This document shows positions 1-64,000 of a DNA stretch of 64,000 nt, piece after piece. This stretch comes from Parcubacteria group bacterium. GTDB taxonomy: Bacteria > Patescibacteriota > Minisyncoccia > Phycocordibacterales > Phycocordibacteraceae. Within the stretch, counting starts at the first letter, position 1. The number at the start of each line of letters is the position of its first letter. Where the stretch lies: assembly GCA_028286615.1 (NCBI GenBank), contig JAQBRG010000004.1, positions 111,867 through 175,866 of the forward strand, given 5' to 3'. The notes beneath the pieces were generated by a model. It was not told where the DNA came from. It made no database searches and worked only from the letters and a program-made list of their open reading frames with translations. Position numbers and translations under genes: made by a program.

Positions 1-434
1 CCGACATAAACCCTGTTGCGGTTGAGAATACAAATATTAACTTCAAGAAATTCAACCTTTCGAATGCGGTGGCTGTTGTGTCGGATGTATTTTCTAATGT
101 ACCCAAGAAGAAGTACGACTCAATAATCTTTAATCTTCCGTACCATGACGGGGTGCCTGCAAATGATCTGGAGAAAGGTGTTATTGATGCTGGCTATACA
201 GCAATGATCCAATTCTTTGCGCAGGCAAAACCTTTTCTCGCTGAGGATGGAAAGATGTATATAGGATTCTCTCAATCGGGAAATATTCAGAAGTTCATGG
301 AGACGCTGGAGGAAAATCACATTCAGATTGAAGATATGGAAGAAAAGAATTCGTGGGACCAGCCAGGGTACACAGGTTCTGATTTCCACTACAACTGTCA
401 GGTATATACGTGTTCCTTCAAGACAGCTGCATAA
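1..434 (+). CDS. Class I SAM-dependent methyltransferase, RsmC-like (16S rRNA m2G family) C-terminal fragment. The ORF runs open to the window start (5'-partial).
   Basis: Open frame from position 3 with no upstream stop. The motif VFSNV..YDSIIFNLPYHDG matches the RsmC/RsmD-type catalytic NPPF/NPPY motif IV and its flanks. Confidence 0.6.
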   Translation, partial: DINPVAVENTNINFKKFNLSNAVAVVSDVFSNVPKKKYDSIIFNLPYHDGVPANDLEKGVIDAGYTAMIQFFAQAKPFLAEDGKMYIGFSQSGNIQKFMETLEENHIQIEDMEEKNSWDQPGYTGSDFHYNCQVYTCSFKTAA

Positions 435-2209
435 ATCCCGTGAAGAACCCCTCTCGCATTGAGTTGGTTGATTTCGAGTCTGTAAAGGACATTCTTAAAA
501 ATGTTTCTGCAGATAATTCTGGATACCACTCTATTCCTACAGGTAATGTAAAAGCTCTAGAAGCTTTTCTCCTCAAGAAGAAGGGAAACATAACCAGAGT
601 AGAGTATGCGAAAGGGGAAGATGTAGTGCAAAAAGGAGTCGTTACTTTTAAGTCTTTGAAGAACAACACAGAGTTCTCCTATGCGCAGGTGCCGCTCGGC
701 ATCGTCCTAAAAGGAAGTCTCGTTGTTCTTAAGAACGGAAGAGGAACAAAGACTCTTTCAGAGGGGGACTTTCTAGGCCTCTTTGAAACAAGTGATTGGT
801 TGCTTACAAAACATACGCGTCACATAGGGGATTGGACGCTCGTAGCAGATACCGATACGAAAGTAGCGTTCTTCGACAAGAGCCTTCTTTCTGAAAGTAA
901 CCCAGAGGCAGAAGGTTTTAGGGACTATCTAATAGAGCTAGCTCGGGCAGATCACGTCCCGCAGCCTATTAGCACGTTGCCGCTTCTAGATTGGATCGCT
1001 GCACACACTACGCGCAAACGCCTGGATGATTGCGCTGTAGTAGTTCATACACACCTATTACCAAATAGTTTCCCTTTCTTTCGTCACCTCGCTCACTTGG
1101 TTGGTCCCGGTCGTATCTTTATCTTAGAGAAACCGTACTCAACTATTCGTTCAGTCTTCAATGATCTGGTGAGGTCTGGATATGACGTGACGCAGGTTCG
1201 TATGGAGCAAGATATGCCCTACGAGTTTGCTACACAGAAGAGTACAGAGATCTTATGGCGAAAGGTTGTTCAACTTCAGAAGAAACAAGGCTTCAAGAAA
1301 ATACTTGTAGTAGATGATGGAGGAGATCTGTGGCTGTCTATTCCATGGCAAGAGCTTAATGGAGTGGAGATAGTGGGCGTTGAACAAACTCAACGGGGCA
1401 TAGCTCGTATAGAAGGCGGAGGTGTAAGGACTCCACCCATAGTGAGTGTTGCGTCTTCAGGGATAAAGAAGTTAGTTGAATCTGAATTCATAGGCATCTC
1501 GGTTGTTAAAAAACTGAAGGAAGTCGGGGCCCTTGATGCTGCAAAGCAAATAGGAATACTTGGCGTGGGTAGCATAGGCGCTGCTGTAGAACGAGCGCTT
1601 GTCGCTGAAGGACGCACGGTTATTTGTTATGACCCTGCGTATCACTCGTCTACTTTGAAGCCAGGTAATGCCATCAGTTCAATAGACGTTCTTTTGAATA
1701 AGAGCGATCTCATTATCGGAACTGTCGGCGATGATTCCGTAATCGGCACAGCGTTAGAGCGTGTTTCAGGAGATAAGGTTTTTGCAAGCGCATCGTCAGC
1801 AGACATAGAGTTCGGATCGCTACTCAAGCTTGCAGAACCCTCGTTGGATATCTTTGGTACAAGGACAGTGCAGGTACATAAAGACTTTCGTATACAGATC
1901 CTAAACGGAGGTTACCCAATCAACTTTGACCGCATAAAGGACTCAACTCCCGACGAAGATATCGTTCTAACACGCTGCCTCCTCTACATAGGAGCTATGC
2001 AGGCCGCACATCTTCTTTCAGAACATATACAGAAGCCTGGACTCTATGATCTAGACAAGGTCTCGCAGCAACATCTCCTAAAGCGTTGGATTGAATATAA
2101 ACGCCAGCTTGGACAGAAACATCACGTGAAAGACGAAGATGTGGCTAAGATTCTCGCATATAGTTCGCTAAAGGACGCCATGAGGACACCTAGTGTCTGG
2201 GAGGAGTAG
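410..2209 (+). CDS. 599-aa protein with an N-terminal cNMP-binding-like region and a C-terminal adenosylhomocysteinase-like Rossmann NAD-binding domain
   Basis: Long ORF in the right orientation. It carries VVDDGGD and GVGSIG (GxGxxG) motifs, and an SDLIIGTVG...SADIEF segment resembling the AdoHcyase NAD domain. The N-terminal GDFLGLFE...TLVADTDTKVAFFDK segment is weakly similar to cNMP-binding proteins. Confidence 0.5.
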   Translation: MFLQDSCINPVKNPSRIELVDFESVKDILKNVSADNSGYHSIPTGNVKALEAFLLKKKGNITRVEYAKGEDVVQKGVVTFKSLKNNTEFSYAQVPLGIVLKGSLVVLKNGRGTKTLSEGDFLGLFETSDWLLTKHTRHIGDWTLVADTDTKVAFFDKSLLSESNPEAEGFRDYLIELARADHVPQPISTLPLLDWIAAHTTRKRLDDCAVVVHTHLLPNSFPFFRHLAHLVGPGRIFILEKPYSTIRSVFNDLVRSGYDVTQVRMEQDMPYEFATQKSTEILWRKVVQLQKKQGFKKILVVDDGGDLWLSIPWQELNGVEIVGVEQTQRGIARIEGGGVRTPPIVSVASSGIKKLVESEFIGISVVKKLKEVGALDAAKQIGILGVGSIGAAVERALVAEGRTVICYDPAYHSSTLKPGNAISSIDVLLNKSDLIIGTVGDDSVIGTALERVSGDKVFASASSADIEFGSLLKLAEPSLDIFGTRTVQVHKDFRIQILNGGYPINFDRIKDSTPDEDIVLTRCLLYIGAMQAAHLLSEHIQKPGLYDLDKVSQQHLLKRWIEYKRQLGQKHHVKDEDVAKILAYSSLKDAMRTPSVWEE

Positions 2210-2248
2210 CTTCATGCAAACCCAACCCTATAGGCGTAGTATGTTTCT

Positions 2249-3436
2249 ATGGAACCGCTCGCGGCACGCCTCCGGCCCAAAACCATAGACGAAGTGGTGG
2301 GACAGGAGCATTTGGTAGGGGAAGGGAAGCCTCTTCGAGTTGCTATAGAGAAGAAACATCTCTTCTCCTTTTTGCTATGGGGACCTCCGGGAACAGGAAA
2401 GACAACCATTGCTCGTATATATGCGAACGCGCTCGATGCAGACCTATACGAACTCTCTGCAGTCTCAGCAGGGAAGGAAGACATTCGGCAGATTGTTGAG
2501 GGGAATACGCCCAAGAAGAAAAGAGGAGACTTCCAAGAACCTTTTAGCTCAGATGTGTTCGCGCCTTCGAAACCAAAACTCTTGTTTCTAGATGAGATAC
2601 ATCGTTTTAACAAAGCCCAACAAGATTTCTTGCTTCCATATGTTGAAAGCGGACAGCTAACTCTTATAGGAGCAACAACGGAGAATCCGTCATTCGAAGT
2701 TATTCCCGCACTTCTCTCTCGTGCACGCGTATTTGTGCTTGAACCGCTCTCAGAAGAGGCACTACGCTCCATTGTGTCTCGTGCGGGTGTAAAGCTTGGT
2801 AGCGACGCGTTTGAGTGGCTTATGGGCTATGCCAATGGCGATGCTCGCAAGGCTCTCGGACTCCTTGAAGGCGTAATAGCTCTCTATGGAAAAAAGATTA
2901 CGGTTGCGAACCTAAACAAAGCACTTGAGTCTCCGCACCTTCGCTACGACAAGAAGGGAGAAGAACACTACGACACCATCTCAGCGTTCATTAAAAGCAT
3001 GCGAGCCTCACAACCTGATGCTTCTATATACTATCTAGCTCGCATGGTTGAAGCCGGCGAAGATCCACTTTTCATTGCGCGTCGCATGGTTATATTCGCT
3101 TCTGAAGATATAGGACTTGCTCAACCAACCGCTCTTGTTGTTGCGAACGCAGTGTTCCGCGCTTGCGAGGTTATTGGATACCCAGAATGCGCTATTAACC
3201 TCGCGCATGGCGTTGCATACCTTGCTCGCTGCAAGAAGACTAAGTCTGCGTATGAAGCACTAAGGGCGGCACAGGCGGACATTGCTAAGTACGGGAATCT
3301 TCCAATACCTAAGAAGATACGAAATGCGCCAACCAAGCTCATGAAAGACCTAGATTATGGCAAAGGGTATGAACGATACGATACCGAGAGTTATTTACCG
3401 GAGAAGTTGAAGGACAGGAAATACTTGGAGGAGTAA
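2249..3436 (+). CDS. rarA: Replication-associated recombination protein A (AAA+ ATPase RarA/MgsA)
   Basis: The N-terminus LRPKTIDEVVGQEHL and the Walker A motif LWGPPGTGKTT match RarA. The full-length architecture matches RarA. Confidence 0.9.
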   Translation: MEPLAARLRPKTIDEVVGQEHLVGEGKPLRVAIEKKHLFSFLLWGPPGTGKTTIARIYANALDADLYELSAVSAGKEDIRQIVEGNTPKKKRGDFQEPFSSDVFAPSKPKLLFLDEIHRFNKAQQDFLLPYVESGQLTLIGATTENPSFEVIPALLSRARVFVLEPLSEEALRSIVSRAGVKLGSDAFEWLMGYANGDARKALGLLEGVIALYGKKITVANLNKALESPHLRYDKKGEEHYDTISAFIKSMRASQPDASIYYLARMVEAGEDPLFIARRMVIFASEDIGLAQPTALVVANAVFRACEVIGYPECAINLAHGVAYLARCKKTKSAYEALRAAQADIAKYGNLPIPKKIRNAPTKLMKDLDYGKGYERYDTESYLPEKLKDRKYLEE

Positions 3437-3440
3437 AAAG

Positions 3441-3470
3441 AAATCGCACTGATAGAAATCAGCGCGATTT
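3441..3470. terminator. Bidirectional intrinsic terminator between rarA (+) and the minus-strand ORF
   Basis: Hairpin AAATCGCACTGAT-AGAA-ATCAGCGCGATTT (11/12 bp) directly after the rarA stop, with A/T-rich flanks on both sides. Confidence 0.5.
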
Positions 3471-3498
3471 GATGAATGAACATCCAGGAACTAAAACA

Positions 3499-3993
3499 CT
3501 ATTCTTCTAATGGATGAGGGAACCAGAAAGGATTAATAGATAATCTTTTGGCTTTATCCGTAGATAGAAGCTTCTGGCGTTCTCCATTTCGAGACTGCAT
3601 CTTAACCAGGCTCCCCTTTGCGTGTCTGATGCACCCAGATGTAAATCGCTGCTGTTGCTTGATGAAGTAGTAGGCAGCAGCTTGAGCATGAAGAGCGAGC
3701 TGCTCCTCTGTTTCGGCCAGCTCGATGTTGCAAACGTGAAAGTAGTTAGTCCAGACGCCGGCTTTTGGGAGAAGGTGAACAACGAAGTTCCCACCATCTT
3801 CGCCACCCGGGCAGTGCCGGAAGTCCCACGCTTCGTAGGGAAGTTCTTCATTTGCGAGCAGGAGCTCGTTCATGAAAACCTCTACGAACAGAAATGCGGT
3901 TGGCATAGCCCGACTCTGATCGATTGTGTCGGGTTCGATAAACCACTTGTCGTCTTGGCTATAAGTAATCGAGGTCATGATTCGCCCTTTCAA
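3499..3993 (-). CDS. Hypothetical protein. The likely true start is the internal Met MTSITYS at 3978.
   Basis: ORF of 164 aa whose 3' end abuts the bidirectional terminator. No recognisable domain. Confidence 0.45.
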   Translation of the reverse strand: MKGRIMTSITYSQDDKWFIEPDTIDQSRAMPTAFLFVEVFMNELLLANEELPYEAWDFRHCPGGEDGGNFVVHLLPKAGVWTNYFHVCNIELAETEEQLALHAQAAAYYFIKQQQRFTSGCIRHAKGSLVKMQSRNGERQKLLSTDKAKRLSINPFWFPHPLEE

Positions 3994-4084
3994 GGTGCAT
4001 TGTTCCTATCAGTCGCCGAACGATTTCAGCGCCTGAATAAGAGGGAGAAGCATGCTTCTCCCAAGTTCTTGTCAGTCCGGACAC

Positions 4085-4486
4085 CTACTCCCTAGGTTGG
4101 GGATGCAAGCTCCATGCCGCAGCAACCAGTTCGTCAGGAGTCGGGCCATTCAGAAGACCAAAGATATCGAGCCCTGCTTCCTCTTTGTATTGACTAAAGA
4201 GCACCACGCCCATCCCTCCGTCAGCCCTAGCGTTCGAGCTCCCTTCCCCAATCATCTTACCGAGAGTGGCAATAGAGTTCTTGCAGCAGGAACAGACGCC
4301 GAAGAGAAGAATTTCGGGACGCTCTTCCAGCGGGCTCACCATTCTTGCGCCGACAGCTTCAAAGGCTGCACGCACATCAGCGGGAATAGTCTTACCAGAC
4401 TGGTGAGAGTAGTAGCCGACACGGGTCTTACGACCAACCATGAAGTTCATTCGAGTGCCCCTCCTTAGGGCATTGGTGCAAGGCAC
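4085..4486 (-). CDS. Hypothetical protein
   Basis: ORF of 133 aa on the same strand as the neighbouring ORF. Its start region is divergent from the TrmB-like gene. No recognisable domain. Confidence 0.4.
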   Translation of the reverse strand: MPCTNALRRGTRMNFMVGRKTRVGYYSHQSGKTIPADVRAAFEAVGARMVSPLEERPEILLFGVCSCCKNSIATLGKMIGEGSSNARADGGMGVVLFSQYKEEAGLDIFGLLNGPTPDELVAAAWSLHPQPRE

Positions 4487-4603
4487 CGTTTAAATGGAAG
4501 TTTCAATTTGACTCTGGTGAGAAGTATGTCATAAGTATCAAAATAGTCAAGTAATGTCGGACATGTGTTGACAAGTCTTCGACAACAAATTAGGCTGTAT
4601 CTA

Positions 4604-5362
4604 ATGGATGAAAAACTCCTAGAACCGCTGAATCTTAATGAAAGCGAGATAGCCGTATACCAGGCCGTGCTTCGAAGTGGAGCCATCGCGCCGGCAGACC
4701 TTGCTAAGGCTTCGGGAATTAAACGCACAACCGCCTACAGCGTTGCTCGTTCCTTGGTAGATAAAGGACTGCTTTCGGAAGATGCCACTCGCAGACCTCG
4801 AGTATTTACCCCCTCAACTCCTGAGCAGGTGTCCGGCCTTATTGAAACGGAAAGGCGACAACTTGTCTTAAAAGAGGAATCTCTTAATAAGGTTGCTGCA
4901 GAGCTTGCTAAGCTCTCAGCTAAAACGACCTACCCTGTTCCAACGGTACGTTTTATAGAGGAAGCGAAGATTGATTCGTTTCTCAGGCAACAGACACCAA
5001 TATGGGATAAGAATCTTAAGGAGACTGAGCCAACATGGTGGGGCTTCCAAGACCATACATTTGTAGAGCACTTTGCTAAATGGATTAGCTGGTATTGGAA
5101 CCAGTCTTCTAAAGATGTGAATCTCAAACTTCTATCAAACAGGGCACCAGCCGAGGTTGCTTTTGGAGATAAGTACGCAGATCAGCGACATATTAAGTTC
5201 TGGGGTGAAGCAAATAACTTTATGTCTACTACATGGATCATAGGAGACTACATAGTGATGATTAATACACGAGCCAAACCTTTCTATCTTGTAGAGATAC
5301 ACGACAAGCTTATGGCACACGATCAACGAGAAGTATTTAGGAATCTATGGGATTTGGTGTAG
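4604..5362 (+). CDS. TrmB-family transcriptional regulator (N-terminal winged HTH)
   Basis: The LNLNESEIAVYQAVLRSGAIAPADLAKASGIKRTTAYSVARSLVDKGLL segment is a typical TrmB HTH, and there is a TrmB-like C-terminal domain. ATG at 4604; an alternative in-frame GTG lies at 4565. Confidence 0.7.
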   Translation: MDEKLLEPLNLNESEIAVYQAVLRSGAIAPADLAKASGIKRTTAYSVARSLVDKGLLSEDATRRPRVFTPSTPEQVSGLIETERRQLVLKEESLNKVAAELAKLSAKTTYPVPTVRFIEEAKIDSFLRQQTPIWDKNLKETEPTWWGFQDHTFVEHFAKWISWYWNQSSKDVNLKLLSNRAPAEVAFGDKYADQRHIKFWGEANNFMSTTWIIGDYIVMINTRAKPFYLVEIHDKLMAHDQREVFRNLWDLV

Positions 5363-5372
5363 GCTAGCGAAT

Positions 5373-5933
5373 ATGAAAATCGGCATCATGGGCGCGCAGG
5401 GAAGCTTCTCGGAAGAAGCAGCAAGGAAGTATGTAGAGAAAGAGTCGTTAGAGAATGTAGACATTGAATACCTCATATCAGCTGAACGCGTACTCTCAGC
5501 TCTTGAGGCAGGAGAGATAGACCTCGGAGTATTCCCAATAGAAAACAGCAACGGCGGCATTGTTATAGAAGCCGTGCACGCCATGGCAGCACACCGCTTC
5601 AAGGTTAAGAAGATGTTTGAGATTGACGTGCACCAGAACCTGCTCGCTATGAAGGGAGTAAATCCAGAACAGATAACACTTATAACCTCGCACGACCAAG
5701 CACTGAAGCAATGTCGTATGTATTTAAAACGTAAGTGGCCAGGCGTAGATATTCAGGAATACGCAGACACCGCCAAGGCAGCACAGGATCTTGCTTCCGG
5801 AGCACTTCCTCCAACAACTGCTGTTATTGCTTCACGCGCTGCAGCAGACTTATACAACCTAGAGATTCTCGAAGAGAGTATTCAGGATCTGAAATTTAAC
5901 TACACGAGTTTCGTTGTTGCAGAGAAGATCTAG
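5373..5933 (+). CDS. pheA: Prephenate dehydratase (PDT catalytic domain only, no ACT domain)
   Basis: The motifs IGIMGAQGSFSEEAA, GVFPIENSNGG, ALKQC and NYTSFVV correspond to conserved PDT motifs. Confidence 0.75.
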   Translation: MKIGIMGAQGSFSEEAARKYVEKESLENVDIEYLISAERVLSALEAGEIDLGVFPIENSNGGIVIEAVHAMAAHRFKVKKMFEIDVHQNLLAMKGVNPEQITLITSHDQALKQCRMYLKRKWPGVDIQEYADTAKAAQDLASGALPPTTAVIASRAAADLYNLEILEESIQDLKFNYTSFVVAEKI

Positions 5934-5943
5934 CAAAAAGAAA

Positions 5944-5970
5944 AACCCCGCATCTGCGGGGTTTTTCTTT
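5944..5970. terminator. Bidirectional intrinsic terminator (pheA + / hup -)
   Basis: Hairpin AACCCCGC-ATCT-GCGGGGTT flanked by AAAAA and TTTTTCTTT. Confidence 0.75.
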
Positions 5971-5981
5971 AAGCAAACTGC

Positions 5982-6254
5982 TTATTTAACTGAATCCTTA
6001 AGGGCCTTTGCGGCGCGGAACTTAGGAGTACGAGTTGCAGCGATCTTGATAGTCTCGCCGGTACGTGGGTTGCGGCCAGTACGAGCTGGACGAGCCTTGG
6101 CGCTGAAGATGCCGAGACCTGCGATTGAAACTTCGTCACCAGACTTAAGGCCTGTTGTGATGCTCTCGATAACAGCTTCAACTGCGCGCTCTGCATCAGC
6201 CTTTGTGCTGCCGAGAACGTCCTGCACCTTTGCTGCAATATCTGCTTTATTCAT
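5982..6254 (-). CDS. hup: DNA-binding protein HU
   Basis: MNKADIAAKV...GLGIFSAKARPARTGRNPRTGETIKIAATRTPKFRAAKALKD is a full-length HU with the arm motif. Confidence 0.9.
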   Translation of the reverse strand: MNKADIAAKVQDVLGSTKADAERAVEAVIESITTGLKSGDEVSIAGLGIFSAKARPARTGRNPRTGETIKIAATRTPKFRAAKALKDSVK

Positions 6255-6330
6255 AGTACTTGTTTTTGGGTTAATCCCTTCCGGGGTTCTTACGAGCCCC
6301 TCGGGAGGGCTATGCTCAAAAGTATAGGAA

Positions 6331-6708
6331 ATGAGCCATATTACGCAAGAGGGCTTGAAAAAATCGGTGGATAAGGTGAAATTAGGAATTTCAGCAGATT
6401 ATACTGTTTACATGAGCATGGAACATGGTGGAACTTTAAATCATGGAGAGAATCTAAATAGAGAAAAGAGGCATCCAACCCGTGAAGAGTACGAAGCTAA
6501 GGTTGTGGCAGATCTCGAGCAACAATTTAAAACGATTAGAGAGAATCTAAACAACGGCAAGCGCGGTATAAGTAAGTATTTAACTGGATATGCTTATGAC
6601 AGGCTGCTAGAACTAGAGGAAAAGAAGCACATACCAGCTGACATAGCAGAAAGACTGCGCGACGAGGCGGATAAGTTCTTTGATGAGCTGGGAGAAAAGG
6701 CAGCTTAA
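6331..6708 (+). CDS. Hypothetical protein
   Basis: ORF of 125 aa, charged and hydrophilic, with no recognisable domain. Confidence 0.45.
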   Translation: MSHITQEGLKKSVDKVKLGISADYTVYMSMEHGGTLNHGENLNREKRHPTREEYEAKVVADLEQQFKTIRENLNNGKRGISKYLTGYAYDRLLELEEKKHIPADIAERLRDEADKFFDELGEKAA

Positions 6709-6713
6709 AATAG

Positions 6714-6746
6714 TTGACTTACAAGTATACTTTAAAGTATACTTGT
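6714..6746 (+). promoter_or_regulatory. Sigma70-like promoter (TTGACT-18-TATACT) overlapped by a perfect 26-bp palindrome; predicted antitoxin operator
   Basis: TTGACT lies at 6714-6719 and TATACT at 6738-6743. The palindrome ACAAGTATACTTTAAAGTATACTTGT spans 6721-6746 and ends 3 nt before the antitoxin ATG at 6750. Confidence 0.6.
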
Positions 6747-6749
6747 AAC

Positions 6750-6995
6750 ATGACTCCTCAAATCATTGGCATTAAAGAATTACAGAACAAATTAAAGTAC
6801 GTAGCTGATGCAACGCTGCTTGGTGTTTCTTTTACTGTAGTGCGTGGTTCTAAGCCAGTTTTTCGCATCGAGCCAATTCTTCCTACTAAACGAACAGGTA
6901 CATTAGAGGACGCATTTAAGGCCTTGGCTTTTAAAGGAGAAAAGGATTTATCTCAGCGAATTGACGACATCGTATATGGCGGGAAACTTCATTGA
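6750..6995 (+). CDS. Phd/YefM-type antitoxin
   Basis: The N-terminus QIIGIKELQNKLKYVADATLLGVSFTVVRGSKPVFRIEP has the typical Phd/YefM fold signature. It overlaps the downstream PIN toxin gene by 20 nt. Confidence 0.6.
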   Translation: MTPQIIGIKELQNKLKYVADATLLGVSFTVVRGSKPVFRIEPILPTKRTGTLEDAFKALAFKGEKDLSQRIDDIVYGGKLH

Positions 6996-7371
6996 TACAA
7001 GCGTTCTCATTTCATTCTTCAATGAAAAAGACTCGCTGCATGAGCGAGCTCAGTTAATTTTAAGAGAGATCCAAAAACCCCTGCTTGTGCATGAATACGT
7101 AGTCTTAGAAACCGCTACTGTGCTTATGAATCGAGTTGGAAAATCCTCGGCAGATGAGTTTATGCGAATAACGCTGGGAAATGCAGACTTTGAACTCCAC
7201 TTGAGCTCAGAGGTAGGATTCCTTGCTTCAGCAGAAACTTTTGTTCAGAATCAAAACAAACTTTCTTTTGTAGACACGGCGTTGCTCTCTTTGTCAGGAA
7301 CTAGTCAAATTATTACCTTTGACGAAGAACTTAACCGTGCAATTAAGAAGCGTAAGGAAAAGAAAGATTAG
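6976..7371 (+). CDS. vapC: PIN-domain toxin (VapC-like ribonuclease)
   Basis: The N-terminus FIDTSVLI carries the first acidic residue, SFVDTALLSL is a later Asp motif, and the size is about 130 aa. It is paired with the upstream antitoxin. Confidence 0.7.
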   Translation: MAGNFIDTSVLISFFNEKDSLHERAQLILREIQKPLLVHEYVVLETATVLMNRVGKSSADEFMRITLGNADFELHLSSEVGFLASAETFVQNQNKLSFVDTALLSLSGTSQIITFDEELNRAIKKRKEKKD

Positions 7372-8897
7372 CGAGCAAACTCAACAACTCGGTTCTCACG
7401 TATAACGTTAACCTTAATCTCTCCAGGATAACGGAGTTCCTTTTGAATACGCTCAGATATTTCGCGTGCCAGTTTGTGCATCGCGAGGTCCGTAACCTTG
7501 CCCGGATTAACGAACACACGTATCTCGCGGCCTGCAGATATGGCATATACCTTCTCAACTCCAGGGAAGGTTGAAGCAATTCGCTCAAGATCTCCAAGGC
7601 GTTCAAGATATCGCTCAACAGTGTCGCGACGTGCGCCAGGACGTCCCGCAGATATGGCATCTGCAACCTGCACAATTATAGATTCAGGTGTTTCATACGG
7701 ATATTCCTCGTGATGCGATTGCATCGCTTGGATTATTTCTTTCTTAACACCGAACTTCTCAAGAATACGACGACCTATCTCAACGTGCGTACCCTGCACT
7801 TCGTGGTCTACGGCTTTTCCAATGTCATGAAGAAGAGCACCTGCGCGAGCAGTTTGGGCATTAGCTCCAAGTTCTTCTGCGAGCATGCCGGCGATATGTG
7901 CCATTTCAATAGAGTGCTGCAGTACGTTCTGTCCGTAGCTCGTACGGAACCAGAGGCGCCCAAGAAGCGCTATAAGGCGAGGATCAAGACCAACGATACC
8001 AACTTCAAATGCAGCTTCTTCGCCCTTCTGCTTAATTGTCTCGTTAATCTCAGCCTTTGCTTTTGCAACGGTCTCTTCAATCTTTGCGGGCTGAATACGG
8101 CCATCAGTTAGAAGGCTTTCAAGTGCGAGCTTAGCTGTATGGCGGCGAAGCGGATCAAACGAAGAAAGCGTTATTTTGTCGGGTGCCTCATCGATTATTA
8201 CATCTACTCCCGTAGCGCGTTCAAAAGCTTTGATGTTGCGGCCATCCTTTCCGATTATCTTTCCCTTCATCTCCTCAGAAGGAATAGGTACTGAAAGCGT
8301 CATAACTTCCGCATTAACTGCGCTACCCATGCGATGTATAACGGAGAGAAGAATAGATTTAGCTCGAGCTTCAAGCTGCTCGCGTCCGTGAGCCTCAAGC
8401 TTCTGAAGACGAGAAAGAAAAGACTCTTCCTGAGAAGCCTCAACTTCTTTCATAAGTTCCTTGCTGGCTTCAAGTTCAGAAAGGCGGCCAATGCGTACGA
8501 GCTCTTGGCGGCGTTCAGCAAGCGTCTTCTCAGCTTCGCGCTTTACATTGGCTGCTTCGTTCTCACGGTTACGTATCTCCTCAGCTTCACTTGAGAGGTG
8601 TTGCTCTCGTTCATCAAGGAATTCCTCACGCTTTGCGATACGTTCTGCAGCCTTTGAAAGTTTCTCCTCACGAGCACGAAGAGGTTCCATGCGCTCTTTC
8701 TCAAGCTTTATGGCACGTTCTTCCGCTTCTGCGAGCAAACGGCTTGCGCGCTCCTTGGCCTCGAGCATCTTTTGCTTAACTTCAAGCTCCAAAGAGCCTC
8801 GTTGGGACAAGGAAATAAGCCACCTGAGCACATAGCCAAGCGCGATGCCGGCGGTGCCCGAAAGCGCCAGAAGAGCGAGAATGAGTTTTATAGACAT
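7368..8897 (-). CDS. rny: Ribonuclease Y
   Basis: The protein has an N-terminal TM helix, a coiled-coil region, a KH domain (IIGKDGRNIKAFE) and an HD domain (LLHDIGK). Length is 509 aa. Confidence 0.9.
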   Translation of the reverse strand: MSIKLILALLALSGTAGIALGYVLRWLISLSQRGSLELEVKQKMLEAKERASRLLAEAEERAIKLEKERMEPLRAREEKLSKAAERIAKREEFLDEREQHLSSEAEEIRNRENEAANVKREAEKTLAERRQELVRIGRLSELEASKELMKEVEASQEESFLSRLQKLEAHGREQLEARAKSILLSVIHRMGSAVNAEVMTLSVPIPSEEMKGKIIGKDGRNIKAFERATGVDVIIDEAPDKITLSSFDPLRRHTAKLALESLLTDGRIQPAKIEETVAKAKAEINETIKQKGEEAAFEVGIVGLDPRLIALLGRLWFRTSYGQNVLQHSIEMAHIAGMLAEELGANAQTARAGALLHDIGKAVDHEVQGTHVEIGRRILEKFGVKKEIIQAMQSHHEEYPYETPESIIVQVADAISAGRPGARRDTVERYLERLGDLERIASTFPGVEKVYAISAGREIRVFVNPGKVTDLAMHKLAREISERIQKELRYPGEIKVNVIRENRVVEFAR

Positions 8898-9023
8898 ACT
8901 GAAAGCCCGTATGGGGTTAATCCCACCTTACCGTAAAGGATATGAGGCGTAAATGAGAGGCTATTTGACTATGTAATTTACTCGTGCTCTTATACTCTCA
9001 ACCTAATCCAAAGGAGAAATGGG

Positions 9024-9407
9024 ATGAGGAAGTACCTTATAGTAAGCATCTTCGTTTTGGTTGCCGCTTGTGATCAGCCACCTCCTACTCCGCAACAGTC
9101 CGCGAAGCACTCCGCTGCTCTACAGGAGTGGAAAGACAACTGCACGGAGGAGAAACTCAAGACTTGTTTGGGGGCATTCGTGGTCTGGAGCAACTCCAGG
9201 ATCACACATATCGTGACGGGCCCTTCTCGGAGGGTGGGAGCAGACCTGCACGATGAGTACGCGACTTCCAATGGCTATATGAAGGATATGGTCGATCAAG
9301 ACACCAGCTACGGCTATATCGAAAAGATCGTGCGACCTGGCGAAGCTGACTGGTACGATACCGCCGTTGCGTTCAGTCGTCAGTTTTTGTACAAACCTGG
9401 GATGTAA
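9024..9407 (+). CDS. Hypothetical lipoprotein (signal peptide with lipobox LVAAC)
   Basis: MRKYLIVSIFVLVAAC is a lipoprotein signal. An AAAGGAG Shine-Dalgarno site lies upstream. GC is somewhat higher than the surrounding sequence. Confidence 0.55.
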   Translation: MRKYLIVSIFVLVAACDQPPPTPQQSAKHSAALQEWKDNCTEEKLKTCLGAFVVWSNSRITHIVTGPSRRVGADLHDEYATSNGYMKDMVDQDTSYGYIEKIVRPGEADWYDTAVAFSRQFLYKPGM

Positions 9408-9427
9408 CACCAGACAAGCTAACGCAA

Positions 9428-9455
9428 AACGGCGCGGACTCACATCCGCGCCGTT
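9428..9455. terminator. Bidirectional terminator (lipoprotein + / clpP -)
   Basis: Perfect 11-bp stem AACGGCGCGGA-CTCACA-TCCGCGCCGTT, sitting 3 nt from the clpP stop. A U-rich tract follows on the minus strand. Confidence 0.65.
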
Positions 9456-9458
9456 CGT

Positions 9459-10067
9459 CTATTTAACTTTGTAGACCTGGTCTACGATGCCGTATTTCTT
9501 TGCCTCCTCAGCTGTTAGGAAGAAGTCTCGATCTACATCACGTTCTATCTTCTCAAGAGGCTGGCCAGACTGCTTTGCGAGGATCTTGTTCAAACGATCG
9601 CGAAGAGAAAGGATACGCTTGGCACTAATTTCAATGTCTGTTGCCTGTCCTTCAGCTCCGCCGTGTGGCTGGTGGATCATGATGTCTGCATTTGGAAGAG
9701 CGAAACGCTTTCCTTTAGCTCCTGAAGCAAGAATGATAGAGCCCATAGATGCGGCCATACCAACTGCAACCGTAGCAACGTCTGGCTTCACGTGGTTCAT
9801 GGCGTCAACAATAGCGAGGCCTGAGTGTACGTGGCCACCCGGGGAGTTAACGTAAAGGTAGATATCTTTCTTCGGGTCCTCAGACTCAAGGAAAAGAAGC
9901 TGGGAGATGATGAGGTTGGCAACATCGTCATCAATACCGCCGCCAAGAAAGACGATACGGTCTTTAAGAAGTCGAGAGTATATGTCGTATCCTCGCTCTC
10001 CGAACTGGGACTTTTCTATAACCATTGGCACAAGCATGGAAGCGGAAGGGATTTTTGAGTTTTTCAT
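9459..10067 (-). CDS. clpP: ATP-dependent Clp protease proteolytic subunit
   Basis: The segment [35 protein letters not shown] plus the catalytic Ser/His/Asp context identify ClpP. The internal Met MKNSKIP was chosen as the start. Confidence 0.9.
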
Positions 10068-10158
10068 AAGCAAAGCGTTAGTAGAGGCATGGTAGCAGAA
10101 ATGGCAACAAAGGAAAAACCGCGATGTCTCCATCGCGATTTATCAAAGTATATCTAGC

Positions 10159-10557
10159 TTAGGCCGAGATCTCGCGGGAGCGTTCGGTCATAACGCGTTT
10201 GCGTTCATACTGTTGCCCGAGCTCAAAGAATATATGCCCGATTCCTTCCGCCAGCTCACGCACACCCTGGCTAGATTCACTGGTTGACCAGTACAATCCA
10301 ATCGCGCTTTGGACGCATCTTTTTTCAGTGTAGCCGGATCCCTTACGCATAGCTTCAATTAAAGACACCACTGCGCAAACTTCCCGGCATTCTTCAGCTG
10401 CTTCTTCATGAATCTCTTCGAGAGTGAGGTCGTCGTGCAGCATGCACGTCAAAGGAACACTGACGGGTTCAGTAGATCGGTATATAACCAGATTCAAATT
10501 CGGCAGAGCAATTTTATTTCGGCTACCAGCCATGGGAATCTCTCCTCTTTCTCGCAA
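10159..10557 (-). CDS. Hypothetical protein
   Basis: ORF of 132 aa upstream of clpP on the same strand. Confidence 0.4.
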   Translation of the reverse strand: MRERGEIPMAGSRNKIALPNLNLVIYRSTEPVSVPLTCMLHDDLTLEEIHEEAAEECREVCAVVSLIEAMRKGSGYTEKRCVQSAIGLYWSTSESSQGVRELAEGIGHIFFELGQQYERKRVMTERSREISA

Positions 10558-10595
10558 AACCTTACGCTTTTAACTAATGAGGGTCAATCACGTGA

Positions 10596-10823
10596 TTAGA
10601 TTGGATACGTTGAAGTTGCTCTCGCGTTAACCGTAGTGTCTTCTTCCCCTGTATCTGTTTGAGTATCTTCGGTCTGCGTCACCGGGATAACCTCAGTATT
10701 TTCAGTTGCTCGCTTATGCCACATGTACGCTGCACCCGCGACTATAACAATAAGGAGTACTACGATACTCAGTACGCTTCCGTATGAAGTGCGAACAACT
10801 GGGGCTTCGGGGTTCTGGTCCAT
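10596..10823 (-). CDS. Hypothetical small membrane protein
   Basis: 75 aa with a single TM helix (LSIVVLLIVIVAGAAYMW) and an acidic Thr-rich tail. Confidence 0.35.
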   Translation of the reverse strand: MDQNPEAPVVRTSYGSVLSIVVLLIVIVAGAAYMWHKRATENTEVIPVTQTEDTQTDTGEEDTTVNARATSTYPI

Positions 10824-10897
10824 GTAAATTACGTTAGTACGCTAAGTATAGTTTGAAGGTACGGTATTACAGCTGTGGACATGATGAAGAAAACAAA

Positions 10898-10926
10898 AGA
10901 CCCCGCAGATGCGGGGTCTTTTGTGT
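10898..10926. terminator. Intrinsic terminator downstream of ppa
   Basis: Hairpin AGACCCCGC-AGAT-GCGGGGTCT flanked by AAAACAAAA and TTTTGTG. Confidence 0.75.
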
Positions 10927-10936
10927 AAGACGTAAA

Positions 10937-11458
10937 TTAACTCTTCTTGTCGGTGTAGAGCTGGCAGGCGCGTGTAAACGCTTCTTCTGCATCAGCTTTT
11001 CCCTTGAAGTCTCCAAGAGATACTTCCTTCCCCTGAAGCTGTTTATAGGTTGAGAAGAAGTGCGCGATTTCTTTAAGCTGATGCTTGTTGAGATCGGCCA
11101 GATCTTTGATGTCTGCGAAACGAGGATCGTCAGCAGGAACAGCAATTATCTTTTCGTCTGCCTCGCCGCCATCAACCATGGGGAGAATGGCAACAGGACG
11201 AGCACGTACGAGGATGCCTGGGATAAGAGGGTAGGTAGTGAGTACTACTACATCAAGCGCATCGCCATCATCCCAAAGTGTCTGCGGTACGAAACCGTAG
11301 TCGAAAGGATAATCCTGCGCGCTGTGCATCACGCGATCAAGCGCAATGAGCCCAGTCTCTTTATCAATCTCATACTTATTCTTAGAACCTTTAGGAATCT
11401 CGATGATTACGTTCATCTCTTCCTTCGAACCTGGGTGAATGTCGTGAAGAAGGTTCAT
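10937..11458 (-). CDS. ppa: Inorganic pyrophosphatase (family I)
   Basis: The segments DYPFDYGFVPQT, DGDALDVVVL and GEADEKIIAV are typical of family I PPase. Confidence 0.9.
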   Translation of the reverse strand: MNLLHDIHPGSKEEMNVIIEIPKGSKNKYEIDKETGLIALDRVMHSAQDYPFDYGFVPQTLWDDGDALDVVVLTTYPLIPGILVRARPVAILPMVDGGEADEKIIAVPADDPRFADIKDLADLNKHQLKEIAHFFSTYKQLQGKEVSLGDFKGKADAEEAFTRACQLYTDKKS

Positions 11459-11463
11459 GCGGG

Positions 11464-12885
11464 TTACGCGTTATCGCTAATAGTTTCAGAAGACTCGTCG
11501 CGTGCCTCTTCAGCATCGCTAACTGAACCGTTGTCGGTCATCTTGGTCTCTTCCTCCATAGTAAGGGATGAGCCAGACGGATCTTCTTCTGTAACAACAG
11601 ATTCGGTCTCAGTTGGATCGATTCCTGCAGCAACTGCTGGGTCCATGTCTTCAGTACTGTCGGCTTCTGCAACTGATTCGTCTGAGGCTCCAGCTGGAGT
11701 TTCAGAAACCGTTACGCCTTCGCCATTAGATTCGGCAACGCTTTTGCCGCCAACTGATTCGATGTCAATGTTCCAGCCCGTGAGCTTGGCTGCAAGACGA
11801 ACGTTCTGCCCTCCGCGACCAATAGCGAGAGACTGCTGGTCTTCGGTAACAGTAACGGTTGCGCGATGATTCTCTTCGTCGAGCTTAACTTCAACGATAG
11901 TAGCGGGAGAGAGAGACTCCTTAACGAATGCGGTCTGGTCTTCAGACCATTCGATAATATCGATACGCTCTCCGCCAAGTGCTGCCATAACAGTAGAAAC
12001 ACGAACTCCGCGCTGGCCAACGAGTGAACCAACCGGATCTACGTGCGGATCGTTTGAAGCAATAGCAATCTTGGTGCGGCTACCCGGTTCGCGAGCAATA
12101 CCCTTAACCTCGATGCTTCCTGCAGCAAGTTCAGGCACTTCCATCTCAAAGAGACGAACGAGGAAGCGGGGGTGTGAACGGGAAAGACGGAGGTATACGC
12201 CACGGAATCCCTCATCAACCGCATAGAGGTATGCGCTAACGCGTTCTCCTGGACGGTATCGCTCTCCTGGAATCTGTTCCTCGTAAGGAATGATGCCGGT
12301 TGCGCGTCCGAGGTCGAGGAATATAGAACCGCGTTCAACGCGCTGGACGATACCCGTAACAACCTCGCCCTTCTTGTGGCCGAATTCGTCGAGGATAGAA
12401 AGCTTTTCAGCTTCGCGTATCTTCTGGATAACAACCTGCTTTGCAGTCTGTGCTGCAATGCGACCGAAGTCGTCCTGTGGCTCAAGAGGGAAGATCATCT
12501 CTTCTCCAACCTCAATACCACGCTTGATGCGCTTAGCGTCGTCTATAAGCATGTGCTTTTCAGCGTCAAAGCGAGGGAGCTCGCCTTCAGCAACTACTTC
12601 CTCATGCTCGTGCTGAGGGAAGTGCGGGTGCGGTACTTCTGCTTCCACCTCTCCTTCTTCAGGGAAACGGACCATAGTGTCGTCCACAACAAGCTTTACC
12701 TGCTCGAAAGCTACGGTGCCTGAGTTCATATCAAGCTTGCCGCGAACAACCTGTCCACGCTTTCCGTATTCCTTCTTGTAGGCAGTTGCCATTGCCTGCT
12801 CTATTGCGTCTACCATCACCTCCTTAGAGATGCCGCGCTCCTCGAACTCTCCGAGCACTAGATTTATTGTTTTGAGATCCAACAT
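11464..12885 (-). CDS. nusA: Transcription termination/antitermination factor NusA, with an acidic C-terminal extension
   Basis: The protein has an NusA N-terminal domain, an S1 domain (VVTGIVQRVERGSIFLDLG) and two KH domains (GQRGVRV, IGRGGQNVRLAAKLTGW). Confidence 0.9.
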   Translation of the reverse strand: MLDLKTINLVLGEFEERGISKEVMVDAIEQAMATAYKKEYGKRGQVVRGKLDMNSGTVAFEQVKLVVDDTMVRFPEEGEVEAEVPHPHFPQHEHEEVVAEGELPRFDAEKHMLIDDAKRIKRGIEVGEEMIFPLEPQDDFGRIAAQTAKQVVIQKIREAEKLSILDEFGHKKGEVVTGIVQRVERGSIFLDLGRATGIIPYEEQIPGERYRPGERVSAYLYAVDEGFRGVYLRLSRSHPRFLVRLFEMEVPELAAGSIEVKGIAREPGSRTKIAIASNDPHVDPVGSLVGQRGVRVSTVMAALGGERIDIIEWSEDQTAFVKESLSPATIVEVKLDEENHRATVTVTEDQQSLAIGRGGQNVRLAAKLTGWNIDIESVGGKSVAESNGEGVTVSETPAGASDESVAEADSTEDMDPAVAAGIDPTETESVVTEEDPSGSSLTMEEETKMTDNGSVSDAEEARDESSETISDNA

Positions 12886-12940
12886 ACCTTTCTGTATTTA
12901 ATTGTGCGCACCTTTATATATGTAAGGAAATAGCTTCCTT

Positions 12941-12968
12941 AAAAAGAAAGGTCCGCGGGTGCGGACAT
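12941..12968 (-). terminator. Terminator-like hairpin plus U-tract on the minus strand, immediately upstream of nusA
   Basis: Stem GTCCGC-GGGT-GCGGAC, followed on the minus strand by CTTTCTTTTT. It lies between a promoter-like element and the nusA start. Confidence 0.5.
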
Positions 12969-12982
12969 TTCAGATAGATAAA

Positions 12983-13003
12983 ACATACCATATATAGGTA
13001 TGT
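12983..13003. promoter_or_regulatory. Perfect inverted repeat ACATACC-ATATATA-GGTATGT upstream of the TetR gene (candidate operator)
   Basis: A 7-bp-arm palindrome in an AT-rich spacer, 80 bp upstream of the TetR start. Confidence 0.4.
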
Positions 13004-13082
13004 TGCGTCAATGCGAGGAGGAGAGTAAGGTTGCCGGTAGATAGGGTATTGTCCCACAGTCAATTGAATACAGGAGGACGAC

Positions 13083-13715
13083 ATGGAAGTCGCTCAAGAA
13101 ACAGTCCGTCAGCCTACCGCTCGGGCTATCTCCAAGATGAAAACAAAGGAAGGGGTCTTACGGGCAGCCCGCGAGCTCTTCAGTACGCAGGAATACGAAA
13201 GCGTAACCACTCGAGGTGTCGCCGAAAAAGCCGGCATGAGCACGGGGGCCATGTTCGCAAACTTCGAAAACAAGGCCGACCTGTTTGCTGCCGTTCTCGG
13301 GCAGGCTGTCGAAGAGCGCAGAAAGCTTATCGAAATCTCAATGGAGGAGGCGGAAGATTCTGCGGAGGAAGCACTGCTTGCCATTTTTTCCGCAGCCTAT
13401 ACCTTCCATTACGAGCAACGTACTCTATCGAGTTCTTTGATGGCCGCTTTGTGGATGCGGTATCCTGACGAAGTTTTGGCTCGCGCTACTTCCGAGATGC
13501 GCAAACAAGACAGCTTGTTTATCCATCAGGCTCTTTGGAAGGGTGCGGAGAAGGGGAAATTCCATGCCAAGCTCGCCTTGGACATGGATCTTGTTGCAGA
13601 CACTCTGCACGCACTTCTCTTATCTCAACAGTTTCTGTGTATGGCAGGGCACACCCTAGCAATCCATAAGGTGCACGCTCAGATAAAGTTGGTGCTCGGA
13701 ACATTGAGCAAGTAA
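13083..13715 (+). CDS. TetR/AcrR-family transcriptional regulator
   Basis: The N-terminal HTH GVLRAARELFSTQEYESVTTRGVAEKAGMSTGAMFANFENKADL is TetR-like. GC is high compared with the backbone. Confidence 0.8.
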   Translation: MEVAQETVRQPTARAISKMKTKEGVLRAARELFSTQEYESVTTRGVAEKAGMSTGAMFANFENKADLFAAVLGQAVEERRKLIEISMEEAEDSAEEALLAIFSAAYTFHYEQRTLSSSLMAALWMRYPDEVLARATSEMRKQDSLFIHQALWKGAEKGKFHAKLALDMDLVADTLHALLLSQQFLCMAGHTLAIHKVHAQIKLVLGTLSK

Positions 13716-13740
13716 GACATCTGGCATTAATGTAAGAAAT

Positions 13741-13776
13741 AGGCGCGCTACGAGATACTCGTAGCGCGCCTTTATT
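13741..13776 (+). terminator. Intrinsic terminator after the TetR gene
   Basis: 13-bp stem AGGCGCGCTACGAG-ATAC-TCGTAGCGCGCCT followed by TTTATT. Confidence 0.7.
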
Positions 13777-13894
13777 GACAATATAATTTAATACTGTACT
13801 CTGTCGTCAGTATCTAGCCACGTGGCTTACATCACCTCCACCTGAGGCGATCTACGATCTTTGTAATCGTCTCAAACCCAAAAAGGGAAAGAAA

Positions 13895-14347
13895 ATGAAC
13901 GAACGCATGCTTGGTCTTCCGAACGGCCGCAACCTGAGTAGCGAGCAGCGCGTTCGGCGCTCACTCATCGACCAGCTGCTTCGCTGGGGGATGCTCGGCG
14001 CGGTCGGGGTCTGTCTGGTGTTGATGGTCCACGCCGAATACAGATATCACCACCAACCCCTCCAACATTTGGCCATCAGTCACGATGGAAATCTGATCGA
14101 TGTGCCGGCAGGCCCTTACCAAACTGGCATCTATCGCGCGTTTCAAATCGCCAAAGACGCCAAGCGGCCGGTCTGTTTCGGTGGTGACATCCGTTACTTC
14201 TGCAACAAGGACTACGCACTATTCCAGCATCTCTGGGCCTATCATGACGCAATCTCAGTCAATGTTCCTGTCCGCGCCGGCGAGGAATTCACCCGCGACC
14301 GGCACGGCGTCTGGCACGATGGCCCACCCTCGCGCCTTCCGAAGTAG
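13895..14347 (+). CDS. Hypothetical membrane-anchored protein (island gene)
   Basis: 150 aa with an N-terminal TM helix (GMLGAVGVCLVLMV). Codon usage is high-GC. Confidence 0.5.
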   Translation: MNERMLGLPNGRNLSSEQRVRRSLIDQLLRWGMLGAVGVCLVLMVHAEYRYHHQPLQHLAISHDGNLIDVPAGPYQTGIYRAFQIAKDAKRPVCFGGDIRYFCNKDYALFQHLWAYHDAISVNVPVRAGEEFTRDRHGVWHDGPPSRLPK

Positions 14348-14507
14348 CCACCCGCGGGTCGTGTTTTGAGACGAAGCGCCCACCGAACCTAACTCGGTGG
14401 GCGTCTTCTTATTTACATACCGTGAGATATTTGACAAATACAGTATTTACCCTATAATCTACGCAGCACCATTCACATCCACAAGACTCAATCGAAGGGG
14501 TACGAAT

Positions 14508-15581
14508 ATGAGTTCCTTGAGAGTTAATCGTCGTTTTTTGCTTGCCACTGCACTCGGTTCGACTGCAGTGGTTGTTGGCGGCGCGGCTCTCATGTTGAGA
14601 AACCACGCCCCGACTCTGGAACAACCGAGCGCCAGCTCTGAATACCCGATGGGGAAACTCGCTGGTCGGAACATCGGGAGCCTCTACGCCATCTACATCG
14701 GCTACGAGGGCAAGATCCCGTCCAGACTTAAGATCAACTGGCCGCAACGCATGGAATACATGTGGACCGCTAAGGTCACCAACTCGCATAACAACCGAGT
14801 GGTGCGCCAGACGCGAGACAAGTTGCTGCCTGAGTTTGCGCACGGGGAACCCAAGCGCATGTCGCTCGCCGCCTATCTCAAGGTGGCGGACGGCCAAGCC
14901 GATCTTCTGCATAAGAAGCTCGACTGGGACAAGGTCGGCAGCATGTACTTCACCCGTCAGGGGAAGGTCAACAAGCGCAAGCAACGCCTCCTCAAGAATG
15001 TCGCAGGGCAGGTTCGGGGGAACGAGTTGATCGCCTACGCTCTGACCGAGCTCATGCCCGGTCAGAATGACGGCGCCTTCAACCGCGACTTCCTCGACTT
15101 CCTGCTTCGGCAAGGAGGAAGGGAATTCGTTGAACGCATTCCTGCGCTCTACGACGACCGCACGTCGTTCGGCACCTACCAATTCACCTCGTTCGCTCTC
15201 TACGACGTTCCGGGTGAAAGGCGCGGCGCTTCGAATGTGAACCAGGCGTTGCCTCCGATGTATCGGATTCCCGGGAGCGTGATGCTTCTCCGGGAGAACG
15301 ATCACTTCAAGGCGGCCTATCTGTTCGCCGTGCACAACCTGGCGGTTGCTATCGCCAGACTGGACGACAAGCAGGTGCACACCTTCGAACGCAATCGTCG
15401 GCAGAAGGTGGATTCCATCGTGGAGTTCATCGCCGTCGCGCACCACGGCCCTGCCGCCGCTTACAATGCTTGCGGACGCTGGCTCGACAACAAAGCCAAG
15501 CAACCCTTCAGGAACTCCTGCTCGGGTCGCTATCGCACCTACGCAAACAAGACGGCGAATAACTACAAAGCTTTGGCGTAA
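14508..15581 (+). CDS. Hypothetical secreted protein with a twin-arginine (Tat) signal peptide
   Basis: The start MSSLRVNRRFLLATALGSTAVVVGGAA has an RRFLL Tat motif followed by a hydrophobic region. Weak AYNAC and G-x-Y-Q motifs are reminiscent of lysozyme-like transglycosylases, but this is not established. Confidence 0.55.
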   Translation: MSSLRVNRRFLLATALGSTAVVVGGAALMLRNHAPTLEQPSASSEYPMGKLAGRNIGSLYAIYIGYEGKIPSRLKINWPQRMEYMWTAKVTNSHNNRVVRQTRDKLLPEFAHGEPKRMSLAAYLKVADGQADLLHKKLDWDKVGSMYFTRQGKVNKRKQRLLKNVAGQVRGNELIAYALTELMPGQNDGAFNRDFLDFLLRQGGREFVERIPALYDDRTSFGTYQFTSFALYDVPGERRGASNVNQALPPMYRIPGSVMLLRENDHFKAAYLFAVHNLAVAIARLDDKQVHTFERNRRQKVDSIVEFIAVAHHGPAAAYNACGRWLDNKAKQPFRNSCSGRYRTYANKTANNYKALA

Positions 15582-15597
15582 ATGCCACAAACTAAAA

Positions 15598-15636
15598 ACA
15601 CCCGAGTTGGTCCTGCCAATTCGGGTGTCTTTTTAT
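15598..15636. terminator. Bidirectional intrinsic terminator
   Basis: Hairpin ACACCCGA-...-TCGGGTGT with T-tracts on both strands. Confidence 0.7.
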
Positions 15637-15653
15637 ATACACTAGTCTCTATT

Positions 15654-15944
15654 TCATGCAGCCTCTCTAATTTCCTCCCCTGGAGCGATGGAGTTGAGGA
15701 TTTCAAGCGCTTCTTCTGTAGACTTTCCCTCACACGAAAGTACCTTTTCGGGATCTGCGGCGAATAGCGTACGAAGTTTGTCGTGCGCCTCGTTAGAATC
15801 ATGCGCGCTGATTACGCCGGAAGCGCCTGCATCTTTGAGTAGTACGTAATAAAGAGGATCGCCGCTAGTAAGTCGGACAGACTCGGGGGTGGGTTTAGCC
15901 TCCGAAGAAGGACCTTTAGCAAAGACATTTTCGTGTGAGTTCAT
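15654..15944 (-). CDS. Hypothetical small protein
   Basis: ORF of 96 aa ending at the bidirectional terminator. Low complexity. Confidence 0.3.
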   Translation of the reverse strand: MNSHENVFAKGPSSEAKPTPESVRLTSGDPLYYVLLKDAGASGVISAHDSNEAHDKLRTLFAADPEKVLSCEGKSTEEALEILNSIAPGEEIREAA

Positions 15945-16006
15945 ATATATAAATTGTACTGCATGTTTCCGTGTCTATAAACAGGAGGCAGGAGAGGGTT
16001 ATTGCC

Positions 16007-16034
16007 TTGACGATATGAGTTTTCTTAGTATAGT
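16007..16034 (+). promoter_or_regulatory. Sigma70-like promoter TTGACG-16-TATAGT
   Basis: Good -35 and -10 hexamers about 60 bp upstream of the 16094 ORF. A GAGGAGGG Shine-Dalgarno site precedes the ATG. Confidence 0.5.
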
Positions 16035-16093
16035 TGCGACAGTACCAATAGATTTTTGACTTCAACCTACTGCTCCCTGAGGAGGGCTAACGT

Positions 16094-16882
16094 ATGAACC
16101 GTACGCAATGGACTACCAGGCACGTCGTTATCGGCGTGGTTGGCGCAGGCGCGCTTCTCGTCGCAGGAATCATGCTGTTCGGCCCGAAGGCTTCGGCCAG
16201 GGTCGACGTGGTCGAGGGGATCAAACCCGTCTCCACGCAGATGCTCGGCATCGCCGGCACCATCGACGACATGGCCAAGCTTCCGGTGGCGGAACGTGGC
16301 GCCTATCTCGAGCGCAACTGGCCGCATCTCTCGGAGGACATGGTTTTCTTCCTCCAGCGGCGCGGCAAGATCGCTCCGGGTGTCGAACCCACGAAGGTCG
16401 AGTTCTACTTCGGCTCGATGGACAAGGTGCTCGCCGAGAATGGCGACGGCGGCCGGCAACGTGGCTACTTCGCGAACCAACTGGTCGCCGTGGTGACAGT
16501 TCCGGGCCAAAAGGATCCCATCAAGGTCCTGGTCCAATGCACCAACGGCACCTTCGCGCTCGTCGAAGACCTGCGCAAGCTGCAGGCCGTCGGCGAGCAC
16601 ACTCCGCAAATGCGCTTCACTCTGGGCGCAGGCGAGGGGTTCACGCGTCACCTCGACTACCCGGCGGCGATCCAGCTCGCTCAAGATCTGGGCAAGCCGC
16701 TCTTCCGCACCGGGCGTATGACTCCGGAGAACCGGATCACTCCGGATCAAGCGCGGGCCCTCGAGAGCAGCCTGGACTGGGTGCAGGTTACCGTCGGCAA
16801 CGTCTTCCAAGGCGACAAGGTCGACCTGATCGCCGGCACCTACACTCCGGTCAACGGCCAGGTGATCCGCTTCCATCACTAA
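16094..16882 (+). CDS. Hypothetical membrane-anchored protein (island gene)
   Basis: 262 aa with an N-terminal TM helix (VVIGVVGAGALLVAGIMLF) and a strong Shine-Dalgarno site. GC is very high (about 67 % in a 60-nt sample). Confidence 0.55.
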   Translation: MNRTQWTTRHVVIGVVGAGALLVAGIMLFGPKASARVDVVEGIKPVSTQMLGIAGTIDDMAKLPVAERGAYLERNWPHLSEDMVFFLQRRGKIAPGVEPTKVEFYFGSMDKVLAENGDGGRQRGYFANQLVAVVTVPGQKDPIKVLVQCTNGTFALVEDLRKLQAVGEHTPQMRFTLGAGEGFTRHLDYPAAIQLAQDLGKPLFRTGRMTPENRITPDQARALESSLDWVQVTVGNVFQGDKVDLIAGTYTPVNGQVIRFHH

Positions 16883-16912
16883 GCTTCAAGACCTCGATTT
16901 TTTCGAGGCAAC

Positions 16913-16947
16913 GCTCGTCGATTCATTTCGATGAGCGTTTTTCTTTT
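16913..16947 (+). terminator. Intrinsic terminator at the right edge of the high-GC island
   Basis: 9-bp stem (with one G-U pair) GCTCGTCGA-TTCATT-TCGATGAGC followed by GTTTTTCTTTT. Confidence 0.65.
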
Positions 16948-17014
16948 CCCCGCACACACAAATACGCGCACATGCCTTTGGTACGCGCGCGTTATACTTT
17001 GAATAAACAACGGC

Positions 17015-18766
17015 ATGCAAGTATCTGAAAGCGAACTAAAAGAATTCATTCTCGATTCGGGACTCGTGTCTCGAAAGGATGTTGAAGATGCCGATGACGA
17101 GGCAAAGAAAAAGAAACAGTCTATTGGAGACATTCTTGTATCTCGCGGTACTCTTTCTCCTGACGCGCTCAGGCGTATTAAGGCATACGTGCTCGGTATT
17201 CCTTTCGTTAACCTGAAGGACAAGAAGATTCCTCTAGATGTTCTTTCCCTTATCCCTGAACCAATTGCTCGCACGCACAGTATCGTTGCGTTTAAGAAGG
17301 AAGGAGACAATCTTGAGGTTGCCATGCTTGATACCGAAGATCTTCCGGCTATAGACTCGGTACGAAAGACTACAGGACTTAAGATCCTTGCTCGCCTGAC
17401 GGATGACGAATCTCTCAAACACATTCTTCTTCAGTACCAGAAGTCTCTCAAGGAAGAATTTGGAGACCTCATAACAACAGAAGCAGGGAAGATTAACGTT
17501 ATCAAAGACGAAGAAGGGCAGGAGATTTCAGGAGACGATCTTAAGAAGATGGCAGAAGACCTGCCAATTGTGCGTATTGTTGATACGTTGCTGCGCCACG
17601 CCATTATCCAGAAGGCTTCCGACATTCATGTGGAGCATATGGAGAACGAGGTGTTGGTTCGCTACCGCATAGACGGTGTGCTACATGACGCCATGACTCT
17701 GCCACGCTCTGCAGCCGCCGGTATAACCGCACGTATAAAGGTGCTCGCGAACCTGAAGCTCGACGAGAAGCGTCTTCCGCAGGATGGACGATTCAAGATG
17801 GAGACTGAAGCCGACAAGGTCTCATTCCGTGTATCGCTTCTCCCAACCTATTACGGAGAGAAGATCGTTATGCGTCTCCTTCGCGAAACAGGAGAGGGCT
17901 TTACGCTTGATGTCCTTGGCTTCCATGGAAGTTCTCTTGAGCGCATACACCAGTCCATGAAGCAGACGACGGGTATTCTTCTCATCTCAGGACCTACTGG
18001 TTCCGGAAAGACCACAACGCTCTACACCATTCTCGATATTCTTAATACGCCCGACGTTAACATTTCAACGGTTGAAGATCCTATCGAGTACCAGATGAAG
18101 CGCGTTAACCAAACACAGGTTAATCCTGCTATTGGTTTTACATTCGCTAACGGTCTCCGTGCACTCCTTCGCCAGGACCCGAACATCATCATGGTTGGAG
18201 AGATTCGAGATAGCGAGACCGCATCGCTCGCTATTAACGCTGCTCTTACGGGACACCTCGTGCTCTCAACTATTCACACCAACTCAGCAGCCGGTGCTAT
18301 TCCTCGCCTTATGGATATGGGTGTTGAACCGTTCCTTCTCGTCTCAACCCTTCGTATGGTTATGGGACAGCGCCTTGTGCGCAGACTTTGCGATGGACAT
18401 GAGGAATATACGCTTGATAAGACAGAGCGTTCCAAGGTAGCGAGTGAAGATAAGTTTGAAGCAGCTCTTGCAGCTCTTGCTGAAGAGAAGCTTGTTAAGG
18501 CCGGAACAAAGCTAGACAATCTTCCTTTCCATAAAGCGATGCCTTCTGCTGAGTGTGAAGACGGATACGCAGGACGTATTGGTATCCATGAGATTCTTAC
18601 CGTTTCTCCTGCTATTCGCGACCTTATTCTGCACAACGCTCCACCGGATGCTATTGAAGCGCAGGCTCGCAAAGAGAATATGCTTACAATGCTTGAAGAC
18701 GGTATTTATAAAGCATCACGTGGCATTACAAGTCTTGAAGAGGTGTTGAGGGCAGTTTCGGAATAA
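17015..18766 (+). CDS. pilB: Type IV pilus assembly ATPase (GspE/PilB family)
   Basis: Walker A motif LISGPTGSGKTTTLYT, a GspE N-terminal domain, an Asp box, Walker B, and the tetracysteine-like region CDGHEEY...C. Confidence 0.9.
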   Translation: MQVSESELKEFILDSGLVSRKDVEDADDEAKKKKQSIGDILVSRGTLSPDALRRIKAYVLGIPFVNLKDKKIPLDVLSLIPEPIARTHSIVAFKKEGDNLEVAMLDTEDLPAIDSVRKTTGLKILARLTDDESLKHILLQYQKSLKEEFGDLITTEAGKINVIKDEEGQEISGDDLKKMAEDLPIVRIVDTLLRHAIIQKASDIHVEHMENEVLVRYRIDGVLHDAMTLPRSAAAGITARIKVLANLKLDEKRLPQDGRFKMETEADKVSFRVSLLPTYYGEKIVMRLLRETGEGFTLDVLGFHGSSLERIHQSMKQTTGILLISGPTGSGKTTTLYTILDILNTPDVNISTVEDPIEYQMKRVNQTQVNPAIGFTFANGLRALLRQDPNIIMVGEIRDSETASLAINAALTGHLVLSTIHTNSAAGAIPRLMDMGVEPFLLVSTLRMVMGQRLVRRLCDGHEEYTLDKTERSKVASEDKFEAALAALAEEKLVKAGTKLDNLPFHKAMPSAECEDGYAGRIGIHEILTVSPAIRDLILHNAPPDAIEAQARKENMLTMLEDGIYKASRGITSLEEVLRAVSE

Positions 18767-18840
18767 GATTGATTTAAATAACAGCTTGTGGTGTAGTCAT
18801 GGGCAGAGCCGGCTTTTCCCGGTACCAATGAGGGTTACTC

Positions 18841-19230
18841 ATGCCCGTAGAGTTCATGCCCGCCCTGAACAGGTGGATACGCAGATTCTTGTTCGCCATT
18901 GTTGTTGGAGTCGCGGTATTCATCTATATGCTGCGGTTTATGCCTGATGATTTTTTCGCTCCTACCCAGGGCAACGAGATGGTTACGGTCGTCATGGTGC
19001 CTGTTTTTGCCGCAGCGTTCGCGTTTTTGGGATATCGAAGCCCTGTTGTAACTGGCGTGGGCTGCTTGCTCTTCGCGGGAATATTTTGGGTACTTGCCTG
19101 GACTACTCCTTCGCCAGCAACAAACGAGTTTCAGGTTGCGCATGTGATAACGCTGATGTGCATTGCGGGCCCCATCTGCGCAGGTGCGTGGTTGGTCAAG
19201 GCCGGCTGGAAACTCTCTCGTGGTCGGTAA
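18841..19230 (+). CDS. Hypothetical polytopic membrane protein inserted between pilB and pilC
   Basis: 129 aa with 3-4 predicted TM helices and elevated GC. It is followed by its own terminator. Confidence 0.45.
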   Translation: MPVEFMPALNRWIRRFLFAIVVGVAVFIYMLRFMPDDFFAPTQGNEMVTVVMVPVFAAAFAFLGYRSPVVTGVGCLLFAGIFWVLAWTTPSPATNEFQVAHVITLMCIAGPICAGAWLVKAGWKLSRGR

Positions 19231-19252
19231 TTGCCATTACGTGCGCACCTTA

Positions 19253-19286
19253 ACCCGCAGCTCTTCAAACGGCTGCGGGTTTTTGC
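19253..19286 (+). terminator. Intrinsic terminator between the membrane ORF and pilC
   Basis: Hairpin ACCCGCAGC-...-GCTGCGGGT followed by TTTTGC. Confidence 0.6.
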
Positions 19287-19303
19287 ATGCTACGATTATC
19301 CCA

Positions 19304-20518
19304 ATGAAGTTCCGCGTTGTTGTTAAGAGTGCAGAAGGCAAAGAAGAGAAGCGTCTCATGGATGCTCCTAATCGTTTTGCGGTATATAGCGAGATAGAGA
19401 AGGAAGGCTCCTCGGTCGTGTCTGTTGAAGAGGGGGCTGGAAGTCTTCTTCCTAAATGGGCCACCATTTCTATTGGTGGAGGAGGCGTTAAGACTGACGA
19501 GAAGATAACTTTCACAAAGAACCTCTCGGCCATGCTTGGAGCCGGACTTACGCTTTCTCGTGCACTCTCAGTTATTCAGCGACAGGCAACGAACAAGAAC
19601 CTGAAGCGCGTAACAAATACGCTTGAGAACGAGGTTAAGAAGGGAAGCGCATTCCATGAGGCGCTCGCAATGCATCCGCACATTTTCTCAAAGCTTTTCA
19701 TAGCGATGACAAAAGCGGGCGAGGAATCAGGAACACTTGCTGACGCGCTTAAGGTTGTAGCAAAGCAAATGGAACGCTCTAACAATCTTCAAAAGAAGGT
19801 TAAGGGAGCCATGATCTACCCATCTATTATTCTCGTAGCCATTCTGGTTATCGGAGTGCTTATGATGATCTTCGTGGTGCCAACACTTTCAGCAACGTTC
19901 AAATCGCTTAACGTAGACCTTCCTAAGGCAACTCAGATAATTGTTGCGATGTCTGACTTCATGGCGAACAATGCCATTTTGGTACTCGTACTTCTAGCCG
20001 CAGGTATTGGAGGATTCATTCTTTTCCTCAAGACCAAGATAGGAGGGACTATAACGCTCGCTATTTCGCTTCGCATTCCTGTTATTGGAGAGCTGGTACG
20101 CGAGACTATGAGCGCACGCGCAGCGCGCGCTATGTCCTCGCTTCTTTCTTCAGGAGTTGAAATGCTCTCAGCTCTCTCAATTGCAGGAGAGGTTGTTGGA
20201 GAGAATACGTTTGGAAAGGTTATTAAAGAAGCAGAAGAACGTGTACGTAAAGGAGAATCTCTATCTGCAGCGTTTGAAGCGCACAACAAGCTCTATCCTA
20301 TTTTCGTATCTGAGATGATTACGGTTGGAGAGGAGACAGGAAAGGTTGCAGACATGCTTGGGCAGGTTGCCGAGTATTATGAAAGCGATGTGGAGGAGCG
20401 AACAAAAGACCTCTCAACTATTATCGAACCGGTTCTCATGCTCGTTATCGGAGGATTCGTAGGAATCTTCGCTATCTCAATGATTTCTCCTATCTACTCG
20501 TTGTCTGACAAGATTTAG
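19304..20518 (+). CDS. pilC: Type IV pilus assembly platform protein (GspF/PilC family)
   Basis: Two GspF repeats with TM segments. It follows pilB as expected. The start was taken at MKFRVV. Confidence 0.85.
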   Translation: MKFRVVVKSAEGKEEKRLMDAPNRFAVYSEIEKEGSSVVSVEEGAGSLLPKWATISIGGGGVKTDEKITFTKNLSAMLGAGLTLSRALSVIQRQATNKNLKRVTNTLENEVKKGSAFHEALAMHPHIFSKLFIAMTKAGEESGTLADALKVVAKQMERSNNLQKKVKGAMIYPSIILVAILVIGVLMMIFVVPTLSATFKSLNVDLPKATQIIVAMSDFMANNAILVLVLLAAGIGGFILFLKTKIGGTITLAISLRIPVIGELVRETMSARAARAMSSLLSSGVEMLSALSIAGEVVGENTFGKVIKEAEERVRKGESLSAAFEAHNKLYPIFVSEMITVGEETGKVADMLGQVAEYYESDVEERTKDLSTIIEPVLMLVIGGFVGIFAISMISPIYSLSDKI

Positions 20519-20608
20519 TTCGATACCTAGTCTGCAAGCAAAGCTGGTCGCAGGCTTAATCCAGTCTCACGAAATATGGTATACCTTCTTCAGAAGAAGG
20601 AGCGTTAA

Positions 20609-20803
20609 ATGAAGAGACATCTTGCAACTCGTGAATCTATCGCGAAGCTACAGGAGGCTCGCAAGAAGCGTGTGTCCCAAGCCCTGGCCAAGAAAGGGAA
20701 CGAAAACGGGCTTTCTAAGGCACAGGTCCACCAAGCCGTTATGTCTATATCCAAGTCTGGATATAGGGTGCCGGCAAAACTTGTGCCCAAAGTCCCCTCC
20801 TAG
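20609..20803 (+). CDS. Hypothetical small basic protein
   Basis: 64 aa, with a GAAGGAG Shine-Dalgarno site 8 nt upstream of the ATG. Confidence 0.35.
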   Translation: MKRHLATRESIAKLQEARKKRVSQALAKKGNENGLSKAQVHQAVMSISKSGYRVPAKLVPKVPS

Positions 20804-20927
20804 GAGGGGACTTTCAGATTCTAGGATTAAGAAAAAGTTCCCAACATCGTCCCAGACAGCAATAGTATTTGATATTGGTGTATCCTCGTGGTTCACTAAC
20901 CGGCAGGTGGCAGTAAGGAGAATAAAA

Positions 20928-21170
20928 ATGGTCGATTGGTGTAAGCCGATCCGGTTCGAAAATGGCGAGCCATGCGAGCTGCAAAGAACGAATCCTGACG
21001 GATGGAAACAGTGGGGTACCCGTGAAGACGGCGCCTATCCAACTCGAGAAATCCACCGGCTTGGCATAGACGAATCAACGCTCGGTGGAGCAATGTCTGC
21101 TCATTGGTTCGTGCATGAAGACGGGGAAATACACTGGCCAGGCTATAACGTCGTGAATATTCCTGAGTAG
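20928..21170 (+). CDS. Hypothetical small protein
   Basis: 81 aa (MVDWCKPIRF...), with an AGGAG Shine-Dalgarno site upstream and a terminator downstream. Confidence 0.4.
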   Translation: MVDWCKPIRFENGEPCELQRTNPDGWKQWGTREDGAYPTREIHRLGIDESTLGGAMSAHWFVHEDGEIHWPGYNVVNIPE

Positions 21171-21180
21171 AACAAGTGGC

Positions 21181-21216
21181 GCCGCCCTAGACTTCGATGA
21201 CTAGGGCGGCTTTACA
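21181..21216 (+). terminator. Intrinsic terminator
   Basis: Hairpin GCCGCCCTAG-...-CTAGGGCGGC followed by TTTACAT. Confidence 0.55.
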
Positions 21217-21266
21217 TACAAAACTTTCAAGATTGCCCTGAGCTCTCCGAGGTATAATGTTCCTAT

Positions 21267-21605
21267 ATGAAATACTTTGTCACATACCAAATGCCGCATA
21301 CAGGGTTAGATGAGTGGATGAAAATGCCAGAAGATGAACGAAAAGCCCAAGAGGTCCAGATGCAGTCCGATTGGAATACTTGGATGGCAGATCATAAAGA
21401 CGTGGTTACTGAAACTGCAGGTGTTGGAAAGCCTAAGCGCATAACTTCAACAGGAGTAGAAGATGCACGTAACGATTTAATGATGTACTCGTTTGTAGAG
21501 GCAGAATCAATCGAGGCAGCTGCAGAAATGTTTAAGAACCATCCGCACTTCGGTATCCCAGGAGCATGGATTGAGGTTATGTCAGTAAACAAGAACATAA
21601 ATTAA
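21267..21605 (+). CDS. Hypothetical protein
   Basis: ORF of 112 aa followed by a strong bidirectional terminator. Confidence 0.5.
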   Translation: MKYFVTYQMPHTGLDEWMKMPEDERKAQEVQMQSDWNTWMADHKDVVTETAGVGKPKRITSTGVEDARNDLMMYSFVEAESIEAAAEMFKNHPHFGIPGAWIEVMSVNKNIN

Positions 21606-21616
21606 ATTCAACCTTA

Positions 21617-21660
21617 GCTATGTAAAAAGCACGCCATCGATGGCGTGCTTTTTACATAGC
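21617..21660. terminator. Bidirectional intrinsic terminator (44-bp palindrome)
   Basis: GCTATGTAAAAAGCACGCCATCGATGGCGTGCTTTTTACATAGC: a GC stem flanked by A5 and T5 tracts. Confidence 0.75.
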
Positions 21661-21673
21661 TAACAGAACTTAT

Positions 21674-22114
21674 TTATTGTGCAGATGCCCCAGCCTGCAC
21701 GTTAACTGAAAGCTTCTTGATGAGGTTTGAGAGGGTGTCGAGGAAGTTTCCTGTTCCTGCACGTGCCTGTGCCTCAAACTCGTCAAAGTTAGCGCTGATA
21801 GCAGCCCACTCCTGCTTGCCTGCTTCATCAGCATTTTCATATGAAGCAGCAAGGCGTGCGCGAACCGCAGCATACTGGTCCTTCAAAGAGTCATACGTTT
21901 CCCCAGCTTGTTCTCGTGCGCGAAGCGCAGTGAGGTCTGCCACTGCCTGAGCACGGACTGCGGTGCGATCCATAGCCTGCGCAGTTGTTGTTGCAGCTTG
22001 CTGAGTATTATTTACTGCCTTATCAGCGGCCCCTCGCCCAAAGGCAAGAAATGCTAGAAGCAAAAGTATGACCACGCCCACTACAATCCATACGTTCTTG
22101 TTAGTACTGTCCAT
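21674..22114 (-). CDS. Hypothetical membrane-anchored Ala/Gln-rich protein
   Basis: 146 aa with an N-terminal TM helix (VWIVVGVVILLLLAFLAF) and a coiled-coil-like remainder. Confidence 0.45.
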   Translation of the reverse strand: MDSTNKNVWIVVGVVILLLLAFLAFGRGAADKAVNNTQQAATTTAQAMDRTAVRAQAVADLTALRAREQAGETYDSLKDQYAAVRARLAASYENADEAGKQEWAAISANFDEFEAQARAGTGNFLDTLSNLIKKLSVNVQAGASAQ

Positions 22115-22217
22115 ATCTTTGTATTTTTAATTAAGGTGTTCGACTACCTTACGACTAGGAACGTGTTGATTTCATGAAAGGGAATAGAGTCCGAGCAATG
22201 CGGTATCATACCTATAT

Positions 22218-23930
22218 ATGAAGCCCATGCGCGGCCTGTCCCTTATTGATGTGCTTGTAGGCACCGCTCTTTCTGTTGTTATATTTCTCGCACTCTTCGG
22301 ACTTCTTCGCGCTTCACTTCTCGTTTCTTCTCTCGCAAAAGCAAAAGCAGGCGCTACCGCTGTTGCAGACAGCCAGATGGAATATATTCGCTCTCTTGAT
22401 TACGACTCCGTTGGTGTTGCAGGAGGTATTCCAGCAGGAACCATCCCTCAGTACGCAACAACAACGCTCAACAGTATCCCGTACGGTGTTCGTACTCTCA
22501 TTGAATATTATGACGACGCTAAAGACGGTCTTGGGGCCAGCGACTCTAACGGCATCACAACCGATTACCGACGTATAAAGATAGCCATAACGTATTACGT
22601 GCGCGGGAAGCAGTATGAGGTTGATGTGATATCGAACTACGCACCTCCTTCCATAGAGACAACCGTTAACGGGGGAACTCTCAAGGTTGCGGTTGTGAAC
22701 GCGTCGGGTGTCGCGGTGTCTGGAGCTTCGGTTCGTGTGCAGAACACTAGTACTTCTCCAACGATCGACTTCACCACCTTCTCCGATATAACGGGCAGCA
22801 TCTCTCTTCCGGGCGCACCTACGTCAACGCAGTACCAGATTGCTGTTAGCAAGGCGGGATACTCAAGTGCACAAACATACGCGCGTGATGCAACTAATCA
22901 GAATCCAAACCCTGGATACTTCACCGTTGCAAAGAACCAGACAACAACAGGAACTTTTGCCATAGATCTCCTCTCCTCTCTTACGCTTCGTACGTTCTTG
23001 CCTATAGCTACCGGCACCTCAACTGATTCGTTCCCAAACAGCTCGAACCTCAGCAGCATGAGCAACACGGTAGTTTCTACAGGCGCCGTCGCACTAAGCT
23101 CAGTTGTTGGTGTATACAGCACTTCTGGCACTGCAGTTTCAACCACGACAGCTCCAACCTATCTCGCATCTTGGACTAGTGCTTCAGCAACTGAGTCAAA
23201 GCCAGCAAGTACGGACATACTGGTGCGTGTAGTTGATAGCTCGGGCACACCGCTCTCTGAGACTGATCTCCCGGGTAACAGCGCAGGCTTTACGACATTC
23301 CCTATAAACCTCTCAACTGTTTCAACAACTACGTACCCTAGCCTAGCTCTCTCAGCCACGCTTACAACTTCAGACACAACAGTTACGCCCCAGCTACAAG
23401 ACTGGGCGCTTGTATACAAGGCAGGACCGACGCCAGTTCCAAACGTTGCGTTCACGCTTACCGGCGCCAAAACAACTGGTTCAACAGGAGCGGGAGCTGC
23501 TATATACAAGACCAACGTTTCGAACACTACAGATTCAACAGGAAGCCGAACTATGAGTCTTGAGTGGGACTCATACAAGTTAGGGCTTACGAGCAACGAT
23601 GTTATTGATGCCTGCACTCCTCCTCCATACGCGCTTACGCCTGGAGTTTCTTACGACCAGTCTCTCTATCTGGGTACGGCAACAACGAACCGTGCGCTTA
23701 TCTCGGTACGTGACAATGCAGGTAACGTAGTGCCAGGAGCCTCAGTTACACTCGCGCGTACTGGCTTTACGCAGACCGTAACCACATCTAACTGCGGCAC
23801 GGCGTACTTCGGAGGGGTTACAAGTGCTACCAACTACACCGTTACCATTTCAAAGTCCGGCTATACTACCTCTACATACACCAATGTCTCAGTATCCGGA
23901 CAAACTTTCTATGCAGCATCATTCCCGTAG
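22218..23930 (+). CDS. Large PilV-like minor pilin/pilus tip protein with a Thr/Ser-rich repetitive C-terminal region
   Basis: The N-terminus MRGLSLIDVLVGTALSVVIF is a prepilin-type class III signal (G-[FL]-[ST]-L-I-[DE]). The protein is 570 aa, very rich in T/S/N, and carries many N-x-T/S sequons. Confidence 0.6.
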   Translation: MKPMRGLSLIDVLVGTALSVVIFLALFGLLRASLLVSSLAKAKAGATAVADSQMEYIRSLDYDSVGVAGGIPAGTIPQYATTTLNSIPYGVRTLIEYYDDAKDGLGASDSNGITTDYRRIKIAITYYVRGKQYEVDVISNYAPPSIETTVNGGTLKVAVVNASGVAVSGASVRVQNTSTSPTIDFTTFSDITGSISLPGAPTSTQYQIAVSKAGYSSAQTYARDATNQNPNPGYFTVAKNQTTTGTFAIDLLSSLTLRTFLPIATGTSTDSFPNSSNLSSMSNTVVSTGAVALSSVVGVYSTSGTAVSTTTAPTYLASWTSASATESKPASTDILVRVVDSSGTPLSETDLPGNSAGFTTFPINLSTVSTTTYPSLALSATLTTSDTTVTPQLQDWALVYKAGPTPVPNVAFTLTGAKTTGSTGAGAAIYKTNVSNTTDSTGSRTMSLEWDSYKLGLTSNDVIDACTPPPYALTPGVSYDQSLYLGTATTNRALISVRDNAGNVVPGASVTLARTGFTQTVTTSNCGTAYFGGVTSATNYTVTISKSGYTTSTYTNVSVSGQTFYAASFP

Positions 23931-24507
23931 AGCGTTCTCGCTAGCCGAGACAGTTGTGGTTGTTGCTATTACCTCTGTAGTTGGCATAGCTATCACTGGA
24001 TCTATAGCGTACTTCTATAAAGCGAATGCATTCGTATTGCAGCAGGTTAGTTCTATTGATAGTGCGCACCGCGGTCTCGACATCTCTTTCCGCAACCTGC
24101 GAGAAGCTTCGTATGGAGACGACGGTTCGTATCCAATTGCGAGCGTTGCAACCTCCTCGATTATTTTCTTCAGCGATGTTGATAACGACGGGGTAGTGGA
24201 GAAGATTCGTCTGTATCTTCTTAACGGTACTTTATACCGCACGGTAGCTAATTCGGCCGGCAGCCCGCCTTCATACGTAGGACAGACAGAGGCTACCAGT
24301 ACAATCGCCACAACCGTGGTGAACTCAGCATCGACACCAATATTCAGGTACTACAACTCTGCGGGCACCGAACTAACGGGCACTATCAATCTTTCGCAGA
24401 TAACCTCAATTGAGACGCGTCTCGATGTGGACCTTAACCCGCTTCGTGCGCCGGACCTCTTCACGCTTAAGGCTTCAGCAACACTTCGCAACCTGCGGAC
24501 GCAGTAA
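23911..24507 (+). CDS. Prepilin-type N-terminal cleavage/methylation domain protein (PilW/FimT-like minor pilin)
   Basis: RRAFSLAETVVVVAITSVVGIAI is a prepilin leader followed by a hydrophobic helix. It overlaps the upstream gene by 20 nt. Confidence 0.6.
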   Translation: MQHHSRRAFSLAETVVVVAITSVVGIAITGSIAYFYKANAFVLQQVSSIDSAHRGLDISFRNLREASYGDDGSYPIASVATSSIIFFSDVDNDGVVEKIRLYLLNGTLYRTVANSAGSPPSYVGQTEATSTIATTVVNSASTPIFRYYNSAGTELTGTINLSQITSIETRLDVDLNPLRAPDLFTLKASATLRNLRTQ

Positions 24508-24516
24508 TATAGAGAT

Positions 24517-25932
24517 ATGAAAAAAGCACCACGCGGATACCTCATGCTTCTCGCACTCGTGTTCGGTGCCATATTCCTTTTGGTACTCGGGGCGCTCTCG
24601 AGCTTTGTGCTCTCTGAAAACAAGCTGCAGTCTAGTGCAACAGCAAAGTCTCGAGGCCTCGCTATTGCTGAAGCCGGACTCGAATACTATCGATGGTTCT
24701 TGGCGCACAACCCAAACGACGTGCAGAACGGGACAGGCGTAGCTGGACCATATGTTATTCCCTACAACGATCCAGAGGGAGGAGAGACCGGCAGTATTTC
24801 TCTAGCCGTAACCGCAAACACTTCTTGCGGACTGACCACCTCAATAGATATTCGTTCAACGGGTACACCTTCTGAAAACGTTAACGCAAAACGTACTATC
24901 GCAGCTCGTTACGCACGTCCAACTGTTGCGCAGTACTCCTATATATTGAACGACAGCGTATGGGCAGGTTCAGATCGTGTTATTAGCGGACCGTATCACA
25001 GCAATGGAGGAGTGCGCATGGACGGCACCGCGAATTCTTCGGTAAGCAGCTCGCTTTCGACATGGCTCTGCACCTCGTCCTTCGGCTGTTCTTCTAACCA
25101 GACCAAAGCAGGAGTGTGGGGAGCAGGTACTAACCAGACACTTTGGAGCTACCCAACGCCACAAGTAGACTTCGCAGCTATCTCTGCCAACTTTGCTACG
25201 CTTAAAACAACCGCAACCGCGCAAGGATTGTATTTTCCTCGTTACAGTTCAGGCACAAGCGGCGTCTCTGCTAACAAGGGCTACCATCTTATTTTCAATA
25301 GCAACGGAACGGTTACGGTGTACCGTGTTTCAAACGAATACGTAACCGACATTCGAGCAGCGGTAGATGGTTCGGATGACACATCAGACTACGCTCGTAT
25401 AAAGACGGAAGCGCTCTACAACACATACACCATTCCTGCGAACTGCGGACTTATCTACATAGAGGACAATGTATGGGTTGAAGGCACGCTTAACAGCAAG
25501 GTTACGGTTGTTGCAGCAAATACTATTACTACGGGCGTGGCGCCAAACGCATACCTTCCAGACAACATTTCCTATGTAGCTACTGACGGAACCGACGGCC
25601 TCGCACTTATCGCTGAGAACAACATCCTTGTTACGCCCGACTCTCCTTCAACGATGAGCGTAAAGGGAATCTTTATTGCCCAGGACGGTGCCTTTGGACG
25701 CAATCTCTACGACTGCCCATCAAGCTTTGAGCCAAAAGGAACCCTCACCATCACTGGTACTACCGTTTCAAACAAGCGTACTGGTACGAAATGGGTAAAT
25801 GGATGCGGATCAAGTGACGGGGGCTACCAGACACGTATCGATACCTATGACCGTAAGCTTTCAACAGATCCTCCAGCATTTACGCCTTACACTAGTACCG
25901 ACTACAGCTTCGTTGAGTGGAAAGAGGAATAG
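24517..25932 (+). CDS. PilX-like type IV pilus assembly/minor pilin protein
   Basis: The N-terminus GYLMLLALVFGAIFLLVLGALSSFVLSENKLQSS resembles the PilX_N domain. It is followed by a large Thr/Ser/Gly-rich domain. Confidence 0.55.
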   Translation: MKKAPRGYLMLLALVFGAIFLLVLGALSSFVLSENKLQSSATAKSRGLAIAEAGLEYYRWFLAHNPNDVQNGTGVAGPYVIPYNDPEGGETGSISLAVTANTSCGLTTSIDIRSTGTPSENVNAKRTIAARYARPTVAQYSYILNDSVWAGSDRVISGPYHSNGGVRMDGTANSSVSSSLSTWLCTSSFGCSSNQTKAGVWGAGTNQTLWSYPTPQVDFAAISANFATLKTTATAQGLYFPRYSSGTSGVSANKGYHLIFNSNGTVTVYRVSNEYVTDIRAAVDGSDDTSDYARIKTEALYNTYTIPANCGLIYIEDNVWVEGTLNSKVTVVAANTITTGVAPNAYLPDNISYVATDGTDGLALIAENNILVTPDSPSTMSVKGIFIAQDGAFGRNLYDCPSSFEPKGTLTITGTTVSNKRTGTKWVNGCGSSDGGYQTRIDTYDRKLSTDPPAFTPYTSTDYSFVEWKEE

Positions 25933-25979
25933 ATACTTGCAGATTAAAGAAGGTTAGTGCGTAATGGGGGAAGACGTTA

Positions 25980-26384
25980 ATGTCATCACATATTGTTCAA
26001 GAGGGTGCGATGAGTGGAGCTTTAAACAGGCCCCTGACTGGGATTGAAGCTGCGCGTGCTGAGCTTCAGGCAAGTCAAATAGAAAGAGAACTTCGAAAGC
26101 TGCTTTTATCCATTCCGCAATTGCACGTAACTTCGCATGTCCAGGTGCGAAATCTGATGTTGGTAACCAAGCAAACGCCAGCAGAAGATTTTCAAAGAAA
26201 CGCGGTTTCGGTTGAGATACGCTCAAATGTATCTGCATCCCCGCTAGTTCGAGTTATCTGCAAATACGATGGCTGGCTGTACTGTCTCATTCGCGGCAAG
26301 ACCGCGTGGAGAGAATCAGCCACCCATCAAGCTTCAGTGTTCGACAAAATCAAACAGATCCTTGTGGAGAAGCTCCATACTTGA
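25980..26384 (+). CDS. Hypothetical protein
   Basis: ORF of 134 aa. A competing 94-aa ORF lies on the minus strand. Weak support. Confidence 0.3.
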   Translation: MSSHIVQEGAMSGALNRPLTGIEAARAELQASQIERELRKLLLSIPQLHVTSHVQVRNLMLVTKQTPAEDFQRNAVSVEIRSNVSASPLVRVICKYDGWLYCLIRGKTAWRESATHQASVFDKIKQILVEKLHT

Positions 26385-26457
26385 GGAAACCTTAGAGGAG
26401 GCGGCCAACACAGCCGTCTCTTTCTGTATGTAGCCCCCAGCCTGCTATCATACGAGT

Positions 26458-27198
26458 ATGCTTATTGTCGGAAATTGGAAAGCGTACGTAGAAACGGTTG
26501 AAAAGGCCAAGAAGTTGTTTGCTTCTGCAAAGACTTTGGCTAGCAAGGGAGAGACGGAAATTGTAGTTGCTCCTCCAGCTCCATACCTCGGCGTTATTTC
26601 AGGAGGGAAGAATAAGGTAGCACTTGCTGCTCAAGATGTTTCTATAACTACCGGAGGCGCGCAGACAGGAGAAGTAACGGTTGCGCTCCTCGCGGAACTT
26701 GGTGTTACGTACGCTATTGTCGGACATTCCGAACGACGTGCTCGCGGAGAAACAGATGCGATGGTTGCGGAGAAGGTTCGTCATGCTCTCGCGCACGGCA
26801 TTACCCCCATTCTTTGCATAGGCGAAAAGGAACGAGATCCTGACGCGCAGTACCTAAAGCGTATCCGCGAAGAGATAACTTCAGTGTTCGTAGCACTCTC
26901 ACAGAAAGAACGTATGCAGATTGTTATCGCGTACGAACCTATATGGGCTATTGGGAAATCTGTACTTGAAGCCATAACCCCAGCAGAACTTGCTGAGATG
27001 GTGCTTTATATAAGAAAGGTGCTCGGAGAATTTCTTCCTGGACGCGGAAACCTGAAGTCCAGAGTTTTGTATGGAGGTTCAGTTGAGCCTGCTAATGCGC
27101 GACAGCTCGCAGCCGGCAGCGGTATTGATGGATTCCTTGTAGGGCGTGCAAGTACTGATGCTGCTACGTTTGCTGCGTTAGTTAAAGCAGTCTCTTAA
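26458..27198 (+). CDS. tpiA: Triosephosphate isomerase
   Basis: The segments IVGNWK, AIVGHSERR and IAYEPIWAIGKS, plus the active-site His and Glu context, identify TIM. Confidence 0.9.
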   Translation: MLIVGNWKAYVETVEKAKKLFASAKTLASKGETEIVVAPPAPYLGVISGGKNKVALAAQDVSITTGGAQTGEVTVALLAELGVTYAIVGHSERRARGETDAMVAEKVRHALAHGITPILCIGEKERDPDAQYLKRIREEITSVFVALSQKERMQIVIAYEPIWAIGKSVLEAITPAELAEMVLYIRKVLGEFLPGRGNLKSRVLYGGSVEPANARQLAAGSGIDGFLVGRASTDAATFAALVKAVS

Positions 27199-27202
27199 AA
27201 GT

Positions 27203-28348
27203 ATGCAGACGGTTCGCGACATCCCAATTCTCGAGAATATCCCTGTACTAGTACGTACGGCACTTAACGTACCTGTTAAGGACGGAAAGGTTGCGGGTGC
27301 CTTTCGTTTACATCGCGCACTTCCAACTATTAATTATCTTCGCGAGCGACATGCACGCGTTGTCCTAATTGGACACATTGGAGAGAAGGGAACAGAAACA
27401 CTTGAGCCCGTGTACCGAGCCATGAAGGAAATGGTGCCAGGACTTGAGTTCTGTCCGGTTACAACCGGTGAAGCTGCGCGTGCTGCTGTGCGGCAACTAG
27501 CACCAGGCGGCGTGCTTATGCTTGAGAACTTACGTAGAGACAAAGGAGAAGTTGGGAACGACAAGAAGTTTGCTACAGCGCTTGCCGAACTCGCTGACGT
27601 GTTTGTCATGGATTCCTTTGACGTATGTCACAGACCACACGCATCGGTTGTTGGGGTGCCTGAGCTGCTGCCGGCGTACGCAGGCCTTTTGGTTGAAGAA
27701 GAAGTGCGAGAACTTTCTAAAGCGCTTAAGCCAAAGCACCCATCGCTTGCGGTTATCGGAGGTGCAAAATTCTCAACAAAGGAACCAGTACTCAAGAAAC
27801 TTCTCGAACTGTACGACCATGTGTTTGTGGGAGGTGCACTCGCAAACGATTTCATGCAGGCACTTGGAAAACCTGTAGGAAAATCCCTTATATCAGGTGC
27901 AGACAAAGCTGCCGTCAAGATTCTTCTTGGAAACAGAAAGCTCGCTCTACCTCTTGATTACGTACTTGCTCCTATGGGTGCAGATAGAAGCGTAGGAAGA
28001 GTTGCTGCTACAGACGATGTGCAGCCAGAAGAAGCGATACTGGATGATGGGCCTAAGACTTCTGAAATGCTTAATGGATATGTCGCAAAAGCTAAGACAG
28101 TTCTTTGGAACGGACCTCTTGGAAACTACGAGCATGGATTTACTGATGGAACCGAAGCTTTTGCACACGCTATAGCAAAAAGTCCCACGCATTCTATCGT
28201 TGGAGGAGGGGATACTGTTGCTGCAATTGAGAAACGCGGGCTTACAGACCACATCTCATTCATTTCAACAGGAGGAGGAGCCATGCTCGATTTCTTAGCA
28301 TATGGAACGCTCCCAGGGCTAAAGGCTCTTGATAAGAAATATAAATAG
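27203..28348 (+). CDS. pgk: Phosphoglycerate kinase
   Basis: The segments LVRTALNVP, AVIGGAKFSTK and WNGPLG (the hinge/nucleotide site), at 381 aa, identify PGK. Confidence 0.9.
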   Translation: MQTVRDIPILENIPVLVRTALNVPVKDGKVAGAFRLHRALPTINYLRERHARVVLIGHIGEKGTETLEPVYRAMKEMVPGLEFCPVTTGEAARAAVRQLAPGGVLMLENLRRDKGEVGNDKKFATALAELADVFVMDSFDVCHRPHASVVGVPELLPAYAGLLVEEEVRELSKALKPKHPSLAVIGGAKFSTKEPVLKKLLELYDHVFVGGALANDFMQALGKPVGKSLISGADKAAVKILLGNRKLALPLDYVLAPMGADRSVGRVAATDDVQPEEAILDDGPKTSEMLNGYVAKAKTVLWNGPLGNYEHGFTDGTEAFAHAIAKSPTHSIVGGGDTVAAIEKRGLTDHISFISTGGGAMLDFLAYGTLPGLKALDKKYK

Positions 28349-28420
28349 GGTATAATACCCTTCAGAACCGCCCCATTCTGCCCCTGAGACGGGCTCAGTT
28401 ATTTTCTTGGAGAGATCAAG

Positions 28421-29059
28421 ATGGCTGCTGCAATTCCGATGCGTGAACAAAAGGTCGAAAGATCAAGGAAGCACAACAAGTCCGAGACCCCCGTGAAGTA
28501 CCTTTTGGACAGCCCAAAAATACATATCAAGTCGGGTTTTCTGGATATTTGTCTTCTCGCCTTGGTCCCGGAATCACAAGACCCTGCGCCCTTCGCGATG
28601 GAGGTCGCCGACGGCGAAGAGACGATGGGTGAGGTCCGTCCTTTGGAAGATGCCGAGGCACCTTCGTCCAAGACTCGGCGCAGAAGGAAGACGGAGATTG
28701 AAGGTCGATTTAAGGACGGTCTCCAGACTGATCTGCGCGGCGCACTTCGCAAATTCTACTCCTTGCATGATGAGATCGAGAAGGGTGGCACAAACTCGTT
28801 CATCCTGATCCTGATGCGAGGAAAGCAAGCGCTGCACATTGACTACGAAAAAGGGAGATCCAAGAAAGGATCCAAGAAGCCCTATCATGTACGAGTCGGT
28901 CCGTACAAAGAGACCCAGATTCCTGCAAAAGGATGGACCATCTACTTCCGTCCCTCGGACGACTATAAGCCTCCCAAACCCAAACCGGAGCCCGCACCAT
29001 TCGTTTCCAAGGCTCAACTCGCTGCCGAAGCTGAGCAACGAGCAGCAGCAGCCAACTAA
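28421..29059 (+). CDS. Hypothetical basic protein
   Basis: 212 aa, Lys/Arg/Pro-rich, with a C-terminal PKPKPEP segment and elevated GC. A terminator lies downstream. Confidence 0.4.
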   Translation: MAAAIPMREQKVERSRKHNKSETPVKYLLDSPKIHIKSGFLDICLLALVPESQDPAPFAMEVADGEETMGEVRPLEDAEAPSSKTRRRRKTEIEGRFKDGLQTDLRGALRKFYSLHDEIEKGGTNSFILILMRGKQALHIDYEKGRSKKGSKKPYHVRVGPYKETQIPAKGWTIYFRPSDDYKPPKPKPEPAPFVSKAQLAAEAEQRAAAAN

Positions 29060-29081
29060 AAATCTGTCCTACAGCTAAATA

Positions 29082-29131
29082 TTGTTTCAATACCTATTGA
29101 AACAACCCCCGGAGCTTTGCGGCCCCGGGGG
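29082..29131. terminator. Tandem hairpins forming a bidirectional terminator
   Basis: TTGTTTCAA-TACCTA-TTGAAACAA (perfect 9-bp AT stem) followed by a CCCCCGG...CCGGGGG GC stem. Confidence 0.5.
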
Positions 29132-29136
29132 ATCTT

Positions 29137-29556
29137 CTATTCTATGGAAAGCACCGCGCGAAGTTTCTCAGCCAGCTTGCTGCTCTCGCTCGGGTTGTAC
29201 GGCGTCTTTGCTTGCCAATGCGCGTACCCGTCATTCTCAAAACGAGGAATGATATGTACATGCGTGTGAAAGACAGCTTGCCCTGCAGGCTCTTCATTAT
29301 TCATTTGAATATTGATGCCGTCTGCGCCAACAGTCTCCTTAATAACTGGAGTGAGCTTGTGTACGGTTTTCATAACAGCAGCAAACGATTCCTGGTTTAT
29401 ATCTAAGAGATTGCGAGACGGTACTTTTGGAATAACAAGCGCATGCCCAAGGTTAATTGGGTGCGAATCAAGAAAAGCTAGCGTATCTTCGTCTTCGTGT
29501 ATGATTTCAGCCGGGATTTCCCGGTTGATTATCTTCATAAAAATAGTATCTTCCAT
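29137..29556 (-). CDS. HIT-family hydrolase (histidine triad protein)
   Basis: HTHVHIIPR is a histidine triad (HxHxHxx). Start taken at MEDTIFMKII. Confidence 0.8.
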   Translation of the reverse strand: MEDTIFMKIINREIPAEIIHEDEDTLAFLDSHPINLGHALVIPKVPSRNLLDINQESFAAVMKTVHKLTPVIKETVGADGINIQMNNEEPAGQAVFHTHVHIIPRFENDGYAHWQAKTPYNPSESSKLAEKLRAVLSIE

Positions 29557-29601
29557 ACCCTCAGCATACTGGTTCGGCGTTTCTGATACAATGCGCCCAC
29601 G

Positions 29602-31338
29602 ATGTTCTCTTTGCATGATCCTATTGATGACGAAGTACGCAAGGCTTTCGCTGCCTACGATGACTTTACTGCAGCACTCCTTTCAAGAAGGGGTATAAAA
29701 ACTAAAGAAGAAGCAGAAGCCTTTCTTTCTCCTTCCTATGACGAGCATATCCATGACCCTATGCTTATTACTGACATGCCTAAGGCCGCAGCACGTGTAG
29801 CGGCAGCGATTAATTCAGGAGAGCGGATAACGGTGTGGAGCGATTATGACTGTGACGGTATTCCAGGAGGCGTTATATTGCATGACTTCCTTAAGAAAGC
29901 AGGGGCCAATTTCACAAACTATATTCCGCACCGCCACCTTGAAGGATACGGAGTTAATACTGACGGCATAGAGAAGCTCGCGAAAGAGGGAACGAAGCTC
30001 GTTATTACCGTTGACTCAGGTATTACCGATAACGAAGCAGTTGCACGAGCTTCTGAACTTGGCATGGACGTTATTGTTACTGACCATCACTTGCCTGGGA
30101 AAGAACTTCCTCCTGCGTTTGCGGTAGTTGATCCTAATGCGCGCGTGGATGAGACCTATCCCTTCCGCGAACTATGTGGCGCCGCTCTCGCATGGAAACT
30201 CGTATGCGCAACACTCGCACAAGGATTTAATGGAAGAGAAAAGATTCCTGTTGGATGGGAGAAGTGGCTGCTCGATATGGCAGGCCTCGCAACCATTGCA
30301 GACATGGTCCCGCTCTCGGGAGAGAACCGAGTTATAGCAAAGTACGGACTCTACGTTATGCGTAAGTCTCCACGTATTGGTCTACAGAAACTCTGTAAGG
30401 CAGCTCGCGTTAATCAAAGATTTATTGATGAAGGTGATGTTGGTTTTATGATTGCGCCACGCGTGAATGCTGCATCTCGTATGGGAGACCCGCGCGAAGC
30501 ATTCAGACTTTTTACAACAGAAGACGAGAGTGAAGCAGAAACTTTAGCCAAGGGTCTTGAGTCTTTGAATCGAACACGTCGCGCAACCGCAGGAGCCATC
30601 ACTCGTGCAGTACATGAAAAGATAGAAGCGCGATTGCTTGAAGGAAAAGAATTAGGAACCGTTATCGCTCTTGGCGATCCTGATTGGCGCCCGGGACTTC
30701 TCGGACTTGTTGCAAGCGGCATTGCAGACGAATACGAGCGTCCAGTATTTTTGTGGGGAAGAGAAGGGAACGACACGCTCAAAGGTTCGTGTAGAAGCGG
30801 CCCAGGAAAAGTTAGCGTGAATGCAATTATGATTGCAGCGAAAGATACGTTTATCGAATTCGGAGGACATGCAGTTTCCGGAGGATTCTCTATTGCTCCC
30901 AATGCAGTGTTCGATCTTGAAGACAGACTCGTAGCGGCACTCGCATCCATGCCTGCAGGGGAATTAATTGAAATACCACGCGCAGATGGAGAGCTCACAC
31001 CCGAGCAGGCAACATCAAAACTTCTTTCAAGTCTTGAGAGGTTCGCTCCCTACGGCATGAAGAACGAGAAACCAAAGTTCGCTTTTCCAAATGTGCTTTT
31101 GCAGGAAGTGTCTTGGTTTGGAAAAGCCGGCGAACATCTCCGCATAAAAATACTTCGCGGAGACGAGCAGTTTCCAGACGTACCTCTCGAGGCAATCTGC
31201 TTTTATGCAAAACGCGAGCTTGGAAACATCTCTACCAAAATTGAACCAGGGGAGCGCAGACATGTGATGGCATTCCTTGAGAAGGACCAGTTCTCCCGAG
31301 GACAGCCAATTCGGTTGCGACTCATCGCCATTTCTTAA
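29602..31338 (+). CDS. recJ: Single-stranded-DNA-specific exonuclease RecJ
   Basis: DHH motifs (WSDYDCDGIPG, VDSGITD, VIVTDHH), a DHHA1 region and a C-terminal OB domain. Confidence 0.85.
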   Translation: MFSLHDPIDDEVRKAFAAYDDFTAALLSRRGIKTKEEAEAFLSPSYDEHIHDPMLITDMPKAAARVAAAINSGERITVWSDYDCDGIPGGVILHDFLKKAGANFTNYIPHRHLEGYGVNTDGIEKLAKEGTKLVITVDSGITDNEAVARASELGMDVIVTDHHLPGKELPPAFAVVDPNARVDETYPFRELCGAALAWKLVCATLAQGFNGREKIPVGWEKWLLDMAGLATIADMVPLSGENRVIAKYGLYVMRKSPRIGLQKLCKAARVNQRFIDEGDVGFMIAPRVNAASRMGDPREAFRLFTTEDESEAETLAKGLESLNRTRRATAGAITRAVHEKIEARLLEGKELGTVIALGDPDWRPGLLGLVASGIADEYERPVFLWGREGNDTLKGSCRSGPGKVSVNAIMIAAKDTFIEFGGHAVSGGFSIAPNAVFDLEDRLVAALASMPAGELIEIPRADGELTPEQATSKLLSSLERFAPYGMKNEKPKFAFPNVLLQEVSWFGKAGEHLRIKILRGDEQFPDVPLEAICFYAKRELGNISTKIEPGERRHVMAFLEKDQFSRGQPIRLRLIAIS

Positions 31339-31357
31339 GTTGGTATACTGAACCTAT

Positions 31358-31774
31358 ATGCATTTCACTATTTACGCGGACGGAGGAGCCAGAGGCAATC
31401 CGGGTCCCGCTGGAGCTGGAGCTGTTGTGCGAGACGAACAAGGCAAAACCATATCCGAAGTCTCGGAGTTTTTAGGACACGCAACCAACAATGTCGCAGA
31501 GTACACGGCGATAGTACGTGCGCTCGAGCAGCTAACAGACATTCTTAAGGACAAAGCAGGCGAAGCATCCGTAACCATCAATATGGATAGCATGCTCGTG
31601 GTTAAGCAGATGACAGGAGAATGGAAGCTCAAGCATCCAGGACTAAAACCACTCGCAGCGAGAGTTAAAGAGATGTGTGCCCTGTTTCACACGGTGACTT
31701 TCAACCACGTATATAGAGAGAAGAATAAGGATGCAGACGCGCTTGCTAACAGAGCAATGGATCTAGGCCGCTGA
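31358..31774 (+). CDS. rnhA: Ribonuclease HI-family protein
   Basis: DGGARGNPGPAGAGAV, NNVAEYTAIVRAL and REKNKDAD correspond to the RNase H catalytic D-E-D-D framework. Confidence 0.8.
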   Translation: MHFTIYADGGARGNPGPAGAGAVVRDEQGKTISEVSEFLGHATNNVAEYTAIVRALEQLTDILKDKAGEASVTINMDSMLVVKQMTGEWKLKHPGLKPLAARVKEMCALFHTVTFNHVYREKNKDADALANRAMDLGR

Positions 31775-31824
31775 TCTTATCAAAAAGTCATAATTATTTT
31801 ATCTCAGTGTGTTAACTTCTGCGG

Positions 31825-33318
31825 ATGCCAGGATACGGGCTCTCTGCAGCTCTCGGATTTACAGTCGGTGTAGGTCTTGGAACGTTTAGTGCGCTGTCTT
31901 GGCCGACATTACTATTCTTTGGCTTGCTTTCGCTACTGATTTTGGGCAGTGGTGTGTGGCCGGTGCGAAGAAACACCTGTATCGCCGTAGGCATATTTTT
32001 GCTCATGGTGGTACTAGGCGTTTGCCGTTTCATGGAAAGCGAACAGAGGAAAGTAGCCTCTGTGATGATAGTTCCGAGGTTCGGTGTTTCACAAGAAGGA
32101 AAGATCGTAGCGGACCCTGATATACGAGAGAGTTCGCAGCGCGTAACGGTTGAGATTGAAATAGAAGGAAAGAAGACACGAATTCTTGCCGTTACCCCTC
32201 TGTACCCTCAGCTTTCTTTCGGACAAAGAGTTCTTGTCTCTGGGACTCCTGAACTACCTAAACCCTTTGAGACAGATGGGGGACGAACATTCAGGTACGA
32301 CAAGTTTCTTGAGAAGGATGGCATCTTTGCCATCGTGCAGAAAGCGAATGTTAAAGTTCTCGGTCCTCCTGAAGGGCTGTTTGCTCAACTGCTTTCCTAC
32401 CTCTATCTTGGAAAACACATCTTTACGGATGCCCTTGGAGCGGCGCTTCCGGAACCCGAGTCCAGCCTCGCTGTTGGAATTCTCACAGGAGGAAAGCAGG
32501 GACTAGGAAAAGAATTGCTTGAAGCGTTTACGATTGCCGGACTCCTGCCTGTTGTTGTCTTGTCTGGATACAACGTGATGATTGTGGTTGAGGCAGTGCT
32601 GCGAATATTTTCTTTTCTGCCAAAGCGGATTTCCATTGTTGTGGCTGCGATAACCATTACGCTTTTCGTACTTGTTGCGGGTGCCGGGTCTTCAGCAGTC
32701 CGTGCAGGGTTCATGGCTGGACTCGGATTACTCGCACGATTTACTGACCGAACATACGATGTGCTGCGTGCGCTCATTATCGTACTTGTGGTGATGCTGA
32801 TAATTAATCCACTCTACCTTGTGTATGATCCTGGGTTTCAATTCTCATTCGCTGCAACACTCGGTCTTGTTCTCGGCTCGCCACTCGTACTAGAGAGACT
32901 CTCCTGGATCAAGGGAAGATTCTTACGAGAGATTCTTGCTTCAACAATTGCAGCTCAAGTATTTGTGCTCCCGCTTCTTCTGTACCAAACAGGAAATCTT
33001 TCTCTGGTCTCGCTTCCTGCAAATGTTCTTGTGCTTCCGGTTGTGCCGCTTGCGATGCTTTTCTCTGCGATAGCAGGAGTGTGCACTTTAGTGTTTCCCG
33101 CACTCGGACCCTTGATCGCTTTTCCTGCGTACACGCTTCTATGGTTCGTTATTGCTGTCGCAGAGAATATTGCACGACTCCCGTTTGCAGATGTTGTTAT
33201 TCCAATCTTTCCGTTTTGGGTTGTGGGTCTTTCGTACGTGGTTTTGTTTTGGATAGGAAAGAGAATAAAAAAGAACCAGTGGGATGACCCACTGGTTCAG
33301 ACTTCGAACAAGGACTAG
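31825..33318 (+). CDS. comEC: DNA internalization competence protein ComEC/Rec2, membrane channel portion (DUF4131 plus competence domain, no MBL domain)
   Basis: Polytopic membrane protein of 497 aa with an N-terminal OB-like region and a ComEC-type TM core (ILTGGKQGL...LLPVVVLSGYNVMIV...AGSSAVRAGFMAG). Confidence 0.7.
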   Translation: MPGYGLSAALGFTVGVGLGTFSALSWPTLLFFGLLSLLILGSGVWPVRRNTCIAVGIFLLMVVLGVCRFMESEQRKVASVMIVPRFGVSQEGKIVADPDIRESSQRVTVEIEIEGKKTRILAVTPLYPQLSFGQRVLVSGTPELPKPFETDGGRTFRYDKFLEKDGIFAIVQKANVKVLGPPEGLFAQLLSYLYLGKHIFTDALGAALPEPESSLAVGILTGGKQGLGKELLEAFTIAGLLPVVVLSGYNVMIVVEAVLRIFSFLPKRISIVVAAITITLFVLVAGAGSSAVRAGFMAGLGLLARFTDRTYDVLRALIIVLVVMLIINPLYLVYDPGFQFSFAATLGLVLGSPLVLERLSWIKGRFLREILASTIAAQVFVLPLLLYQTGNLSLVSLPANVLVLPVVPLAMLFSAIAGVCTLVFPALGPLIAFPAYTLLWFVIAVAENIARLPFADVVIPIFPFWVVGLSYVVLFWIGKRIKKNQWDDPLVQTSNKD

Positions 33319-33989
33319 GTTAGTGTTATTTGCAGCTTGAGAAAACTTTCACCTCGTCTTGTTCTGTATATGCTCGCTATCTTCTTAAACAGCTCGAAGT
33401 TTCCAACGGCCGGAGGATCGAGGACGTATGCTTCGAGCTTATCGATGTCTTCTTGCCGGACCAGCAAAACTTTCAGAATCCTGGTCCGCTTATCGTCAGA
33501 AAGGTCACGGATCAAACAGATTTGGTAACGGGTTTCGGTGTAGGGAAGTCCTGCGGCCCTTTTTGCTTCGTGCGTAGCAAAGGACGAAGCGATCCTGTCT
33601 CGTATTGGCCCCAGAAATATTTCTGTGTGCTTGCCGAAACTCAAGACGGGTTTGTCTGGTCTAGCCAAAATAGACTTCAGGACAACCGACACAAAGAGAA
33701 AACGGTTTTTCAGGTAGATGTCCCGGATAGAGAGCGTCGGTCCGAACACACGGCTCTGGCAAGCATCGGATTTCCCTTTCCAGATTAGCCCTCTTTGCTT
33801 TCGGTTGTGGTCGTTACGGGTAAAGTACATTCCCGCAATCTTGATATTCGTGAAGTCTTGCCGGGTTAGGGCAAGGTAGATATCGAGCGCATGATACAAC
33901 GCGTACGCGATCAACCCGACAATAATGGCGGCGAGGATCTTCACGAAGACCGAATCAAACAACCCTGTCATGTCCCACCTCCTCTTCAA
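33315..33989 (-). CDS. Hypothetical membrane-anchored protein
   Basis: ORF of 224 aa with an N-terminal TM helix. It is convergent with comEC (4-nt overlap). Confidence 0.4.
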   Translation of the reverse strand: MKRRWDMTGLFDSVFVKILAAIIVGLIAYALYHALDIYLALTRQDFTNIKIAGMYFTRNDHNRKQRGLIWKGKSDACQSRVFGPTLSIRDIYLKNRFLFVSVVLKSILARPDKPVLSFGKHTEIFLGPIRDRIASSFATHEAKRAAGLPYTETRYQICLIRDLSDDKRTRILKVLLVRQEDIDKLEAYVLDPPAVGNFELFKKIASIYRTRRGESFLKLQITLT

Positions 33990-34087
33990 GGTTCAATTTC
34001 TCCATATGGAGTCGGGGTCACATTAGAACTAATCCAGGAAAGCGTCAATTTTGCATAGTAATTTAGGAATTGAGTAGCAAAGAGAAA

Positions 34088-34118
34088 CTCCCGCGCTAAG
34101 CGGGAGCCTCTTTAATTC
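34088..34118 (-). terminator. Intrinsic terminator downstream of sodA
   Basis: CTCCCGC-GCTAA-GCGGGAG, followed on the minus strand by TTTCTCTTTGC. Confidence 0.7.
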
Positions 34119-34136
34119 GATCTAATAGTTGGAAGA

Positions 34137-34718
34137 CTATACGAACCGCTTCTCAACCGCAGTCCAATTCAAGTTATCTAGGAATGCTTCAACGTAGGTC
34201 TTCTTCTCTGCAGGAACGTAATCAACCATGTAGGCATGTTCCCAAAGGTCTATCGCAAGGATGATAGGAAGGCCAGCGAGCTGTCCTATCTCGTGATCGT
34301 TCACGAATGCAGTGTGAAGCGTGTCTGCAACCGCATCGAAGTAGGTAACAACCCAACCAATACCGCGAGTGCCGGCTACTTCTTTAAGATGAGCGATAAA
34401 CGCGTCCCAGCTGCCATACTTCTTAATTGCAGCTCGTACAAGCGCTCCATCTGCCGCAGGAGCCACTGCGCCGTCCTCAAGCTGAGAGAAGTAGTATTCG
34501 TGCATGCGCATGCCGTCAAACTCAAATCCGAGGCGTCGGCGAAGCTCGTTCATAGTGAAAGCGTTTCCTTCAGCGTCTTCTTCACGAAGCTTGGCAATCT
34601 TCTCAAGGATGAGGTTTACGTGCTTTACATAGCCTTCGTAAAGAGCGAGATGGACTTCTATCTGCTTGGCTGAGATTCCCTTAAGTTCAGGAAGGTTAAA
34701 TTTCTGTGCGGTGTACAT
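34137..34718 (-). CDS. sodA: Superoxide dismutase (Fe/Mn family)
   Basis: The metal-ligand motif DLWEHAYM (D-x-W-E-H-A-Y-Y/M), N-terminal helices containing His ligands, and a size of 193 aa. Confidence 0.85.
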   Translation of the reverse strand: MYTAQKFNLPELKGISAKQIEVHLALYEGYVKHVNLILEKIAKLREEDAEGNAFTMNELRRRLGFEFDGMRMHEYYFSQLEDGAVAPAADGALVRAAIKKYGSWDAFIAHLKEVAGTRGIGWVVTYFDAVADTLHTAFVNDHEIGQLAGLPIILAIDLWEHAYMVDYVPAEKKTYVEAFLDNLNWTAVEKRFV

Positions 34719-34756
34719 ATATGTCTTAGTTATCAGTGGCAAAAGTATACCTTTTC

Positions 34757-35215
34757 CTATATATTCTGGTGTTTTGAGTATAAATCGAGCACATCGTCTA
34801 CAGATTCTGAACGATTGAGGCTCTTGATCTCTTCAAGCGTAAACCAGCCGGCCTTGTCCACATTCTTAGTGTCTATCTTGTATTCAGGAGAATTAACTTG
34901 GGCGTGGAAAGCACACACCACATCCTTCTTGTACTGGCGGGTATGAAAATAGTTACCAATCGAGACCAGTTCTGCAGGGGCTACGGTTAGATCTCGTCTA
35001 ACTCGACGCCAGGCTGTTTCTTCTGGTGTTTCGTTACGCTTCTTGCGGCCTCCAGGAAGCGTCCAGTATTTAATACCGTATGTCTTGGTTATAAGGAGGA
35101 ATCGGTTTTCGTACTGAATAAGAAGCTTGGCGCTTTCGGCACGGGGCTCAGTTAGACGCCAAAAAGCGAGCTCCAAGGGACCTTTCATACGATTCCTGAG
35201 TCGTTTTAGAAACAT
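34757..35215 (-). CDS. NUDIX hydrolase
   Basis: Nudix box GGRKKRNETPEETAWRRVRRDL (G-x5-E-x7-R-E-x2-E-E). Start taken at MFLKRL. Confidence 0.75.
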   Translation of the reverse strand: MFLKRLRNRMKGPLELAFWRLTEPRAESAKLLIQYENRFLLITKTYGIKYWTLPGGRKKRNETPEETAWRRVRRDLTVAPAELVSIGNYFHTRQYKKDVVCAFHAQVNSPEYKIDTKNVDKAGWFTLEEIKSLNRSESVDDVLDLYSKHQNI

Positions 35216-35266
35216 TTTATATAGTGTACACGAAATTTTGAGGAATATCCGTATATACTCCCTCTT

Positions 35267-36142
35267 GTGAACATCTCTATTTCTCGTAGTCCTTGGATAG
35301 GAATTCTTGCCGTTACGCTCTTGGTTGGAGTAAATATTGCTGTTGCGGCTCTGGTTATCCATCCAGACAGCCCAAATTTGAAGGTCTCATTCTTAAATGT
35401 AGGGCAAGGAGACTCTATTTTGATACAAAGCCCTTCGGGTACGGATTTATTAATAGATGGAGGGCCGGATCGTGCAGTATTGCGAGAGCTTGGAAAGAAG
35501 CTGGGGCTATTTGATAGAAGTATCGATATGGTTGTTGAGACACATCCGGACAAAGACCATATCGCGGGACTTTCGGACGTCCTGGCACGCTACAAAGTGT
35601 CTACATTCATGAGCCCGAACGTTAAAAACGATACGGCAACCTTCGCTCGTCTTACAGATGCTGTGGCAAAGGAGCCGGGACTTACGAACATAATAGCCAA
35701 AAGAGGCATGCGCATTCATCTCGGAGACGGCGCGTACGCAGACGTGCTCTATCCAGACCACGACGTATCTGCCTTAACGGAGACCAATGACGGCTCAATC
35801 GTGCTCCACGTTGTCTATGGAGCAACATCTTTCATGCTAACGGGAGACCTGCCTTCAACGCTTGAAGACAAGATAATTACGTACGACAACAATGACGGGG
35901 TACTAAAGAGCCAGGTGCTCAAAGCCGGACATCATGGGTCTAAGACTTCAACGGACGCTGCGTGGCTCGCGGTAGTTGACCCGGACACGGTTGTTATTTC
36001 AGCAGGGAGGGACAATACATACGGACACCCAGCTCCTGACACGCTCGATAGGATACGTGCTTCAGGTGCCAGTATCCTCTCAACTATAGATAGCGGAACT
36101 ATCACATTCGTGAGTGATGGAAAGATTGTGAGGGAGGAGTAA
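35267..36142 (+). CDS. ComEC/Rec2-type metallo-beta-lactamase-fold protein (stand-alone MBL domain with an N-terminal TM anchor)
   Basis: SFLNVGQGDSILIQ and HPDKDHIAG (MBL His motifs), plus AGHHGSKTST, are typical of the ComEC C-terminal domain. Confidence 0.75.
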   Translation: MNISISRSPWIGILAVTLLVGVNIAVAALVIHPDSPNLKVSFLNVGQGDSILIQSPSGTDLLIDGGPDRAVLRELGKKLGLFDRSIDMVVETHPDKDHIAGLSDVLARYKVSTFMSPNVKNDTATFARLTDAVAKEPGLTNIIAKRGMRIHLGDGAYADVLYPDHDVSALTETNDGSIVLHVVYGATSFMLTGDLPSTLEDKIITYDNNDGVLKSQVLKAGHHGSKTSTDAAWLAVVDPDTVVISAGRDNTYGHPAPDTLDRIRASGASILSTIDSGTITFVSDGKIVREE

Positions 36143-36216
36143 GTCCAGCCGCCTCGACATTTCAAGTAAATTATTTTATAGTCCGATTTAAGTAACCAAT
36201 CAAATAGGAGGTTTAC

Positions 36217-36819
36217 GTGTTCTTTTCTCTCAGCTCTAGCAATAGTGGCCTGCCCCTACTGGTCCACTGCGAATGGGACGCTCATAATACATCCTGCGAT
36301 CTCTTCTTTTGCTGCTCGCAAGAGCAACTCCGGGAACTGCTCGCTTCGGGCAGTCTGCATGAAGGCATTGTCGAACTCCAGACTGCCTTGAACGAGCTGC
36401 CGCCGACTTCTGAAGAACCTGCAATTCATTTGACCGGCGATGTTGCTGCCTCAACGGGCGCGTCAATCGTCGCTCTCGTAAATAACGGCGTGGAGATCCA
36501 TACACTGACCAGCAATTCAGAACTGAGTGGTTTCTGGCAACCCTCGCCCGATCGTCCTGCTGGCTCAGGCATATTGATTTGGGTCGACATGGAGACGAAG
36601 TATCACGTCGCCATCGCGCACTCCAAGGAGCAAGCCTGCTCAGTTGTTCGTGGGTTAGCGGACTGGATGGACCATGCTCGAATTCAACAGCTTTTGAACA
36701 AGATCAGTTTGTGGAATGCTCCGGATACGTCTGAAGATCCAGCGCTTCTGATTCAAGGTAAAGTTGCCGAGCTCATGCACTGGGGCTCAATGTTCGGTAA
36801 AATAGCGCAGGTGCTTTGA
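36217..36819 (+). CDS. Hypothetical protein (GTG start)
   Basis: A strong AGGAGG Shine-Dalgarno site lies 6 nt upstream of the GTG. 200 aa with elevated GC, followed by a terminator. Confidence 0.5.
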   Translation: MFFSLSSSNSGLPLLVHCEWDAHNTSCDLFFCCSQEQLRELLASGSLHEGIVELQTALNELPPTSEEPAIHLTGDVAASTGASIVALVNNGVEIHTLTSNSELSGFWQPSPDRPAGSGILIWVDMETKYHVAIAHSKEQACSVVRGLADWMDHARIQQLLNKISLWNAPDTSEDPALLIQGKVAELMHWGSMFGKIAQVL

Positions 36820-36838
36820 CAAATATTGACTGAGATCG

Positions 36839-36872
36839 ATCCCGGGAAGCTTAGGCTGCCCGGGATTTTTCT
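36839..36872 (+). terminator. Intrinsic terminator
   Basis: ATCCCGGG-...-CCCGGGAT (8-bp stem) followed by TTTTTCTG. Confidence 0.7.
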
Positions 36873-36935
36873 GTAATTCCAGACAGATAATGCACAAAAA
36901 AGAAACCTCGGCCGGAGCACGAGGCTCCTCCGAGG

Positions 36936-37268
36936 TTAAAAGGGATTGTCTGGAGCATTAATGCGTACTCCGATTTCGCGAAACCGCATCTTCATGCGTA
37001 CCCTGGTATGGGTAAATCCGTTTTCGATAACAAGATGATTCATGCGCGATGCCGCCGCTTCCTTCAGAGCTTTTGCGATTTCTCGAGCTTCTTTTTGGGG
37101 AGCCACTTTCTCGATAGTTACCAGCAGTTGATAGGCGGCGACAGCCTGGTCAGCCGACATGGACGTAATACTTCCAAACACCTTGTGAAGCTGACTCACC
37201 AGATTATCCGGGCTCAGGTCACGAAGCTCTTCGAAGGTGGCGGTAACAGCTGCAACTTCATTAGTCAT
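36936..37268 (-). CDS. Hypothetical protein
   Basis: ORF of 110 aa. An extended GC hairpin with a U-tract lies immediately 3' on the minus strand (36893-36937). Confidence 0.45.
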   Translation of the reverse strand: MTNEVAAVTATFEELRDLSPDNLVSQLHKVFGSITSMSADQAVAAYQLLVTIEKVAPQKEAREIAKALKEAAASRMNHLVIENGFTHTRVRMKMRFREIGVRINAPDNPF

Positions 37269-37353
37269 TGTTGTTCACCTTGTTTGGTTTTGGCCTAGAC
37301 AGACCCTAGCATGTGTTGCAAAAAGACTCCAGTATCGTCCCAGGAACACTAGC

Positions 37354-37384
37354 AAAAGAGCCTCCGAACGAGGCTCTTTTGCTT
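37354..37384. terminator. Terminator downstream of rpmB
   Basis: AGAGCCTC-CGAACG-GAGGCTCT flanked by A/T tracts. Confidence 0.6.
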
Positions 37385-37403
37385 ACTTTTCTTAGTCAGA
37401 TAT

Positions 37404-37646
37404 TTAAATAAGACCTGCCTTTTTGAGAGTGGCGAATGCGCCGTTCTTCTTAATGTGACGAAGTCCGTTTACTGAAATGTCGAGAAGGAAAGACTTGCCG
37501 AGTTCTGCAACGAAGATGTTGCGCTTGTGGAGATTAGCCTTACGACGAACCTTGCCAGTTGGGTTGAACTGGGTTGCACGGGTACGGTTAGAGTAGCGCC
37601 CACCGATTTGGGTGCTCTTTCCGGTTATGTCGCAGCTTCGTGCCAT
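37404..37646 (-). CDS. rpmB: 50S ribosomal protein L28
   Basis: MARSCDITGKSTQIGGRYSNRTRATQFNPTGKVRRKANLHKRNIF is an L28 signature. Confidence 0.8.
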   Translation of the reverse strand: MARSCDITGKSTQIGGRYSNRTRATQFNPTGKVRRKANLHKRNIFVAELGKSFLLDISVNGLRHIKKNGAFATLKKAGLI

Positions 37647-37691
37647 AGTCCCCGCATGCTAGCATAGGGCCACGTACTTAGGCAAATCATT

Positions 37692-38321
37692 ATGGAAATC
37701 GCTATTTTCGGCATCGTAGTCCTCATCTTCTCCATCATCGTGCATGAGGTGGCTCATGGGTATGCAGCTAATGCTCTTGGAGACCCAACAGCCAAGCTTC
37801 AGGGCCGCCTAACGTTGAATCCATTGCCTCATATAGACCTGATTGGCTCTATTATCATTCCAGCGATACTTGTTCTTACGCACTCAGGGTTTCTTTTTGG
37901 TTGGGCTAAGCCTGTGCCCTATAATCCCTACAACCTTAAGAACAGGAGGTGGGGTGAGGCGATTGTTGGTGTGGCGGGCGTGGCAACGAACCTTATCATT
38001 GCTGTTGTCTTTGCGTTCGTAACGCGCTTTGCAGCAGAGGCTGGAAATGAAGCGTTTGCGAATCTTGCAGCCATCGTTACGCTCACGAATCTGTACTTGG
38101 GACTTTTCAACCTCGTACCAATTCCGCCACTCGACGGGTTTACGGTACTTCGCGGCATTCTTCCGTTCCGTGCCTCGCAATCTCTGGCTGCCTTTGAAGA
38201 GAAGCTTCAGGCAGGAGGTATTCTCACGCTTATAGTTATTCTCTTTTTGTTCTCACACTTCCTCGCCGCACCATTCAGTATCTTGGTTCAGAATATATTT
38301 GTGTTTCTTGTAGGCGTGTAA
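37692..38321 (+). CDS. Site-2 protease family zinc metalloprotease (peptidase M50)
   Basis: HEVAHG (HExxH) sits within a TM helix. The protein is polytopic and has the NLVPIPPLDG motif. Confidence 0.75.
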   Translation: MEIAIFGIVVLIFSIIVHEVAHGYAANALGDPTAKLQGRLTLNPLPHIDLIGSIIIPAILVLTHSGFLFGWAKPVPYNPYNLKNRRWGEAIVGVAGVATNLIIAVVFAFVTRFAAEAGNEAFANLAAIVTLTNLYLGLFNLVPIPPLDGFTVLRGILPFRASQSLAAFEEKLQAGGILTLIVILFLFSHFLAAPFSILVQNIFVFLVGV

Positions 38322-38330
38322 CTTACTTAC

Positions 38331-38723
38331 ATGAAAGACTTTGAAGAAAAGATCCGTAAACATCTCGAAGAACGCGCGTGGAATGAACTGCGTCCTTCAG
38401 ATCTCGCCAAATCAATAATTATTGAAGGAGCTGAACTGCTCGAACTCTTTCAATGGAATAATCCTGAATATACAGACGTTAAAGAAGATGCAGAGAAGAT
38501 GGCCCAGATTCGCAAAGAGCTCGCTGATGTAATGATCTATTGTTTTGATATGGCCGTTATTCTCGGTATAGATGTTGAAACTATGTTGAACGAAAAGTTA
38601 GCCAAGGTCGCGGAGAAATATCCTACACATTTGTTTAATAAAGAAACACGAGATAAGGAACCTGGCACTGAGGACGCGTATCTAAAGATAAAGGAGGAAT
38701 ATCGAAGAAAAGGGAAAAATTAA
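38331..38723 (+). CDS. MazG-like nucleotide pyrophosphohydrolase
   Basis: EGAELLELFQW and ELADVMIYC are NTP-PPase EExxE/D motifs. Confidence 0.75.
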   Translation: MKDFEEKIRKHLEERAWNELRPSDLAKSIIIEGAELLELFQWNNPEYTDVKEDAEKMAQIRKELADVMIYCFDMAVILGIDVETMLNEKLAKVAEKYPTHLFNKETRDKEPGTEDAYLKIKEEYRRKGKN

Positions 38724-38727
38724 ATGT

Positions 38728-39315
38728 ATGGAATCTACTCTCAAGTTCATGAGCCTGCTTCTAGATTTTCAGAAGATACGGCGCGCGTATCATGCGAACG
38801 GAGAAGAGAGGAACGAGAACGATGTAGAGCATAGCTACAAGCTCGCCATGTTGGCATGGTATGTAGCTTCAGCCGGGAATACAAAATTGAATATGGATTT
38901 AATTCTGCGCTACGCACTCGCACACGATTTGGTTGAGGTGCATGCAGGAGATACCTATATCTATTCTAAGGACACCGAACATTTAGCTTCAAAGATTGAA
39001 CGAGAAGAAGCAGCTGCACAAAAACTCAAAGAAGATTTCCCAGAGTTTCCGGAGTTGCACAAATGCATTCAGGCGTACGAGAGACGCGAGGATAAAGAGA
39101 GTAGATTCGTATACGCATTAGACAAGGTCCTCCCTGTGCTAGACATCTATTTAGACAACGGACGTTCTTGGAAGCGCGACATGGTTACACTCCAAATGCT
39201 TATAGAGAACAAGACCTCCAAGGTCGCCCTGTCTCCCGAAGTAGAACCGTATTTTACGGAGTTGCTAGAAATCCTTCGTTCAAAGGAAGGAAGTCTTTTT
39301 CCTAAAGATACATAA
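38728..39315 (+). CDS. HD-domain phosphohydrolase (YfbR-like 5'-deoxynucleotidase family)
   Basis: NDVEHSYKLAMLA...HDLVEVHAGD contains the H...HD...D metal-ligand pattern. Confidence 0.75.
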   Translation: MESTLKFMSLLLDFQKIRRAYHANGEERNENDVEHSYKLAMLAWYVASAGNTKLNMDLILRYALAHDLVEVHAGDTYIYSKDTEHLASKIEREEAAAQKLKEDFPEFPELHKCIQAYERREDKESRFVYALDKVLPVLDIYLDNGRSWKRDMVTLQMLIENKTSKVALSPEVEPYFTELLEILRSKEGSLFPKDT

Positions 39316-39321
39316 AAGAAA

Positions 39322-39348
39322 AAGCGACCCGTTTGTGACGAGTCGCTT
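39322..39348 (-). terminator. Terminator downstream of the XRE regulator gene
   Basis: AAGCGAC-...-GTCGCTT with TTTTTCTTTTAT on the minus strand. Confidence 0.6.
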
Positions 39349-39377
39349 CTCCCTATATAAGGAAGTGTTCGAAGAAC

Positions 39378-39893
39378 TTACTGCTCTTCGGGGTTTGCGT
39401 CCATGCCGGCTAGGGCGCGGATGAGGTCGAGGATCTTGTGACGGACTCGACCGCGCCTGATCTTCGGGAAGACCGTGGCGATCTCCAGGCCTTCGGCGGT
39501 CATCAGGAAATCGTGGACGGCGCGATCGTCGCTGGCGGGCGCGAGCTCGACGATGCCGAGCAGCGGATCGGCCAGACCTTCGAAGAAGTAGGAGATCGGG
39601 GCCTGGAGGGCCTGAGCGATCTGATACAGCTTGGAGGCGCTGACGCGGTTGGCGCCACGTTCGTACTTCTGGACCTGCTGGAACGTCAGCTCCAGAGCGT
39701 CGGCCAGGTGTTCCTGGCTGACGCCCAGGATTTTGCGGCGCATGCGGATGCGGGCGCCGACGTGCAGGTCGACCGGATTGGGCTGATGGCTGGCGTCATT
39801 CGCCGCGTGGGCTGCAGAGCCCATGGGCTTCCGGGCGTTGTTGGATGATGGCACTTTGTTGTCCTCCTGGACGGTACTGTTGAAACAGCCCAT
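39378..39893 (-). CDS. XRE-family (Cro/cI-type HTH) transcriptional regulator; high-GC foreign gene
   Basis: HTH ILGVSQEHLADALELTFQQVQKYERGANRVSASKLYQIAQAL. GC is about 62 % in a 60-nt sample. The promoter TTGACA-17-TAATGT abuts the ATG, suggesting a leaderless mRNA. Confidence 0.7.
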   Translation of the reverse strand: MGCFNSTVQEDNKVPSSNNARKPMGSAAHAANDASHQPNPVDLHVGARIRMRRKILGVSQEHLADALELTFQQVQKYERGANRVSASKLYQIAQALQAPISYFFEGLADPLLGIVELAPASDDRAVHDFLMTAEGLEIATVFPKIRRGRVRHKILDLIRALAGMDANPEEQ

Positions 39894-39958
39894 ACATTAA
39901 TACATATATAGGTATTTGTCAATCTTTCTAACCGTTACACACCTCTGTTCTTGCGTAT

Positions 39959-39972
39959 CGAACAATTGTTCG
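39959..39972 (+). promoter_or_regulatory. SOS box (Cheo-type LexA operator CGAACAATTGTTCG) followed by a TATACT -10 element
   Basis: A perfect match to the Gram-positive-type LexA consensus CGAACnnnnGTTCG, 15 nt upstream of the lexA-like ATG. Confidence 0.7.
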
Positions 39973-39986
39973 ACTATACTAGAAAC

Positions 39987-40547
39987 ATGGAACACAAAGC
40001 CAAAATCCACTCCTTTTATAAGAAGAATCGCCGGATGCCTTCTATAACGGAGATAATGAAGCTGTGCGGGCTACGCTCTCGAAGCTCCGCATTCTATGTA
40101 TCGGAGCAGCTTGTTAAGGACGGGATGGTTAAGAAGGATAAGGCAGGGAAGTTGGTGCCGGCCGAAGGAATGTTCTCGCTTCCTCTCGTGGGACATATAC
40201 GCGCAGGGTTTGCCGCTCCTGCCGAAGAAGAACTTGCAGATACTATTTCAATAGGCGAGTACATGCTGCGAGACCCGAATGCGAGCTACCTGCTCCAGGT
40301 AGAAGGGGACTCAATGGAGGATGCGGGTATTCATGGGGGAGACATGGTGGTGTTCGAGCGCACACAGAACTTCAAGCCAGGAGACATTGTTGTTGCTCTC
40401 ATTGAGGACGGATACACGCTCAAATATTTGCGTAAGAAGGGAAGTGCTTTTTATTTGGAAGCTGCGAACGACAGGTATCCAGACATACATCCGAAAGAAG
40501 GACAGATTGTAGGAGTGGTAACAGCAACGTTCCGTAAATATAAATAG
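39987..40547 (+). CDS. lexA: LexA-like repressor / S24 peptidase (winged-HTH N-terminal domain plus an autocleavage domain)
   Basis: QVEGDSMEDAGIHGGDMVVF (Ser of the GDSM motif) with a Lys further downstream (LKYLRKKG). The N-terminus has DNA-binding helices. The gene is preceded by an SOS box. Confidence 0.75.
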   Translation: MEHKAKIHSFYKKNRRMPSITEIMKLCGLRSRSSAFYVSEQLVKDGMVKKDKAGKLVPAEGMFSLPLVGHIRAGFAAPAEEELADTISIGEYMLRDPNASYLLQVEGDSMEDAGIHGGDMVVFERTQNFKPGDIVVALIEDGYTLKYLRKKGSAFYLEAANDRYPDIHPKEGQIVGVVTATFRKYK

Positions 40548-40548
40548 T

Positions 40549-41844
40549 ATGGCGGACTACACTCAAGCAATTATCCATTTCGATGGCGACTCGTTCTTCG
40601 CTTCAGTTGAGCAAGCGCTTGATTATCGCCTCCGAGGGAAGCCGGTAGTAACCGGTGCTGAACGCGGGGCAGCAACGTCGCTTTCACACGAAGCCAAACT
40701 GCGTGGCGTGCATCGCAGTATGAACATGAAAGAGATACGACGTATCTGTCCTGAAGCAATTCTCGTACCTTCGAACTACACCGCATACTCAGTCTTCGCG
40801 CAGCGCATGTATCGCATCGCACGAGAGTTCACTCCTTTCGTAGAGGAGTACAGTATCGACGAATGTTTCGCGGACATAACCGGTCTCGCTGAAGACAGGG
40901 GTACTACGTACGAAGCCATAGCGCTTGCTGTAAAAGCAAAGCTCGAACAAAGTCTCGGTGTTACGTTTGGTGTAGGACTTGCGCCGTCAAAGACGCTTGC
41001 GAAGGTTGCGTCGAAATACCACAAACCTGCAGGCTTCACTTCTATTCCGAACGACGCTATCGAAGACATTCTTCGCGATATGCCCGTGCACGATATCTGG
41101 GGACTGGGAGGAAGCTCGAGTGCCACACTTAAAAACTTAGGAGTACACACCGCGCTTGAGTATGCACAGAAGAGCGATGCGTGGATGCGGGAACACAATC
41201 TTGCTAAACCCATGCGTGAGATATGGCTTGAGCTGCAAGGATATGCAATCAAGCAACTCACTCTTACGCATAGCCATAGGATTAAATCCATTATGAAAAC
41301 GCGCACGTTTACGCCGCCTTCTTTAGATCAGGCATATATATTTTCGCAGCTCTCAAAGAATGTAGAAGCCGCATGCCAAGGACTGCGGTGGCGTCATGCG
41401 AAAGCACGTGCAGGAAGTTTCTATCTTAAGACTCAAGAATTTACCTACCACAGCGTGTCGTTAGGATTCCCAACACCAACGAACGATCCTTCAGAAGTAC
41501 TCAAAGCAATCGCGGCTCATTTCTCTAAAGTGTACGCAACAGAAATTCTGTACCGTGCGAGTGGTGTAACACTGCATACACTTGTGCCAGACGAAGTTGA
41601 AACGCCAGACCTCTTTGGGGATTCTGTATTAGCGCAGGAAAAAGAAGGAACACTTATATCAGTAGACGCGCTTAACCGAAGACATGGACACCACACAGTC
41701 TTTCTCGGCTCTACACTCGCTGCACTATCTGAACGCAAAGACGCACCTGCGAGGAAGAAAAATATACACACACCCAAGTTCCTCCAGGCAGGAGATTCTC
41801 TAAAGAAGTCTCTCAACATTCCATACCTAGGTACTGTTCACTAA
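40549..41844 (+). CDS. Y-family translesion DNA polymerase (UmuC/DinB-like)
   Basis: HFDGDSFFASVE (catalytic Asp motif), YSIDECFAD and the little-finger region. It starts 1 nt after the lexA-like gene. Confidence 0.85.
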   Translation: MADYTQAIIHFDGDSFFASVEQALDYRLRGKPVVTGAERGAATSLSHEAKLRGVHRSMNMKEIRRICPEAILVPSNYTAYSVFAQRMYRIAREFTPFVEEYSIDECFADITGLAEDRGTTYEAIALAVKAKLEQSLGVTFGVGLAPSKTLAKVASKYHKPAGFTSIPNDAIEDILRDMPVHDIWGLGGSSSATLKNLGVHTALEYAQKSDAWMREHNLAKPMREIWLELQGYAIKQLTLTHSHRIKSIMKTRTFTPPSLDQAYIFSQLSKNVEAACQGLRWRHAKARAGSFYLKTQEFTYHSVSLGFPTPTNDPSEVLKAIAAHFSKVYATEILYRASGVTLHTLVPDEVETPDLFGDSVLAQEKEGTLISVDALNRRHGHHTVFLGSTLAALSERKDAPARKKNIHTPKFLQAGDSLKKSLNIPYLGTVH

Positions 41845-41901
41845 TTCCGTAAAAGAGGTGTAGAGTTTGGAAAGGACGCAACCAATAAGGGAGAGAAGCC
41901 T

Positions 41902-42243
41902 ATGCGTAAGCTCTTTGTTGTAACAACAGCAGCCATATTCCTTCTCTCTGCGGGGGAGGTTGTGGCAGAAGATAACTGCGGGAACAAGTCTCGAGATTCG
42001 AGACCGCCAAACTTCTGCTTTATGAATTCAAATAAAGCACAACCACCTGTAAAAGATGTGCGCGAGGATGACCCGTTTCGGGTTGTTATGCCGCTCTCCG
42101 CTAAGGGAGAACGGAAAATAAAGCGCAGCATCAGTCTCTGGCAGGGAGGTGTCTCGAAATATGGCGACCAGAACATGAGCTCGTCTGTCGAAGCAAAATC
42201 CAAGAACCGGGGAATCGCTATCGAAGCGAAAATCCTGTTCTAA
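41902..42243 (+). CDS. Hypothetical secreted protein
   Basis: Signal peptide MRKLFVVTTAAIFLLSAGEVVA. 113 aa. Confidence 0.45.
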   Translation: MRKLFVVTTAAIFLLSAGEVVAEDNCGNKSRDSRPPNFCFMNSNKAQPPVKDVREDDPFRVVMPLSAKGERKIKRSISLWQGGVSKYGDQNMSSSVEAKSKNRGIAIEAKILF

Positions 42244-42255
42244 CAATCTATTTAT

Positions 42256-42281
42256 AGGACGTCCTAATCTGAGGACGTCCT
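42256..42281. terminator. Two direct copies of the self-complementary 10-mer AGGACGTCCT separated by 6 nt (terminator and/or protein binding site)
   Basis: The sequence AGGACGTCCT-AATCTG-AGGACGTCCT lies between the convergent genes at 41902 (+) and 42290 (-). Confidence 0.5.
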
Positions 42282-42289
42282 AAGTTGTT

Positions 42290-42757
42290 TTATACCGTTC
42301 GCTTATACCGGCCAATTAATTCCGCCGTCTCAATTACGTGTCCTTCCATAGCATTCTCAACTGTCTCGCGCGTAGAGCCTTCAGGTATATCAAGCATGGA
42401 ATCTAGAGCATACAGCTTGAAGAAATAACGGTGTTCAGATGGTTCGTGATCTGTTGGAGGACAAGGACCGGTGTAATGCTTGTCGCCGCGCCCGTTTGCT
42501 CCGGGGGTGCCAACTGTCTCTCCTTCAGGTATCTCCTCGGTGTCGGCAGGGATGTTAAACAAAACCCAATGCGTAAAGACTCCTTCTGGCATAAGTGCCT
42601 TGGGCACGTCTGGATCGTCAGCTATTAGTGCTAAAAATCGTGCTCCTTCTGGCACATCTTCTACCTGAAGGGCAGGCGACAATAAGCGGTCTCCGTCGCA
42701 AGTGTACTCAGAGGGAATAGCCCCACCCTCTTCAAATGCAGTGCTGGTTATTTTCAT
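42290..42757 (-). CDS. YbhB/YbcL-family phosphatidylethanolamine-binding protein (PEBP/RKIP-like)
   Basis: TCDGD, DPDVP, HWVLFNIP, YTGPCPP and HRYFFKLYAL are PEBP signature blocks. Confidence 0.8.
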   Translation of the reverse strand: MKITSTAFEEGGAIPSEYTCDGDRLLSPALQVEDVPEGARFLALIADDPDVPKALMPEGVFTHWVLFNIPADTEEIPEGETVGTPGANGRGDKHYTGPCPPTDHEPSEHRYFFKLYALDSMLDIPEGSTRETVENAMEGHVIETAELIGRYKRTV

Positions 42758-44940
42758 ATGTTTTCAGTATACGTATGCCAGATGATGTTTCTGTGTGGAA
42801 GGAAAGACAAAATTCTTCTTAAGATCTGCATGCAGAAGTCTACAATCTTCCTAAAACCACTCTGGTCTACGGTTGAGAGAGTTGCAGACGGCCCATCTTC
42901 TGGAATTCGCTGAACGCTAGGCGTGCTTTCTTCTTGAGTTTCTACAAGGCGAGACGGTTGATGCTCCTGCGCTTGAGGCACCGCGAACACTGTTGCAGAC
43001 GTACTGCTTGGCAGAGAGATTGTATCTGTGAGATGCACGGACGAAGTGTGAGACGGGCTTTCCTGGGCGTGCTCTATATTAGAAGTCTCTGTAGGAATCT
43101 CAGATTCTTCTGGAGTTTCTTTTCCATACACAGTTGTACTTCCAATGGTTAGTGGAATTTCTATATCAATAGTTCCGTCCCCATCTTCGTCTACAGCAAG
43201 AGGAAATGCTTCTGAAATACTGCCGTGAATGTGCATGGTTGCTATCGTGTTCGCCGTTGCTGGTACGTCGGCAATAGTCGATGTCGCAACAATCAGATCA
43301 TCAGACTTCTCTTGTATATCAAGCGAGAAAGTTCCTTCTGCCTGTCCACGCATAACCAGTTCGTACACATCTTCGGCTGGAACAATTGCATACTTAACGT
43401 CACCGAATTCCCCATACTCGCCAACAACTTCGTGCTCCTCGTTATACAGCTCAAGCGTAAGAGGGGAGTGCAAGAAAAAGAAAAGTTCTCTGAGGGGATT
43501 TTGAACTGGCTCAACATTTAAGACATGCTCAGAAGTTTCTGGTTCTTCATACAAGATCTTTTTGATAAAAGATCGTACCTCCTGCACTTCAAACAGATCT
43601 CCGTGCGTGTACTTGTGTATTCCTGTACGCAGAGTTGAAAGATTAATCCAGTATTTATGTACTGAACCGCCCGTATCTATAAGATGCGCACTTGTTGCAG
43701 GCACCACGCCATCTCCAGCCTTAAAGAACTGCGGTCTGTATAAAGATTTGTATGTGCCATCAATCGTCTCTTGTTCGTAGAACTCTATGCCTGAGAACGT
43801 ATTCGCACCCCACCCTGCGAGCTCATATACATCAATCTCTGAAGGAGGCATCCACAAGTCCAAGTTCGCATGCGTACTCGCTCCATTAAATAGAAATGGA
43901 TGCGTAAGCACGTTCGCACTTTCTATGTCTTCTACTTCAGGCTTTGTCCTTCCTCCTTCTTTTGATTCAAGAAAGCCTTCAAGCTCGAGCCATGAATTAA
44001 TACTTTCTCCGTACGCGTCTTTCTCAAGCGTGTATGAATTCCTTGCAGAGAATGTTGTGACGGGAGGATTAATTACATTGTTCAAGTATGAGAAGGATGG
44101 AAGCAAGTTGTATGCCATGGGCGCATGTTCTGCGAGAGTGCGTGCCGTTGCACGAGAGGTGAACAGAGAACAGAGAGAACCCAGAATACTATTTGTAGAG
44201 CATGCATCGAATGGAAGTGCTTCTCCATATCCAAACAGAAGGCCTCCTATAGCTTGAGGTGCGCCACTCTGAGGTACGCCAACTAGGACAATTTTGTCTA
44301 CCAGATTCTCTACGTGCTCCTCAACAAGCTTCTGCAACAAAGCCTTAGCTAGAAGTCCTCCGTTGCTGTGCGCTACGATGCTAACTTTTCCTGTCTGCGA
44401 ACTCGCAGCAAGTTGTGCCAGTGTCTGTTCTATATAAGGTGTACTGGTCGCAACGTTGAAGTAGATCTTAGTGTCTTCTCTCGTGCCGTTCGTAAGAAGA
44501 TCGTCTAAAGAAAGTCGCCAGTCGTATGCGACAGCTTTCCAATCAGAAATGGTGCCTTGGTCCTTAAGACTGGCTAAGTCTTGTAGAAATGAAGCGTAGA
44601 ACCTCAATCCGAAAGACTCGTCGAGCACATCACCCTCGTTGGTATGAATATCAGCTCTAATGCCTTTGCCGTCGTCGTTCAAGAAGAGATCTTTCTCGTC
44701 CCTGTCTCGTTTAGGCTCCCATACCTTGGTCTCCCCACAGGATTCGCCACTATTTACACAAACTGCCGCTTTATACAGCCGGCTTCCTTTAATACCAGGC
44801 AGAAACAGAACATTTGAGACTTTCGGAGCCTCAGAACCCAGCAAACTCGGGCTTTCAAGGTCTTCAGCTCTAGCCAAGCCAGGGCCTGATAGAAGAAAGG
44901 CACCTATTAATAGGGGTGTAAGGCATGTTTTGTGTTTCAT
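42754..44940 (-). CDS. Secreted alpha/beta-hydrolase lipase/esterase (AHSxG nucleophile motif) with a long C-terminal extension
   Basis: Signal peptide MKHKTCLTPLLIGAFLLSGPGLARA. IVAHSNGG is a lipase AHSxG motif like that of Bacillus LipA. The gene shares a 4-nt ATGA overlap with the downstream PEBP gene. Confidence 0.65.
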   Translation of the reverse strand: MKHKTCLTPLLIGAFLLSGPGLARAEDLESPSLLGSEAPKVSNVLFLPGIKGSRLYKAAVCVNSGESCGETKVWEPKRDRDEKDLFLNDDGKGIRADIHTNEGDVLDESFGLRFYASFLQDLASLKDQGTISDWKAVAYDWRLSLDDLLTNGTREDTKIYFNVATSTPYIEQTLAQLAASSQTGKVSIVAHSNGGLLAKALLQKLVEEHVENLVDKIVLVGVPQSGAPQAIGGLLFGYGEALPFDACSTNSILGSLCSLFTSRATARTLAEHAPMAYNLLPSFSYLNNVINPPVTTFSARNSYTLEKDAYGESINSWLELEGFLESKEGGRTKPEVEDIESANVLTHPFLFNGASTHANLDLWMPPSEIDVYELAGWGANTFSGIEFYEQETIDGTYKSLYRPQFFKAGDGVVPATSAHLIDTGGSVHKYWINLSTLRTGIHKYTHGDLFEVQEVRSFIKKILYEEPETSEHVLNVEPVQNPLRELFFFLHSPLTLELYNEEHEVVGEYGEFGDVKYAIVPAEDVYELVMRGQAEGTFSLDIQEKSDDLIVATSTIADVPATANTIATMHIHGSISEAFPLAVDEDGDGTIDIEIPLTIGSTTVYGKETPEESEIPTETSNIEHAQESPSHTSSVHLTDTISLPSSTSATVFAVPQAQEHQPSRLVETQEESTPSVQRIPEDGPSATLSTVDQSGFRKIVDFCMQILRRILSFLPHRNIIWHTYTENI

Positions 44941-44997
44941 CCGGGCAGGATACCTGATGGAGATATGAGAAAAATGACGGCTAAAACCAAGCAAAGG

Positions 44998-45027
44998 TTT
45001 GCATTTCCTAGCAGCCTCCTATATATT
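44998..45027 (+). promoter_or_regulatory. rpsL promoter, TTTGCA-17-ATATAT(T)
   Basis: The hexamers lie 35-65 nt upstream of the rpsL ATG. Confidence 0.5.
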
Positions 45028-45062
45028 GCAGGTATCCCGCAGAGCGGGTTTTCATTTGCCAC

Positions 45063-45473
45063 ATGGCCACAATCAACCAGCTCACAAAGTCCGCCCGCAA
45101 GAACAAGACCCGCAAATCAAAGGTGGTGGCCCTTGGTCGTGGTTTCAATGCACTTAAGAACCGCCCTACCTTCTACCCAGCTCCTTTCAAGCGTGGCGTT
45201 TGCACGAAGGTAACTACGAAAACCCCTCGCAAGCCTAACTCAGCTATCCGTAAGATCGCTCGCGTACGTCTCACCAACGGCATGGAAGTAACCGCATACA
45301 TTCCAGGAGAGGGACACAACCTCCAGGAACACTCAGTGGTTATGCTTCGTGGTGGTCGCGTGAAGGACATTGGTGTGCAGTACACCATCGTTCGCGGACG
45401 TCTCGACACGGCCGGTCTTGATAAGCGCCGCCGCTCTCGCTCTCGCTATGGTGCTAAGAAGCCAAAAGCATAG
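45063..45473 (+). CDS. rpsL: 30S ribosomal protein S12
   Basis: [48 protein letters not shown] is an S12 signature. Confidence 0.9.
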
Positions 45474-45498
45474 GCTCTATCAGTTTTAGTACGAAATC

Positions 45499-45963
45499 AT
45501 GCGCCATCCTGTAAAAAACAAGTATCCTCGCCGACCAGACCTTATCTATCAGTCTGAGGCTATCTCCCGTTTCATTAACACTGTTATGTGGGACGGAAAG
45601 AAAGACACAGCTCGTGCCGTTGTGTACGCTGCTCTTGATAAGATCAAGGCACAGGAACTCGATCCTCTTGAGACTTTTGAGACTGCTATCCGCAACGTTT
45701 CTCCGCTCATGGAGGTTCGTTCTCGCCGCGTCGGAGGTGCTAACTACCAGGTTCCTCGCGAAGTTCCTCAGCAGCGCCGCGTATCTCTTGCATACCGTTG
45801 GCTCATCAACGCAGCTCGCGCAAAGAAGGGAAAGCCTATGGCAGACAAGCTTGCAGAAGAAATCATGCTCGCTGTTAAGAACGAAGGCTCAGCAATCAAG
45901 AAGAAGGACGACATGCACCGCATGGCAGACGCCAACAAGGCATTTGCCCACTTCGCTTGGTAA
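45499..45963 (+). CDS. rpsG: 30S ribosomal protein S7
   Basis: VMWDGKKDTARAVVYAAL...RRVGGANYQVP is an S7 signature. Confidence 0.9.
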   Translation: MRHPVKNKYPRRPDLIYQSEAISRFINTVMWDGKKDTARAVVYAALDKIKAQELDPLETFETAIRNVSPLMEVRSRRVGGANYQVPREVPQQRRVSLAYRWLINAARAKKGKPMADKLAEEIMLAVKNEGSAIKKKDDMHRMADANKAFAHFAW

Positions 45964-45984
45964 TTCCAATAACAAGAAAGCAGA

Positions 45985-46018
45985 AACCGCGCTCAAGCTT
46001 GGGCGCGGTTTTTGTTAT
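45985..46018 (+). terminator. Intrinsic terminator after rpsG
   Basis: AACCGCGC-...-GCGCGGTT followed by TTTGTTATTT. Confidence 0.75.
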
Positions 46019-46023
46019 TTATC

Positions 46024-46284
46024 TCATTGGGGTTTCTTCAAATCTCCCATCTTCTCAAGAAGCTCCCTTGATTGCTTAGAGGTATTTCTGAAGCCTAGGG
46101 AGGAAAGATCGTGAGTGCCTGTTGCTCCCCAAGACTGACCCATATTGTCGGTGGCGTAAGTAATGCCGCCGACAGAAGTAAAGCTGGGCGTTCTGCTCGC
46201 TTTTTGATCGCTTGAGAAAGTTATGTTTGGCATAGGCTTAAAGCCTAACTTACGTAACTGTTTACTTAGCCTGCTCGTAGCCAT
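46024..46284 (-). CDS. Hypothetical protein (weak)
   Basis: ORF of 86 aa, Ser/Lys-rich. No other support. Confidence 0.25.
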   Translation of the reverse strand: MATSRLSKQLRKLGFKPMPNITFSSDQKASRTPSFTSVGGITYATDNMGQSWGATGTHDLSSLGFRNTSKQSRELLEKMGDLKKPQ

Positions 46285-46424
46285 CTACGGCTCCTATTGT
46301 TCGAGGCAATTGATGAAGGCGAAGTTTGTGTCTGCCTTGCAATCCGGATGTTTGGTTTCCGCGTATCTGGGAACATCTAGCACGTAGCCTACGCTTATTT
46401 TACGTGTCAGCAAGAATTCTTTTA

Positions 46425-46453
46425 TTGCGCAGATTAAGAACGAGGCATATATT
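46425..46453 (+). promoter_or_regulatory. Promoter TTGCGC-17-TATATT for the KGG-motif gene
   Basis: The hexamers lie 45 nt upstream of the ATG, and a GGAAGGAAG Shine-Dalgarno site is present. Confidence 0.45.
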
Positions 46454-46498
46454 CAAAACAGGACTCCATGGGGAGTTGAGAGTAGGGAAGGAAGTCAG

Positions 46499-46708
46499 AT
46501 GGACGGATCAGAGAAACCAGTGCGTCGCTCCGCACCTCGCGGATTCGCGGCAATGGACGCCGATAAACGTCGCGAGATCGCTCGCAAAGGCGGCAAGAGC
46601 GTCCCGGACGAGAAGCGCAGCTTCTTCCAAGACCGCACTCTGGCCGCCGACGCCGGCAGGAAAGGCGGCAAGCAAACGCAGTCGGGACGGACTCCTGAAA
46701 TCCAGTAG
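46499..46708 (+). CDS. KGG-repeat general stress protein (YciG-like)
   Basis: Two KGG motifs (ARKGGKS, GRKGGKQ) in a 69-aa hydrophilic basic protein. High GC. Confidence 0.55.
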   Translation: MDGSEKPVRRSAPRGFAAMDADKRREIARKGGKSVPDEKRSFFQDRTLAADAGRKGGKQTQSGRTPEIQ

Positions 46709-46771
46709 TCACTAAATAAGACCCAAAATAAAGCCGCGCCTCCTCCCAGGGGCGCGGTTTCTACAATGTAT

Positions 46772-47110
46772 TCAATTCGGTAGCACAGCTTTCCCGACGT
46801 GTGTGAATCCATAGGGCTCAAGATCGACACATTTAAGGATTCGCCACGCTTGGCCAGTTTCATCATAGGCAATGGTCAGACCACCGAGCTTGTTACCAAA
46901 TTCCATAGACATAAAACAAGGTTCGTTTTCAGCTAGGGGACGAAAAACCTTCTTTGCCTCGAGAGGGCTGATTTTGGGCGGGGCTACCTCCTCCGAAAGA
47001 AGGTAGCGAGCTTTAATTAAAGAAACCTCTCGCTTGTCATCTTTGGGGTTGAATGGCTCGAATCCAAGGTGATAAAGCTTGGCTGCGAAAGGGCCTAGGG
47101 AGTCGGTCAC
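46772..47110 (-). CDS. Hypothetical protein
   Basis: ORF of 112 aa. Confidence 0.35.
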   Translation of the reverse strand: MTDSLGPFAAKLYHLGFEPFNPKDDKREVSLIKARYLLSEEVAPPKISPLEAKKVFRPLAENEPCFMSMEFGNKLGGLTIAYDETGQAWRILKCVDLEPYGFTHVGKAVLPN

Positions 47111-47182
47111 TGGACATCTCCTCTGTCTGGCAGGACTCTAACACTTTGGCCGCTTTTTGTCTGTATTTTCGTCTCGAGAGAC

Positions 47183-47212
47183 TTGACAAAGTGACTCTGT
47201 TGCTGTATATTA
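47183..47212 (+). promoter_or_regulatory. Promoter TTGACA-17/18-TATATT
   Basis: Consensus -35 hexamer and a near-consensus -10 hexamer upstream of the 47271 ORF. Confidence 0.5.
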
Positions 47213-47270
47213 GACGCAGCTCATAAGCGCAGGATGTTCCTGCCATGCAAGGCTCAGGAGGGCCTAGAAC

Positions 47271-47510
47271 ATGAATTCTTCGAAAATCCTCGGTTCGATC
47301 GCGGTTATCGGAATGGTCATGATGGCGGTTTCGACCCCCATCCTGCTCAACCAGCCCACCGATTTCTACATCGACGCCGTCTTCAACAAGTACCTGTCCT
47401 TCGTCATGATCTTCGCCGTCGGCCTCGGAATCTTCGCTTCGGCCACCCCGTTCGCCGTCCGCGCCTGGTTCCACGAGCGTCAGCAACTGCTGGCCATCGA
47501 AGCCAACTAA
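47271..47510 (+). CDS. Hypothetical small membrane protein (two TM helices)
   Basis: 79 aa with hydrophobic segments IAVIGMVMMAV and FVMIFAVGLGIFA. High GC. Confidence 0.45.
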   Translation: MNSSKILGSIAVIGMVMMAVSTPILLNQPTDFYIDAVFNKYLSFVMIFAVGLGIFASATPFAVRAWFHERQQLLAIEAN

Positions 47511-47532
47511 ACAACCCCGCCTCCAAGGAGGC

Positions 47533-47572
47533 ACCGGTCGTAGCAATAAAATGCTATGACCGGTTTTTCGTT
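47533..47572 (+). terminator. Intrinsic terminator upstream of fusA
   Basis: ACCGGTCGTAGCA-...-TGCTATGACCGGT followed by TTTTCGTTTC. Confidence 0.7.
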
Positions 47573-47647
47573 TCTTGCGCTTTGGTGCCGCTTTCAGTAC
47601 ATTATAGGTAACGCATTGGCGGGCTTTTTATTTTATTTACTCTACTT

Positions 47648-49795
47648 ATGAACCGCGATTATCCTCTCGAGAAAGTGCGCAACTTCGGTATCGTCGCCCA
47701 CGTGGACGCCGGCAAGACCACCACGTCTGAACGTGTGCTCTTCTACACAGGCTCCCAGCACAAGATTGGAGAGGTGCACGAAGGAGAGACCACCACAGAC
47801 TGGATGGAACAGGAGCGCGAGCGCGGCATCACTATTACTGCTGCTGCCATTACCTGTTTCTGGACTAAGTCCCAGGAGAAGGACAAGAAGGATGTTGCGA
47901 AGAAGTATCGCTTCAATGTTATCGACACTCCAGGACACATCGACTTCACCGCCGAGGTTAAGCGTTCTATGCGTGTGCTCGACGGCGCAATTGTAGTGTT
48001 CGACGGCGTGGCTGGAGTTGAGCCTCAGTCTGAGACTAACTGGCGCTACGCAGACGAAGCCAAAGTGCCTCGCGTTTGTTTCATCAACAAGCTTGACCGT
48101 ACTGGTGCATCGTTCGAAGACTCATACCAGTCCATCCTCGACCGTCTTTCAAAGAAAGCAGTACGTGCACAGATTCCTATGGGAGCTGAAGGAGACTTCG
48201 AAGGAGTTGTGGATCTTCTTTCAATGAAGGCATACACCTTCTCTGGAAACATGGGCGAAGAAGTAATCGAGGGAGAGGTACCAGAGAAGTATCTTGAAGA
48301 TGCTAAGAAGTACCGCACCGAACTCGTTGAGCGCATCGTTGAACATGACGAGGCCCAGATGAACGCGTTCTTCGAAGGAAATGAGCCAACACTCGACGAG
48401 CTCAAGGCAACGCTTCGCAAGGCAGTTATTGATAACGAGATTTTCCCCGTATACACCGGTTCTGCTCTTAAGAACAAGGGTGTGCAGCTCGTACTTGATG
48501 CGGTTGTGGACTTCCTTCCGTCTCCAGTAGACCTCAAGCCAGTTAAGGGAATCAATCCAAAGACCGGAGAAGAAATTGAACGAAAGCCGGACGACAGCGA
48601 GCCATTTACAGCGCTTGCTTTCAAACTTCAGACAGACCCATTCGTTGGAGCTCTTACCTTCTTCCGTGTGTACGCAGGTACTGTTACTGCTGGTTCATAC
48701 GTATACAACGCCAACACCGGTTCTAAGGAGCGTGTAGGACGTATCGTGCGTCTTCAGGCAGACAAGCGTGAGGAAGTGGAGAAGGTTTTCACCGGAGAGA
48801 TCGCCGCTATGGTGGGTCTTAAGGATACGAAGACCTCACACACTCTTTGTGACGAAGCTAATCCAATCATCCTTGAGGAGATTAAATTCCCTGAGCCTGT
48901 GGTATCGCTTCGCATTGAACCAAAGACTAAGGCAGACCAAGAGAAGATGGGCATGGCACTTAAGAAGCTTTCGGACGAAGACCCAACCTTCAAAGTTTCT
49001 TCTGACGACGAGACTGGCGAGACCATCATCGCAGGTATGGGTGAGCTCCACCTTGAGATTCTTGTGGATCGCATGCAGCGCGAGTTCAACGTGGGAGCTA
49101 ACGTTGGTAAGCCACAGGTGGCATACCGCGAAACTATCATGGGAACTGCTGACGTTGATAACAAGTACATCAAACAGACAGGAGGTAAGGGTCAGTATGG
49201 TCACGTGAAGATCAAAGTTAAGCACATGGAGCCAGTTGATCCTGAGGCCAAGGTTGCCAAGAACACTACTCGTGAAGACCACTTCGAGTTCATCAACAAC
49301 ATTAAGGGAGGTGTTATTCCATCTGAATACTTCAACCCTATTGAAAAGGGTATTCGCGAAGCAATGAACCGTGGTGTTCTTGCTGGATACCAGATGGTTG
49401 ATGTGTCCGTAGACCTCTATGATGGGTCCTTCCATGATGTGGACTCCTCTGAAATCGCCTTCAAGATCGCAGCATCTCAGGCATTCCAGGAAGCAGCTCA
49501 GAAGGCTAAGCCAGTTATCCTTGAGCCTATTATGAACGTTGAGGTTGTTGTCCCTGAGCAGTTCATGGGAGACATCACGGGTTCTATCTCAGGTAAGCGT
49601 GGTTCTATCGAAGGAATGGAAGATCGCGGTATGAACAAGGCTATCAAGGCCAAGGTACCGCTTTCAGAAATGTTCGGATACACCACTTCTCTCCGCTCTA
49701 TGACGGAAGGACGCGGTTCTATGACTATGGAATTCGATCACTACGAGGTTGTTCCTCAGAACGTGGCGGCAGATATCATCGCAAGCAGGAAGTAA
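47648..49795 (+). CDS. fusA: Elongation factor G
   Basis: The G domain AHVDAGKTT, followed by DTPGH and NKLD, at a full length of 715 aa. Confidence 0.95.
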
Positions 49796-49812
49796 TTTCT
49801 GAGTGGAGTTTG

Positions 49813-49846
49813 CAAAAGACCGCTTTCAAGCGGCCTTTTGCTTTGT
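49813..49846 (+). terminator. Intrinsic terminator after fusA
   Basis: GACCGC-TTTCAA-GCGGCC (one mismatch) followed by TTTTGCTTTG. Confidence 0.55.
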
Positions 49847-49907
49847 ATGAAATAAGAAAAGGCTTGAGTGGTTAAATACTCAAGCCTTTTCGCACGAAAG
49901 ATCGTCG

Positions 49908-50147
49908 TCAATTGCTGCTCTTTGGGGGCATGTTGATTCGTAACAGGCACACGATGATAGTGATGAGCATGAAGATCAACGAAAGCAGAATGGCCCCTCT
50001 CCACCAGATAGAGGGGTAGCTTACATTTCCCCAAGCAGAGCCTAGCGCTGTCATCCCCCACACCGCGACCCCAAATGGGTGGCCAAAGAGCCACCCAAAA
50101 ACCAGGATGATGGTTGGCGGTCTCATCGTGCTATGCATAAGAGCCAT
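49908..50147 (-). CDS. Hypothetical small membrane protein (weak)
   Basis: 80 aa from the internal Met MALMH, with two hydrophobic helices. The long upstream extension of the ORF would overlap the tuf start and was discarded. Confidence 0.3.
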   Translation of the reverse strand: MALMHSTMRPPTIILVFGWLFGHPFGVAVWGMTALGSAWGNVSYPSIWWRGAILLSLIFMLITIIVCLLRINMPPKSSN

Positions 50148-50440
50148 TGGAACCTTCTCCTCTGAAGCGTTATTGCCTCCTACCCGAACGGTACTTTCAA
50201 TGTCCGTATCTGTAAAGCAATCTCTATCTTTTAGCTTGACCGGCCGGTATCTCTCCGGTATCTTAATTGTTAACGCGAGTACGGCGCTCTTTTCAATGTT
50301 CCTCTCCATACGGGGTAGGGATGGCTGGAAGGCGCTGCGCGGGGGAAAACACCTAACGCCTTGGTCGCCTGCCATTCTCTGATAGAAGCAGGCAGGCGCG
50401 GTGAAGTTATCACTTTTAGCTACCACTAACTTACAAACGT

Positions 50441-51643
50441 ATGGCAGATGCATTCGATCGAAGCAAGCCGCACATGAACGTGGGCACCATCGGCCACGTT
50501 GACCACGGCAAGACGACGCTCACCGCGGCGATCCTCAATGTGCTTAACCTCAACAAGGCAGCAGGCTACAAGGCCCGCGCCGAGAACGTCGATAACATCG
50601 ACAACGCGCCTGAAGAAAAGGCTCGTGGTATTACTATCGCGCTCCACCACTCGGAGTACGAGAGTCCTAACCGTCACTACGCTCACATCGATGCGCCAGG
50701 ACACGCGGACTACATCAAGAACATGATTACGGGAGCTGCCCAGATGGATGGTGCAGTACTCGTAGTTGCTGCTACTGATGGTGCTATGCCTCAGACTCGT
50801 GAGCACATCTTGCTCGCAAAGCAGGTTGGTGTGCCTCGCCTCATCATCTTCCTCAACAAGGTAGATATGGTGGACGATGCAGACATGCTCGACCTCGTTG
50901 AAGAGGAAATCCGTGAGCTTCTAACGAAGCAGGGATTTGATGGAGCAACAACTCCAGTTATTCGCGGTTCAGGTCTTAAGGCTCTTGAAGCAACAGACCC
51001 AACCAACGAATATGCTCTTAAGGTGAAGGAGCTCGTCGATACGATGGACTCTTACTTCCCACAGCCAGAGCGCGATCTTGATAAGCCATTCCTTATGCCT
51101 ATCGAGGACATCTTCTCGATCGAAGGACGCGGTACCGTTATTACGGGACGCATCGAGCGCGGAATCATCAAGGTTGGTGAGGAAGTTGAAATTGTCGGCC
51201 TTCAGCCAACAGCTAAGACAACCGTTACTGGTATCGAGATGTTCAACAAGCAGCTCCAGACAGGAGAGGCAGGCGACAACGCAGGTATTCTTCTCCGTGG
51301 TACGAAGAAGGAAGACGTTCACCGTGGTCAGGTTCTCGCAAAGTCTGGTTCTGTAACGCCTCACACTGACTTCGAAGCAGAGGTATACATCCTCTCTAAG
51401 GACGAAGGTGGACGTCACACTCCTTTCTTCTCAGGATACAAGCCTCAGTTCTACGTTCGTACAACCGACGTAACTGGCGAAGTAACCCTTCCAGATGGAA
51501 AGGAAATGGTTATGCCAGGTGACACTGTTACCTTCAAGGTAAAGCTCACCGCGCCTATCGCACTTGAGGACAACACCCGCTTCTCAGTTCGTGAAGGAGG
51601 CAAGACTGTGGGAGCAGGTGTGGTCACTAAGATCACTGCGTAA
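50441..51643 (+). CDS. tuf: Elongation factor Tu
   Basis: [22 protein letters not shown] and NKVD, at 400 aa. Confidence 0.95.
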
Positions 51644-51655
51644 GCACTTACTCGT

Positions 51656-52018
51656 ATGGCAACCACCGCGAAAAAGACTACGAAGAAAGCGGCCGCAGGC
51701 GAAGCCGCGGCGGAGCCCAAGCTTCGCATCCGCGTGCGCGCCTACGAGCATAAGATCCTCGACCTTTCAGTGAAGCAGATCATGGACACCGCGAATCGCT
51801 TTGAAGCGAAGATCGTAGGCCCAGTACCGCTTCCAACTGAGATAAAGCGATGGACCGTGAACCGTTCTACGTTCGTTCACAAGGACGCACGTGAGCAGTT
51901 CGAAATGCGCATCCACAAGCGTCTTATCGACATCCTTTCGCCAAACCCAAAGGTTATTGAGGCTCTCACGAATCTCAACCTTCCTTCAGGCGTAACGATT
52001 GATGTGAAGATGGTCTAA
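51656..52018 (+). CDS. rpsJ: 30S ribosomal protein S10, with an Ala/Lys-rich N-terminal extension
   Basis: [14 protein letters not shown]...[36 protein letters not shown] is an S10 signature. Confidence 0.9.
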
Positions 52019-52041
52019 CTCGAAAGAGAAGACAAAAGCAA

Positions 52042-52070
52042 AACCGCCCGAGAGGGCGGTTTTCTTTATT
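52042..52070 (+). terminator. Intrinsic terminator after rpsJ
   Basis: AACCGCCC-GAGAG-GGCGGTT followed by TTCTTTATT. Confidence 0.8.
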
Positions 52071-52126
52071 GCCTACTAAATATGTTATCTTTTGCATCTG
52101 TTCTTTAGTTTTAAGGAGGTGGCTTC

Positions 52127-52474
52127 ATGCCTACCGTAGGTGGAATACCGCCTGTAGATCCTCACAGGCTTTACTTGAAGCGAGCGCATCGGGTCGGGAT
52201 GGTCTGGAAAGGAATTGATGACCACAATGTAGCGGTAGCGGTAGAGCTGGAAAGACAGAAGGGCATTCCGCAGAAAAATACCGAACGCTGGAAAAAATGG
52301 AAGGACGAGAACGGTGTTCGTCCTCGGGGCTATGACACTCTTGAAGTGTGGCGCGACCCTCGGACAATGCGGTTTTCCAAACCACCCACACCTCAGCAAC
52401 TGGCTCAGATGTTCGGCATGAAGACAGGTGCAGATCTGCCAATTCCGAACAGACGAAACAATGTCAGACCATAA
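52127..52474 (+). CDS. Hypothetical protein inserted between rpsJ and rplC
   Basis: A strong AAGGAGGT Shine-Dalgarno site lies 6 nt upstream. 115 aa, followed by a 9-bp-stem terminator. Confidence 0.55.
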   Translation: MPTVGGIPPVDPHRLYLKRAHRVGMVWKGIDDHNVAVAVELERQKGIPQKNTERWKKWKDENGVRPRGYDTLEVWRDPRTMRFSKPPTPQQLAQMFGMKTGADLPIPNRRNNVRP

Positions 52475-52501
52475 TCAAACTTGGTTATGCAAAATGAAGA
52501 A

Positions 52502-52538
52502 CGGCCCCGCGATAGTCTGCGGGGCCGCTTATTTTACG
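52502..52538 (+). terminator. Intrinsic terminator
   Basis: CGGCCCCGC-GATAGTCT-GCGGGGCCG followed by CTTATTTTA. Confidence 0.7.
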
Positions 52539-52736
52539 GTCCGAAAGGACCTAGAGGCGAGTGGCGGAATCGACGAAGCCGTTGTCGGTTTCGCGCCTGA
52601 TGCCGCTGGAACCACCGTCGCCGATGGCTTCGCCTTCGGGCAAAATCCAGCTGGACGGATCACGCCTGATGTCCCGGTTCATGAAAGACCTCTCTTCCTG
52701 TCTCGACGTTGAGACTTTCGCACTATAGCACCCCTA

Positions 52737-52864
52737 TTTGCATTTAAAACCCGCCCCCTGTATAGTTCCCAAGTCGCTAAGTACGTCCTTCGGGACGGAC
52801 CAATGGCCGGAAGGCTCCGTTTGGGAGCCCAACGCGCTATTGGATTAGCGCGCTTTATTTTTAC
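52737..52864 (+). promoter_or_regulatory. rplC operon promoter (TTTGCA-18-TATAGT) and structured leader: a UUCG-tetraloop hairpin plus a terminator-like hairpin with U-tract ending 3 nt before the ATG
   Basis: TTTGCA at 52737-52742 and TATAGT at 52761-52766. CGTCC-TTCG-GGACG at 52784-52797. CGCGCT-ATTGGATT-AGCGCG followed by CTTTATTTTT at 52833-52862. Confidence 0.5.
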
Positions 52865-53479
52865 ATGAAATTCATCCTCGCTCGCAAAGTTCGCATGACC
52901 CAAGTCTTCGAAGAAGATGGTCGTGTGTTTGCTGGTACCGTTCTAAAGACTGGTCCAGTTGAGGTAACTCAGGTAAAGACTATGGAAACTGACGGCTATG
53001 AGGCTGTTCAGGTTGGTTTCGGCGAGCAGAAAGCAGCTCGTCGTAGCAAGGCCGTTCTTGGACACACCAAGGGCAAAGCTTTCCAGGTCTTGAAGGAGTT
53101 CCGCGGCGAAGTAGGAGATCTTGCTCTTGGTGCTGAGATCACTCCTGACGTATTTGCTGCAGGAGACGCGGTTACAGTATCAGGCGTTTCTAAGGGAAAG
53201 GGCTTTGCGGGCGTGGTTAAGCGCCATGGTTTCCATGGAGGACGCCGCTCGCACGGTCAGAAGCACTCGGAGCGTGAAGCAGGTTCTATCGGTGGAGGCC
53301 CAGGCCGCGCTGGAGGACGTGTTTCTAAGGGCATTCGCATGGCCGGCCGCATGGGCACGGACCGCGTAACGGTGACGAATCTTCGGGTTCTTCGTGTCGA
53401 TACCGCACGTGGCGAAATCATCATCTCAGGCGCAGTGCCAGGAGCTCCTGGAACACTCGTTGAGGTTCGTGCACAGTAA
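52865..53479 (+). CDS. rplC: 50S ribosomal protein L3
   Basis: GVSKGKGFAGVVKRHGF...GGPGRAGGRVSKG is an L3 signature. Confidence 0.9.
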   Translation: MKFILARKVRMTQVFEEDGRVFAGTVLKTGPVEVTQVKTMETDGYEAVQVGFGEQKAARRSKAVLGHTKGKAFQVLKEFRGEVGDLALGAEITPDVFAAGDAVTVSGVSKGKGFAGVVKRHGFHGGRRSHGQKHSEREAGSIGGGPGRAGGRVSKGIRMAGRMGTDRVTVTNLRVLRVDTARGEIIISGAVPGAPGTLVEVRAQ

Positions 53480-53490
53480 TTTTCGTACTT

Positions 53491-54249
53491 ATGGCAACCG
53501 CAAAGAAAACAGTCGCAAAGAAAGCAGCACCTAAGAAGGTGGCAGCTACTCCTGTAGCCGCAAAGACTCTTGGCAACATGGAGGCATCTGTTTGGAACAT
53601 GGCAGGTACTTCAACAGGAACAATCACACTTCCTGAAGAACTCTTCGGTGTTCGTTGGAACGCAGACCTCGTACACCAGGTGGTAATTGGTATGCAAGCT
53701 AACGCTCGCCCAACAACTGCACACACGAAGTTCCGTGGAGAAGTAGCAGGAGGAGGAAAGAAGCCTTGGAAGCAGAAGGGTACAGGACGTGCTCGTCACG
53801 GTTCTACTCGCTCTCCAATCTGGAAGGGTGGAGGTGTAACGCACGGTCCACGCGCTGAAAAGGACTACACCGTTAAGATCAACCGCAAGATGCGCGCTGC
53901 TGCTCTTGCTGCTGTTCTCTCACGCAAGTTCAAGCACGGCGAGATCATCTTCGTAGACTCTCTTTCAATTGCTGCACCTAAGACTGCACAGGCTCGCACC
54001 GCGCTTATCGCAATTGCTAAGGCATCAGGACAGGCAATGCTCGCAACCAAGCGCAAGAACGCAGCCGTTGTGGCATTCGCAAAGAAGGATGCAATGAGCG
54101 AGAAGTCTTTCCGCAACATCAACAGCCTTACGCTCGACGAAGTTCGTAACCTCAACGCTGCAGACCTCGTAACAAAGAAGTACCTTGTTATCGAGAACCC
54201 AGCAGAGGCACTCCCAGTTCTAACAGCCCGCTTCGGCAAGAAGGCATAA
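53491..54249 (+). CDS. rplD: 50S ribosomal protein L4, with an Ala/Lys-rich N-terminal extension
   Basis: KKPWKQKGTGRARHGSTRSPIWKGGGVTHGPR is an L4 signature. Confidence 0.9.
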   Translation: MATAKKTVAKKAAPKKVAATPVAAKTLGNMEASVWNMAGTSTGTITLPEELFGVRWNADLVHQVVIGMQANARPTTAHTKFRGEVAGGGKKPWKQKGTGRARHGSTRSPIWKGGGVTHGPRAEKDYTVKINRKMRAAALAAVLSRKFKHGEIIFVDSLSIAAPKTAQARTALIAIAKASGQAMLATKRKNAAVVAFAKKDAMSEKSFRNINSLTLDEVRNLNAADLVTKKYLVIENPAEALPVLTARFGKKA

Positions 54250-54259
54250 CGATATCTAT

Positions 54260-54634
54260 ATGGCACTTTTCTCAAGCGACAAAAAGAAGACAGTATCAAA
54301 GAAGGCATCTGGAGATGTGGTAGTTCAGCGCGGCATGCTCGCACTTGATGACTCACGCATCGCTAACGTGCTTAAGCGCCCTTGGTTCTCTGAGAAGGCA
54401 CTTATTGGTACTGAAAAGGGAATCTACGTATTCGAAGTTCCTCCTTCCGTAACGAAGATCGATGTTAAGAACGCAATACAGAAGACGTACGGCGTTATGC
54501 CCCGCAAGGTTCGTATGGTTAACCTTCCTGCTAAAACTGTCTCACTTCGCTCACGTCGTGGCACAGGAACCCGTGCAGCCCGTCACAAGGCATACGTGTA
54601 CCTTAACGAGGGTGACAGCATTCAGTTTGCATAG
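54260..54634 (+). CDS. rplW: 50S ribosomal protein L23
   Basis: KGIYVFEVPPSVTKIDVKNAIQKTYGV...VRMVNLPAK is an L23 signature. Confidence 0.9.
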   Translation: MALFSSDKKKTVSKKASGDVVVQRGMLALDDSRIANVLKRPWFSEKALIGTEKGIYVFEVPPSVTKIDVKNAIQKTYGVMPRKVRMVNLPAKTVSLRSRRGTGTRAARHKAYVYLNEGDSIQFA

Positions 54635-54651
54635 TTTCTAATTATTTACGT

Positions 54652-55494
54652 ATGAAAAGCTTCAAGCCAACCTCAAAAAGCCGCCGCTCAATGACCGTCG
54701 TAACGTACCGCGGCGTGCTTTCTGGCGACAAGCCACACAAGGCACTTCTTTCAACGAAGAAGAACCAGGCAGGACGTAACAACTCTGGACGTATTACCGT
54801 TCGTCACCAGGGTGGAGGCCACAAGCGCCGTCTTCGCGATATCGACTTTAAGTACGACAAGAAGAACATCCCAGCTCGCGTTGAGACTATTGAGTACGAT
54901 CCATACCGAACCGCATTCATTGCTCTTTCAGTATTCGCCGATGGAGAGCGCCGTTACGTAACAGTTCCTAAGGACATGAAGGTTGGAGACACATTCATGG
55001 TTGGAGAGAATGCACCTATTAAGACTGGCAACCGTCTTCCTCTCGCGAAGATTCCTTCAGGAACATTCATCTACAACGTAGAGCTTCGTGCAGGAGCAGG
55101 AGCACGCATCGCTCGTTCAGCTGGTATCTACGCTGAGATCATCGCGCACGACGCAGGATACGTGCAGGTTAAGATGCCTTCAACTGAAGTTCGCAAGATT
55201 TCTGAACAGGCATGGGCATCTATCGGTGTTGTTGGAAACGAAGAGCAGCGTCTCGCTAACTACGGAAAGGCAGGTAAGAGCCGTTGGAAGGGTATTCGCC
55301 CAACCGTTCGTGGTACTGCCATGAACCCGGTAGACCACCCACACGGAGGTGGTGAAGGAAAGCAGGGACGTGGTCTCCGCCGTGCCAAGAGCATGTGGGG
55401 CAAGCCAACAGGCAAGGGCCAGAAGACTCGCACTCCAAAGAAATACTCAAACAAGCACATTGTTTCTCGCCGAAAGGTTGGAAAGAAGGGCTAA
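54652..55494 (+). CDS. rplB: 50S ribosomal protein L2
   Basis: RHQGGGHKRRLR and GTAMNPVDHPHGGGEGK are L2 signatures. Confidence 0.95.
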   Translation: MKSFKPTSKSRRSMTVVTYRGVLSGDKPHKALLSTKKNQAGRNNSGRITVRHQGGGHKRRLRDIDFKYDKKNIPARVETIEYDPYRTAFIALSVFADGERRYVTVPKDMKVGDTFMVGENAPIKTGNRLPLAKIPSGTFIYNVELRAGAGARIARSAGIYAEIIAHDAGYVQVKMPSTEVRKISEQAWASIGVVGNEEQRLANYGKAGKSRWKGIRPTVRGTAMNPVDHPHGGGEGKQGRGLRRAKSMWGKPTGKGQKTRTPKKYSNKHIVSRRKVGKKG

Positions 55495-55496
55495 AG

Positions 55497-55530
55497 AAAA
55501 ACCCCGCAGAAGCGGGGTTTTCTTTTATAT
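55497..55530 (+). terminator. Intrinsic terminator after rplB
   Basis: AAACCCCGC-AGAA-GCGGGGTTT followed by TCTTTTATAT. Confidence 0.8.
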
Positions 55531-55537
55531 AGATAAC

Positions 55538-55566
55538 TTGACATATATAGAATTTAATTCTATATA
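55538..55566 (+). promoter_or_regulatory. Promoter TTGACA-17-TATATA whose spacer and -10 form a perfect 21-bp palindrome ATATAGAATT-T-AATTCTATAT
   Basis: The hexamers and the palindrome (55545-55565) lie 27 nt upstream of the AAAGGAGG Shine-Dalgarno site plus ATG of the 55593 ORF. Confidence 0.55.
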
Positions 55567-55592
55567 AAGGGCAGTCAACAAAGGAGGCTTTC

Positions 55593-55823
55593 ATGCCCGT
55601 TCTCATCGCAATCTCTTTGATTTTGTATATCGTCTTCGTGCTCTTTGTCGCCTTAAAGTCTGGATCGGTCACAATCGACGGTCGGGAAATCAAGGACCCA
55701 TTCCTTCGGGGTCTTATTGCGCTAGCCATCTGGCCGTTAATTGGCCTTGTTCTCTGGCTGATTGGTTTGGTTGGTGGCTTTTTGCTCTTACCGTTCGCTG
55801 CTTTATTCGGCCTTGTCCATTAG
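55593..55823 (+). CDS. Hypothetical small membrane protein (two TM helices) inserted in the S10 operon
   Basis: Strong Shine-Dalgarno site. 76 aa, with two hydrophobic helices. Confidence 0.5.
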   Translation: MPVLIAISLILYIVFVLFVALKSGSVTIDGREIKDPFLRGLIALAIWPLIGLVLWLIGLVGGFLLLPFAALFGLVH

Positions 55824-55895
55824 ACGAGAGCGCCAGAAGTCTCGTGGAGAAGCTTTGCTTCCGCGAGGCTTTTTCATTTAATAAGGATCAATATT

Positions 55896-56330
55896 TTAAG
55901 CGAACTCTCGTATGTTTTGTGCAATCTCTTTAAGCTCTTCTTGCGGGCTGATTGGCCTGTCGCCAGTTGGCCGGTATAGGAATTCTCTTGGTTCGTATTC
56001 GTACACACCGGCATCTCCTTCTTTTCGAGGCAGGACATGCAGATGGAAATGCGGTACAGATTGTCCACCAATCTTCTCTTCGTTCCATGCATAGTTAAAT
56101 CCTTCTGTGCCAAACACTTTTTGCATAGAGACCTTAATTCCTGCACGAAGTTGCTCAATAGCTTCGCGCTCAGCTTCAGTTAGTTCCTCGTAGTACTGCA
56201 CATGTCGAATGGGCGATATGAGCGTGTGCCCAGGAACGATAGGAATGTTTGTAAGGAACGCGAAAGCTAAATCGTTCTTAACGATCGTACGATCTTCTAA
56301 TTCCGCATTGCCACAGAAAGCACACTCCAT
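55896..56330 (-). CDS. HIT-family hydrolase (second paralog in the window)
   Basis: HFHLHVLPR is a histidine triad. The N-terminal CAFCG resembles a zinc-binding motif. Confidence 0.8.
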   Translation of the reverse strand: MECAFCGNAELEDRTIVKNDLAFAFLTNIPIVPGHTLISPIRHVQYYEELTEAEREAIEQLRAGIKVSMQKVFGTEGFNYAWNEEKIGGQSVPHFHLHVLPRKEGDAGVYEYEPREFLYRPTGDRPISPQEELKEIAQNIREFA

Positions 56331-56332
56331 AT

Positions 56333-57142
56333 TTATTGAACTTTATACCCAGGCTTCAGGATGTCTGAAAGCTGTGAGAGCGGAACAGGAAACTCAACAG
56401 TTCCAAGTACATACGGGCCAACGGCGTATGGAGAGAAGACAATAACGAGATTGTCACCCTCTACATAGAAGGTCTGGAAGCTCTCAACTACTGGCTTCGT
56501 ACCGTCTTCGATCATATCCATAGGCACTTCAGACACTGCTACCTGCTCGCGTTCAGCGATGATGCCAGGAAGCTGTGCACGAGAGATCTGGGAGAGCTTG
56601 GTTAGATAGTTTGCGCCTGGAACAAAGAGATTTCCAATAGCGAGGTTGATACCGGTTGAGGTGTCGAAGGTAAAGGAGTGATAGTAGGTGTTGGGGTGCG
56701 CTCCGAGAGTGTTCGCGTATATCTCGTAGAGATAGGTAATGGTGCTAGGAGACATGTGCGTGGTGTACGCGATGGTAAGTGCGTACTTGCGATCATCCTT
56801 CCCGATACCCTGCATATCAATATCTTCTTGAGTAAGATCATTTAGACCAGACTCCTTCTTAAAGGTATCGATAGTATCCGTTACCCACGCCTTCATAAGA
56901 GCAGCTGCCTGAATGCCCGCTCCGGCCTCGCTACTAGCTGAAAGAGCTGCAGCCTTAGGGAATAGTGCTCGAACCTCGTAGTACTGCTGAAGATCAATGA
57001 TTTGCTCGTTGTTCTGGGCTTCTTGCTCAGTACCTGTAGAAGTCTGCAACGCGGGAGCCGGGTGAGTGGCCATAAACCAAAGGGCAAGACCAAGAATAAT
57101 GAATGCGGCGATGCCAACCCCAACGAATTCCTTGTTTTTCAT
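56333..57142 (-). CDS. Membrane-anchored DUF3298/DUF4163-like protein (RsiV/PdaC C-terminal-domain family)
   Basis: N-terminal TM helix. The C-terminal PYAVGPYVLGTVEFPVP motif is characteristic of DUF3298. Confidence 0.5.
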   Translation of the reverse strand: MKNKEFVGVGIAAFIILGLALWFMATHPAPALQTSTGTEQEAQNNEQIIDLQQYYEVRALFPKAAALSASSEAGAGIQAAALMKAWVTDTIDTFKKESGLNDLTQEDIDMQGIGKDDRKYALTIAYTTHMSPSTITYLYEIYANTLGAHPNTYYHSFTFDTSTGINLAIGNLFVPGANYLTKLSQISRAQLPGIIAEREQVAVSEVPMDMIEDGTKPVVESFQTFYVEGDNLVIVFSPYAVGPYVLGTVEFPVPLSQLSDILKPGYKVQ

Positions 57143-57169
57143 ATAGAGATAAGTATATATCTAAACAAA

Positions 57170-57193
57170 GGACCCTGCGCGTGCGCAGGGTCC
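57170..57193 (-). terminator. Terminator downstream of the 57200-57766 ORF
   Basis: GGACCCTGCGC-GCGCAGGGTCC, followed on the minus strand by TTTGTTTAG. Confidence 0.6.
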
Positions 57194-57199
57194 GTACTC

Positions 57200-57766
57200 T
57201 TACATATGCCAGCAGATCATCTTATCGAGTTCGTCCGAAAGCAGGCTGCCGCCCGGGAAAACAAAGAACCAAATTTCCCAGGTTACTTGAAGTCGCTCAA
57301 ACATCTCGTGGACTTCGTTTCTTTCAAGAGCGCGGAAGGATTTTCTTGGATGCGGTTCAATTCCCACTAATTCATCGCTATCGATCGCTTCCCGTAACGC
57401 ACGGACAGCCAGCGGGATGCTTTGCTTAGAGACTCGCGATAAGCGCCACCCCAGCCACCTTGCCAGGCGCGAGTAATGTCGTTGCTGACGTCTGTCCCAT
57501 ACTGTGTTCAGTCGCTTGACGGCCTCGTCCTGTCGCTTTTCCAGGCTCGAAACCTTAGAAACGTGTTTAGTTAGCTTGTTATTTCGATCCGTAATCCGCA
57601 CCACCGTCTTGGACCGATGGCTAAAATCTCCAGTCTCAAGAGCTTCTCTGGAGGCCTGAATTACGTTACCTGCAGGTGGAAAGAACTCAATTTGGATGAT
57701 GTTTGGGAGTATATGCCCCATAACCGGTCTCCCTTTCTCATGAATGGACTGGCAAAACCCTAACAT
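57200..57766 (-). CDS. Hypothetical protein
   Basis: ORF of 188 aa (or a shorter version from MGHILPN). It is the first gene of a three-gene minus-strand cassette. Confidence 0.4.
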   Translation of the reverse strand: MLGFCQSIHEKGRPVMGHILPNIIQIEFFPPAGNVIQASREALETGDFSHRSKTVVRITDRNNKLTKHVSKVSSLEKRQDEAVKRLNTVWDRRQQRHYSRLARWLGWRLSRVSKQSIPLAVRALREAIDSDELVGIEPHPRKSFRALERNEVHEMFERLQVTWEIWFFVFPGGSLLSDELDKMICWHM

Positions 57767-57813
57767 AACGGCCTAAAGTTTGACACTTACCGCCATTTCG
57801 TATAGATTTTACC

Positions 57814-57840
57814 TATCCCGCCCAGCGGGCTTTTAACTAC
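57814..57840 (+). promoter_or_regulatory. rpsS leader hairpin plus U-tract, TATCCCGC-CCA-GCGGG-CTTTT, ending 2 nt before the ATG
   Basis: Same arm sequences as the rpsL leader hairpin. Preceded by a TTGACA-15/16-TATAGA promoter at 57780-57807. Confidence 0.5.
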
Positions 57841-57842
57841 TC

Positions 57843-58190
57843 ATGTCCCGTTCCCTCAAGAAAGGCCCATACGTCGACTTCAAGCTCCTGAAGAAAGTTC
57901 AGGACAAAAAGCCTGCATCTGCAGGGGTTATTAAGACGTGGGCACGTAACAGCCAGATCGCTCCTGAGTTCGTTGGATTCACATTCGGTGTACACAACGG
58001 CAAGCAGCACCTGGAAGTTCTTGTGGCTGAGGAGATGGTAGGGCACCGCCTGGGAGAATTCTCTCCAACTAAGAAGTTCGTTCGTCACGGAGGAAAGATG
58101 CAGAAGCAGCTTGAGCAGAAGAAGCAGCAGGCAGAAATAACCGCAGCTAAGGCTGCAAAGGCAGCTCCAGCAGCGCCTAAGAAGAAATAA
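57843..58190 (+). CDS. rpsS: 30S ribosomal protein S19, with an Ala/Lys-rich C-terminal extension
   Basis: [12 protein letters not shown]...[18 protein letters not shown] is an S19 signature. Confidence 0.9.
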
Positions 58191-58191
58191 T

Positions 58192-58608
58192 ATGGCTTCT
58201 ACTGGAACACACCGACCGCCAGCTAAGGCTCGCAAAGAAGAAGCGAAGAAGCAGATTCGTGCTTCTATCGACACCTACAACCAGGCCCCTCGCAAGGTTC
58301 GTCTTGTGACCGACATGATCAAGGGCAAGCGCGTTGCTGACGCTATCGCTGCTCTCTCATTCCTTCCTAAGCGCGCATCTCTTCCAATCAAGAAGCTCAT
58401 CGAGTCAGCTGCAGCTAACGCAAAGCAGAAGGGAGAAGACGTAGACATGCTCCGCGTTGAGGATATTCGTGTAGACTCAGCAGGTATGCTCGTTCGATTC
58501 ATGCCTCGCGCTATGGGTCGTGCAGCTCCTATCCGCAAGCGTCGCAGCCAGGTGGTTATCACCCTCGGTATCGATCCTAAAGCCGTAGCTAAAGCTGCAA
58601 AGGCATAA
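58192..58608 (+). CDS. rplV: 50S ribosomal protein L22
   Basis: PRKVRLVTDMIKGKRVADAIAALSFLPKRAS is an L22 signature. Confidence 0.9.
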   Translation: MASTGTHRPPAKARKEEAKKQIRASIDTYNQAPRKVRLVTDMIKGKRVADAIAALSFLPKRASLPIKKLIESAAANAKQKGEDVDMLRVEDIRVDSAGMLVRFMPRAMGRAAPIRKRRSQVVITLGIDPKAVAKAAKA

Positions 58609-58614
58609 TTTTAT

Positions 58615-59295
58615 ATGACACACACCGTACATCCTTACGCACACCGCCTTGGCATCATCCGTGATTGGAAGAGCCGTTGGTTTGCTATAGACAAGAAGTC
58701 ATACCGCGAGAATCTTGCGGTTGACGCTGCTATCCGTGGCTTCCTCAAGAAGCGTCTTAAGGGTATGCACGTTTCAGATACTGAAATCGAGCGTTCTGCT
58801 AACGAAGTACGCGTTATTCTCCACACTGCTCGCCCAGGTCTCGTAATCGGTCGCTCAGGTGAGAACGCAACCAAGCTCCGCACCGAGCTCAACAAGGTTG
58901 TTCGCAAGATCGCTCCAGCACACGGACGTTCAGTGAAGCTCGACATCATGGAAATCCGCCAGCCTGAGACTTCAGCTGCGGTTGTTGGCCAGATGGTTGC
59001 CGAAGGACTTGAGAAGCGTATGCCGTTCCGCCGCGTTCTTAAGGGAACAGTTGAGAAGGTCATGGGTGTTCGCGAGGTTATCGGAATCCGCATCGTGGTT
59101 TCCGGTCGTCTTGGTGGCGCTGACATGAGCCGCACCGAGCAGATCAAGCGCGGACGTATTCCTCTTCAGACTTTCCGTGCAAATATCGATTACGCGCAAG
59201 TCGAAGCGCTTCTTCCGTACGGAATCATCGGTATCAAGGTTTGGATCTACCTAGGTGAGACCTTCGAGTCCAGCACGCCAGCTACCACAAAATAA
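58615..59295 (+). CDS. rpsC: 30S ribosomal protein S3
   Basis: The KH domain VIGRSGENATKL and the C-terminal domain GRLGGADMSRTEQIKRGRIPLQTFRANIDY are S3 signatures. Confidence 0.9.
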   Translation: MTHTVHPYAHRLGIIRDWKSRWFAIDKKSYRENLAVDAAIRGFLKKRLKGMHVSDTEIERSANEVRVILHTARPGLVIGRSGENATKLRTELNKVVRKIAPAHGRSVKLDIMEIRQPETSAAVVGQMVAEGLEKRMPFRRVLKGTVEKVMGVREVIGIRIVVSGRLGGADMSRTEQIKRGRIPLQTFRANIDYAQVEALLPYGIIGIKVWIYLGETFESSTPATTK

Positions 59296-59297
59296 TT

Positions 59298-59717
59298 ATG
59301 TTGTTTCCTAAAAAAGTTAAACACCGCAAGTGGCAGACAGGACGTAAGTCCCCTGAGAAACTCGCACGTCCTGAGACTCGTGGTATCACGGTAGCCTTCG
59401 GTTCGTACGGTCTTAAGGCCACAAGTCCTTCACGCGTTACTTCTAACCAGATTGAGGCCGCTCGTAAGGTTCTTACACGCGTAACCGGAAAAGGTGGTAA
59501 GCTCTGGATTCGCATCTTCCCAGACCGTCCAATCACCAACAAGCCTGCTGAGGTAGGCATGGGTAAGGGTAAGGGAGATCCTAAGCACTTCGTGTTCGAG
59601 GTACGTCCAGGACGTGTGCTCTTCGAGCTTGATGGTGTGGACGATGCTAAGGCACGGGACGCACTTCGCCGCGCTGGTGGAAAGCTTCCGCTTAAGACTA
59701 CGATAGTCACCCGCTAG
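59298..59717 (+). CDS. rplP: 50S ribosomal protein L16
   Basis: MLFPKKVKHRKWQTGR...GMGKGKGDPKHFVFEVRPGRVLFEL is an L16 signature. Confidence 0.9.
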   Translation: MLFPKKVKHRKWQTGRKSPEKLARPETRGITVAFGSYGLKATSPSRVTSNQIEAARKVLTRVTGKGGKLWIRIFPDRPITNKPAEVGMGKGKGDPKHFVFEVRPGRVLFELDGVDDAKARDALRRAGGKLPLKTTIVTR

Positions 59718-59727
59718 ATATTTACGT

Positions 59728-59922
59728 ATGGCAAAGAAAATTTCATTCAAAGAGAAGAGTGCAGACGAGCTAGCAAAGCTTCTTATGGAGAAGCGTGAAG
59801 AGCTTCGTACCCTTCGTTTCTCATTCGCAGGTTCTCGTGGCAAAGACAGCAATGCTGCAGGAAAGACTCGCAAAGACGTCGCTCGTATCCTTACGGAGAT
59901 GACCGCAAAGAAGATCGCATAA
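59728..59922 (+). CDS. rpmC: 50S ribosomal protein L29
   Basis: LMEKREELRTLRFSFAGSRGKDSN is an L29-like helix pair. 64 aa, in the expected position. Confidence 0.85.
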   Translation: MAKKISFKEKSADELAKLLMEKREELRTLRFSFAGSRGKDSNAAGKTRKDVARILTEMTAKKIA

Positions 59923-59930
59923 ACACTACT

Positions 59931-60179
59931 ATGGAAAACACTAACCCAAAGCCTCAGACCTTCCGCGGAACCGTTGTTAAAACGGCCATGAAGGACACGG
60001 CTACCGTTTCCGTATCTCGCTACGTGAAGCACCCTAAGTACCAGAAGTTCCAGATCCTCACGAAGAAGTTCCTCGTTGACGACAAGGGTAACACTGCTAA
60101 GGAAGGGGACGAGGTTACTATCGTAGCCTGCGCACCTATCTCTAAGCGCAAGTCATTCAAGATCGCCAAGGCCGATTAA
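59931..60179 (+). CDS. rpsQ: 30S ribosomal protein S17
   Basis: FRGTVVKTAMKDTATVSVSRYVKHPKYQK...GDEVTIVACAPISKRKSF is an S17 signature. Confidence 0.9.
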   Translation: MENTNPKPQTFRGTVVKTAMKDTATVSVSRYVKHPKYQKFQILTKKFLVDDKGNTAKEGDEVTIVACAPISKRKSFKIAKAD

Positions 60180-60190
60180 CTACCTTTACC

Positions 60191-60568
60191 ATGATCCAGA
60201 CCCAATCAATCGTAACCATTGCAGACAACTCAGGCGGTAAAATCGCTCGTGTCTTCAAGGTGCTCGGTGGCTCAAAGCGTCGCTACGCACAGATCGGGGA
60301 TGTGGTTGTGGCTTCTATCCAGACTGCAGAACCTCGCAAGTCAGTTAAGAAGAAGGACATCGTTAAGTGCGTGGTTGTTCGTCAGCGCAAGGCATACCGC
60401 CGTGCTAACGGCATCTACGTGCGCTTTGATGACAACGCCGTTGTTATCATCGAGAAGCAGGGAAAGGAGATGGGTCCTAAGGGAAACCGTGTCTTTGGTC
60501 CTGTACCACGCGACCTCGTCGACCGCGGATGGCAGAACATCGCATCCCTCGCACCTGAGGTTGTATAA
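60191..60568 (+). CDS. rplN: 50S ribosomal protein L14
   Basis: MIQTQSIVTIADNSGGKIARVFKVLGGSKRRYAQIGDVV is an L14 signature. Confidence 0.95.
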   Translation: MIQTQSIVTIADNSGGKIARVFKVLGGSKRRYAQIGDVVVASIQTAEPRKSVKKKDIVKCVVVRQRKAYRRANGIYVRFDDNAVVIIEKQGKEMGPKGNRVFGPVPRDLVDRGWQNIASLAPEVV

Positions 60569-60578
60569 CATTTGATAT

Positions 60579-60923
60579 ATGTCTAAAGCATCTAAAGGTC
60601 TCCAGACCGCAAAGTTTAAAGTAAAGAAAGGTGACGAAGTTATCGTTATCTCAGGCAAGGACAAGGGCACAACCGGAAAGGTTGCTCGCGTTCTTCCTCA
60701 GGAAGCCAAGGTTGTTATCGACGGCGTTGCTCTCGTTAAGCGTCACCTTCGCAAGACCGGTCGCGGCCAGTCTGGGCGCATCATTGAGAAGCCTCGTGCA
60801 ATCGCTATCTCAAACGTTATGGTCTATGACGCAAAAGAGAAGAAGGGTACTCGCGTTAAGCGCGTTCTCGCAGACGGCAAGCGTTCACGCGTAACCGTAA
60901 AGAGCGGCACCACCCTCTCGTAA
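60579..60923 (+). CDS. rplX: 50S ribosomal protein L24
   Basis: The KOW motif KKGDEVIVISGKDKGTTGKV. In the expected position. Confidence 0.9.
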   Translation: MSKASKGLQTAKFKVKKGDEVIVISGKDKGTTGKVARVLPQEAKVVIDGVALVKRHLRKTGRGQSGRIIEKPRAIAISNVMVYDAKEKKGTRVKRVLADGKRSRVTVKSGTTLS

Positions 60924-60933
60924 TCCTATATTT

Positions 60934-61476
60934 ATGTTGATTTCAAAAGAAAAACAGGCAAGCGCATTTGATGCACTCAAAGGACAGTTCGGTTACGCGA
61001 ACGTCTTCGCGTCTCCCAAGCTCGTAAAGGTTACGGTGTCTTCAGGCGTAGGTAAGGCAGACAAGGCTCGCAAGGCACTTGTTGAGAGCCGTCTCGCTCG
61101 TATCACGGGCCAGAAGGCATCAGCTCGTCCTGCTAAGCAGTCCATCGCACAGTTCAAGATGCGTGAAGGCGATATCGTTGGCTTCCAGGTTACGCTCCGC
61201 GGCAACCGTATGAATGACTTCGTAGACAAGCTCATCCACATCGCACTTCCTCGTACTCGTGACTTCCGTGGTCTTACGGCGACAGCAATCGACGAGATGG
61301 GTAACCTCACGATCGGTATCAAGGACCATACAATCTTCCCCGAGACTACAGACGAAGATCTTAAGGACGTGTTTGGTATCGCCATCACCCTCGTTACAAC
61401 CGCCAAGAACAAGGTTGAAGCTGAAGCATTCTTCCGCCACCTAGGCATTCCGTTTAAGAACGAAACTGAGGCATAA
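60934..61476 (+). CDS. rplE: 50S ribosomal protein L5
   Basis: PKLVKVTVSSGVG, GQKASARPAKQSIAQFKMREGDIVGFQVTLRG and DFRGL are L5 signatures. Confidence 0.9.
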   Translation: MLISKEKQASAFDALKGQFGYANVFASPKLVKVTVSSGVGKADKARKALVESRLARITGQKASARPAKQSIAQFKMREGDIVGFQVTLRGNRMNDFVDKLIHIALPRTRDFRGLTATAIDEMGNLTIGIKDHTIFPETTDEDLKDVFGIAITLVTTAKNKVEAEAFFRHLGIPFKNETEA

Positions 61477-61480
61477 GACA

Positions 61481-61510
61481 AACGGCCCGAAAGGGCCGTT
61501 TTGCTTTAGC
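61481..61510 (+). terminator. Intrinsic terminator after rplE
   Basis: AACGGCCC-GAAA-GGGCCGTT followed by TTGCTTTAG. Confidence 0.8.
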
Positions 61511-61599
61511 GGTTTTATAGCCATAGCTATTTGACAAGCTAGCTAATATTCAGTATTGTGATTTCAGACCCAATAACCAGCCCTTGAAAGGGGATACCC

Positions 61600-62136
61600 A
61601 TGACAGTTTCGTGTGATGCTGAATATGTATTCATCTCTCCTGACGCGATCCGTCTATCAGAACGTATGCGCAGTTTGGTCGAGGATGTTCAAAGCGTCCT
61701 CTGCGTTGAAGTGGAAGGGAAAAACTTAACGCTCAGGTTCTCTTTTGAGCGTGCGAACGAAGTAGGGATGAGCTCTGTTTATAGCATGACAAACGAGATA
61801 TTCGAGTTGGCAAAGATTCTTAAATACGCTGAGGAACAGCATCGTATTCCGCTTGACGACCTTCTCGAGTTCCTTCCGAGCGATAACATGACAGTCTCGG
61901 ACATGCGGAGTTCACTCGGAAGCCTGAACGAGAGAGTCACCAATGAGGTGGCTGGAATTATTGCCCATCGTTTCAACGAGAGCTACGTAACAGTTGAGGG
62001 ATGGAAAGATCGCGTGGAAGGCAGATTCTTGTTCGCTACAATAACCTTGGCCGGGCACGGCGAGGTGTTCGGTACCTTCGACAATGATTTTCCTTTTGAG
62101 GAAGCAGCCGTCTTGTTTGACGAAATAGAAAAGTAA
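61600..62136 (+). CDS. Hypothetical protein inserted between rplE and rpsN
   Basis: 178 aa. Preceded by a TTGACA-17-TATTGT promoter-like element. A terminator lies downstream. Confidence 0.5.
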   Translation: MTVSCDAEYVFISPDAIRLSERMRSLVEDVQSVLCVEVEGKNLTLRFSFERANEVGMSSVYSMTNEIFELAKILKYAEEQHRIPLDDLLEFLPSDNMTVSDMRSSLGSLNERVTNEVAGIIAHRFNESYVTVEGWKDRVEGRFLFATITLAGHGEVFGTFDNDFPFEEAAVLFDEIEK

Positions 62137-62151
62137 GAAGCATCTTATTCA

Positions 62152-62188
62152 ATGCCCTGCGGGAAAACCGCAGGGCATGGTTATTTTC
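62152..62188 (+). terminator. Intrinsic terminator
   Basis: ATGCCCTGCGG-GAAAA-CCGCAGGGCAT followed by GGTTATTTTCG. Confidence 0.75.
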
Positions 62189-62270
62189 GTCCCTATGGCC
62201 GGCGTTTGTTTGACAGATGCATCCTAAAAGTGTTTGATGCGCATAGATACAGCAAAGAAGGGAACTACCT

Positions 62271-62738
62271 ATGCAAGCGACTCTCGCGCGGCCGAGCCTC
62301 AAACTCGTGTCTTGGTGCCATCTGAAGCCGGTGACGATCAAGATCGAACAGCATGTTCCGGTCGATCCACGAATCTTCCCTGCGGCCCAGGAGGGGTTTG
62401 ATGACTTCTCCATGGCGTCTCAGGTCTCATATTTCGGCTATAAAATGGGGCTCGTCGACATCTCGGGCCTTACGCACGAGGAGGTGAAGGAGCGGGTTAA
62501 AATCGATTTTGATTACGGGCATTCGACATCGGCAGTCGAATTTCTTAGGTGTCTCGAGTTCATTCAGTCGGAGCACTGCACGCCTTTCCCGTTCGAGCGC
62601 ATCGCCGCGTATCCGGTAGGGAGCGAGCCTGTGGCCGCAGTACGCATCGAAAATGGCTTCAAACGTGTCCCGTGTCCCGATCCAGAGACCCTCTGGGAGC
62701 CCGGCACACTTGGCCTGTTCAACGTCCCAGACCTTTAG
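62271..62738 (+). CDS. Hypothetical protein (elevated GC), inserted upstream of rpsN
   Basis: 155 aa. A GCGGGG-type hairpin with TCTTGTCTT lies downstream on the + strand. A competing 111-aa ORF on the minus strand was rejected. Confidence 0.4.
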
Positions 62739-62814
62739 TCCAAGTATCCAAGGCCCCGCCAAGCGGGGTCTTGTCTTAATTTCACAGAAAGTAATGCGAC
62801 TGACCAGCCTAGGT

Positions 62815-62843
62815 TTGACAGCCTACTTCCTAGCTGATAGATT
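62815..62843 (+). promoter_or_regulatory. Promoter TTGACA-17-TAGATT upstream of rpsN
   Basis: The hexamers lie 30 nt upstream of the rpsN ATG. Confidence 0.5.
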
Positions 62844-62874
62844 ACTTGAACGGCTCCCCGGAGCTATTTTTCTT

Positions 62875-63144
62875 ATGGCAAAAGCATCCCAAATCGCCCG
62901 CAACAACAAGCGCATCAAGCTTGTTGCAAAGTACGCTGTTAAGCGTGCTGCTCTTAAGGCTGCGGGGGATTCAGTGGGTCTTCAGAAGCTTCCCAAGAAC
63001 TCTTCACCAGTACGTGTAAACAACCGCTGTGCCGTAACCGGCCGCCAGCGCGGATACATGCGTCCTTTCGGACTTTCTCGCATCACGTTCCGCGAACTCG
63101 CACGTGAGGGAAAGATCCCAGGTGTTAAGAAGGCTTCTTGGTAA
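62875..63144 (+). CDS. rpsN: 30S ribosomal protein S14 (long, non-zinc form)
   Basis: [29 protein letters not shown]...[39 protein letters not shown] is an S14 signature. It has only a single Cys, so it is not the Zn-ribbon type Z. Confidence 0.85.
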
Positions 63145-63154
63145 TTTACGTACT

Positions 63155-63544
63155 ATGGTTACTGACCGCGTTGGAGATTTCATCATCCGTCTTAAGAATG
63201 CAGGAGCTATTAACAAAGCTTCGGTGTCTGTTCCGTACTCAAAGCATGTTGAAGAGATCGCAAACAAGCTTAAGTCTCTTGGCTACGTAGCTAACGTTGG
63301 AAAGAGCAAAGAGCCTTACATGTTTGAAGTTGCTCTCGCGTACGACGAACGTGGACAGCACAAGATCCGCGGCGTGAAGCGTGTTTCAAAGCCAGGTCGT
63401 CGTCTCTACATTCCTTCAACTGATGCACACACAGTGAAGAATGGTCTTGGTGCTCGTCTTATCTCAACTCCTCGTGGAGTTCTTACTGACTCAGAAGCTC
63501 GCAAGGTCCGTGCTGGCGGCGAGAATCTCTTTGAGATCTGGTAG
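63155..63544 (+). CDS. rpsH: 30S ribosomal protein S8
   Basis: MVTDRVGDFIIRLKNA...GLGARLISTPRGVLTDSEARKVRAGGENLFEIW is an S8 signature. Confidence 0.9.
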   Translation: MVTDRVGDFIIRLKNAGAINKASVSVPYSKHVEEIANKLKSLGYVANVGKSKEPYMFEVALAYDERGQHKIRGVKRVSKPGRRLYIPSTDAHTVKNGLGARLISTPRGVLTDSEARKVRAGGENLFEIW

Positions 63545-63559
63545 TTTCATTTCTGTACT

Positions 63560-64000
63560 ATGTCCCGTCTCGCTAAAAAGCCTATCGCTATCCCTTCCAA
63601 AGTAACCGTCACTGCTGACGGAGGCATGCTTATGGTTAAGGGTTCAAAGGCAACACTCGAACGCTCCATTCACCCTGGTATCTTGATTGAAGTTACTCCT
63701 GAGGGCGTATTGGTTACTCCTCGCAACACGAGCAAGCTTTCTAAGGCTCTTACCGGAACTTTCGCCGCACACGCACAGGCAATGATGATGGGAGTAGAAA
63801 CTCCTTTTAAGAAGACGCTCATCATGAAGGGTGTTGGATTCAAGGTTGAACTTCGTGGACGCGACCTCGTGTTCAACGTAGGTTTCTCTCACCCCGTAAC
63901 CCTTACCGTTCCTGAGGGACTTGAGGCACGTGTTGAGAAGCTCAACATCATCGTTGAAGGCGCAGACAAGCAGAAGGTTGGACAGTTCGCAGCAGAGATT
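63560..64000 (+). CDS. rplF: 50S ribosomal protein L6 (3'-partial; runs off the window end)
   Basis: MSRLAKKPIAIPSKVTVT...MKGVGFKVELRG is an L6 signature with no stop before position 64000. The ORF was not in the supplied track because it lacks a stop codon. Confidence 0.9.
   Translation, partial: MSRLAKKPIAIPSKVTVTADGGMLMVKGSKATLERSIHPGILIEVTPEGVLVTPRNTSKLSKALTGTFAAHAQAMMMGVETPFKKTLIMKGVGFKVELRGRDLVFNVGFSHPVTLTVPEGLEARVEKLNIIVEGADKQKVGQFAAEI

Follow-up and report, generated by a model that had tools for sequence, protein, structure and literature searches.

Evidence for a modular str/S10/spc ribosomal-protein cluster in Paceibacteria

Six units and five gaps in the window

We analysed a stretch of 64,000 nucleotides (the window) from the MAG of an uncultured Parcubacteria bacterium (Paceibacteria, Patescibacteria/CPR), in which ribosomal-protein and gap genes were identified from the gene map and Pfam, and promoters and terminators as consensus matches. 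Its str/S10/spc ribosomal-protein cluster lies on the plus strand as six units parted by five gaps of 0.65-2.35 kb. Unit 1 (45063-45963) holds rpsL (45063-45473) and rpsG (45499-45963) and is separated by 1687 nt from unit 2, fusA (47648-49795); after 648 nt comes unit 3 (50441-52018), with tuf (50441-51643) and rpsJ (51656-52018). A gap of 849 nt precedes unit 4 (52865-55494), made of rplC (52865-53479), rplD (53491-54249), rplW (54260-54634) and rplB (54652-55494). Unit 5 (57843-61476), which runs from rpsS (57843-58190) to rplE (60934-61476), follows after 2351 nt, and 1401 nt further on unit 6 (62875-64000) carries rpsN (62875-63144), rpsH (63155-63544) and rplF (from 63560), continuing past the window end. 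The classical operon borders are closed: 15 nt at tuf|rpsJ and 14 nt at rpsQ|rplN.

Intrinsic terminators on the plus strand stand 3' of rpsG (45979-46016; 17-bp stem, -27.1 kcal/mol, z -6.8), fusA (49812-49841; -16.8 kcal/mol), rpsJ (52040-52063; two-way, -18.5 kcal/mol), rplB (55498-55521; -17.7 kcal/mol, z -5.4) and rplE (61481-61502; -16.7 kcal/mol), with a second, two-way hairpin 3' of fusA (49856-49891; -23.7 kcal/mol). The first-pass annotation had described at least six terminated units with unrelated ORFs between them, and the gaps, the hairpins and the non-ribosomal ORFs are indeed all present. Every terminator that it listed was recovered (the five above and those at 52502-52527 and 62152-62178), and we added two on the plus strand (47533-47564 and 62749-62773) and two on the minus strand (57193-57170 and 49891-49856). 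Window terminators range from -16.7 to -27.1 kcal/mol, with z from -3.3 to -8.0 against shuffles, and the region contains 46 terminator-like sites, compared with 20.2 +/- 4.4 in shuffles. The window also encodes NusA and RNase Y, factors relevant to termination and to decay that depends on the 5' end.

The rpsG|fusA gap carries an 86-aa ORF (46024-46284, minus), a KGG protein gene (46499-46708, plus), a 112-aa ORF (46772-47110, minus) and, between a promoter (47183-47211) and the terminator at 47533-47564, a 79-aa two-TM ORF (47271-47510, plus). The fusA|tuf gap is mostly promoter and conserved leader. Between rpsJ and rplC lies a gene (52127-52474, plus; terminator 52502-52527) whose 115-aa product belongs to a small family without characterised members; the search found 10 remote homologues, 33-53% identical. 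In the rplB|rpsS gap, a promoter (55524-55553) and a 76-aa membrane ORF (55593-55823, plus) are followed on the minus strand by HIT (55896-56330) and DUF3298 (56333-57142) genes, the terminator at 57193-57170 and a 188-aa orphan (57200-57766). The rplE|rpsN gap contains a promoter (61531-61559, plus), a 178-aa orphan (61600-62136, plus; terminator 62152-62178) and a 155-aa ORF (62271-62738, plus; terminator 62749-62773). Pfam searches bore out the KGG, HIT and DUF3298 assignments made at first pass (E values of 1.9e-11, 1.4e-20 and 1.7e-14, respectively), and both of the small two-TM or membrane ORFs are there. A search of 5.8e9 proteins returned no match for the 178-aa or the 188-aa ORF other than the ORF itself.

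The same five junctions are open across Paceibacteria

We compared the locus with those of 80 related species, all from within Paceibacteria, the number of loci counted varying with the junction; the closest genomes are Paceibacteria/Parcubacteria MAGs whose rplB is 60-89% identical. A gap of at least 80 nt separates rplB from rpsS in 61/61 loci (at least 300 nt in 52), fusA from tuf in 38/38 (31), rplE from rpsN in 37/45 (31), rpsG from fusA in 18/25 (13) and rpsJ from rplC in 27/61 (16). In six further loci, the 5 kb or more that follow rplB contain no rpsS. Of the 14 junctions remaining, 13 stay below 300 nt in every locus; the exception is tuf|rpsJ, which attains that length in a single locus. 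We consider it probable that the str/S10/spc cluster has been re-partitioned into modules throughout the clade.

An artefact, either a chimeric contig produced by assembly or binning or gap ORFs that are random frames in non-coding spacers, is very hard to credit. Several gap ORFs do score low for coding, and a 181-aa ORF discussed below is for the most part artefactual, arising from a conserved leader on the other strand. Against this, an independent assembly (Logan, SRR13312974) repeats the succession rpsS, 188-aa ORF, DUF3298, HIT and 76-aa ORF; the layout is common to more than 80 independent MAGs and contigs, including independent gene calls (L081-L083) and metagenome contigs (L088, L120 and L136); KGG, HIT, DUF3298 and the 115-aa family have homologues; and gap ORFs have promoter-like sites and terminators of their own.

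The contents of the gaps turn over fast: they are small, quick-evolving genes, and many are orphans or encode membrane proteins. Of the gap ORFs, 331/400 are singletons, and genomes with an 86-87% identical L2 carry positional equivalents without any similarity. The rplB|rpsS gaps contain diverse, ordinary Pfam families, with DAGK in 9, DUF3298 in 8 and an IS200-like transposase in 5, together with MazF, L10/L12 and pyrimidine/purine genes. Some genes are shared: the rpsG|fusA gap also contains KGG in one relative (L001) and, in another (L072), a homologue of the 86-aa ORF.

One alternative is that horizontally acquired or mobile DNA recently broke a continuous cluster, hairpins and promoters having come with the cassettes. 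The gap ORFs are mostly orphans or lineage-specific, IS200-like transposases and MazF toxins do occur in some relatives' rplB|rpsS gap, and some gap ORFs have Shine-Dalgarno sites, unlike the ribosomal-protein genes. We nevertheless regard such insertions as improbable. The breaks are not private to this genome: relatives have these five joints open as well, two of them in every locus examined, and nearly all other joints stay short. At first pass the ORFs had been called foreign-looking, and some of them elevated in GC; however, GC is 0.48-0.52 in the gaps and 0.49 in the window, tetranucleotide distances fall within the null distribution, and we found neither target-site duplications or flanking repeats nor integrase, transposase or phage families in the window's gaps. 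Mobile-element genes elsewhere in the window lend no support to a foreign origin either. That the ORFs are lineage-specific holds for most but not for the minus-strand DUF3298 gene, which is kept at an identical position across the near subclade and thus contradicts the insertion reading, for this gene only. Relatives retain the restart promoters and leaders even when nothing has been inserted (empty gaps in L007 and L012). Our data indicate that the gaps are older than the species splits.

Promoters and leaders at the unit starts

Each sub-operon had been said to restart from its own promoter, and a promoter-like site is seen in the sequence for all six units. The claim of consensus TTGACA promoters stands in part: four perfect TTGACA-17 sites (47183, 57780, 61531 and 62815) all lie at unit starts, but promoter-like sites in total are not above chance (11 versus 13.9 +/- 3.4 in shuffles). 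Upstream of rpsL, a promoter-like site (TTTGCA-18-TATATT, 44998-45027, plus) is followed near the 5' end by a hairpin, CCCGC-AGA-GCGGG, with a U tract (45036-45048); a hairpin and T run within 45 nt of the start is found in 17/19 relatives. The rpsS promoter (TTGACA-17-TAGATT, 57780-57808, plus) precedes a similar element (CCCGC-CCA-GCGGG and U tract, 57817-57829), and the rpsN promoter (TTGACA-17-TAGATT with TG upstream, 62815-62843, plus) precedes GCUCC-CC-GGAGC and a U tract (62852-62865). For fusA, a promoter-like region and a short leader hairpin (ACGC-AUUG-GCG and U tract) occupy 47575-47647 on the plus strand; the hairpin itself is weak by folding.

These elements are conserved. A promoter-like site precedes rpsS in 87% of relatives versus 19% for control gap ORFs, and a hairpin and T run within 45 nt of the ATG in 72% versus 13%; the stem changes in sequence (CCCGC/GCGGG, AGCUC/GAGCU, GGCC and others) while the hairpin stays. 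Restart promoter and leader are kept even in relatives with gene-free gaps (L007, L012, L004, L008 and L009), such as the 81-nt rplB|rpsS gap of L007 and the ~172-nt rpsJ|rplC gaps of L007 and L012; the fusA element persists in these two genomes within gaps of 50 nt. The short hairpins fold weakly (-3 to -9 kcal/mol, with z-scores that are not significant), and their geometry and conservation suggest that they may stabilise the mRNA 5' end.

The tuf promoter (TTGACC-17-TATCTT, 50236-50264, plus) is followed by a structured leader of ~170 nt (50269-50440, plus), in which pairing is seen in 93.3% of cells and compensatory change at 10 pairs (7 sequences). On the opposite strand, the 181-aa ORF (49908-50453, minus) was not confirmed as a full gene: its N-terminal part overlaps this conserved leader, and the whole is therefore probably not a gene. 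Its resemblance to relatives is restricted to the overlapping part, and the C-terminal part (49908-50144, minus) is a probable small membrane-protein gene of ~78 aa with a coding score of -0.12.

Downstream of the rplC promoter (TTTGCA-18-TATAGT, 52737-52766, plus), a conserved structured leader of ~100 nt, which together with the promoter spans 52737-52864, comprises P1, with a ACCAAUGG motif, P2 and P3 (52833-52852), a terminator-like hairpin with a U tract just 5' of the start codon, whose loop is complementary to the motif. A covariance model found one match per locus in 22/81 sources (1.3 Mb scanned), all on the gene strand, and in the eleven window-clade matches for which the sequence 5' of rplC was read, the match immediately precedes that gene. 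In related sequences, aligned in an alignment (A3) fitted to the model, 94.3% of cells are paired versus 81.4% in shuffles (0/500 as high) and 25-49% in slid controls, and 8/14 pairs show compensatory changes. The complementarity of motif and loop co-varies, own duplexes averaging -8.07 kcal/mol versus -6.25 kcal/mol for cross pairs (permutation p < 2e-4). For the copy in the window, the folding z-score is -4.4. We infer that this leader is an attenuator sensing a ribosomal protein, most likely L4, which is known to regulate these genes in E. coli; alternatively, motif and loop may form a pseudoknot and not a switch.

Each module would thus comprise a sigma-70-type promoter, a structured 5' element beginning a few nucleotides from the predicted transcription start, and a strong intrinsic terminator, the element being a short GC hairpin with a U tract (rpsL, fusA, rpsS, rpsN) or a longer leader (tuf, rplC). 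These signals suggest independent transcription of the units. A cluster that is still polycistronic, its hairpins being leaky terminators or RNA-processing or stability elements that tune stoichiometry, with much read-through and supplementary internal promoters, seems unlikely, if better placed than recent insertion. Internal terminators regulating ribosomal-protein operons are documented in an archaeon (PMC10450193), the leader hairpins resemble weak terminators, and plus-strand genes in several gaps, for example the relatives' DAGK, could be co-transcribed with the adjoining ribosomal-protein genes. By strict criteria, requiring the hairpin directly 3' of the upstream gene, a terminator follows rplB in 26%, rplE in 24%, fusA in 21%, rpsG in 16% and rpsJ in 13% of relatives, a minority, compared with 0-3% after the remaining gene ends. 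In contrast, the unit-end hairpins of the window have long GC stems and U tracts (-17 to -27 kcal/mol), the rpsS and rpsN promoters are highly conserved, and read-through of the rplB|rpsS gap would be antisense to its three minus-strand genes. If the modules are separate transcription units, their joints could gain and lose DNA without breaking an operon, and the five joints have probably become turnover sites for small, fast-evolving genes.

Comparison with known ribosomal-protein operons

The breaks had been thought undescribed. We found no account of this layout for Patescibacteria, but the uS10|uL3 and uL2|uS19 breakpoints are known from another domain of life: in Asgard and other archaea, uS10 stands alone, uL3-uL4-uL23-uL2 make up a small cluster of their own and uS19-uL22-uS3 open a large one (PMC10833476). 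The archaeal small cluster sits elsewhere in the genome, whereas Paceibacteria modules are usually collinear, 0.1-7 kb apart, and have a uL5|uS14 break that the archaeal pattern lacks; that work did not extend to promoters or leaders (PMC10833476).

Structured RNAs ahead of internal parts of the S10 set have also been proposed, as a candidate L4 leader upstream of rplC-rplD-rplW-rplB in Archaeoglobi and a candidate L2 leader upstream of rplB-rpsS-rplV-rpsC in Alphaproteobacteria (PMC7247131); such RNAs imply internal regulatory starts. The Paceibacteria rplC leader likewise is conserved and structured, but belongs to a different lineage and has an architecture of its own, and no Rfam 15 family matches it, even at a permissive E-value.

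In E. coli, the str, S10 and spc operons are under autogenous control by S7, L4 and S8, and the S10 leader contains a terminator at which L4 and NusA halt transcription (PMC3616713). Gene set and order are the same in the window, and control in E. coli makes use of leaders and terminator hairpins (PMC3616713); the Paceibacteria rplC leader, too, has a terminator-like hairpin at its end, just ahead of the gene that opens the L4-encoding unit. Unlike in E. coli, this leader lies before rplC instead of rpsJ, the tuf|rpsJ and rpsQ|rplN borders are closed and rpsG|fusA, fusA|tuf, rpsJ|rplC, rplB|rpsS and rplE|rpsN are open, and unrelated genes lie within the equivalent of E. coli's single 11-gene operon. 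Known insertions between classical operons likewise gather at transcription-unit borders of an otherwise rigid block; those of Paceibacteria, however, fall within the classical str, S10 and spc operons, at clade-specific borders.

Terminated units in the window and open joints across the clade

All genes of the str-S10-spc cluster (21 of 21) are present in the window, in canonical order and on the plus strand, according to the ORF list and Pfam scans: rpsL (45063-45473), rpsG (45499-45963), fusA (47648-49795), tuf (50441-51643), rpsJ (51656-52018), rplC (52865-53479), rplD (53491-54249), rplW (54260-54634), rplB (54652-55494), rpsS (57843-58190), then rplV, rpsC, rplP, rpmC, rpsQ, rplN and rplX in that order, rplE (60934-61476), which is the last gene of the rpsS unit, rpsN (62875-63144), rpsH (63155-63544) and rplF (from 63560). 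Five of the joints, that is, of the spacers between neighbouring genes, are wide: rpsG/fusA (1687 nt), fusA/tuf (648 nt), rpsJ/rplC (849 nt), rplB/rpsS (2351 nt) and rplE/rpsN (1401 nt). They delimit six units, or modules; the remaining spacers within the cluster measure 4-28 nt, and rpsJ starts 15 nt after tuf. Judged by sequence, intrinsic terminators are predicted at 45979, 49812, 52040, 52502, 55498, 61481, 62152 and 62749. The window terminators consist of a long GC stem followed by a U tract (-16.7 to -27.1 kcal/mol; z from -3.3 to -8.0), and 46 terminator-like sites were counted in the region, where shuffled sequence gives 20.2 ± 4.4. The first-pass annotation had described a cluster broken into at least six terminated units, with foreign-looking ORFs in the gaps; every terminator that it named was recovered, along with several extra ones, and its core observation of terminated units with ORFs in the gaps stands. 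An independent assembly of run SRR13312974 shows the order rpsS, 188-aa ORF, DUF3298, HIT, 76-aa ORF, which counts against a misassembly, and two gap ORFs match NCBI MDB5265074.1 and MDB5265084.1 exactly (locus tags JWN64_645 and JWN64_655).

Twenty window proteins were placed on 80 loci, each from a different related species, and the width of every one of the 19 junctions was determined. The relatives sampled are Paceibacteria; the nearest L2 proteins belong to Paceibacteria/Parcubacteria MAGs (60-89% identity), an exact look-up of the window L2 gave no record, and a search with S19 yielded only relatives above 80% identity. The rplB/rpsS joint spans at least 80 nt in 61 of 61 measured loci and at least 300 nt in 52 (median 954 nt, minimum 81 nt), and in 6 more loci no rpsS occurs within at least 5 kb downstream of rplB. 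By the same two thresholds, fusA/tuf is open in 38 and 31 of 38 loci (median 987 nt), rplE/rpsN in 37 and 31 of 45 (794 nt), rpsG/fusA in 18 and 13 of 25 (521 nt) and rpsJ/rplC in 27 and 16 of 61 (62 nt). Thirteen of the other 14 junctions stay below 300 nt in all loci, and tuf/rpsJ exceeds this length in one locus. In three further relatives (L2 86-87% identical), independent gene calls gave the same units, and the corresponding gaps again hold hypothetical genes; the metagenome contigs L088, L120 and L136 share the layout. Hence, the joints flagged at first reading are the five that are open clade-wide, and the breaks are not insertions peculiar to this genome. Terminator-like hairpins directly follow the stop codon of rplB in 26% of the relatives, of rplE in 24%, of fusA in 21%, of rpsG in 16% and of rpsJ in 13%, against 0-3% after every other gene end.

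We favour a reading in which each module would be transcribed separately. In the chief alternative, the hairpins would leak and much of the transcription would be read-through, as with the internal terminators of an archaeal ribosomal-protein operon (PMC10450193); at the rplB/rpsS joint, the presence of three genes on the minus strand speaks against it. The terminators after rpsJ, rplB and rplE (52035-52067, 55493-55525 and 61474-61506), the one notable family in the repeat search at the gap borders, follow one template with 76% identity, composed of an AAAG-A-tract, a GC stem, a 4-nt loop, a U tract and CTTT; being symmetric, they could terminate transcription from both directions.

Several features of the surroundings were recorded. 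Directly upstream of rpsL, on the opposite strand, lies a gene for a 746-aa secreted LCAT-like alpha/beta-hydrolase (42754-44994, minus). Many bacteria carry rpoB-rpoC ahead of rpsL; a Pfam scan of 11 large ORFs lying between 1 and 45 kb in the window showed neither gene. The window also encodes a PilB-type ATPase (17015-18766, plus), RecJ (29602-31338, plus), ComEC (31825-33318, plus) and a DinB-family polymerase (40549-41844, plus). Within the cluster, S10, L4 and L22 have Lys/Ala-rich N-terminal extensions and S19 has a Lys/Ala-rich C-terminal tail (51656-51724, 53491-53620, 58100-58190 and 58192-58280), all outside the Pfam domains, which start at residue 24 in S10, 45 in L4 and 30 in L22 and end at residue 82 of 115 in S19.

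Restarts, 5' hairpins and two structured leaders

Alignments with relatives revealed that the regions upstream of rpsL, fusA, tuf, rplC, rpsS and rpsN share one design, which we call a restart: a TTGACA-type -35 element, a spacing of 17-18 nt and an often extended -10 element are followed some 7-9 nt later by a structure that begins within a few nt of the predicted transcription start, then by a U-rich tract and an ATG without Shine-Dalgarno sequence. Four perfect TTGACA-17 sites coincide with unit starts (47183, 57780, 61531 and 62815), whereas the overall number of promoter-like sites, counted as consensus matches, does not exceed chance. For rpsS in 61 relatives, a promoter-like site was found in 87% and a hairpin with a T run no more than 45 nt from the ATG in 72%, compared with 19% and 13% for control gap ORFs. 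The rpsS hairpin persists while its stem sequence varies (CCCGC/GCGGG, AGCUC/GAGCU, GGCC/GGCC, CGCC/GGCG). The design is kept in gaps that hold no gene: in the 81-nt rplB/rpsS gap of one relative (L007), in the ~172-nt rpsJ/rplC gap of L007 and L012, which consists of terminator, promoter and leader, and in L004, L008 and L009, where the rplE/rpsN spacer is 45-62 nt and the promoter lies inside the end of rplE. This is our main argument that the units were split first and that the inserted genes came later. On these comparative grounds, we regard the restarts as conserved regulatory regions rather than insertion scars.

The Shine-Dalgarno core (GGAG, GAGG or AGGA) precedes 5% of 602 ribosomal-protein starts (window 45063-63560 plus the 80 loci), and the 20 nt ahead of these starts are rich in A and U, with a TAC frequently placed 4-7 nt from the ATG. 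Unlike the ribosomal-protein genes, some gap ORFs have a clear GGAGG (for example 55581-55588 and 52110-52117). On the minus strand, at 57143-57199, only some 27 nt separate the terminator of the 188-aa ORF from the start codon of DUF3298 downstream; this succession of hairpin, U tract and ATG matches the ribosomal restarts, and the design may therefore be general in the genome. The short 5'-terminal hairpins would shield the mRNA 5' end, a protecting role that is established for 5' stem-loops in bacteria with 5'-end-dependent decay; alternatively, they would act as weak promoter-proximal attenuators. RNase Y (7368-8897, minus) and NusA (11464-12885, minus) are both encoded in the window and are relevant to how the leader hairpins and terminators would be read.

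The rplC restart combines a promoter match (TTTGCA-18-TATAGT, 52737-52766) with a leader element of about 100 nt (52750-52864, plus strand). Fourteen leader sequences were aligned, the alignment was folded and a covariance model was built. In 1.3 Mb of sequence, the model hit 22 loci once each, always on the gene strand. Where the sequence upstream of rplC was read, the hits of the window clade lie directly upstream of that gene, as do those of contigs L088, L120 and L136, and the hit of contig L089 ends ~190 nt before the aligned rplC start. Scanning metagenomes with the motif GCTANGT...GGACCAATGG returned mostly chance matches; a hit near rplC was found in 4 of the 80 kept loci, and of two other motif hits, one (L087) is truncated at the end of its contig and one (L107) is probably false. 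The element occurs in 14 of 27 loci with an open rpsJ/rplC joint and in none of 34 with a closed one. P1 is formed by GCUAnGU, a hairpin and then ACCAAUGGC; P2 is optional; P3, GC-rich and resembling a terminator, is a hairpin that carries a U tract and ends ~4-10 nt before the ATG. In the alignment, 94.3% of cells are paired, compared with 81.4% in shuffles (0 of 500 as high), and 8 of 14 pairs show compensatory change; slid controls reach 25-49%. These covariation figures are optimistic, since related sequences were used and their alignment had been fitted to the model. For the fold of the window copy, z = -4.4.

In almost every member, the motif ACC(A/U)AUGG is complementary to the P3 loop or to its apical 3' side, with matched variants on both sides (AUGGCAGA/UCUGUCAU, AUAGCAA/UUGCUGU, CAGCAAU/AUUGCUG, UGGUA/UACCA). 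A motif and its own loop form duplexes of -8.07 kcal/mol on average, whereas mismatched partners give -6.25 (permutation p < 2e-4, inflated by the relatedness of the sequences). Since the UGG bases of the motif are also part of P1, P1 and the motif-loop pairing compete. A long-range antiterminator helix in the minimum-energy fold of the window copy (5' GUCGCUAA with the 3' strand of P3) was rejected; by eye, the complementarity is absent in the other sequences, which leaves the motif-loop pairing as the conserved one. Scanning 44000-64000 against Rfam 15 at E ≤ 1 gave no match at 52750-52864 or at the tuf leader (50269-50440), and only sub-threshold chance hits on terminator hairpins. Conserved across species in the 5' UTR position of a ribosomal-protein gene, the element is a candidate new ribosomal-protein leader. 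In E. coli, L4 halts transcription at a terminator within the leader of these genes (PMC3616713), and a candidate L4 leader is described upstream of rplC in Archaeoglobi (PMC7247131); by analogy, we infer that the rplC leader may be an attenuator responding to L4 or L3.

The fusA/tuf gap is mostly leader. The predicted tuf promoter (TTGACC-17-TATCTT, 50236-50264, plus) is followed by ~170 nt that are conserved in near relatives; in their consensus structure, over 7 sequences, 93.3% of cells pair and 10 of the pairs are compensatory. A 181-aa ORF on the minus strand (49908-50453) overlaps this leader; its similarity to relatives is confined to the overlap and its coding score is negative. Its N-terminal part was rejected as a gene because of the overlap, leaving the C-terminal hydrophobic part of ~78 aa as the sole plausible gene within it; a minus-strand terminator (49891-49856) follows this part. 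In distant Paceibacteria (L007-L014 and L030-L058), the tuf leader opens with a conserved hairpin (AACGC...GCGUU or AACUGC...GCAGUU), directly preceded by a promoter and followed by a U tract, indicating that the 5' element is far more widespread than the full leader of the window subclade.

Contents of the gaps

Pfam confirmed the KGG, HIT and DUF3298 genes first noticed in the gaps, the last being membrane-anchored and weakly similar to RsiV and PdaC. The gaps also contain two small membrane ORFs (76 aa and 79 aa) and several orphans. A 115-aa protein has 10 distant homologues, and the 178-aa and 188-aa ORFs matched only themselves among 5.8 billion proteins in a word-based search that very distant relatives may escape. 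Of 400 gap ORFs from the 80 loci, 331 are singletons. In relatives, the rplB/rpsS gap has yielded diverse and ordinary Pfam families: diacylglycerol kinase (9), DUF3298 (8), IS200-like (Y1) transposase (5), MazF (3), mechanosensitive-channel proteins, L10/L12 and purine/pyrimidine enzymes. Ribosomal_L10 was seen in this gap in two relatives, in one of them with L7/L12; genes of another ribosomal operon, mobile genes or toxin genes can thus land there. DUF3298, on the minus strand of the rplB/rpsS gap, is conserved in the near subclade at 33-49% identity, against 71-89% for L2 (L001-L012 and L081-L083 compared); in the three further relatives L081-L083, it (window 56333-57142) is ~39% identical and EF-Tu 93%. 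It is a syntenic gene evolving unusually fast beside very slow neighbours. Positional equivalents of the other gap ORFs share no similarity with them in relatives. The gap HIT gene (55896-56330, minus) lacks an equivalent at this joint in all relatives sampled, and a second, distant HIT paralogue (29137-29616, minus; 27% identity) lies 26 kb upstream.

The first-pass annotation had called these ORFs foreign-looking, some of them with elevated GC, and had asked whether they are lineage-specific insertions. The elevated GC was rejected: gap GC is 0.48-0.52, compared with 0.49 for the window, and tetranucleotide distances fall between the 3rd and the 80th percentile of the null distribution. No target-site duplications or inverted repeats were found at the gap borders, Pfam, PHROGs and NCBIfam detected no phage or mobile-element family among the window gap ORFs, those of unknown function had no hits in PHROGs and NCBIfam, and Rfam and tRNA scans showed nothing relevant in the gaps. 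Lineage specificity held in part: contents other than DUF3298 vary even between relatives whose L2 is 86-89% identical, but DUF3298 is conserved and the gaps themselves are clade-wide and not polymorphic. As for signs of a genomic island, composition, repeats and mobile genes were negative and presence or absence of contents between close relatives was positive. Given the native composition and the absence of flanking repeats and of mobile or phage families, a foreign origin is unsupported and rapid native turnover fits better. Elsewhere in the window, an HTH_3 (XRE-type) regulator gene (39378-39893, minus; GC 0.64, GC3 0.83, window average GC 0.49) and two adjacent ORFs at 13895-15581 (plus; GC3 ~0.70) look more foreign than any content of the ribosomal gaps.

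A modular cluster and its counterparts in other systems

The S10-spc block is the textbook case of selection holding gene order and co-transcription fixed, and the "16 syntenic ribosomal proteins" by which CPR bacteria are positioned in phylogenetic trees rest on it. What the comparison establishes is a set of six modules whose borders, promoters and leaders are conserved, together with strong terminators and turnover of the gap genes; this is a clade-wide modular re-partitioning of the str-S10-spc cluster with conserved restarts. An entire bacterial class thereby appears to retain the gene order and to abandon the operon, with reproducible cuts, two of which match archaeal breakpoints, suggesting that gene order and co-transcription are separable constraints. 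The rplC and tuf leaders would provide module-specific feedback, and the joints, placed as they are between units, would tolerate gain and loss of DNA, so that novelty would accumulate only there. We know of nothing on the regulation of ribosome synthesis in uncultured CPR bacteria; the conserved promoters, the 5' hairpins and the rplC and tuf leaders now offer candidates for it that are specific enough to test. The joints lend themselves to measuring the rate of orphan-gene turnover, and tools that predict operons or gene neighbourhoods on the premise of an unbroken S10 operon will annotate such genomes wrongly.

Taken together, these elements permit a broader reading, which we put forward as tentative and rather doubtful: the control of ribosomal-protein synthesis in Paceibacteria might have been rebuilt from small modules. 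Each module would have a promoter to itself, and its transcript would open with a structured 5' end. The rplC leader would represent a new type of transcription attenuator that responds to L4 or L3 and relies on pairing between the conserved ACCAAUGG motif and the terminator loop, and the tuf leader would be a second new regulatory RNA. The joints, beside very highly transcribed genes, would be cradles for orphan, possibly newly arisen and replaceable small genes, and breakpoints shared with archaea would indicate functional ribosome-assembly modules rather than chance.

A full-text literature search, of incomplete coverage, found no description of such a layout in Patescibacteria. To that extent the impression that the arrangement had not been described before holds, but its uS10/uL3 and uL2/uS19 breaks coincide with cluster splits of Asgard and some other archaea (PMC10833476), a split pattern in which the uL5/uS14 break of Paceibacteria has no match. 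In Gammaproteobacteria, insertions separate whole operons and not operon interiors (PMC6735719). In the E. coli-type S10 operon, the 11 genes from rpsJ to rpsQ sit side by side and share a single transcript, with one promoter and one leader before rpsJ; the window is predicted to depart from this, its 849-nt and 2351-nt gaps carrying terminators, opposite-strand genes and restart promoters. With the str, S10 and spc operons as defined in E. coli (PMC3616713), the str/S10 and S10/spc borders are closed in the window, whereas its breaks fall inside the classical operons.

Follow-up and report, generated by a model that had tools for sequence, protein, structure and literature searches.

A promoter-anchored hairpin and U-run module at translation operons of Paceibacteria

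Introduction

Comparison of leader sequences identifies a minimal module, a short G+C hairpin followed directly by a U-run and placed immediately behind a predicted promoter, that marks the translation-apparatus operons rpsL, fusA, tuf, rpsS, rpsN and, in some genomes, rplC within the Paceibacteria. The parts from which it is built (terminator-like hairpins, 5' stem-loops and r-protein leaders) are known. What appears to be new is that one minimal module, fixed at the 5' end, is common to 5-6 translation operons across a class of CPR bacteria. The conserved signal probably controls either the transcription level of these operons or the lifetime of their mRNAs. A preliminary description of the 64,000-nucleotide stretch of Parcubacteria DNA analysed here (the window) had drawn attention to several of these leaders, and its claims are taken up below where the evidence bears on them.

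Results

The str-S10-spc cluster and its relatives

The str-S10-spc cluster occupies window positions 45063-64000. Its genes run in the order rpsL, rpsG, three small inserted genes, fusA, tuf, rpsJ, one inserted gene, rplC, rplD, rplW, rplB, four inserted genes, rpsS through rplE, two inserted genes, rpsN, rpsH and rplF, with the assignments of L14, L24 and L5 backed by Pfam. The cluster is divided into at least seven transcription units; a sigma-70-like promoter is predicted for each, and at most of them a terminator follows the preceding unit. The split between rplB and rpsS is a clade-wide trait, since nearly all relatives have a gap of hundreds to thousands of nucleotides at this point. 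The genes upstream of rpsL and rpsS are both divergent, and the leader hairpins of these two genes are therefore not terminators of an upstream gene. NusA (11464-12885) and RNase Y (7368-8897) are also encoded in the window. A non-coding RNA was suspected in the 1.7-kb gap between rpsG and fusA and was rejected, as the gap consists of small genes led by Shine-Dalgarno (SD) sequences. As relatives we used the best 80 loci obtained with an RplC query of a genome collection (54-77% identity), all of which come from MAGs of Paceibacterota, Kaiserbacteria, Nomurabacteria and similar groups.

Leader modules in the window

All modules described here lie on the + strand. The predicted rpsL promoter (44999-45027) has a -35 box TTGCAT (44999-45004), a 17-nt spacer and a -10 box TATATT (45022-45027), and orthologues keep the layout TTGCAT-17-TATA(G/T)T. 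The leader that follows (45033-45065) reads TAT-CCCGC-AGA-GCGGG-TTTTCATTTGCCAC-ATG, and its 5' module (45036-45057) is composed of the hairpin CCCGC-AGA-GCGGG (45036-45048) and the U-tract TTTTCATTT (45049-45057), with the A at 45034 as the predicted transcription start site (TSS) and the ATG at 45063. Orthologous rpsL hairpins are built from other stems, among them CTTCCC/GGGGAG, GACTCG/CGAGTC and GACCC/GGGTC. The 3' arm of the rpsL hairpin can alternatively pair with codons 7-9 (-14.3 kcal/mol), which we treat as incidental because this pairing is confined to the present genome and one relative (L009).

At rpsS, the predicted promoter (57780-57808) has a -35 box TTGACA (57780-57785), a 17-nt spacer and a -10 box TAGATT (57803-57808), and a promoter score of at least 9/12 is reached in 48/65 orthologues. 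The leader (57814-57845) reads TAT-CCCGC-CCA-GCGGG-CTTTTAACTACTC-ATG, in which the module (57817-57834) comprises the hairpin CCCGC-CCA-GCGGG (57817-57829) and CTTTT (57830-57834). Transcription is predicted to start from the A at 57815, ahead of an ATG at 57843, and the hairpin is the predicted minimum-free-energy structure of the leader. The rpsL and rpsS leaders with their common stem CCCGC/GCGGG are thus present just as the preliminary description had quoted them.

That description had overlooked another copy of the module, the fourth among the leaders, at rpsN (S14). Here a predicted promoter with TTGACA, a 17-nt spacer and TAGATT (62815-62843) precedes a module (62852-62874) made up of the hairpin GGCTC-CCCG-GAGCT (62852-62865) and ATTTTTCTT (62866-62874), and the ATG (62875-62877) abuts the module end. 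Covarying stems are found in 12 rpsN orthologues (AGCCCT/AGGGCT, AGCTCG/TGAGCT, GCTCC/GGAGC and others). At rpsL, rpsS and rpsN of the window, the ATG lies within 9-14 nt of the stem, and the module thus makes up approximately the entire predicted 5' UTR.

The elongation factor genes carry weaker forms. The predicted fusA promoter (47575-47603) has a -35 box TTGCGC (47575-47580), a 17-nt spacer and a -10 box TACATT (47598-47603), and relatives have a conserved TATCTT or TATAGT box in the matching place. The fusA module (47610-47638) reads AACGC-ATTG-GCGGG and continues into a long U-tract, TTTTTATTTTATTT (47625-47638), ahead of the ATG at 47648. The fusA sequence that had been quoted, GGCGGGCTTTTTATTTTATTTAC, is indeed found at 47618-47640, and the hairpin that can form here is weak, with a maximal stem of 3 bp (47612-47614 with 47619-47621). 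The fusA leader is less structured than its own shuffles (z = +1.84), and more distant relatives have 5-7-bp hairpins at this site. At tuf, the predicted promoter TTGACC-17-TATCTT (50236-50264) is followed by the promoter-proximal module AACGCG-AGTAC-GGCGC-TCTTTTCAAT (50272-50297), which is near-invariant in close relatives. This copy likewise has a 3-bp stem only, and approximately 140 nt of leader separate it from the ATG at 50441.

Anatomy and conservation

Hairpins with a T-tail were scored in the last 40 nt before the ATG of unselected orthologous leaders. They occur in 12/21 rpsL, 40/65 rpsS, 16/60 rplC and 7/20 rpsN orthologues, rates so far above the approximately 3% seen in dinucleotide shuffles that we do not attribute them to chance; within the same 40 nt, the counts are 4/27 for fusA, 0/36 for tuf and 0/36 for rpsJ. 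The preliminary description of a recurrent, conserved and terminator-shaped element in r-protein operon leaders is borne out by these counts, and the motif, far from being absent from orthologous leaders, recurs in more than half of those at rpsL and rpsS.

Module anatomy was measured on 66 promoter-anchored leaders. The spacing between the -10 box and the stem is 8 nt in 40/66 and 7-9 nt in 54/66 of these, and in the window the stem lies 6-8 nt past the -10 box (8 nt at rpsL, rpsS and rpsN). The predicted TSS falls 1-3 nt upstream of the stem. An A stands where +1 would normally be expected, two nucleotides ahead of the stem, and the unpaired stretch at the predicted 5' end is no more than 'AU' or 'AC'. 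Stems are of 5-6 bp, rarely 7-8 bp, with loops of mostly 3-4 nt and up to 6 nt and a mean dG of -6.8 kcal/mol. Directly after the stem, T accounts for 88-94% of the letters at positions +2 to +4, and G is near-absent from there up to the ATG. The distance from stem to ATG varies (9-28 nt), and the T-run is anchored on the stem and not on the ATG. Nucleotides around the AUG are unpaired with a mean probability of 0.63.

The 66 leaders contain 33 distinct stems. In a gap-free alignment of 12 non-CCCGC hairpins, which is subject to an ascertainment caveat as its sequences were picked for forming a hairpin, double compensatory changes occur in 4/5 pairs, a score that 0/500 shuffles reach, and 100% of cells are paired in register versus 30-53% in slid registers. 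Covariation across relatives, which had been put forward as a check on the element, is thus found. MAFFT and RNAalifold applied to the rpsL, rpsN and rpsS leaders did not recover the hairpin, as unequal stem and loop lengths shift the arms out of register, and hairpin-anchored counts together with the one gap-free 12-sequence alignment were used in their place. A covariance model built on 33 hairpins (R1) is low in information: it finds rpsS, rpsL and ordinary terminators, gives 8 bits for fusA and misses rpsN. Because the stems differ while complementarity is kept, selection acts on the structure at the RNA level, or at least on a complementary pair, and not on sequence.

These stems also bear on a reading at the DNA level, in which a dimeric repressor would bind the palindrome as an inverted-repeat operator spanning +2 to +15, or the palindrome would act as a discriminator-like, G+C-rich part of the promoter. 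The position just past the -10 box and the identical half-sites of rpsL and rpsS in the present genome would fit such an element. We nevertheless regard it as most improbable, because the half-sites in the window differ among operons of one genome (CCCGC at rpsL and rpsS, GGCTC at rpsN, AACGC at fusA and tuf), because they differ among genomes with complementarity kept, and because a strictly one-sided T-run is not expected of a symmetric operator.

The module is tied to the promoter

In 10 relatives, a 5-7-bp hairpin with a T-tract stands right after the tuf promoter, 79-203 nt from the tuf ATG. A similar arrangement is found at rpsS of four loci (L031, L037, L039 and L064), where the module lies at the 5' end, 71-185 nt from the ATG. 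Across the long-leader rpsS sub-clades (these four together with L038, L043 and L012), the succession of promoter, hairpin and U-run is kept and then continues into another 70-185 nt of leader; a search for tRNA genes ahead of these alternative rpsS leaders found none. As promoter spacing stays fixed even when the ATG is 70-200 nt away, the module belongs to the predicted transcription start rather than to the ribosome binding site. This runs against the preliminary description, which had placed a terminator shape where the ribosome binding site should be and had considered translational occlusion, and it rules out a hairpin that covers or blocks that site. Given that the stem lies just past the -10 box of the predicted promoter, the hairpin should form the extreme 5' end of the mRNA, with approximately 2 unpaired nucleotides ahead of it. 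A role of the U-run as a mere landing site for SD-less ribosomes was rejected as the sole explanation, since the U-run follows the hairpin also at 70-200 nt from the ATG.

Specificity for translation operons

Promoter-like sites were scanned on both strands of the window and the 80 loci (approximately 1.4 Mb), which yielded 690 sites. A site was counted as a module when a hairpin of at least 5 bp started 4-10 nt after the -10 box and was followed by a T-tract. Hairpin and T-tract occur together at 79/690 promoter-like sites, and 76 of these 79 precede rpsS (47), rpsN (13), tuf (10), fusA (4), rpsL (1) or rplC (1), a count in which rpsL is under-represented because most rpsL promoters score 8/12, under the cut-off. 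The remaining three sites have no ORF downstream. The association of the module with translation operons is strong (odds ratio 80, p = 7e-38). Promoter-proximal hairpins that lack the T-tract (n = 36) are distributed otherwise, and 26/36 of them stand before unrelated genes or have no ORF downstream. The restriction to translation operons thus holds only where a T-tract is present, which argues that the signal includes the T-run as an integral component.

A metagenome scan with the 25-nt motif TATCCCGC-N3-GCGGG-YTTTYNWYT returned at least 120 matches. Among the matches listed, 100 lie before rpsS and 6 before rpsL, 9 fall in one unrelated coding locus and 5 at contig ends. Groundwater from the Hainich wells is the source of many of the contigs with a match.

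Shared stems and ordinary terminators

The sequence CCCGCNNNGCGGG is present in three copies in the window versus 0.05 expected from shuffles. Behind an inserted gene, an 11-bp terminator (62749-62773) has the third copy (62755-62767) as its core, and the CCCGC/GCGGG core recurs in true terminators of the window at 55498-55521 and 62749-62773. Both rpsL and rpsS carry CCCGC/GCGGG only in the present genome, two relatives (L006 and L009) and 6 metagenome contigs; the two stems are unlike each other in four further relatives (L011, L013, L018 and L059). The preliminary description had taken the repeated stem to suggest a shared trans-acting factor. We rejected both a sequence-specific shared factor and a DNA operator, because identity of the rpsL and rpsS stems is sub-lineage-specific and the stems of other operons (rpsN, fusA and tuf) differ.

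A factor specific for shape is possible. One such reading invokes a single RNA-binding protein (bS1, an Hfq/Sm-like protein or another 5'-end binder) that would recognise the hairpin plus UUU and co-regulate the translation or stability of the translation regulon, as a functional analogue of eukaryotic 5' TOP/LARP1. It would accommodate the regulon-like gene set (r-proteins, EF-G and EF-Tu), the dependence of the element on 5'-end position, a pyrimidine-rich tail nearly free of G and the presence in CPR bacteria of bS1 with 3-4 domains (PMC9297842). We consider this specific version unlikely, as neither stem nor loop sequences are conserved, no candidate protein was found and effects at the level of the polymerase already account fully for the hairpin and U-run.

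Leader tails (TTTTCATTT, CTTTTC...) resemble the tails of bona fide terminators in the same genomes. Leader hairpins have a median dG of -7.0 kcal/mol, and those that follow operon-terminal genes have one of -15.2 kcal/mol (Mann-Whitney p = 1.6e-4). Many operon-terminal hairpins have stems extended by an A-tract and a T-tract, an extension that is absent from leader hairpins, and 57% of leaders have A or C at the first position past the stem, compared with 17% of real terminators. Leader modules thus have the G+C hairpin and subsequent U-run of a terminator but not a stability like that of the organism's own terminators. As terminators they would be partial or inefficient and strongly dependent on polymerase kinetics, given their short 5-6-bp stems, weaker dG and missing A/T extension.

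The rplC leader

The rplC leader is richer than, and different from, the simple modules of rpsL, rpsS and rpsN. A predicted promoter (52738-52766, + strand) with a -35 box TTGCAT, a 17-nt spacer and a -10 box TATAGT (52761-52766), whose box GTGTAGAGT or TGTATAGT is conserved in 23 relatives, precedes a conserved multi-hairpin RNA of approximately 95 nt (52772-52864, + strand). Its parts are P1 (52784-52797), CCAATGGC (52800-52807), P2 (52813-52829) and the terminator-like P3 (52833-52852, + strand), a 7-bp hairpin that is followed by CTTTATTTTT (52853-52862). The hairpin and U-tract claimed for this leader are confirmed, with the correction that the tract ends 2 nt rather than 3 nt before the ATG, which is at 52865. 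The order of elements conserved among relatives is GCTA(C/A)GTAC, P1, GGACC(A/T)ATGGC, an optional P2, P3 (CGCGC...GCGCG), the U-run and the ATG.

In the minimum-free-energy fold, CCAATGGC pairs with GCTATTGG (52836-52843), which constitutes the 5' arm and loop of P3. Among 15 close relatives, 86% of cells are paired in this interaction versus 25-61% in slid controls. Three double changes are found, including AU-to-UA and AU-to-CG, and 2/500 shuffles match the score; the covariation is modest. In a second rplC subgroup, P3 is extended, and the pairing is made with TGCTGTTG on its 3' side. The upstream segment looks like a pseudoknot or an antiterminator that may compete with the terminator-like P3, and it is plausible that the leader of this operon, which encodes L3 and L4, acts as a regulated attenuator with a structured sensor domain.

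Autogenous attenuation, as suggested in the preliminary description, therefore fares differently at the two kinds of leader: an attenuator with a sensor domain is plausible at rplC, while the simple hairpins have variable loops without an rRNA-mimic site for S7, S4, L4 or L3. In a general, operon-specific form of this reading, an encoded r-protein (S7, S4, L4, S19 and so on) would bind the simple hairpin because of its likeness to the protein's own rRNA site, and would then repress translation or promote termination. Leaders of that kind are common in other bacteria (PMC7247131), and the multi-helix, conserved and covarying rplC leader is compatible with it. At rpsL, rpsS and rpsN, however, the RNA is a 13-16-nt hairpin with variable stem and loop, one shape serves 5-6 operons, and the module is far from the ATG in long-leader variants. 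There is also no match to an Rfam r-protein leader: the Rfam 15 covariance models gave 0 matches at the gathering threshold in the window and 7 loci, and at E up to 5 they gave chance matches on true terminators only, none of them to r-protein leader families. As an account of the simple modules, we regard such control as very unlikely.

Translation context

None of the 19 r-protein and elongation factor genes of the cluster has an SD sequence, taken as a purine-rich stretch 5-13 nt ahead of the start codon. Over the 80 loci, SD-like motifs precede 2% of cluster genes versus 11% of other genes, with 4-5% in control windows, and several inserted hypothetical genes do have one (for example AAGGAGG before 52127 and 55593). 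The absence of SD sequences noted in the preliminary description thus holds, as a clade-wide trait rather than a peculiarity of these leaders. Approximately half of Parcubacteria are without an anti-SD motif, and bS1 with 3-4 domains is retained in CPR bacteria (PMC9297842); the rarity of SD sequences in our loci agrees with this loss of the anti-SD in Parcubacteria. Approximately 20% of non-cluster genes have a -10-like hexamer whose end lies 6-8 nt ahead of the ATG, which suggests that leaderless mRNAs may be frequent (approximately 15-20% of non-cluster genes).

Discussion

A proposed weak promoter-proximal terminator or pause

A G+C hairpin that abuts a U-run is intrinsically termination-prone, and this trait is probably used, since its conservation inside highly expressed units would otherwise be unlikely. 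Our preferred reading, held tentatively and at somewhat less than even confidence, is that the module is a weak promoter-proximal terminator or pause signal that also gives read-through mRNAs a base-paired 5' end. A sigma-70-type promoter (TTGACA or TTGCAT, 17 nt, TAnnnT) would start transcription 1-3 nt ahead of the G+C hairpin, and the module would then act on the polymerase once it had transcribed approximately 25 nt, either as a hairpin-stabilised pause or as a weak intrinsic terminator. At rpsL, rpsS and rpsN, the hairpin constitutes the entire upstream RNA, so that neither an antiterminator nor a domain that senses a ligand or protein could fit. The simple module would accordingly be an attenuator without a sensor domain of its own, in which read-through would be set by polymerase kinetics and by factors such as NusA or the supply of NTP/UTP. 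With approximately 2 unpaired nucleotides at its 5' end, read-through mRNA would be shielded from 5'-end-dependent decay, for which an RNase Y is encoded in the window. At rplC of the window, the terminator-like hairpin comes last, after a conserved two-hairpin domain, one segment of which can pair with its 5' arm and loop.

We infer a termination or pausing step, and a modulator of it, from three features: only U-run hairpins are specific to the regulon, the conserved shape is termination-prone, and rplC joins the same module to a switch-like domain. Other features speak against an attenuator. It has no obvious need for an exact 5'-end position, unlike a 5' stabiliser, a constitutive terminator before the most highly expressed operons would be costly, and the fusA and tuf copies of the present genome have 3-bp stems only.

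The main rival reading sees the module purely as a stabilising stem-loop at the 5' terminus, of the kind known from ompA, aprE or T7 phi10. The stem would keep an RppH-type enzyme from removing pyrophosphate and RNase Y/J from attacking through the 5' end, and would thereby give the top-expressed operons long-lived mRNAs. The U-rich, G-poor tail would have no role beyond leaving the region downstream free of structure, as S1-type initiation without an SD requires. Several observations agree with such a role. The stem begins 1-3 nt from the predicted 5' end, inside the approximately 0-4 nt that such a role allows, this position is strictly conserved at any leader length, and structure rather than sequence is conserved. 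Small stems suffice for protection, and RNase Y is at hand. B. subtilis RppH requires at least 2, preferably at least 3, unpaired 5' nucleotides (review PMC3997798), and here an A at the predicted +1 and a single further nucleotide ('AU' or 'AC') precede the stem. SD-less initiation requires an unstructured start region (PMC3121790), and the fusA leader is under-structured; the mean AUG unpaired probability of 0.63 points the same way. Against these points, the stabiliser leaves unexplained why T predominates so strongly directly after the stem even with the ATG 70-200 nt off, and why T-tract hairpins alone are confined to translation operons. In the present genome, the stems at fusA and tuf are too weak for protection, and 2 unpaired nucleotides represent borderline protection. 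We therefore see a purely stabilising role as possible, though rather unlikely.

Relation to known systems

The weak terminator or pause that we favour has partial counterparts in known systems. The E. coli S10 leader, with its L4/NusA-dependent termination at hairpin HE and a U-tract, similarly places a terminator shape shortly before the first start codon of an r-protein operon; NusA is available here too, and the rplC leader (operon of L3, L4, L23 and L2) likewise combines upstream helices with a terminal hairpin and U-tract. The S10 leader differs in being approximately 170 nt long, serving one operon and containing a protein-responsive domain, whereas the rpsL, rpsS and rpsN modules are 13-16-nt hairpins at predicted +2 that lack a sensor and have a shape common to 5-6 operons, and no sequence or Rfam similarity between them was found. 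NusA-dependent weak terminators and the UTP-sensitive pyrBI attenuator resemble the module in combining a weak hairpin with a U-tract and in an efficiency determined by polymerase kinetics, NusA and UTP rather than by an RNA sensor. They are not known from positions +2 to +25 of r-protein operons, and pyrBI adds a leader peptide and coupled translation.

The stem-loops of E. coli ompA and papA, B. subtilis aprE and T7 phi10 share with the module a hairpin approximately 2 nt from the 5' end of abundant mRNAs and an irrelevance of stem sequence provided that it pairs, but the known ones have no obligatory U-run beside the stem and are not confined to one functional regulon. The r-protein leaders in Rfam (L10, L20, S15 and the candidates of Eckert and Weinberg 2020) are likewise cis-RNAs that comparative genomics located upstream of r-protein genes, and none of them matched the window or the loci searched. 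Our literature searches found no description of r-protein leaders in CPR bacteria.

The eukaryotic 5' TOP motif is also dependent on 5'-end position, is an oligopyrimidine and acts on the same gene set (r-proteins, EF-Tu/eEF1A and EF-G/eEF2). The likeness is a functional analogy only: here there is no cap, LARP1 or homology, and a hairpin comes before the pyrimidine run. By this analogy, the module might be a bacterial counterpart of 5' TOP that tags the Paceibacteria translation regulon and couples ribosome production to resources, through either a UTP/NTP- or NusA-sensitive attenuator or a 5'-end-binding protein. We regard this as a doubtful proposal, of low probability. If it were true, the tag would replace the operon-wise autogenous feedback and ppGpp/DksA control of model bacteria, and the attenuator option would be set in organisms that depend on salvaged nucleotides.

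Significance

In the literature we found, the coordination of ribosome synthesis in the uncultivated, genome-reduced CPR/Patescibacteria is largely unexplored. A single simple cis-module on nearly all of the translation operons examined offers a concrete and testable way into the growth control of this clade. Its promoters and leaders are available as ready parts, and it can serve as a diagnostic sign of transcription units when Paceibacteria MAGs are annotated. A single terminator-like shape may, moreover, double as a 5' cap and an attenuator, which is of general interest for RNA regulation in minimal genomes.

A conserved leader RNA upstream of rplC

A conserved leader RNA of ~95 nt precedes rplC (window 52772-52864) and is also found upstream of rplC in the related Paceibacteria loci L001-L073. 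The leader comprises three hairpins and an invariant GGACC(A/T)ATGGC, with covarying pairing that reaches the loop and arm of its terminal hairpin. A search of Rfam found no match to any family. The rplC leader RNA is a candidate new riboregulator of the L3/L4 operon.

Leaders of tuf, rpsS and rpsL

The leader of tuf (~170 nt; window 50265-50440) is likewise conserved, recurring upstream of tuf in L006, L007, L008, L009, L011, L012 and L027. It contains conserved blocks, for example GGCGCTGCGCGGG ... GCCTTGGTCGCCTGCC ... GGCAGGCG, and is apparently structured, with no match among Rfam families. In more distant relatives, the motif TTCTCG(Y)RC recurs at 40-50 nt upstream of the tuf ATG. Three loci (L031, L038 and L043) carry an alternative, long leader upstream of rpsS, in which a conserved block, GAGATGGCGGTGA...CACGACCTAGCCATG, lies 3′ of the promoter-proximal hairpin and U-run; neither a tRNA nor an Rfam match was found for these long leaders.

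An alternative pairing is available to the rpsL leader (window 45042-45085). Instead of closing the hairpin, its 3′ arm (GAGCGGGU) is able to bind codons 7-9 (AACCAGCUC) in a fold that encloses the AUG, at -14.3 kcal/mol and z = -2.5; this pairing was found only in the window and L009.

Short hairpins away from the starts of translation operons

A gene for a small stress-type protein with KGG repeats (69 aa; window 46425-46708) has a promoter-proximal 6-bp hairpin that lacks a U-run and is followed by a Shine-Dalgarno sequence, and its homologue in L006 (position 3283) has the identical layout. 5′ hairpins thus also exist without a U-tract. Another short hairpin, of 5 bp (GCTTC-CGC-GAGGC followed by TTTTTCATTT; window 55852-55877), lies at the 3′ end of an inserted 76-aa gene, between convergent genes. 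This hairpin hints that leader-sized short hairpins may be able to terminate transcription in this organism.

Inserted genes and putatively leaderless genes

Small or hypothetical inserted genes, which have their own promoters and terminators, break up the r-protein cluster (window 45960-47650, 52040-52530, 55500-57800 and 61480-62800). The break between rplB and rpsS is kept throughout the clade. Several inserted genes have a strong Shine-Dalgarno sequence, whereas r-protein genes have none like it. A Pfam search of five inserted genes matched none of them.

Elsewhere, the window encodes RNase Y (7368-8897, minus strand), NusA (11464-12885, minus strand), type IV pilus/T2SS ATPase and platform proteins (17015-20518) and ComEC (31825-33318). 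Pilus and competence genes are in line with CPR gene content.

Many non-ribosomal genes in the window possess a TAnnnT box that ends 6-8 nt upstream of the ATG (for example, at 21267, 22218, 24517, 26458, 29602, 31358, 42757 (minus strand) and 57142 (minus strand)). Across the 80 loci, ~20% of non-ribosomal genes have the box at that position, compared to a background of ~2% per position. This placement suggests that the mRNAs of genes with the box are leaderless.
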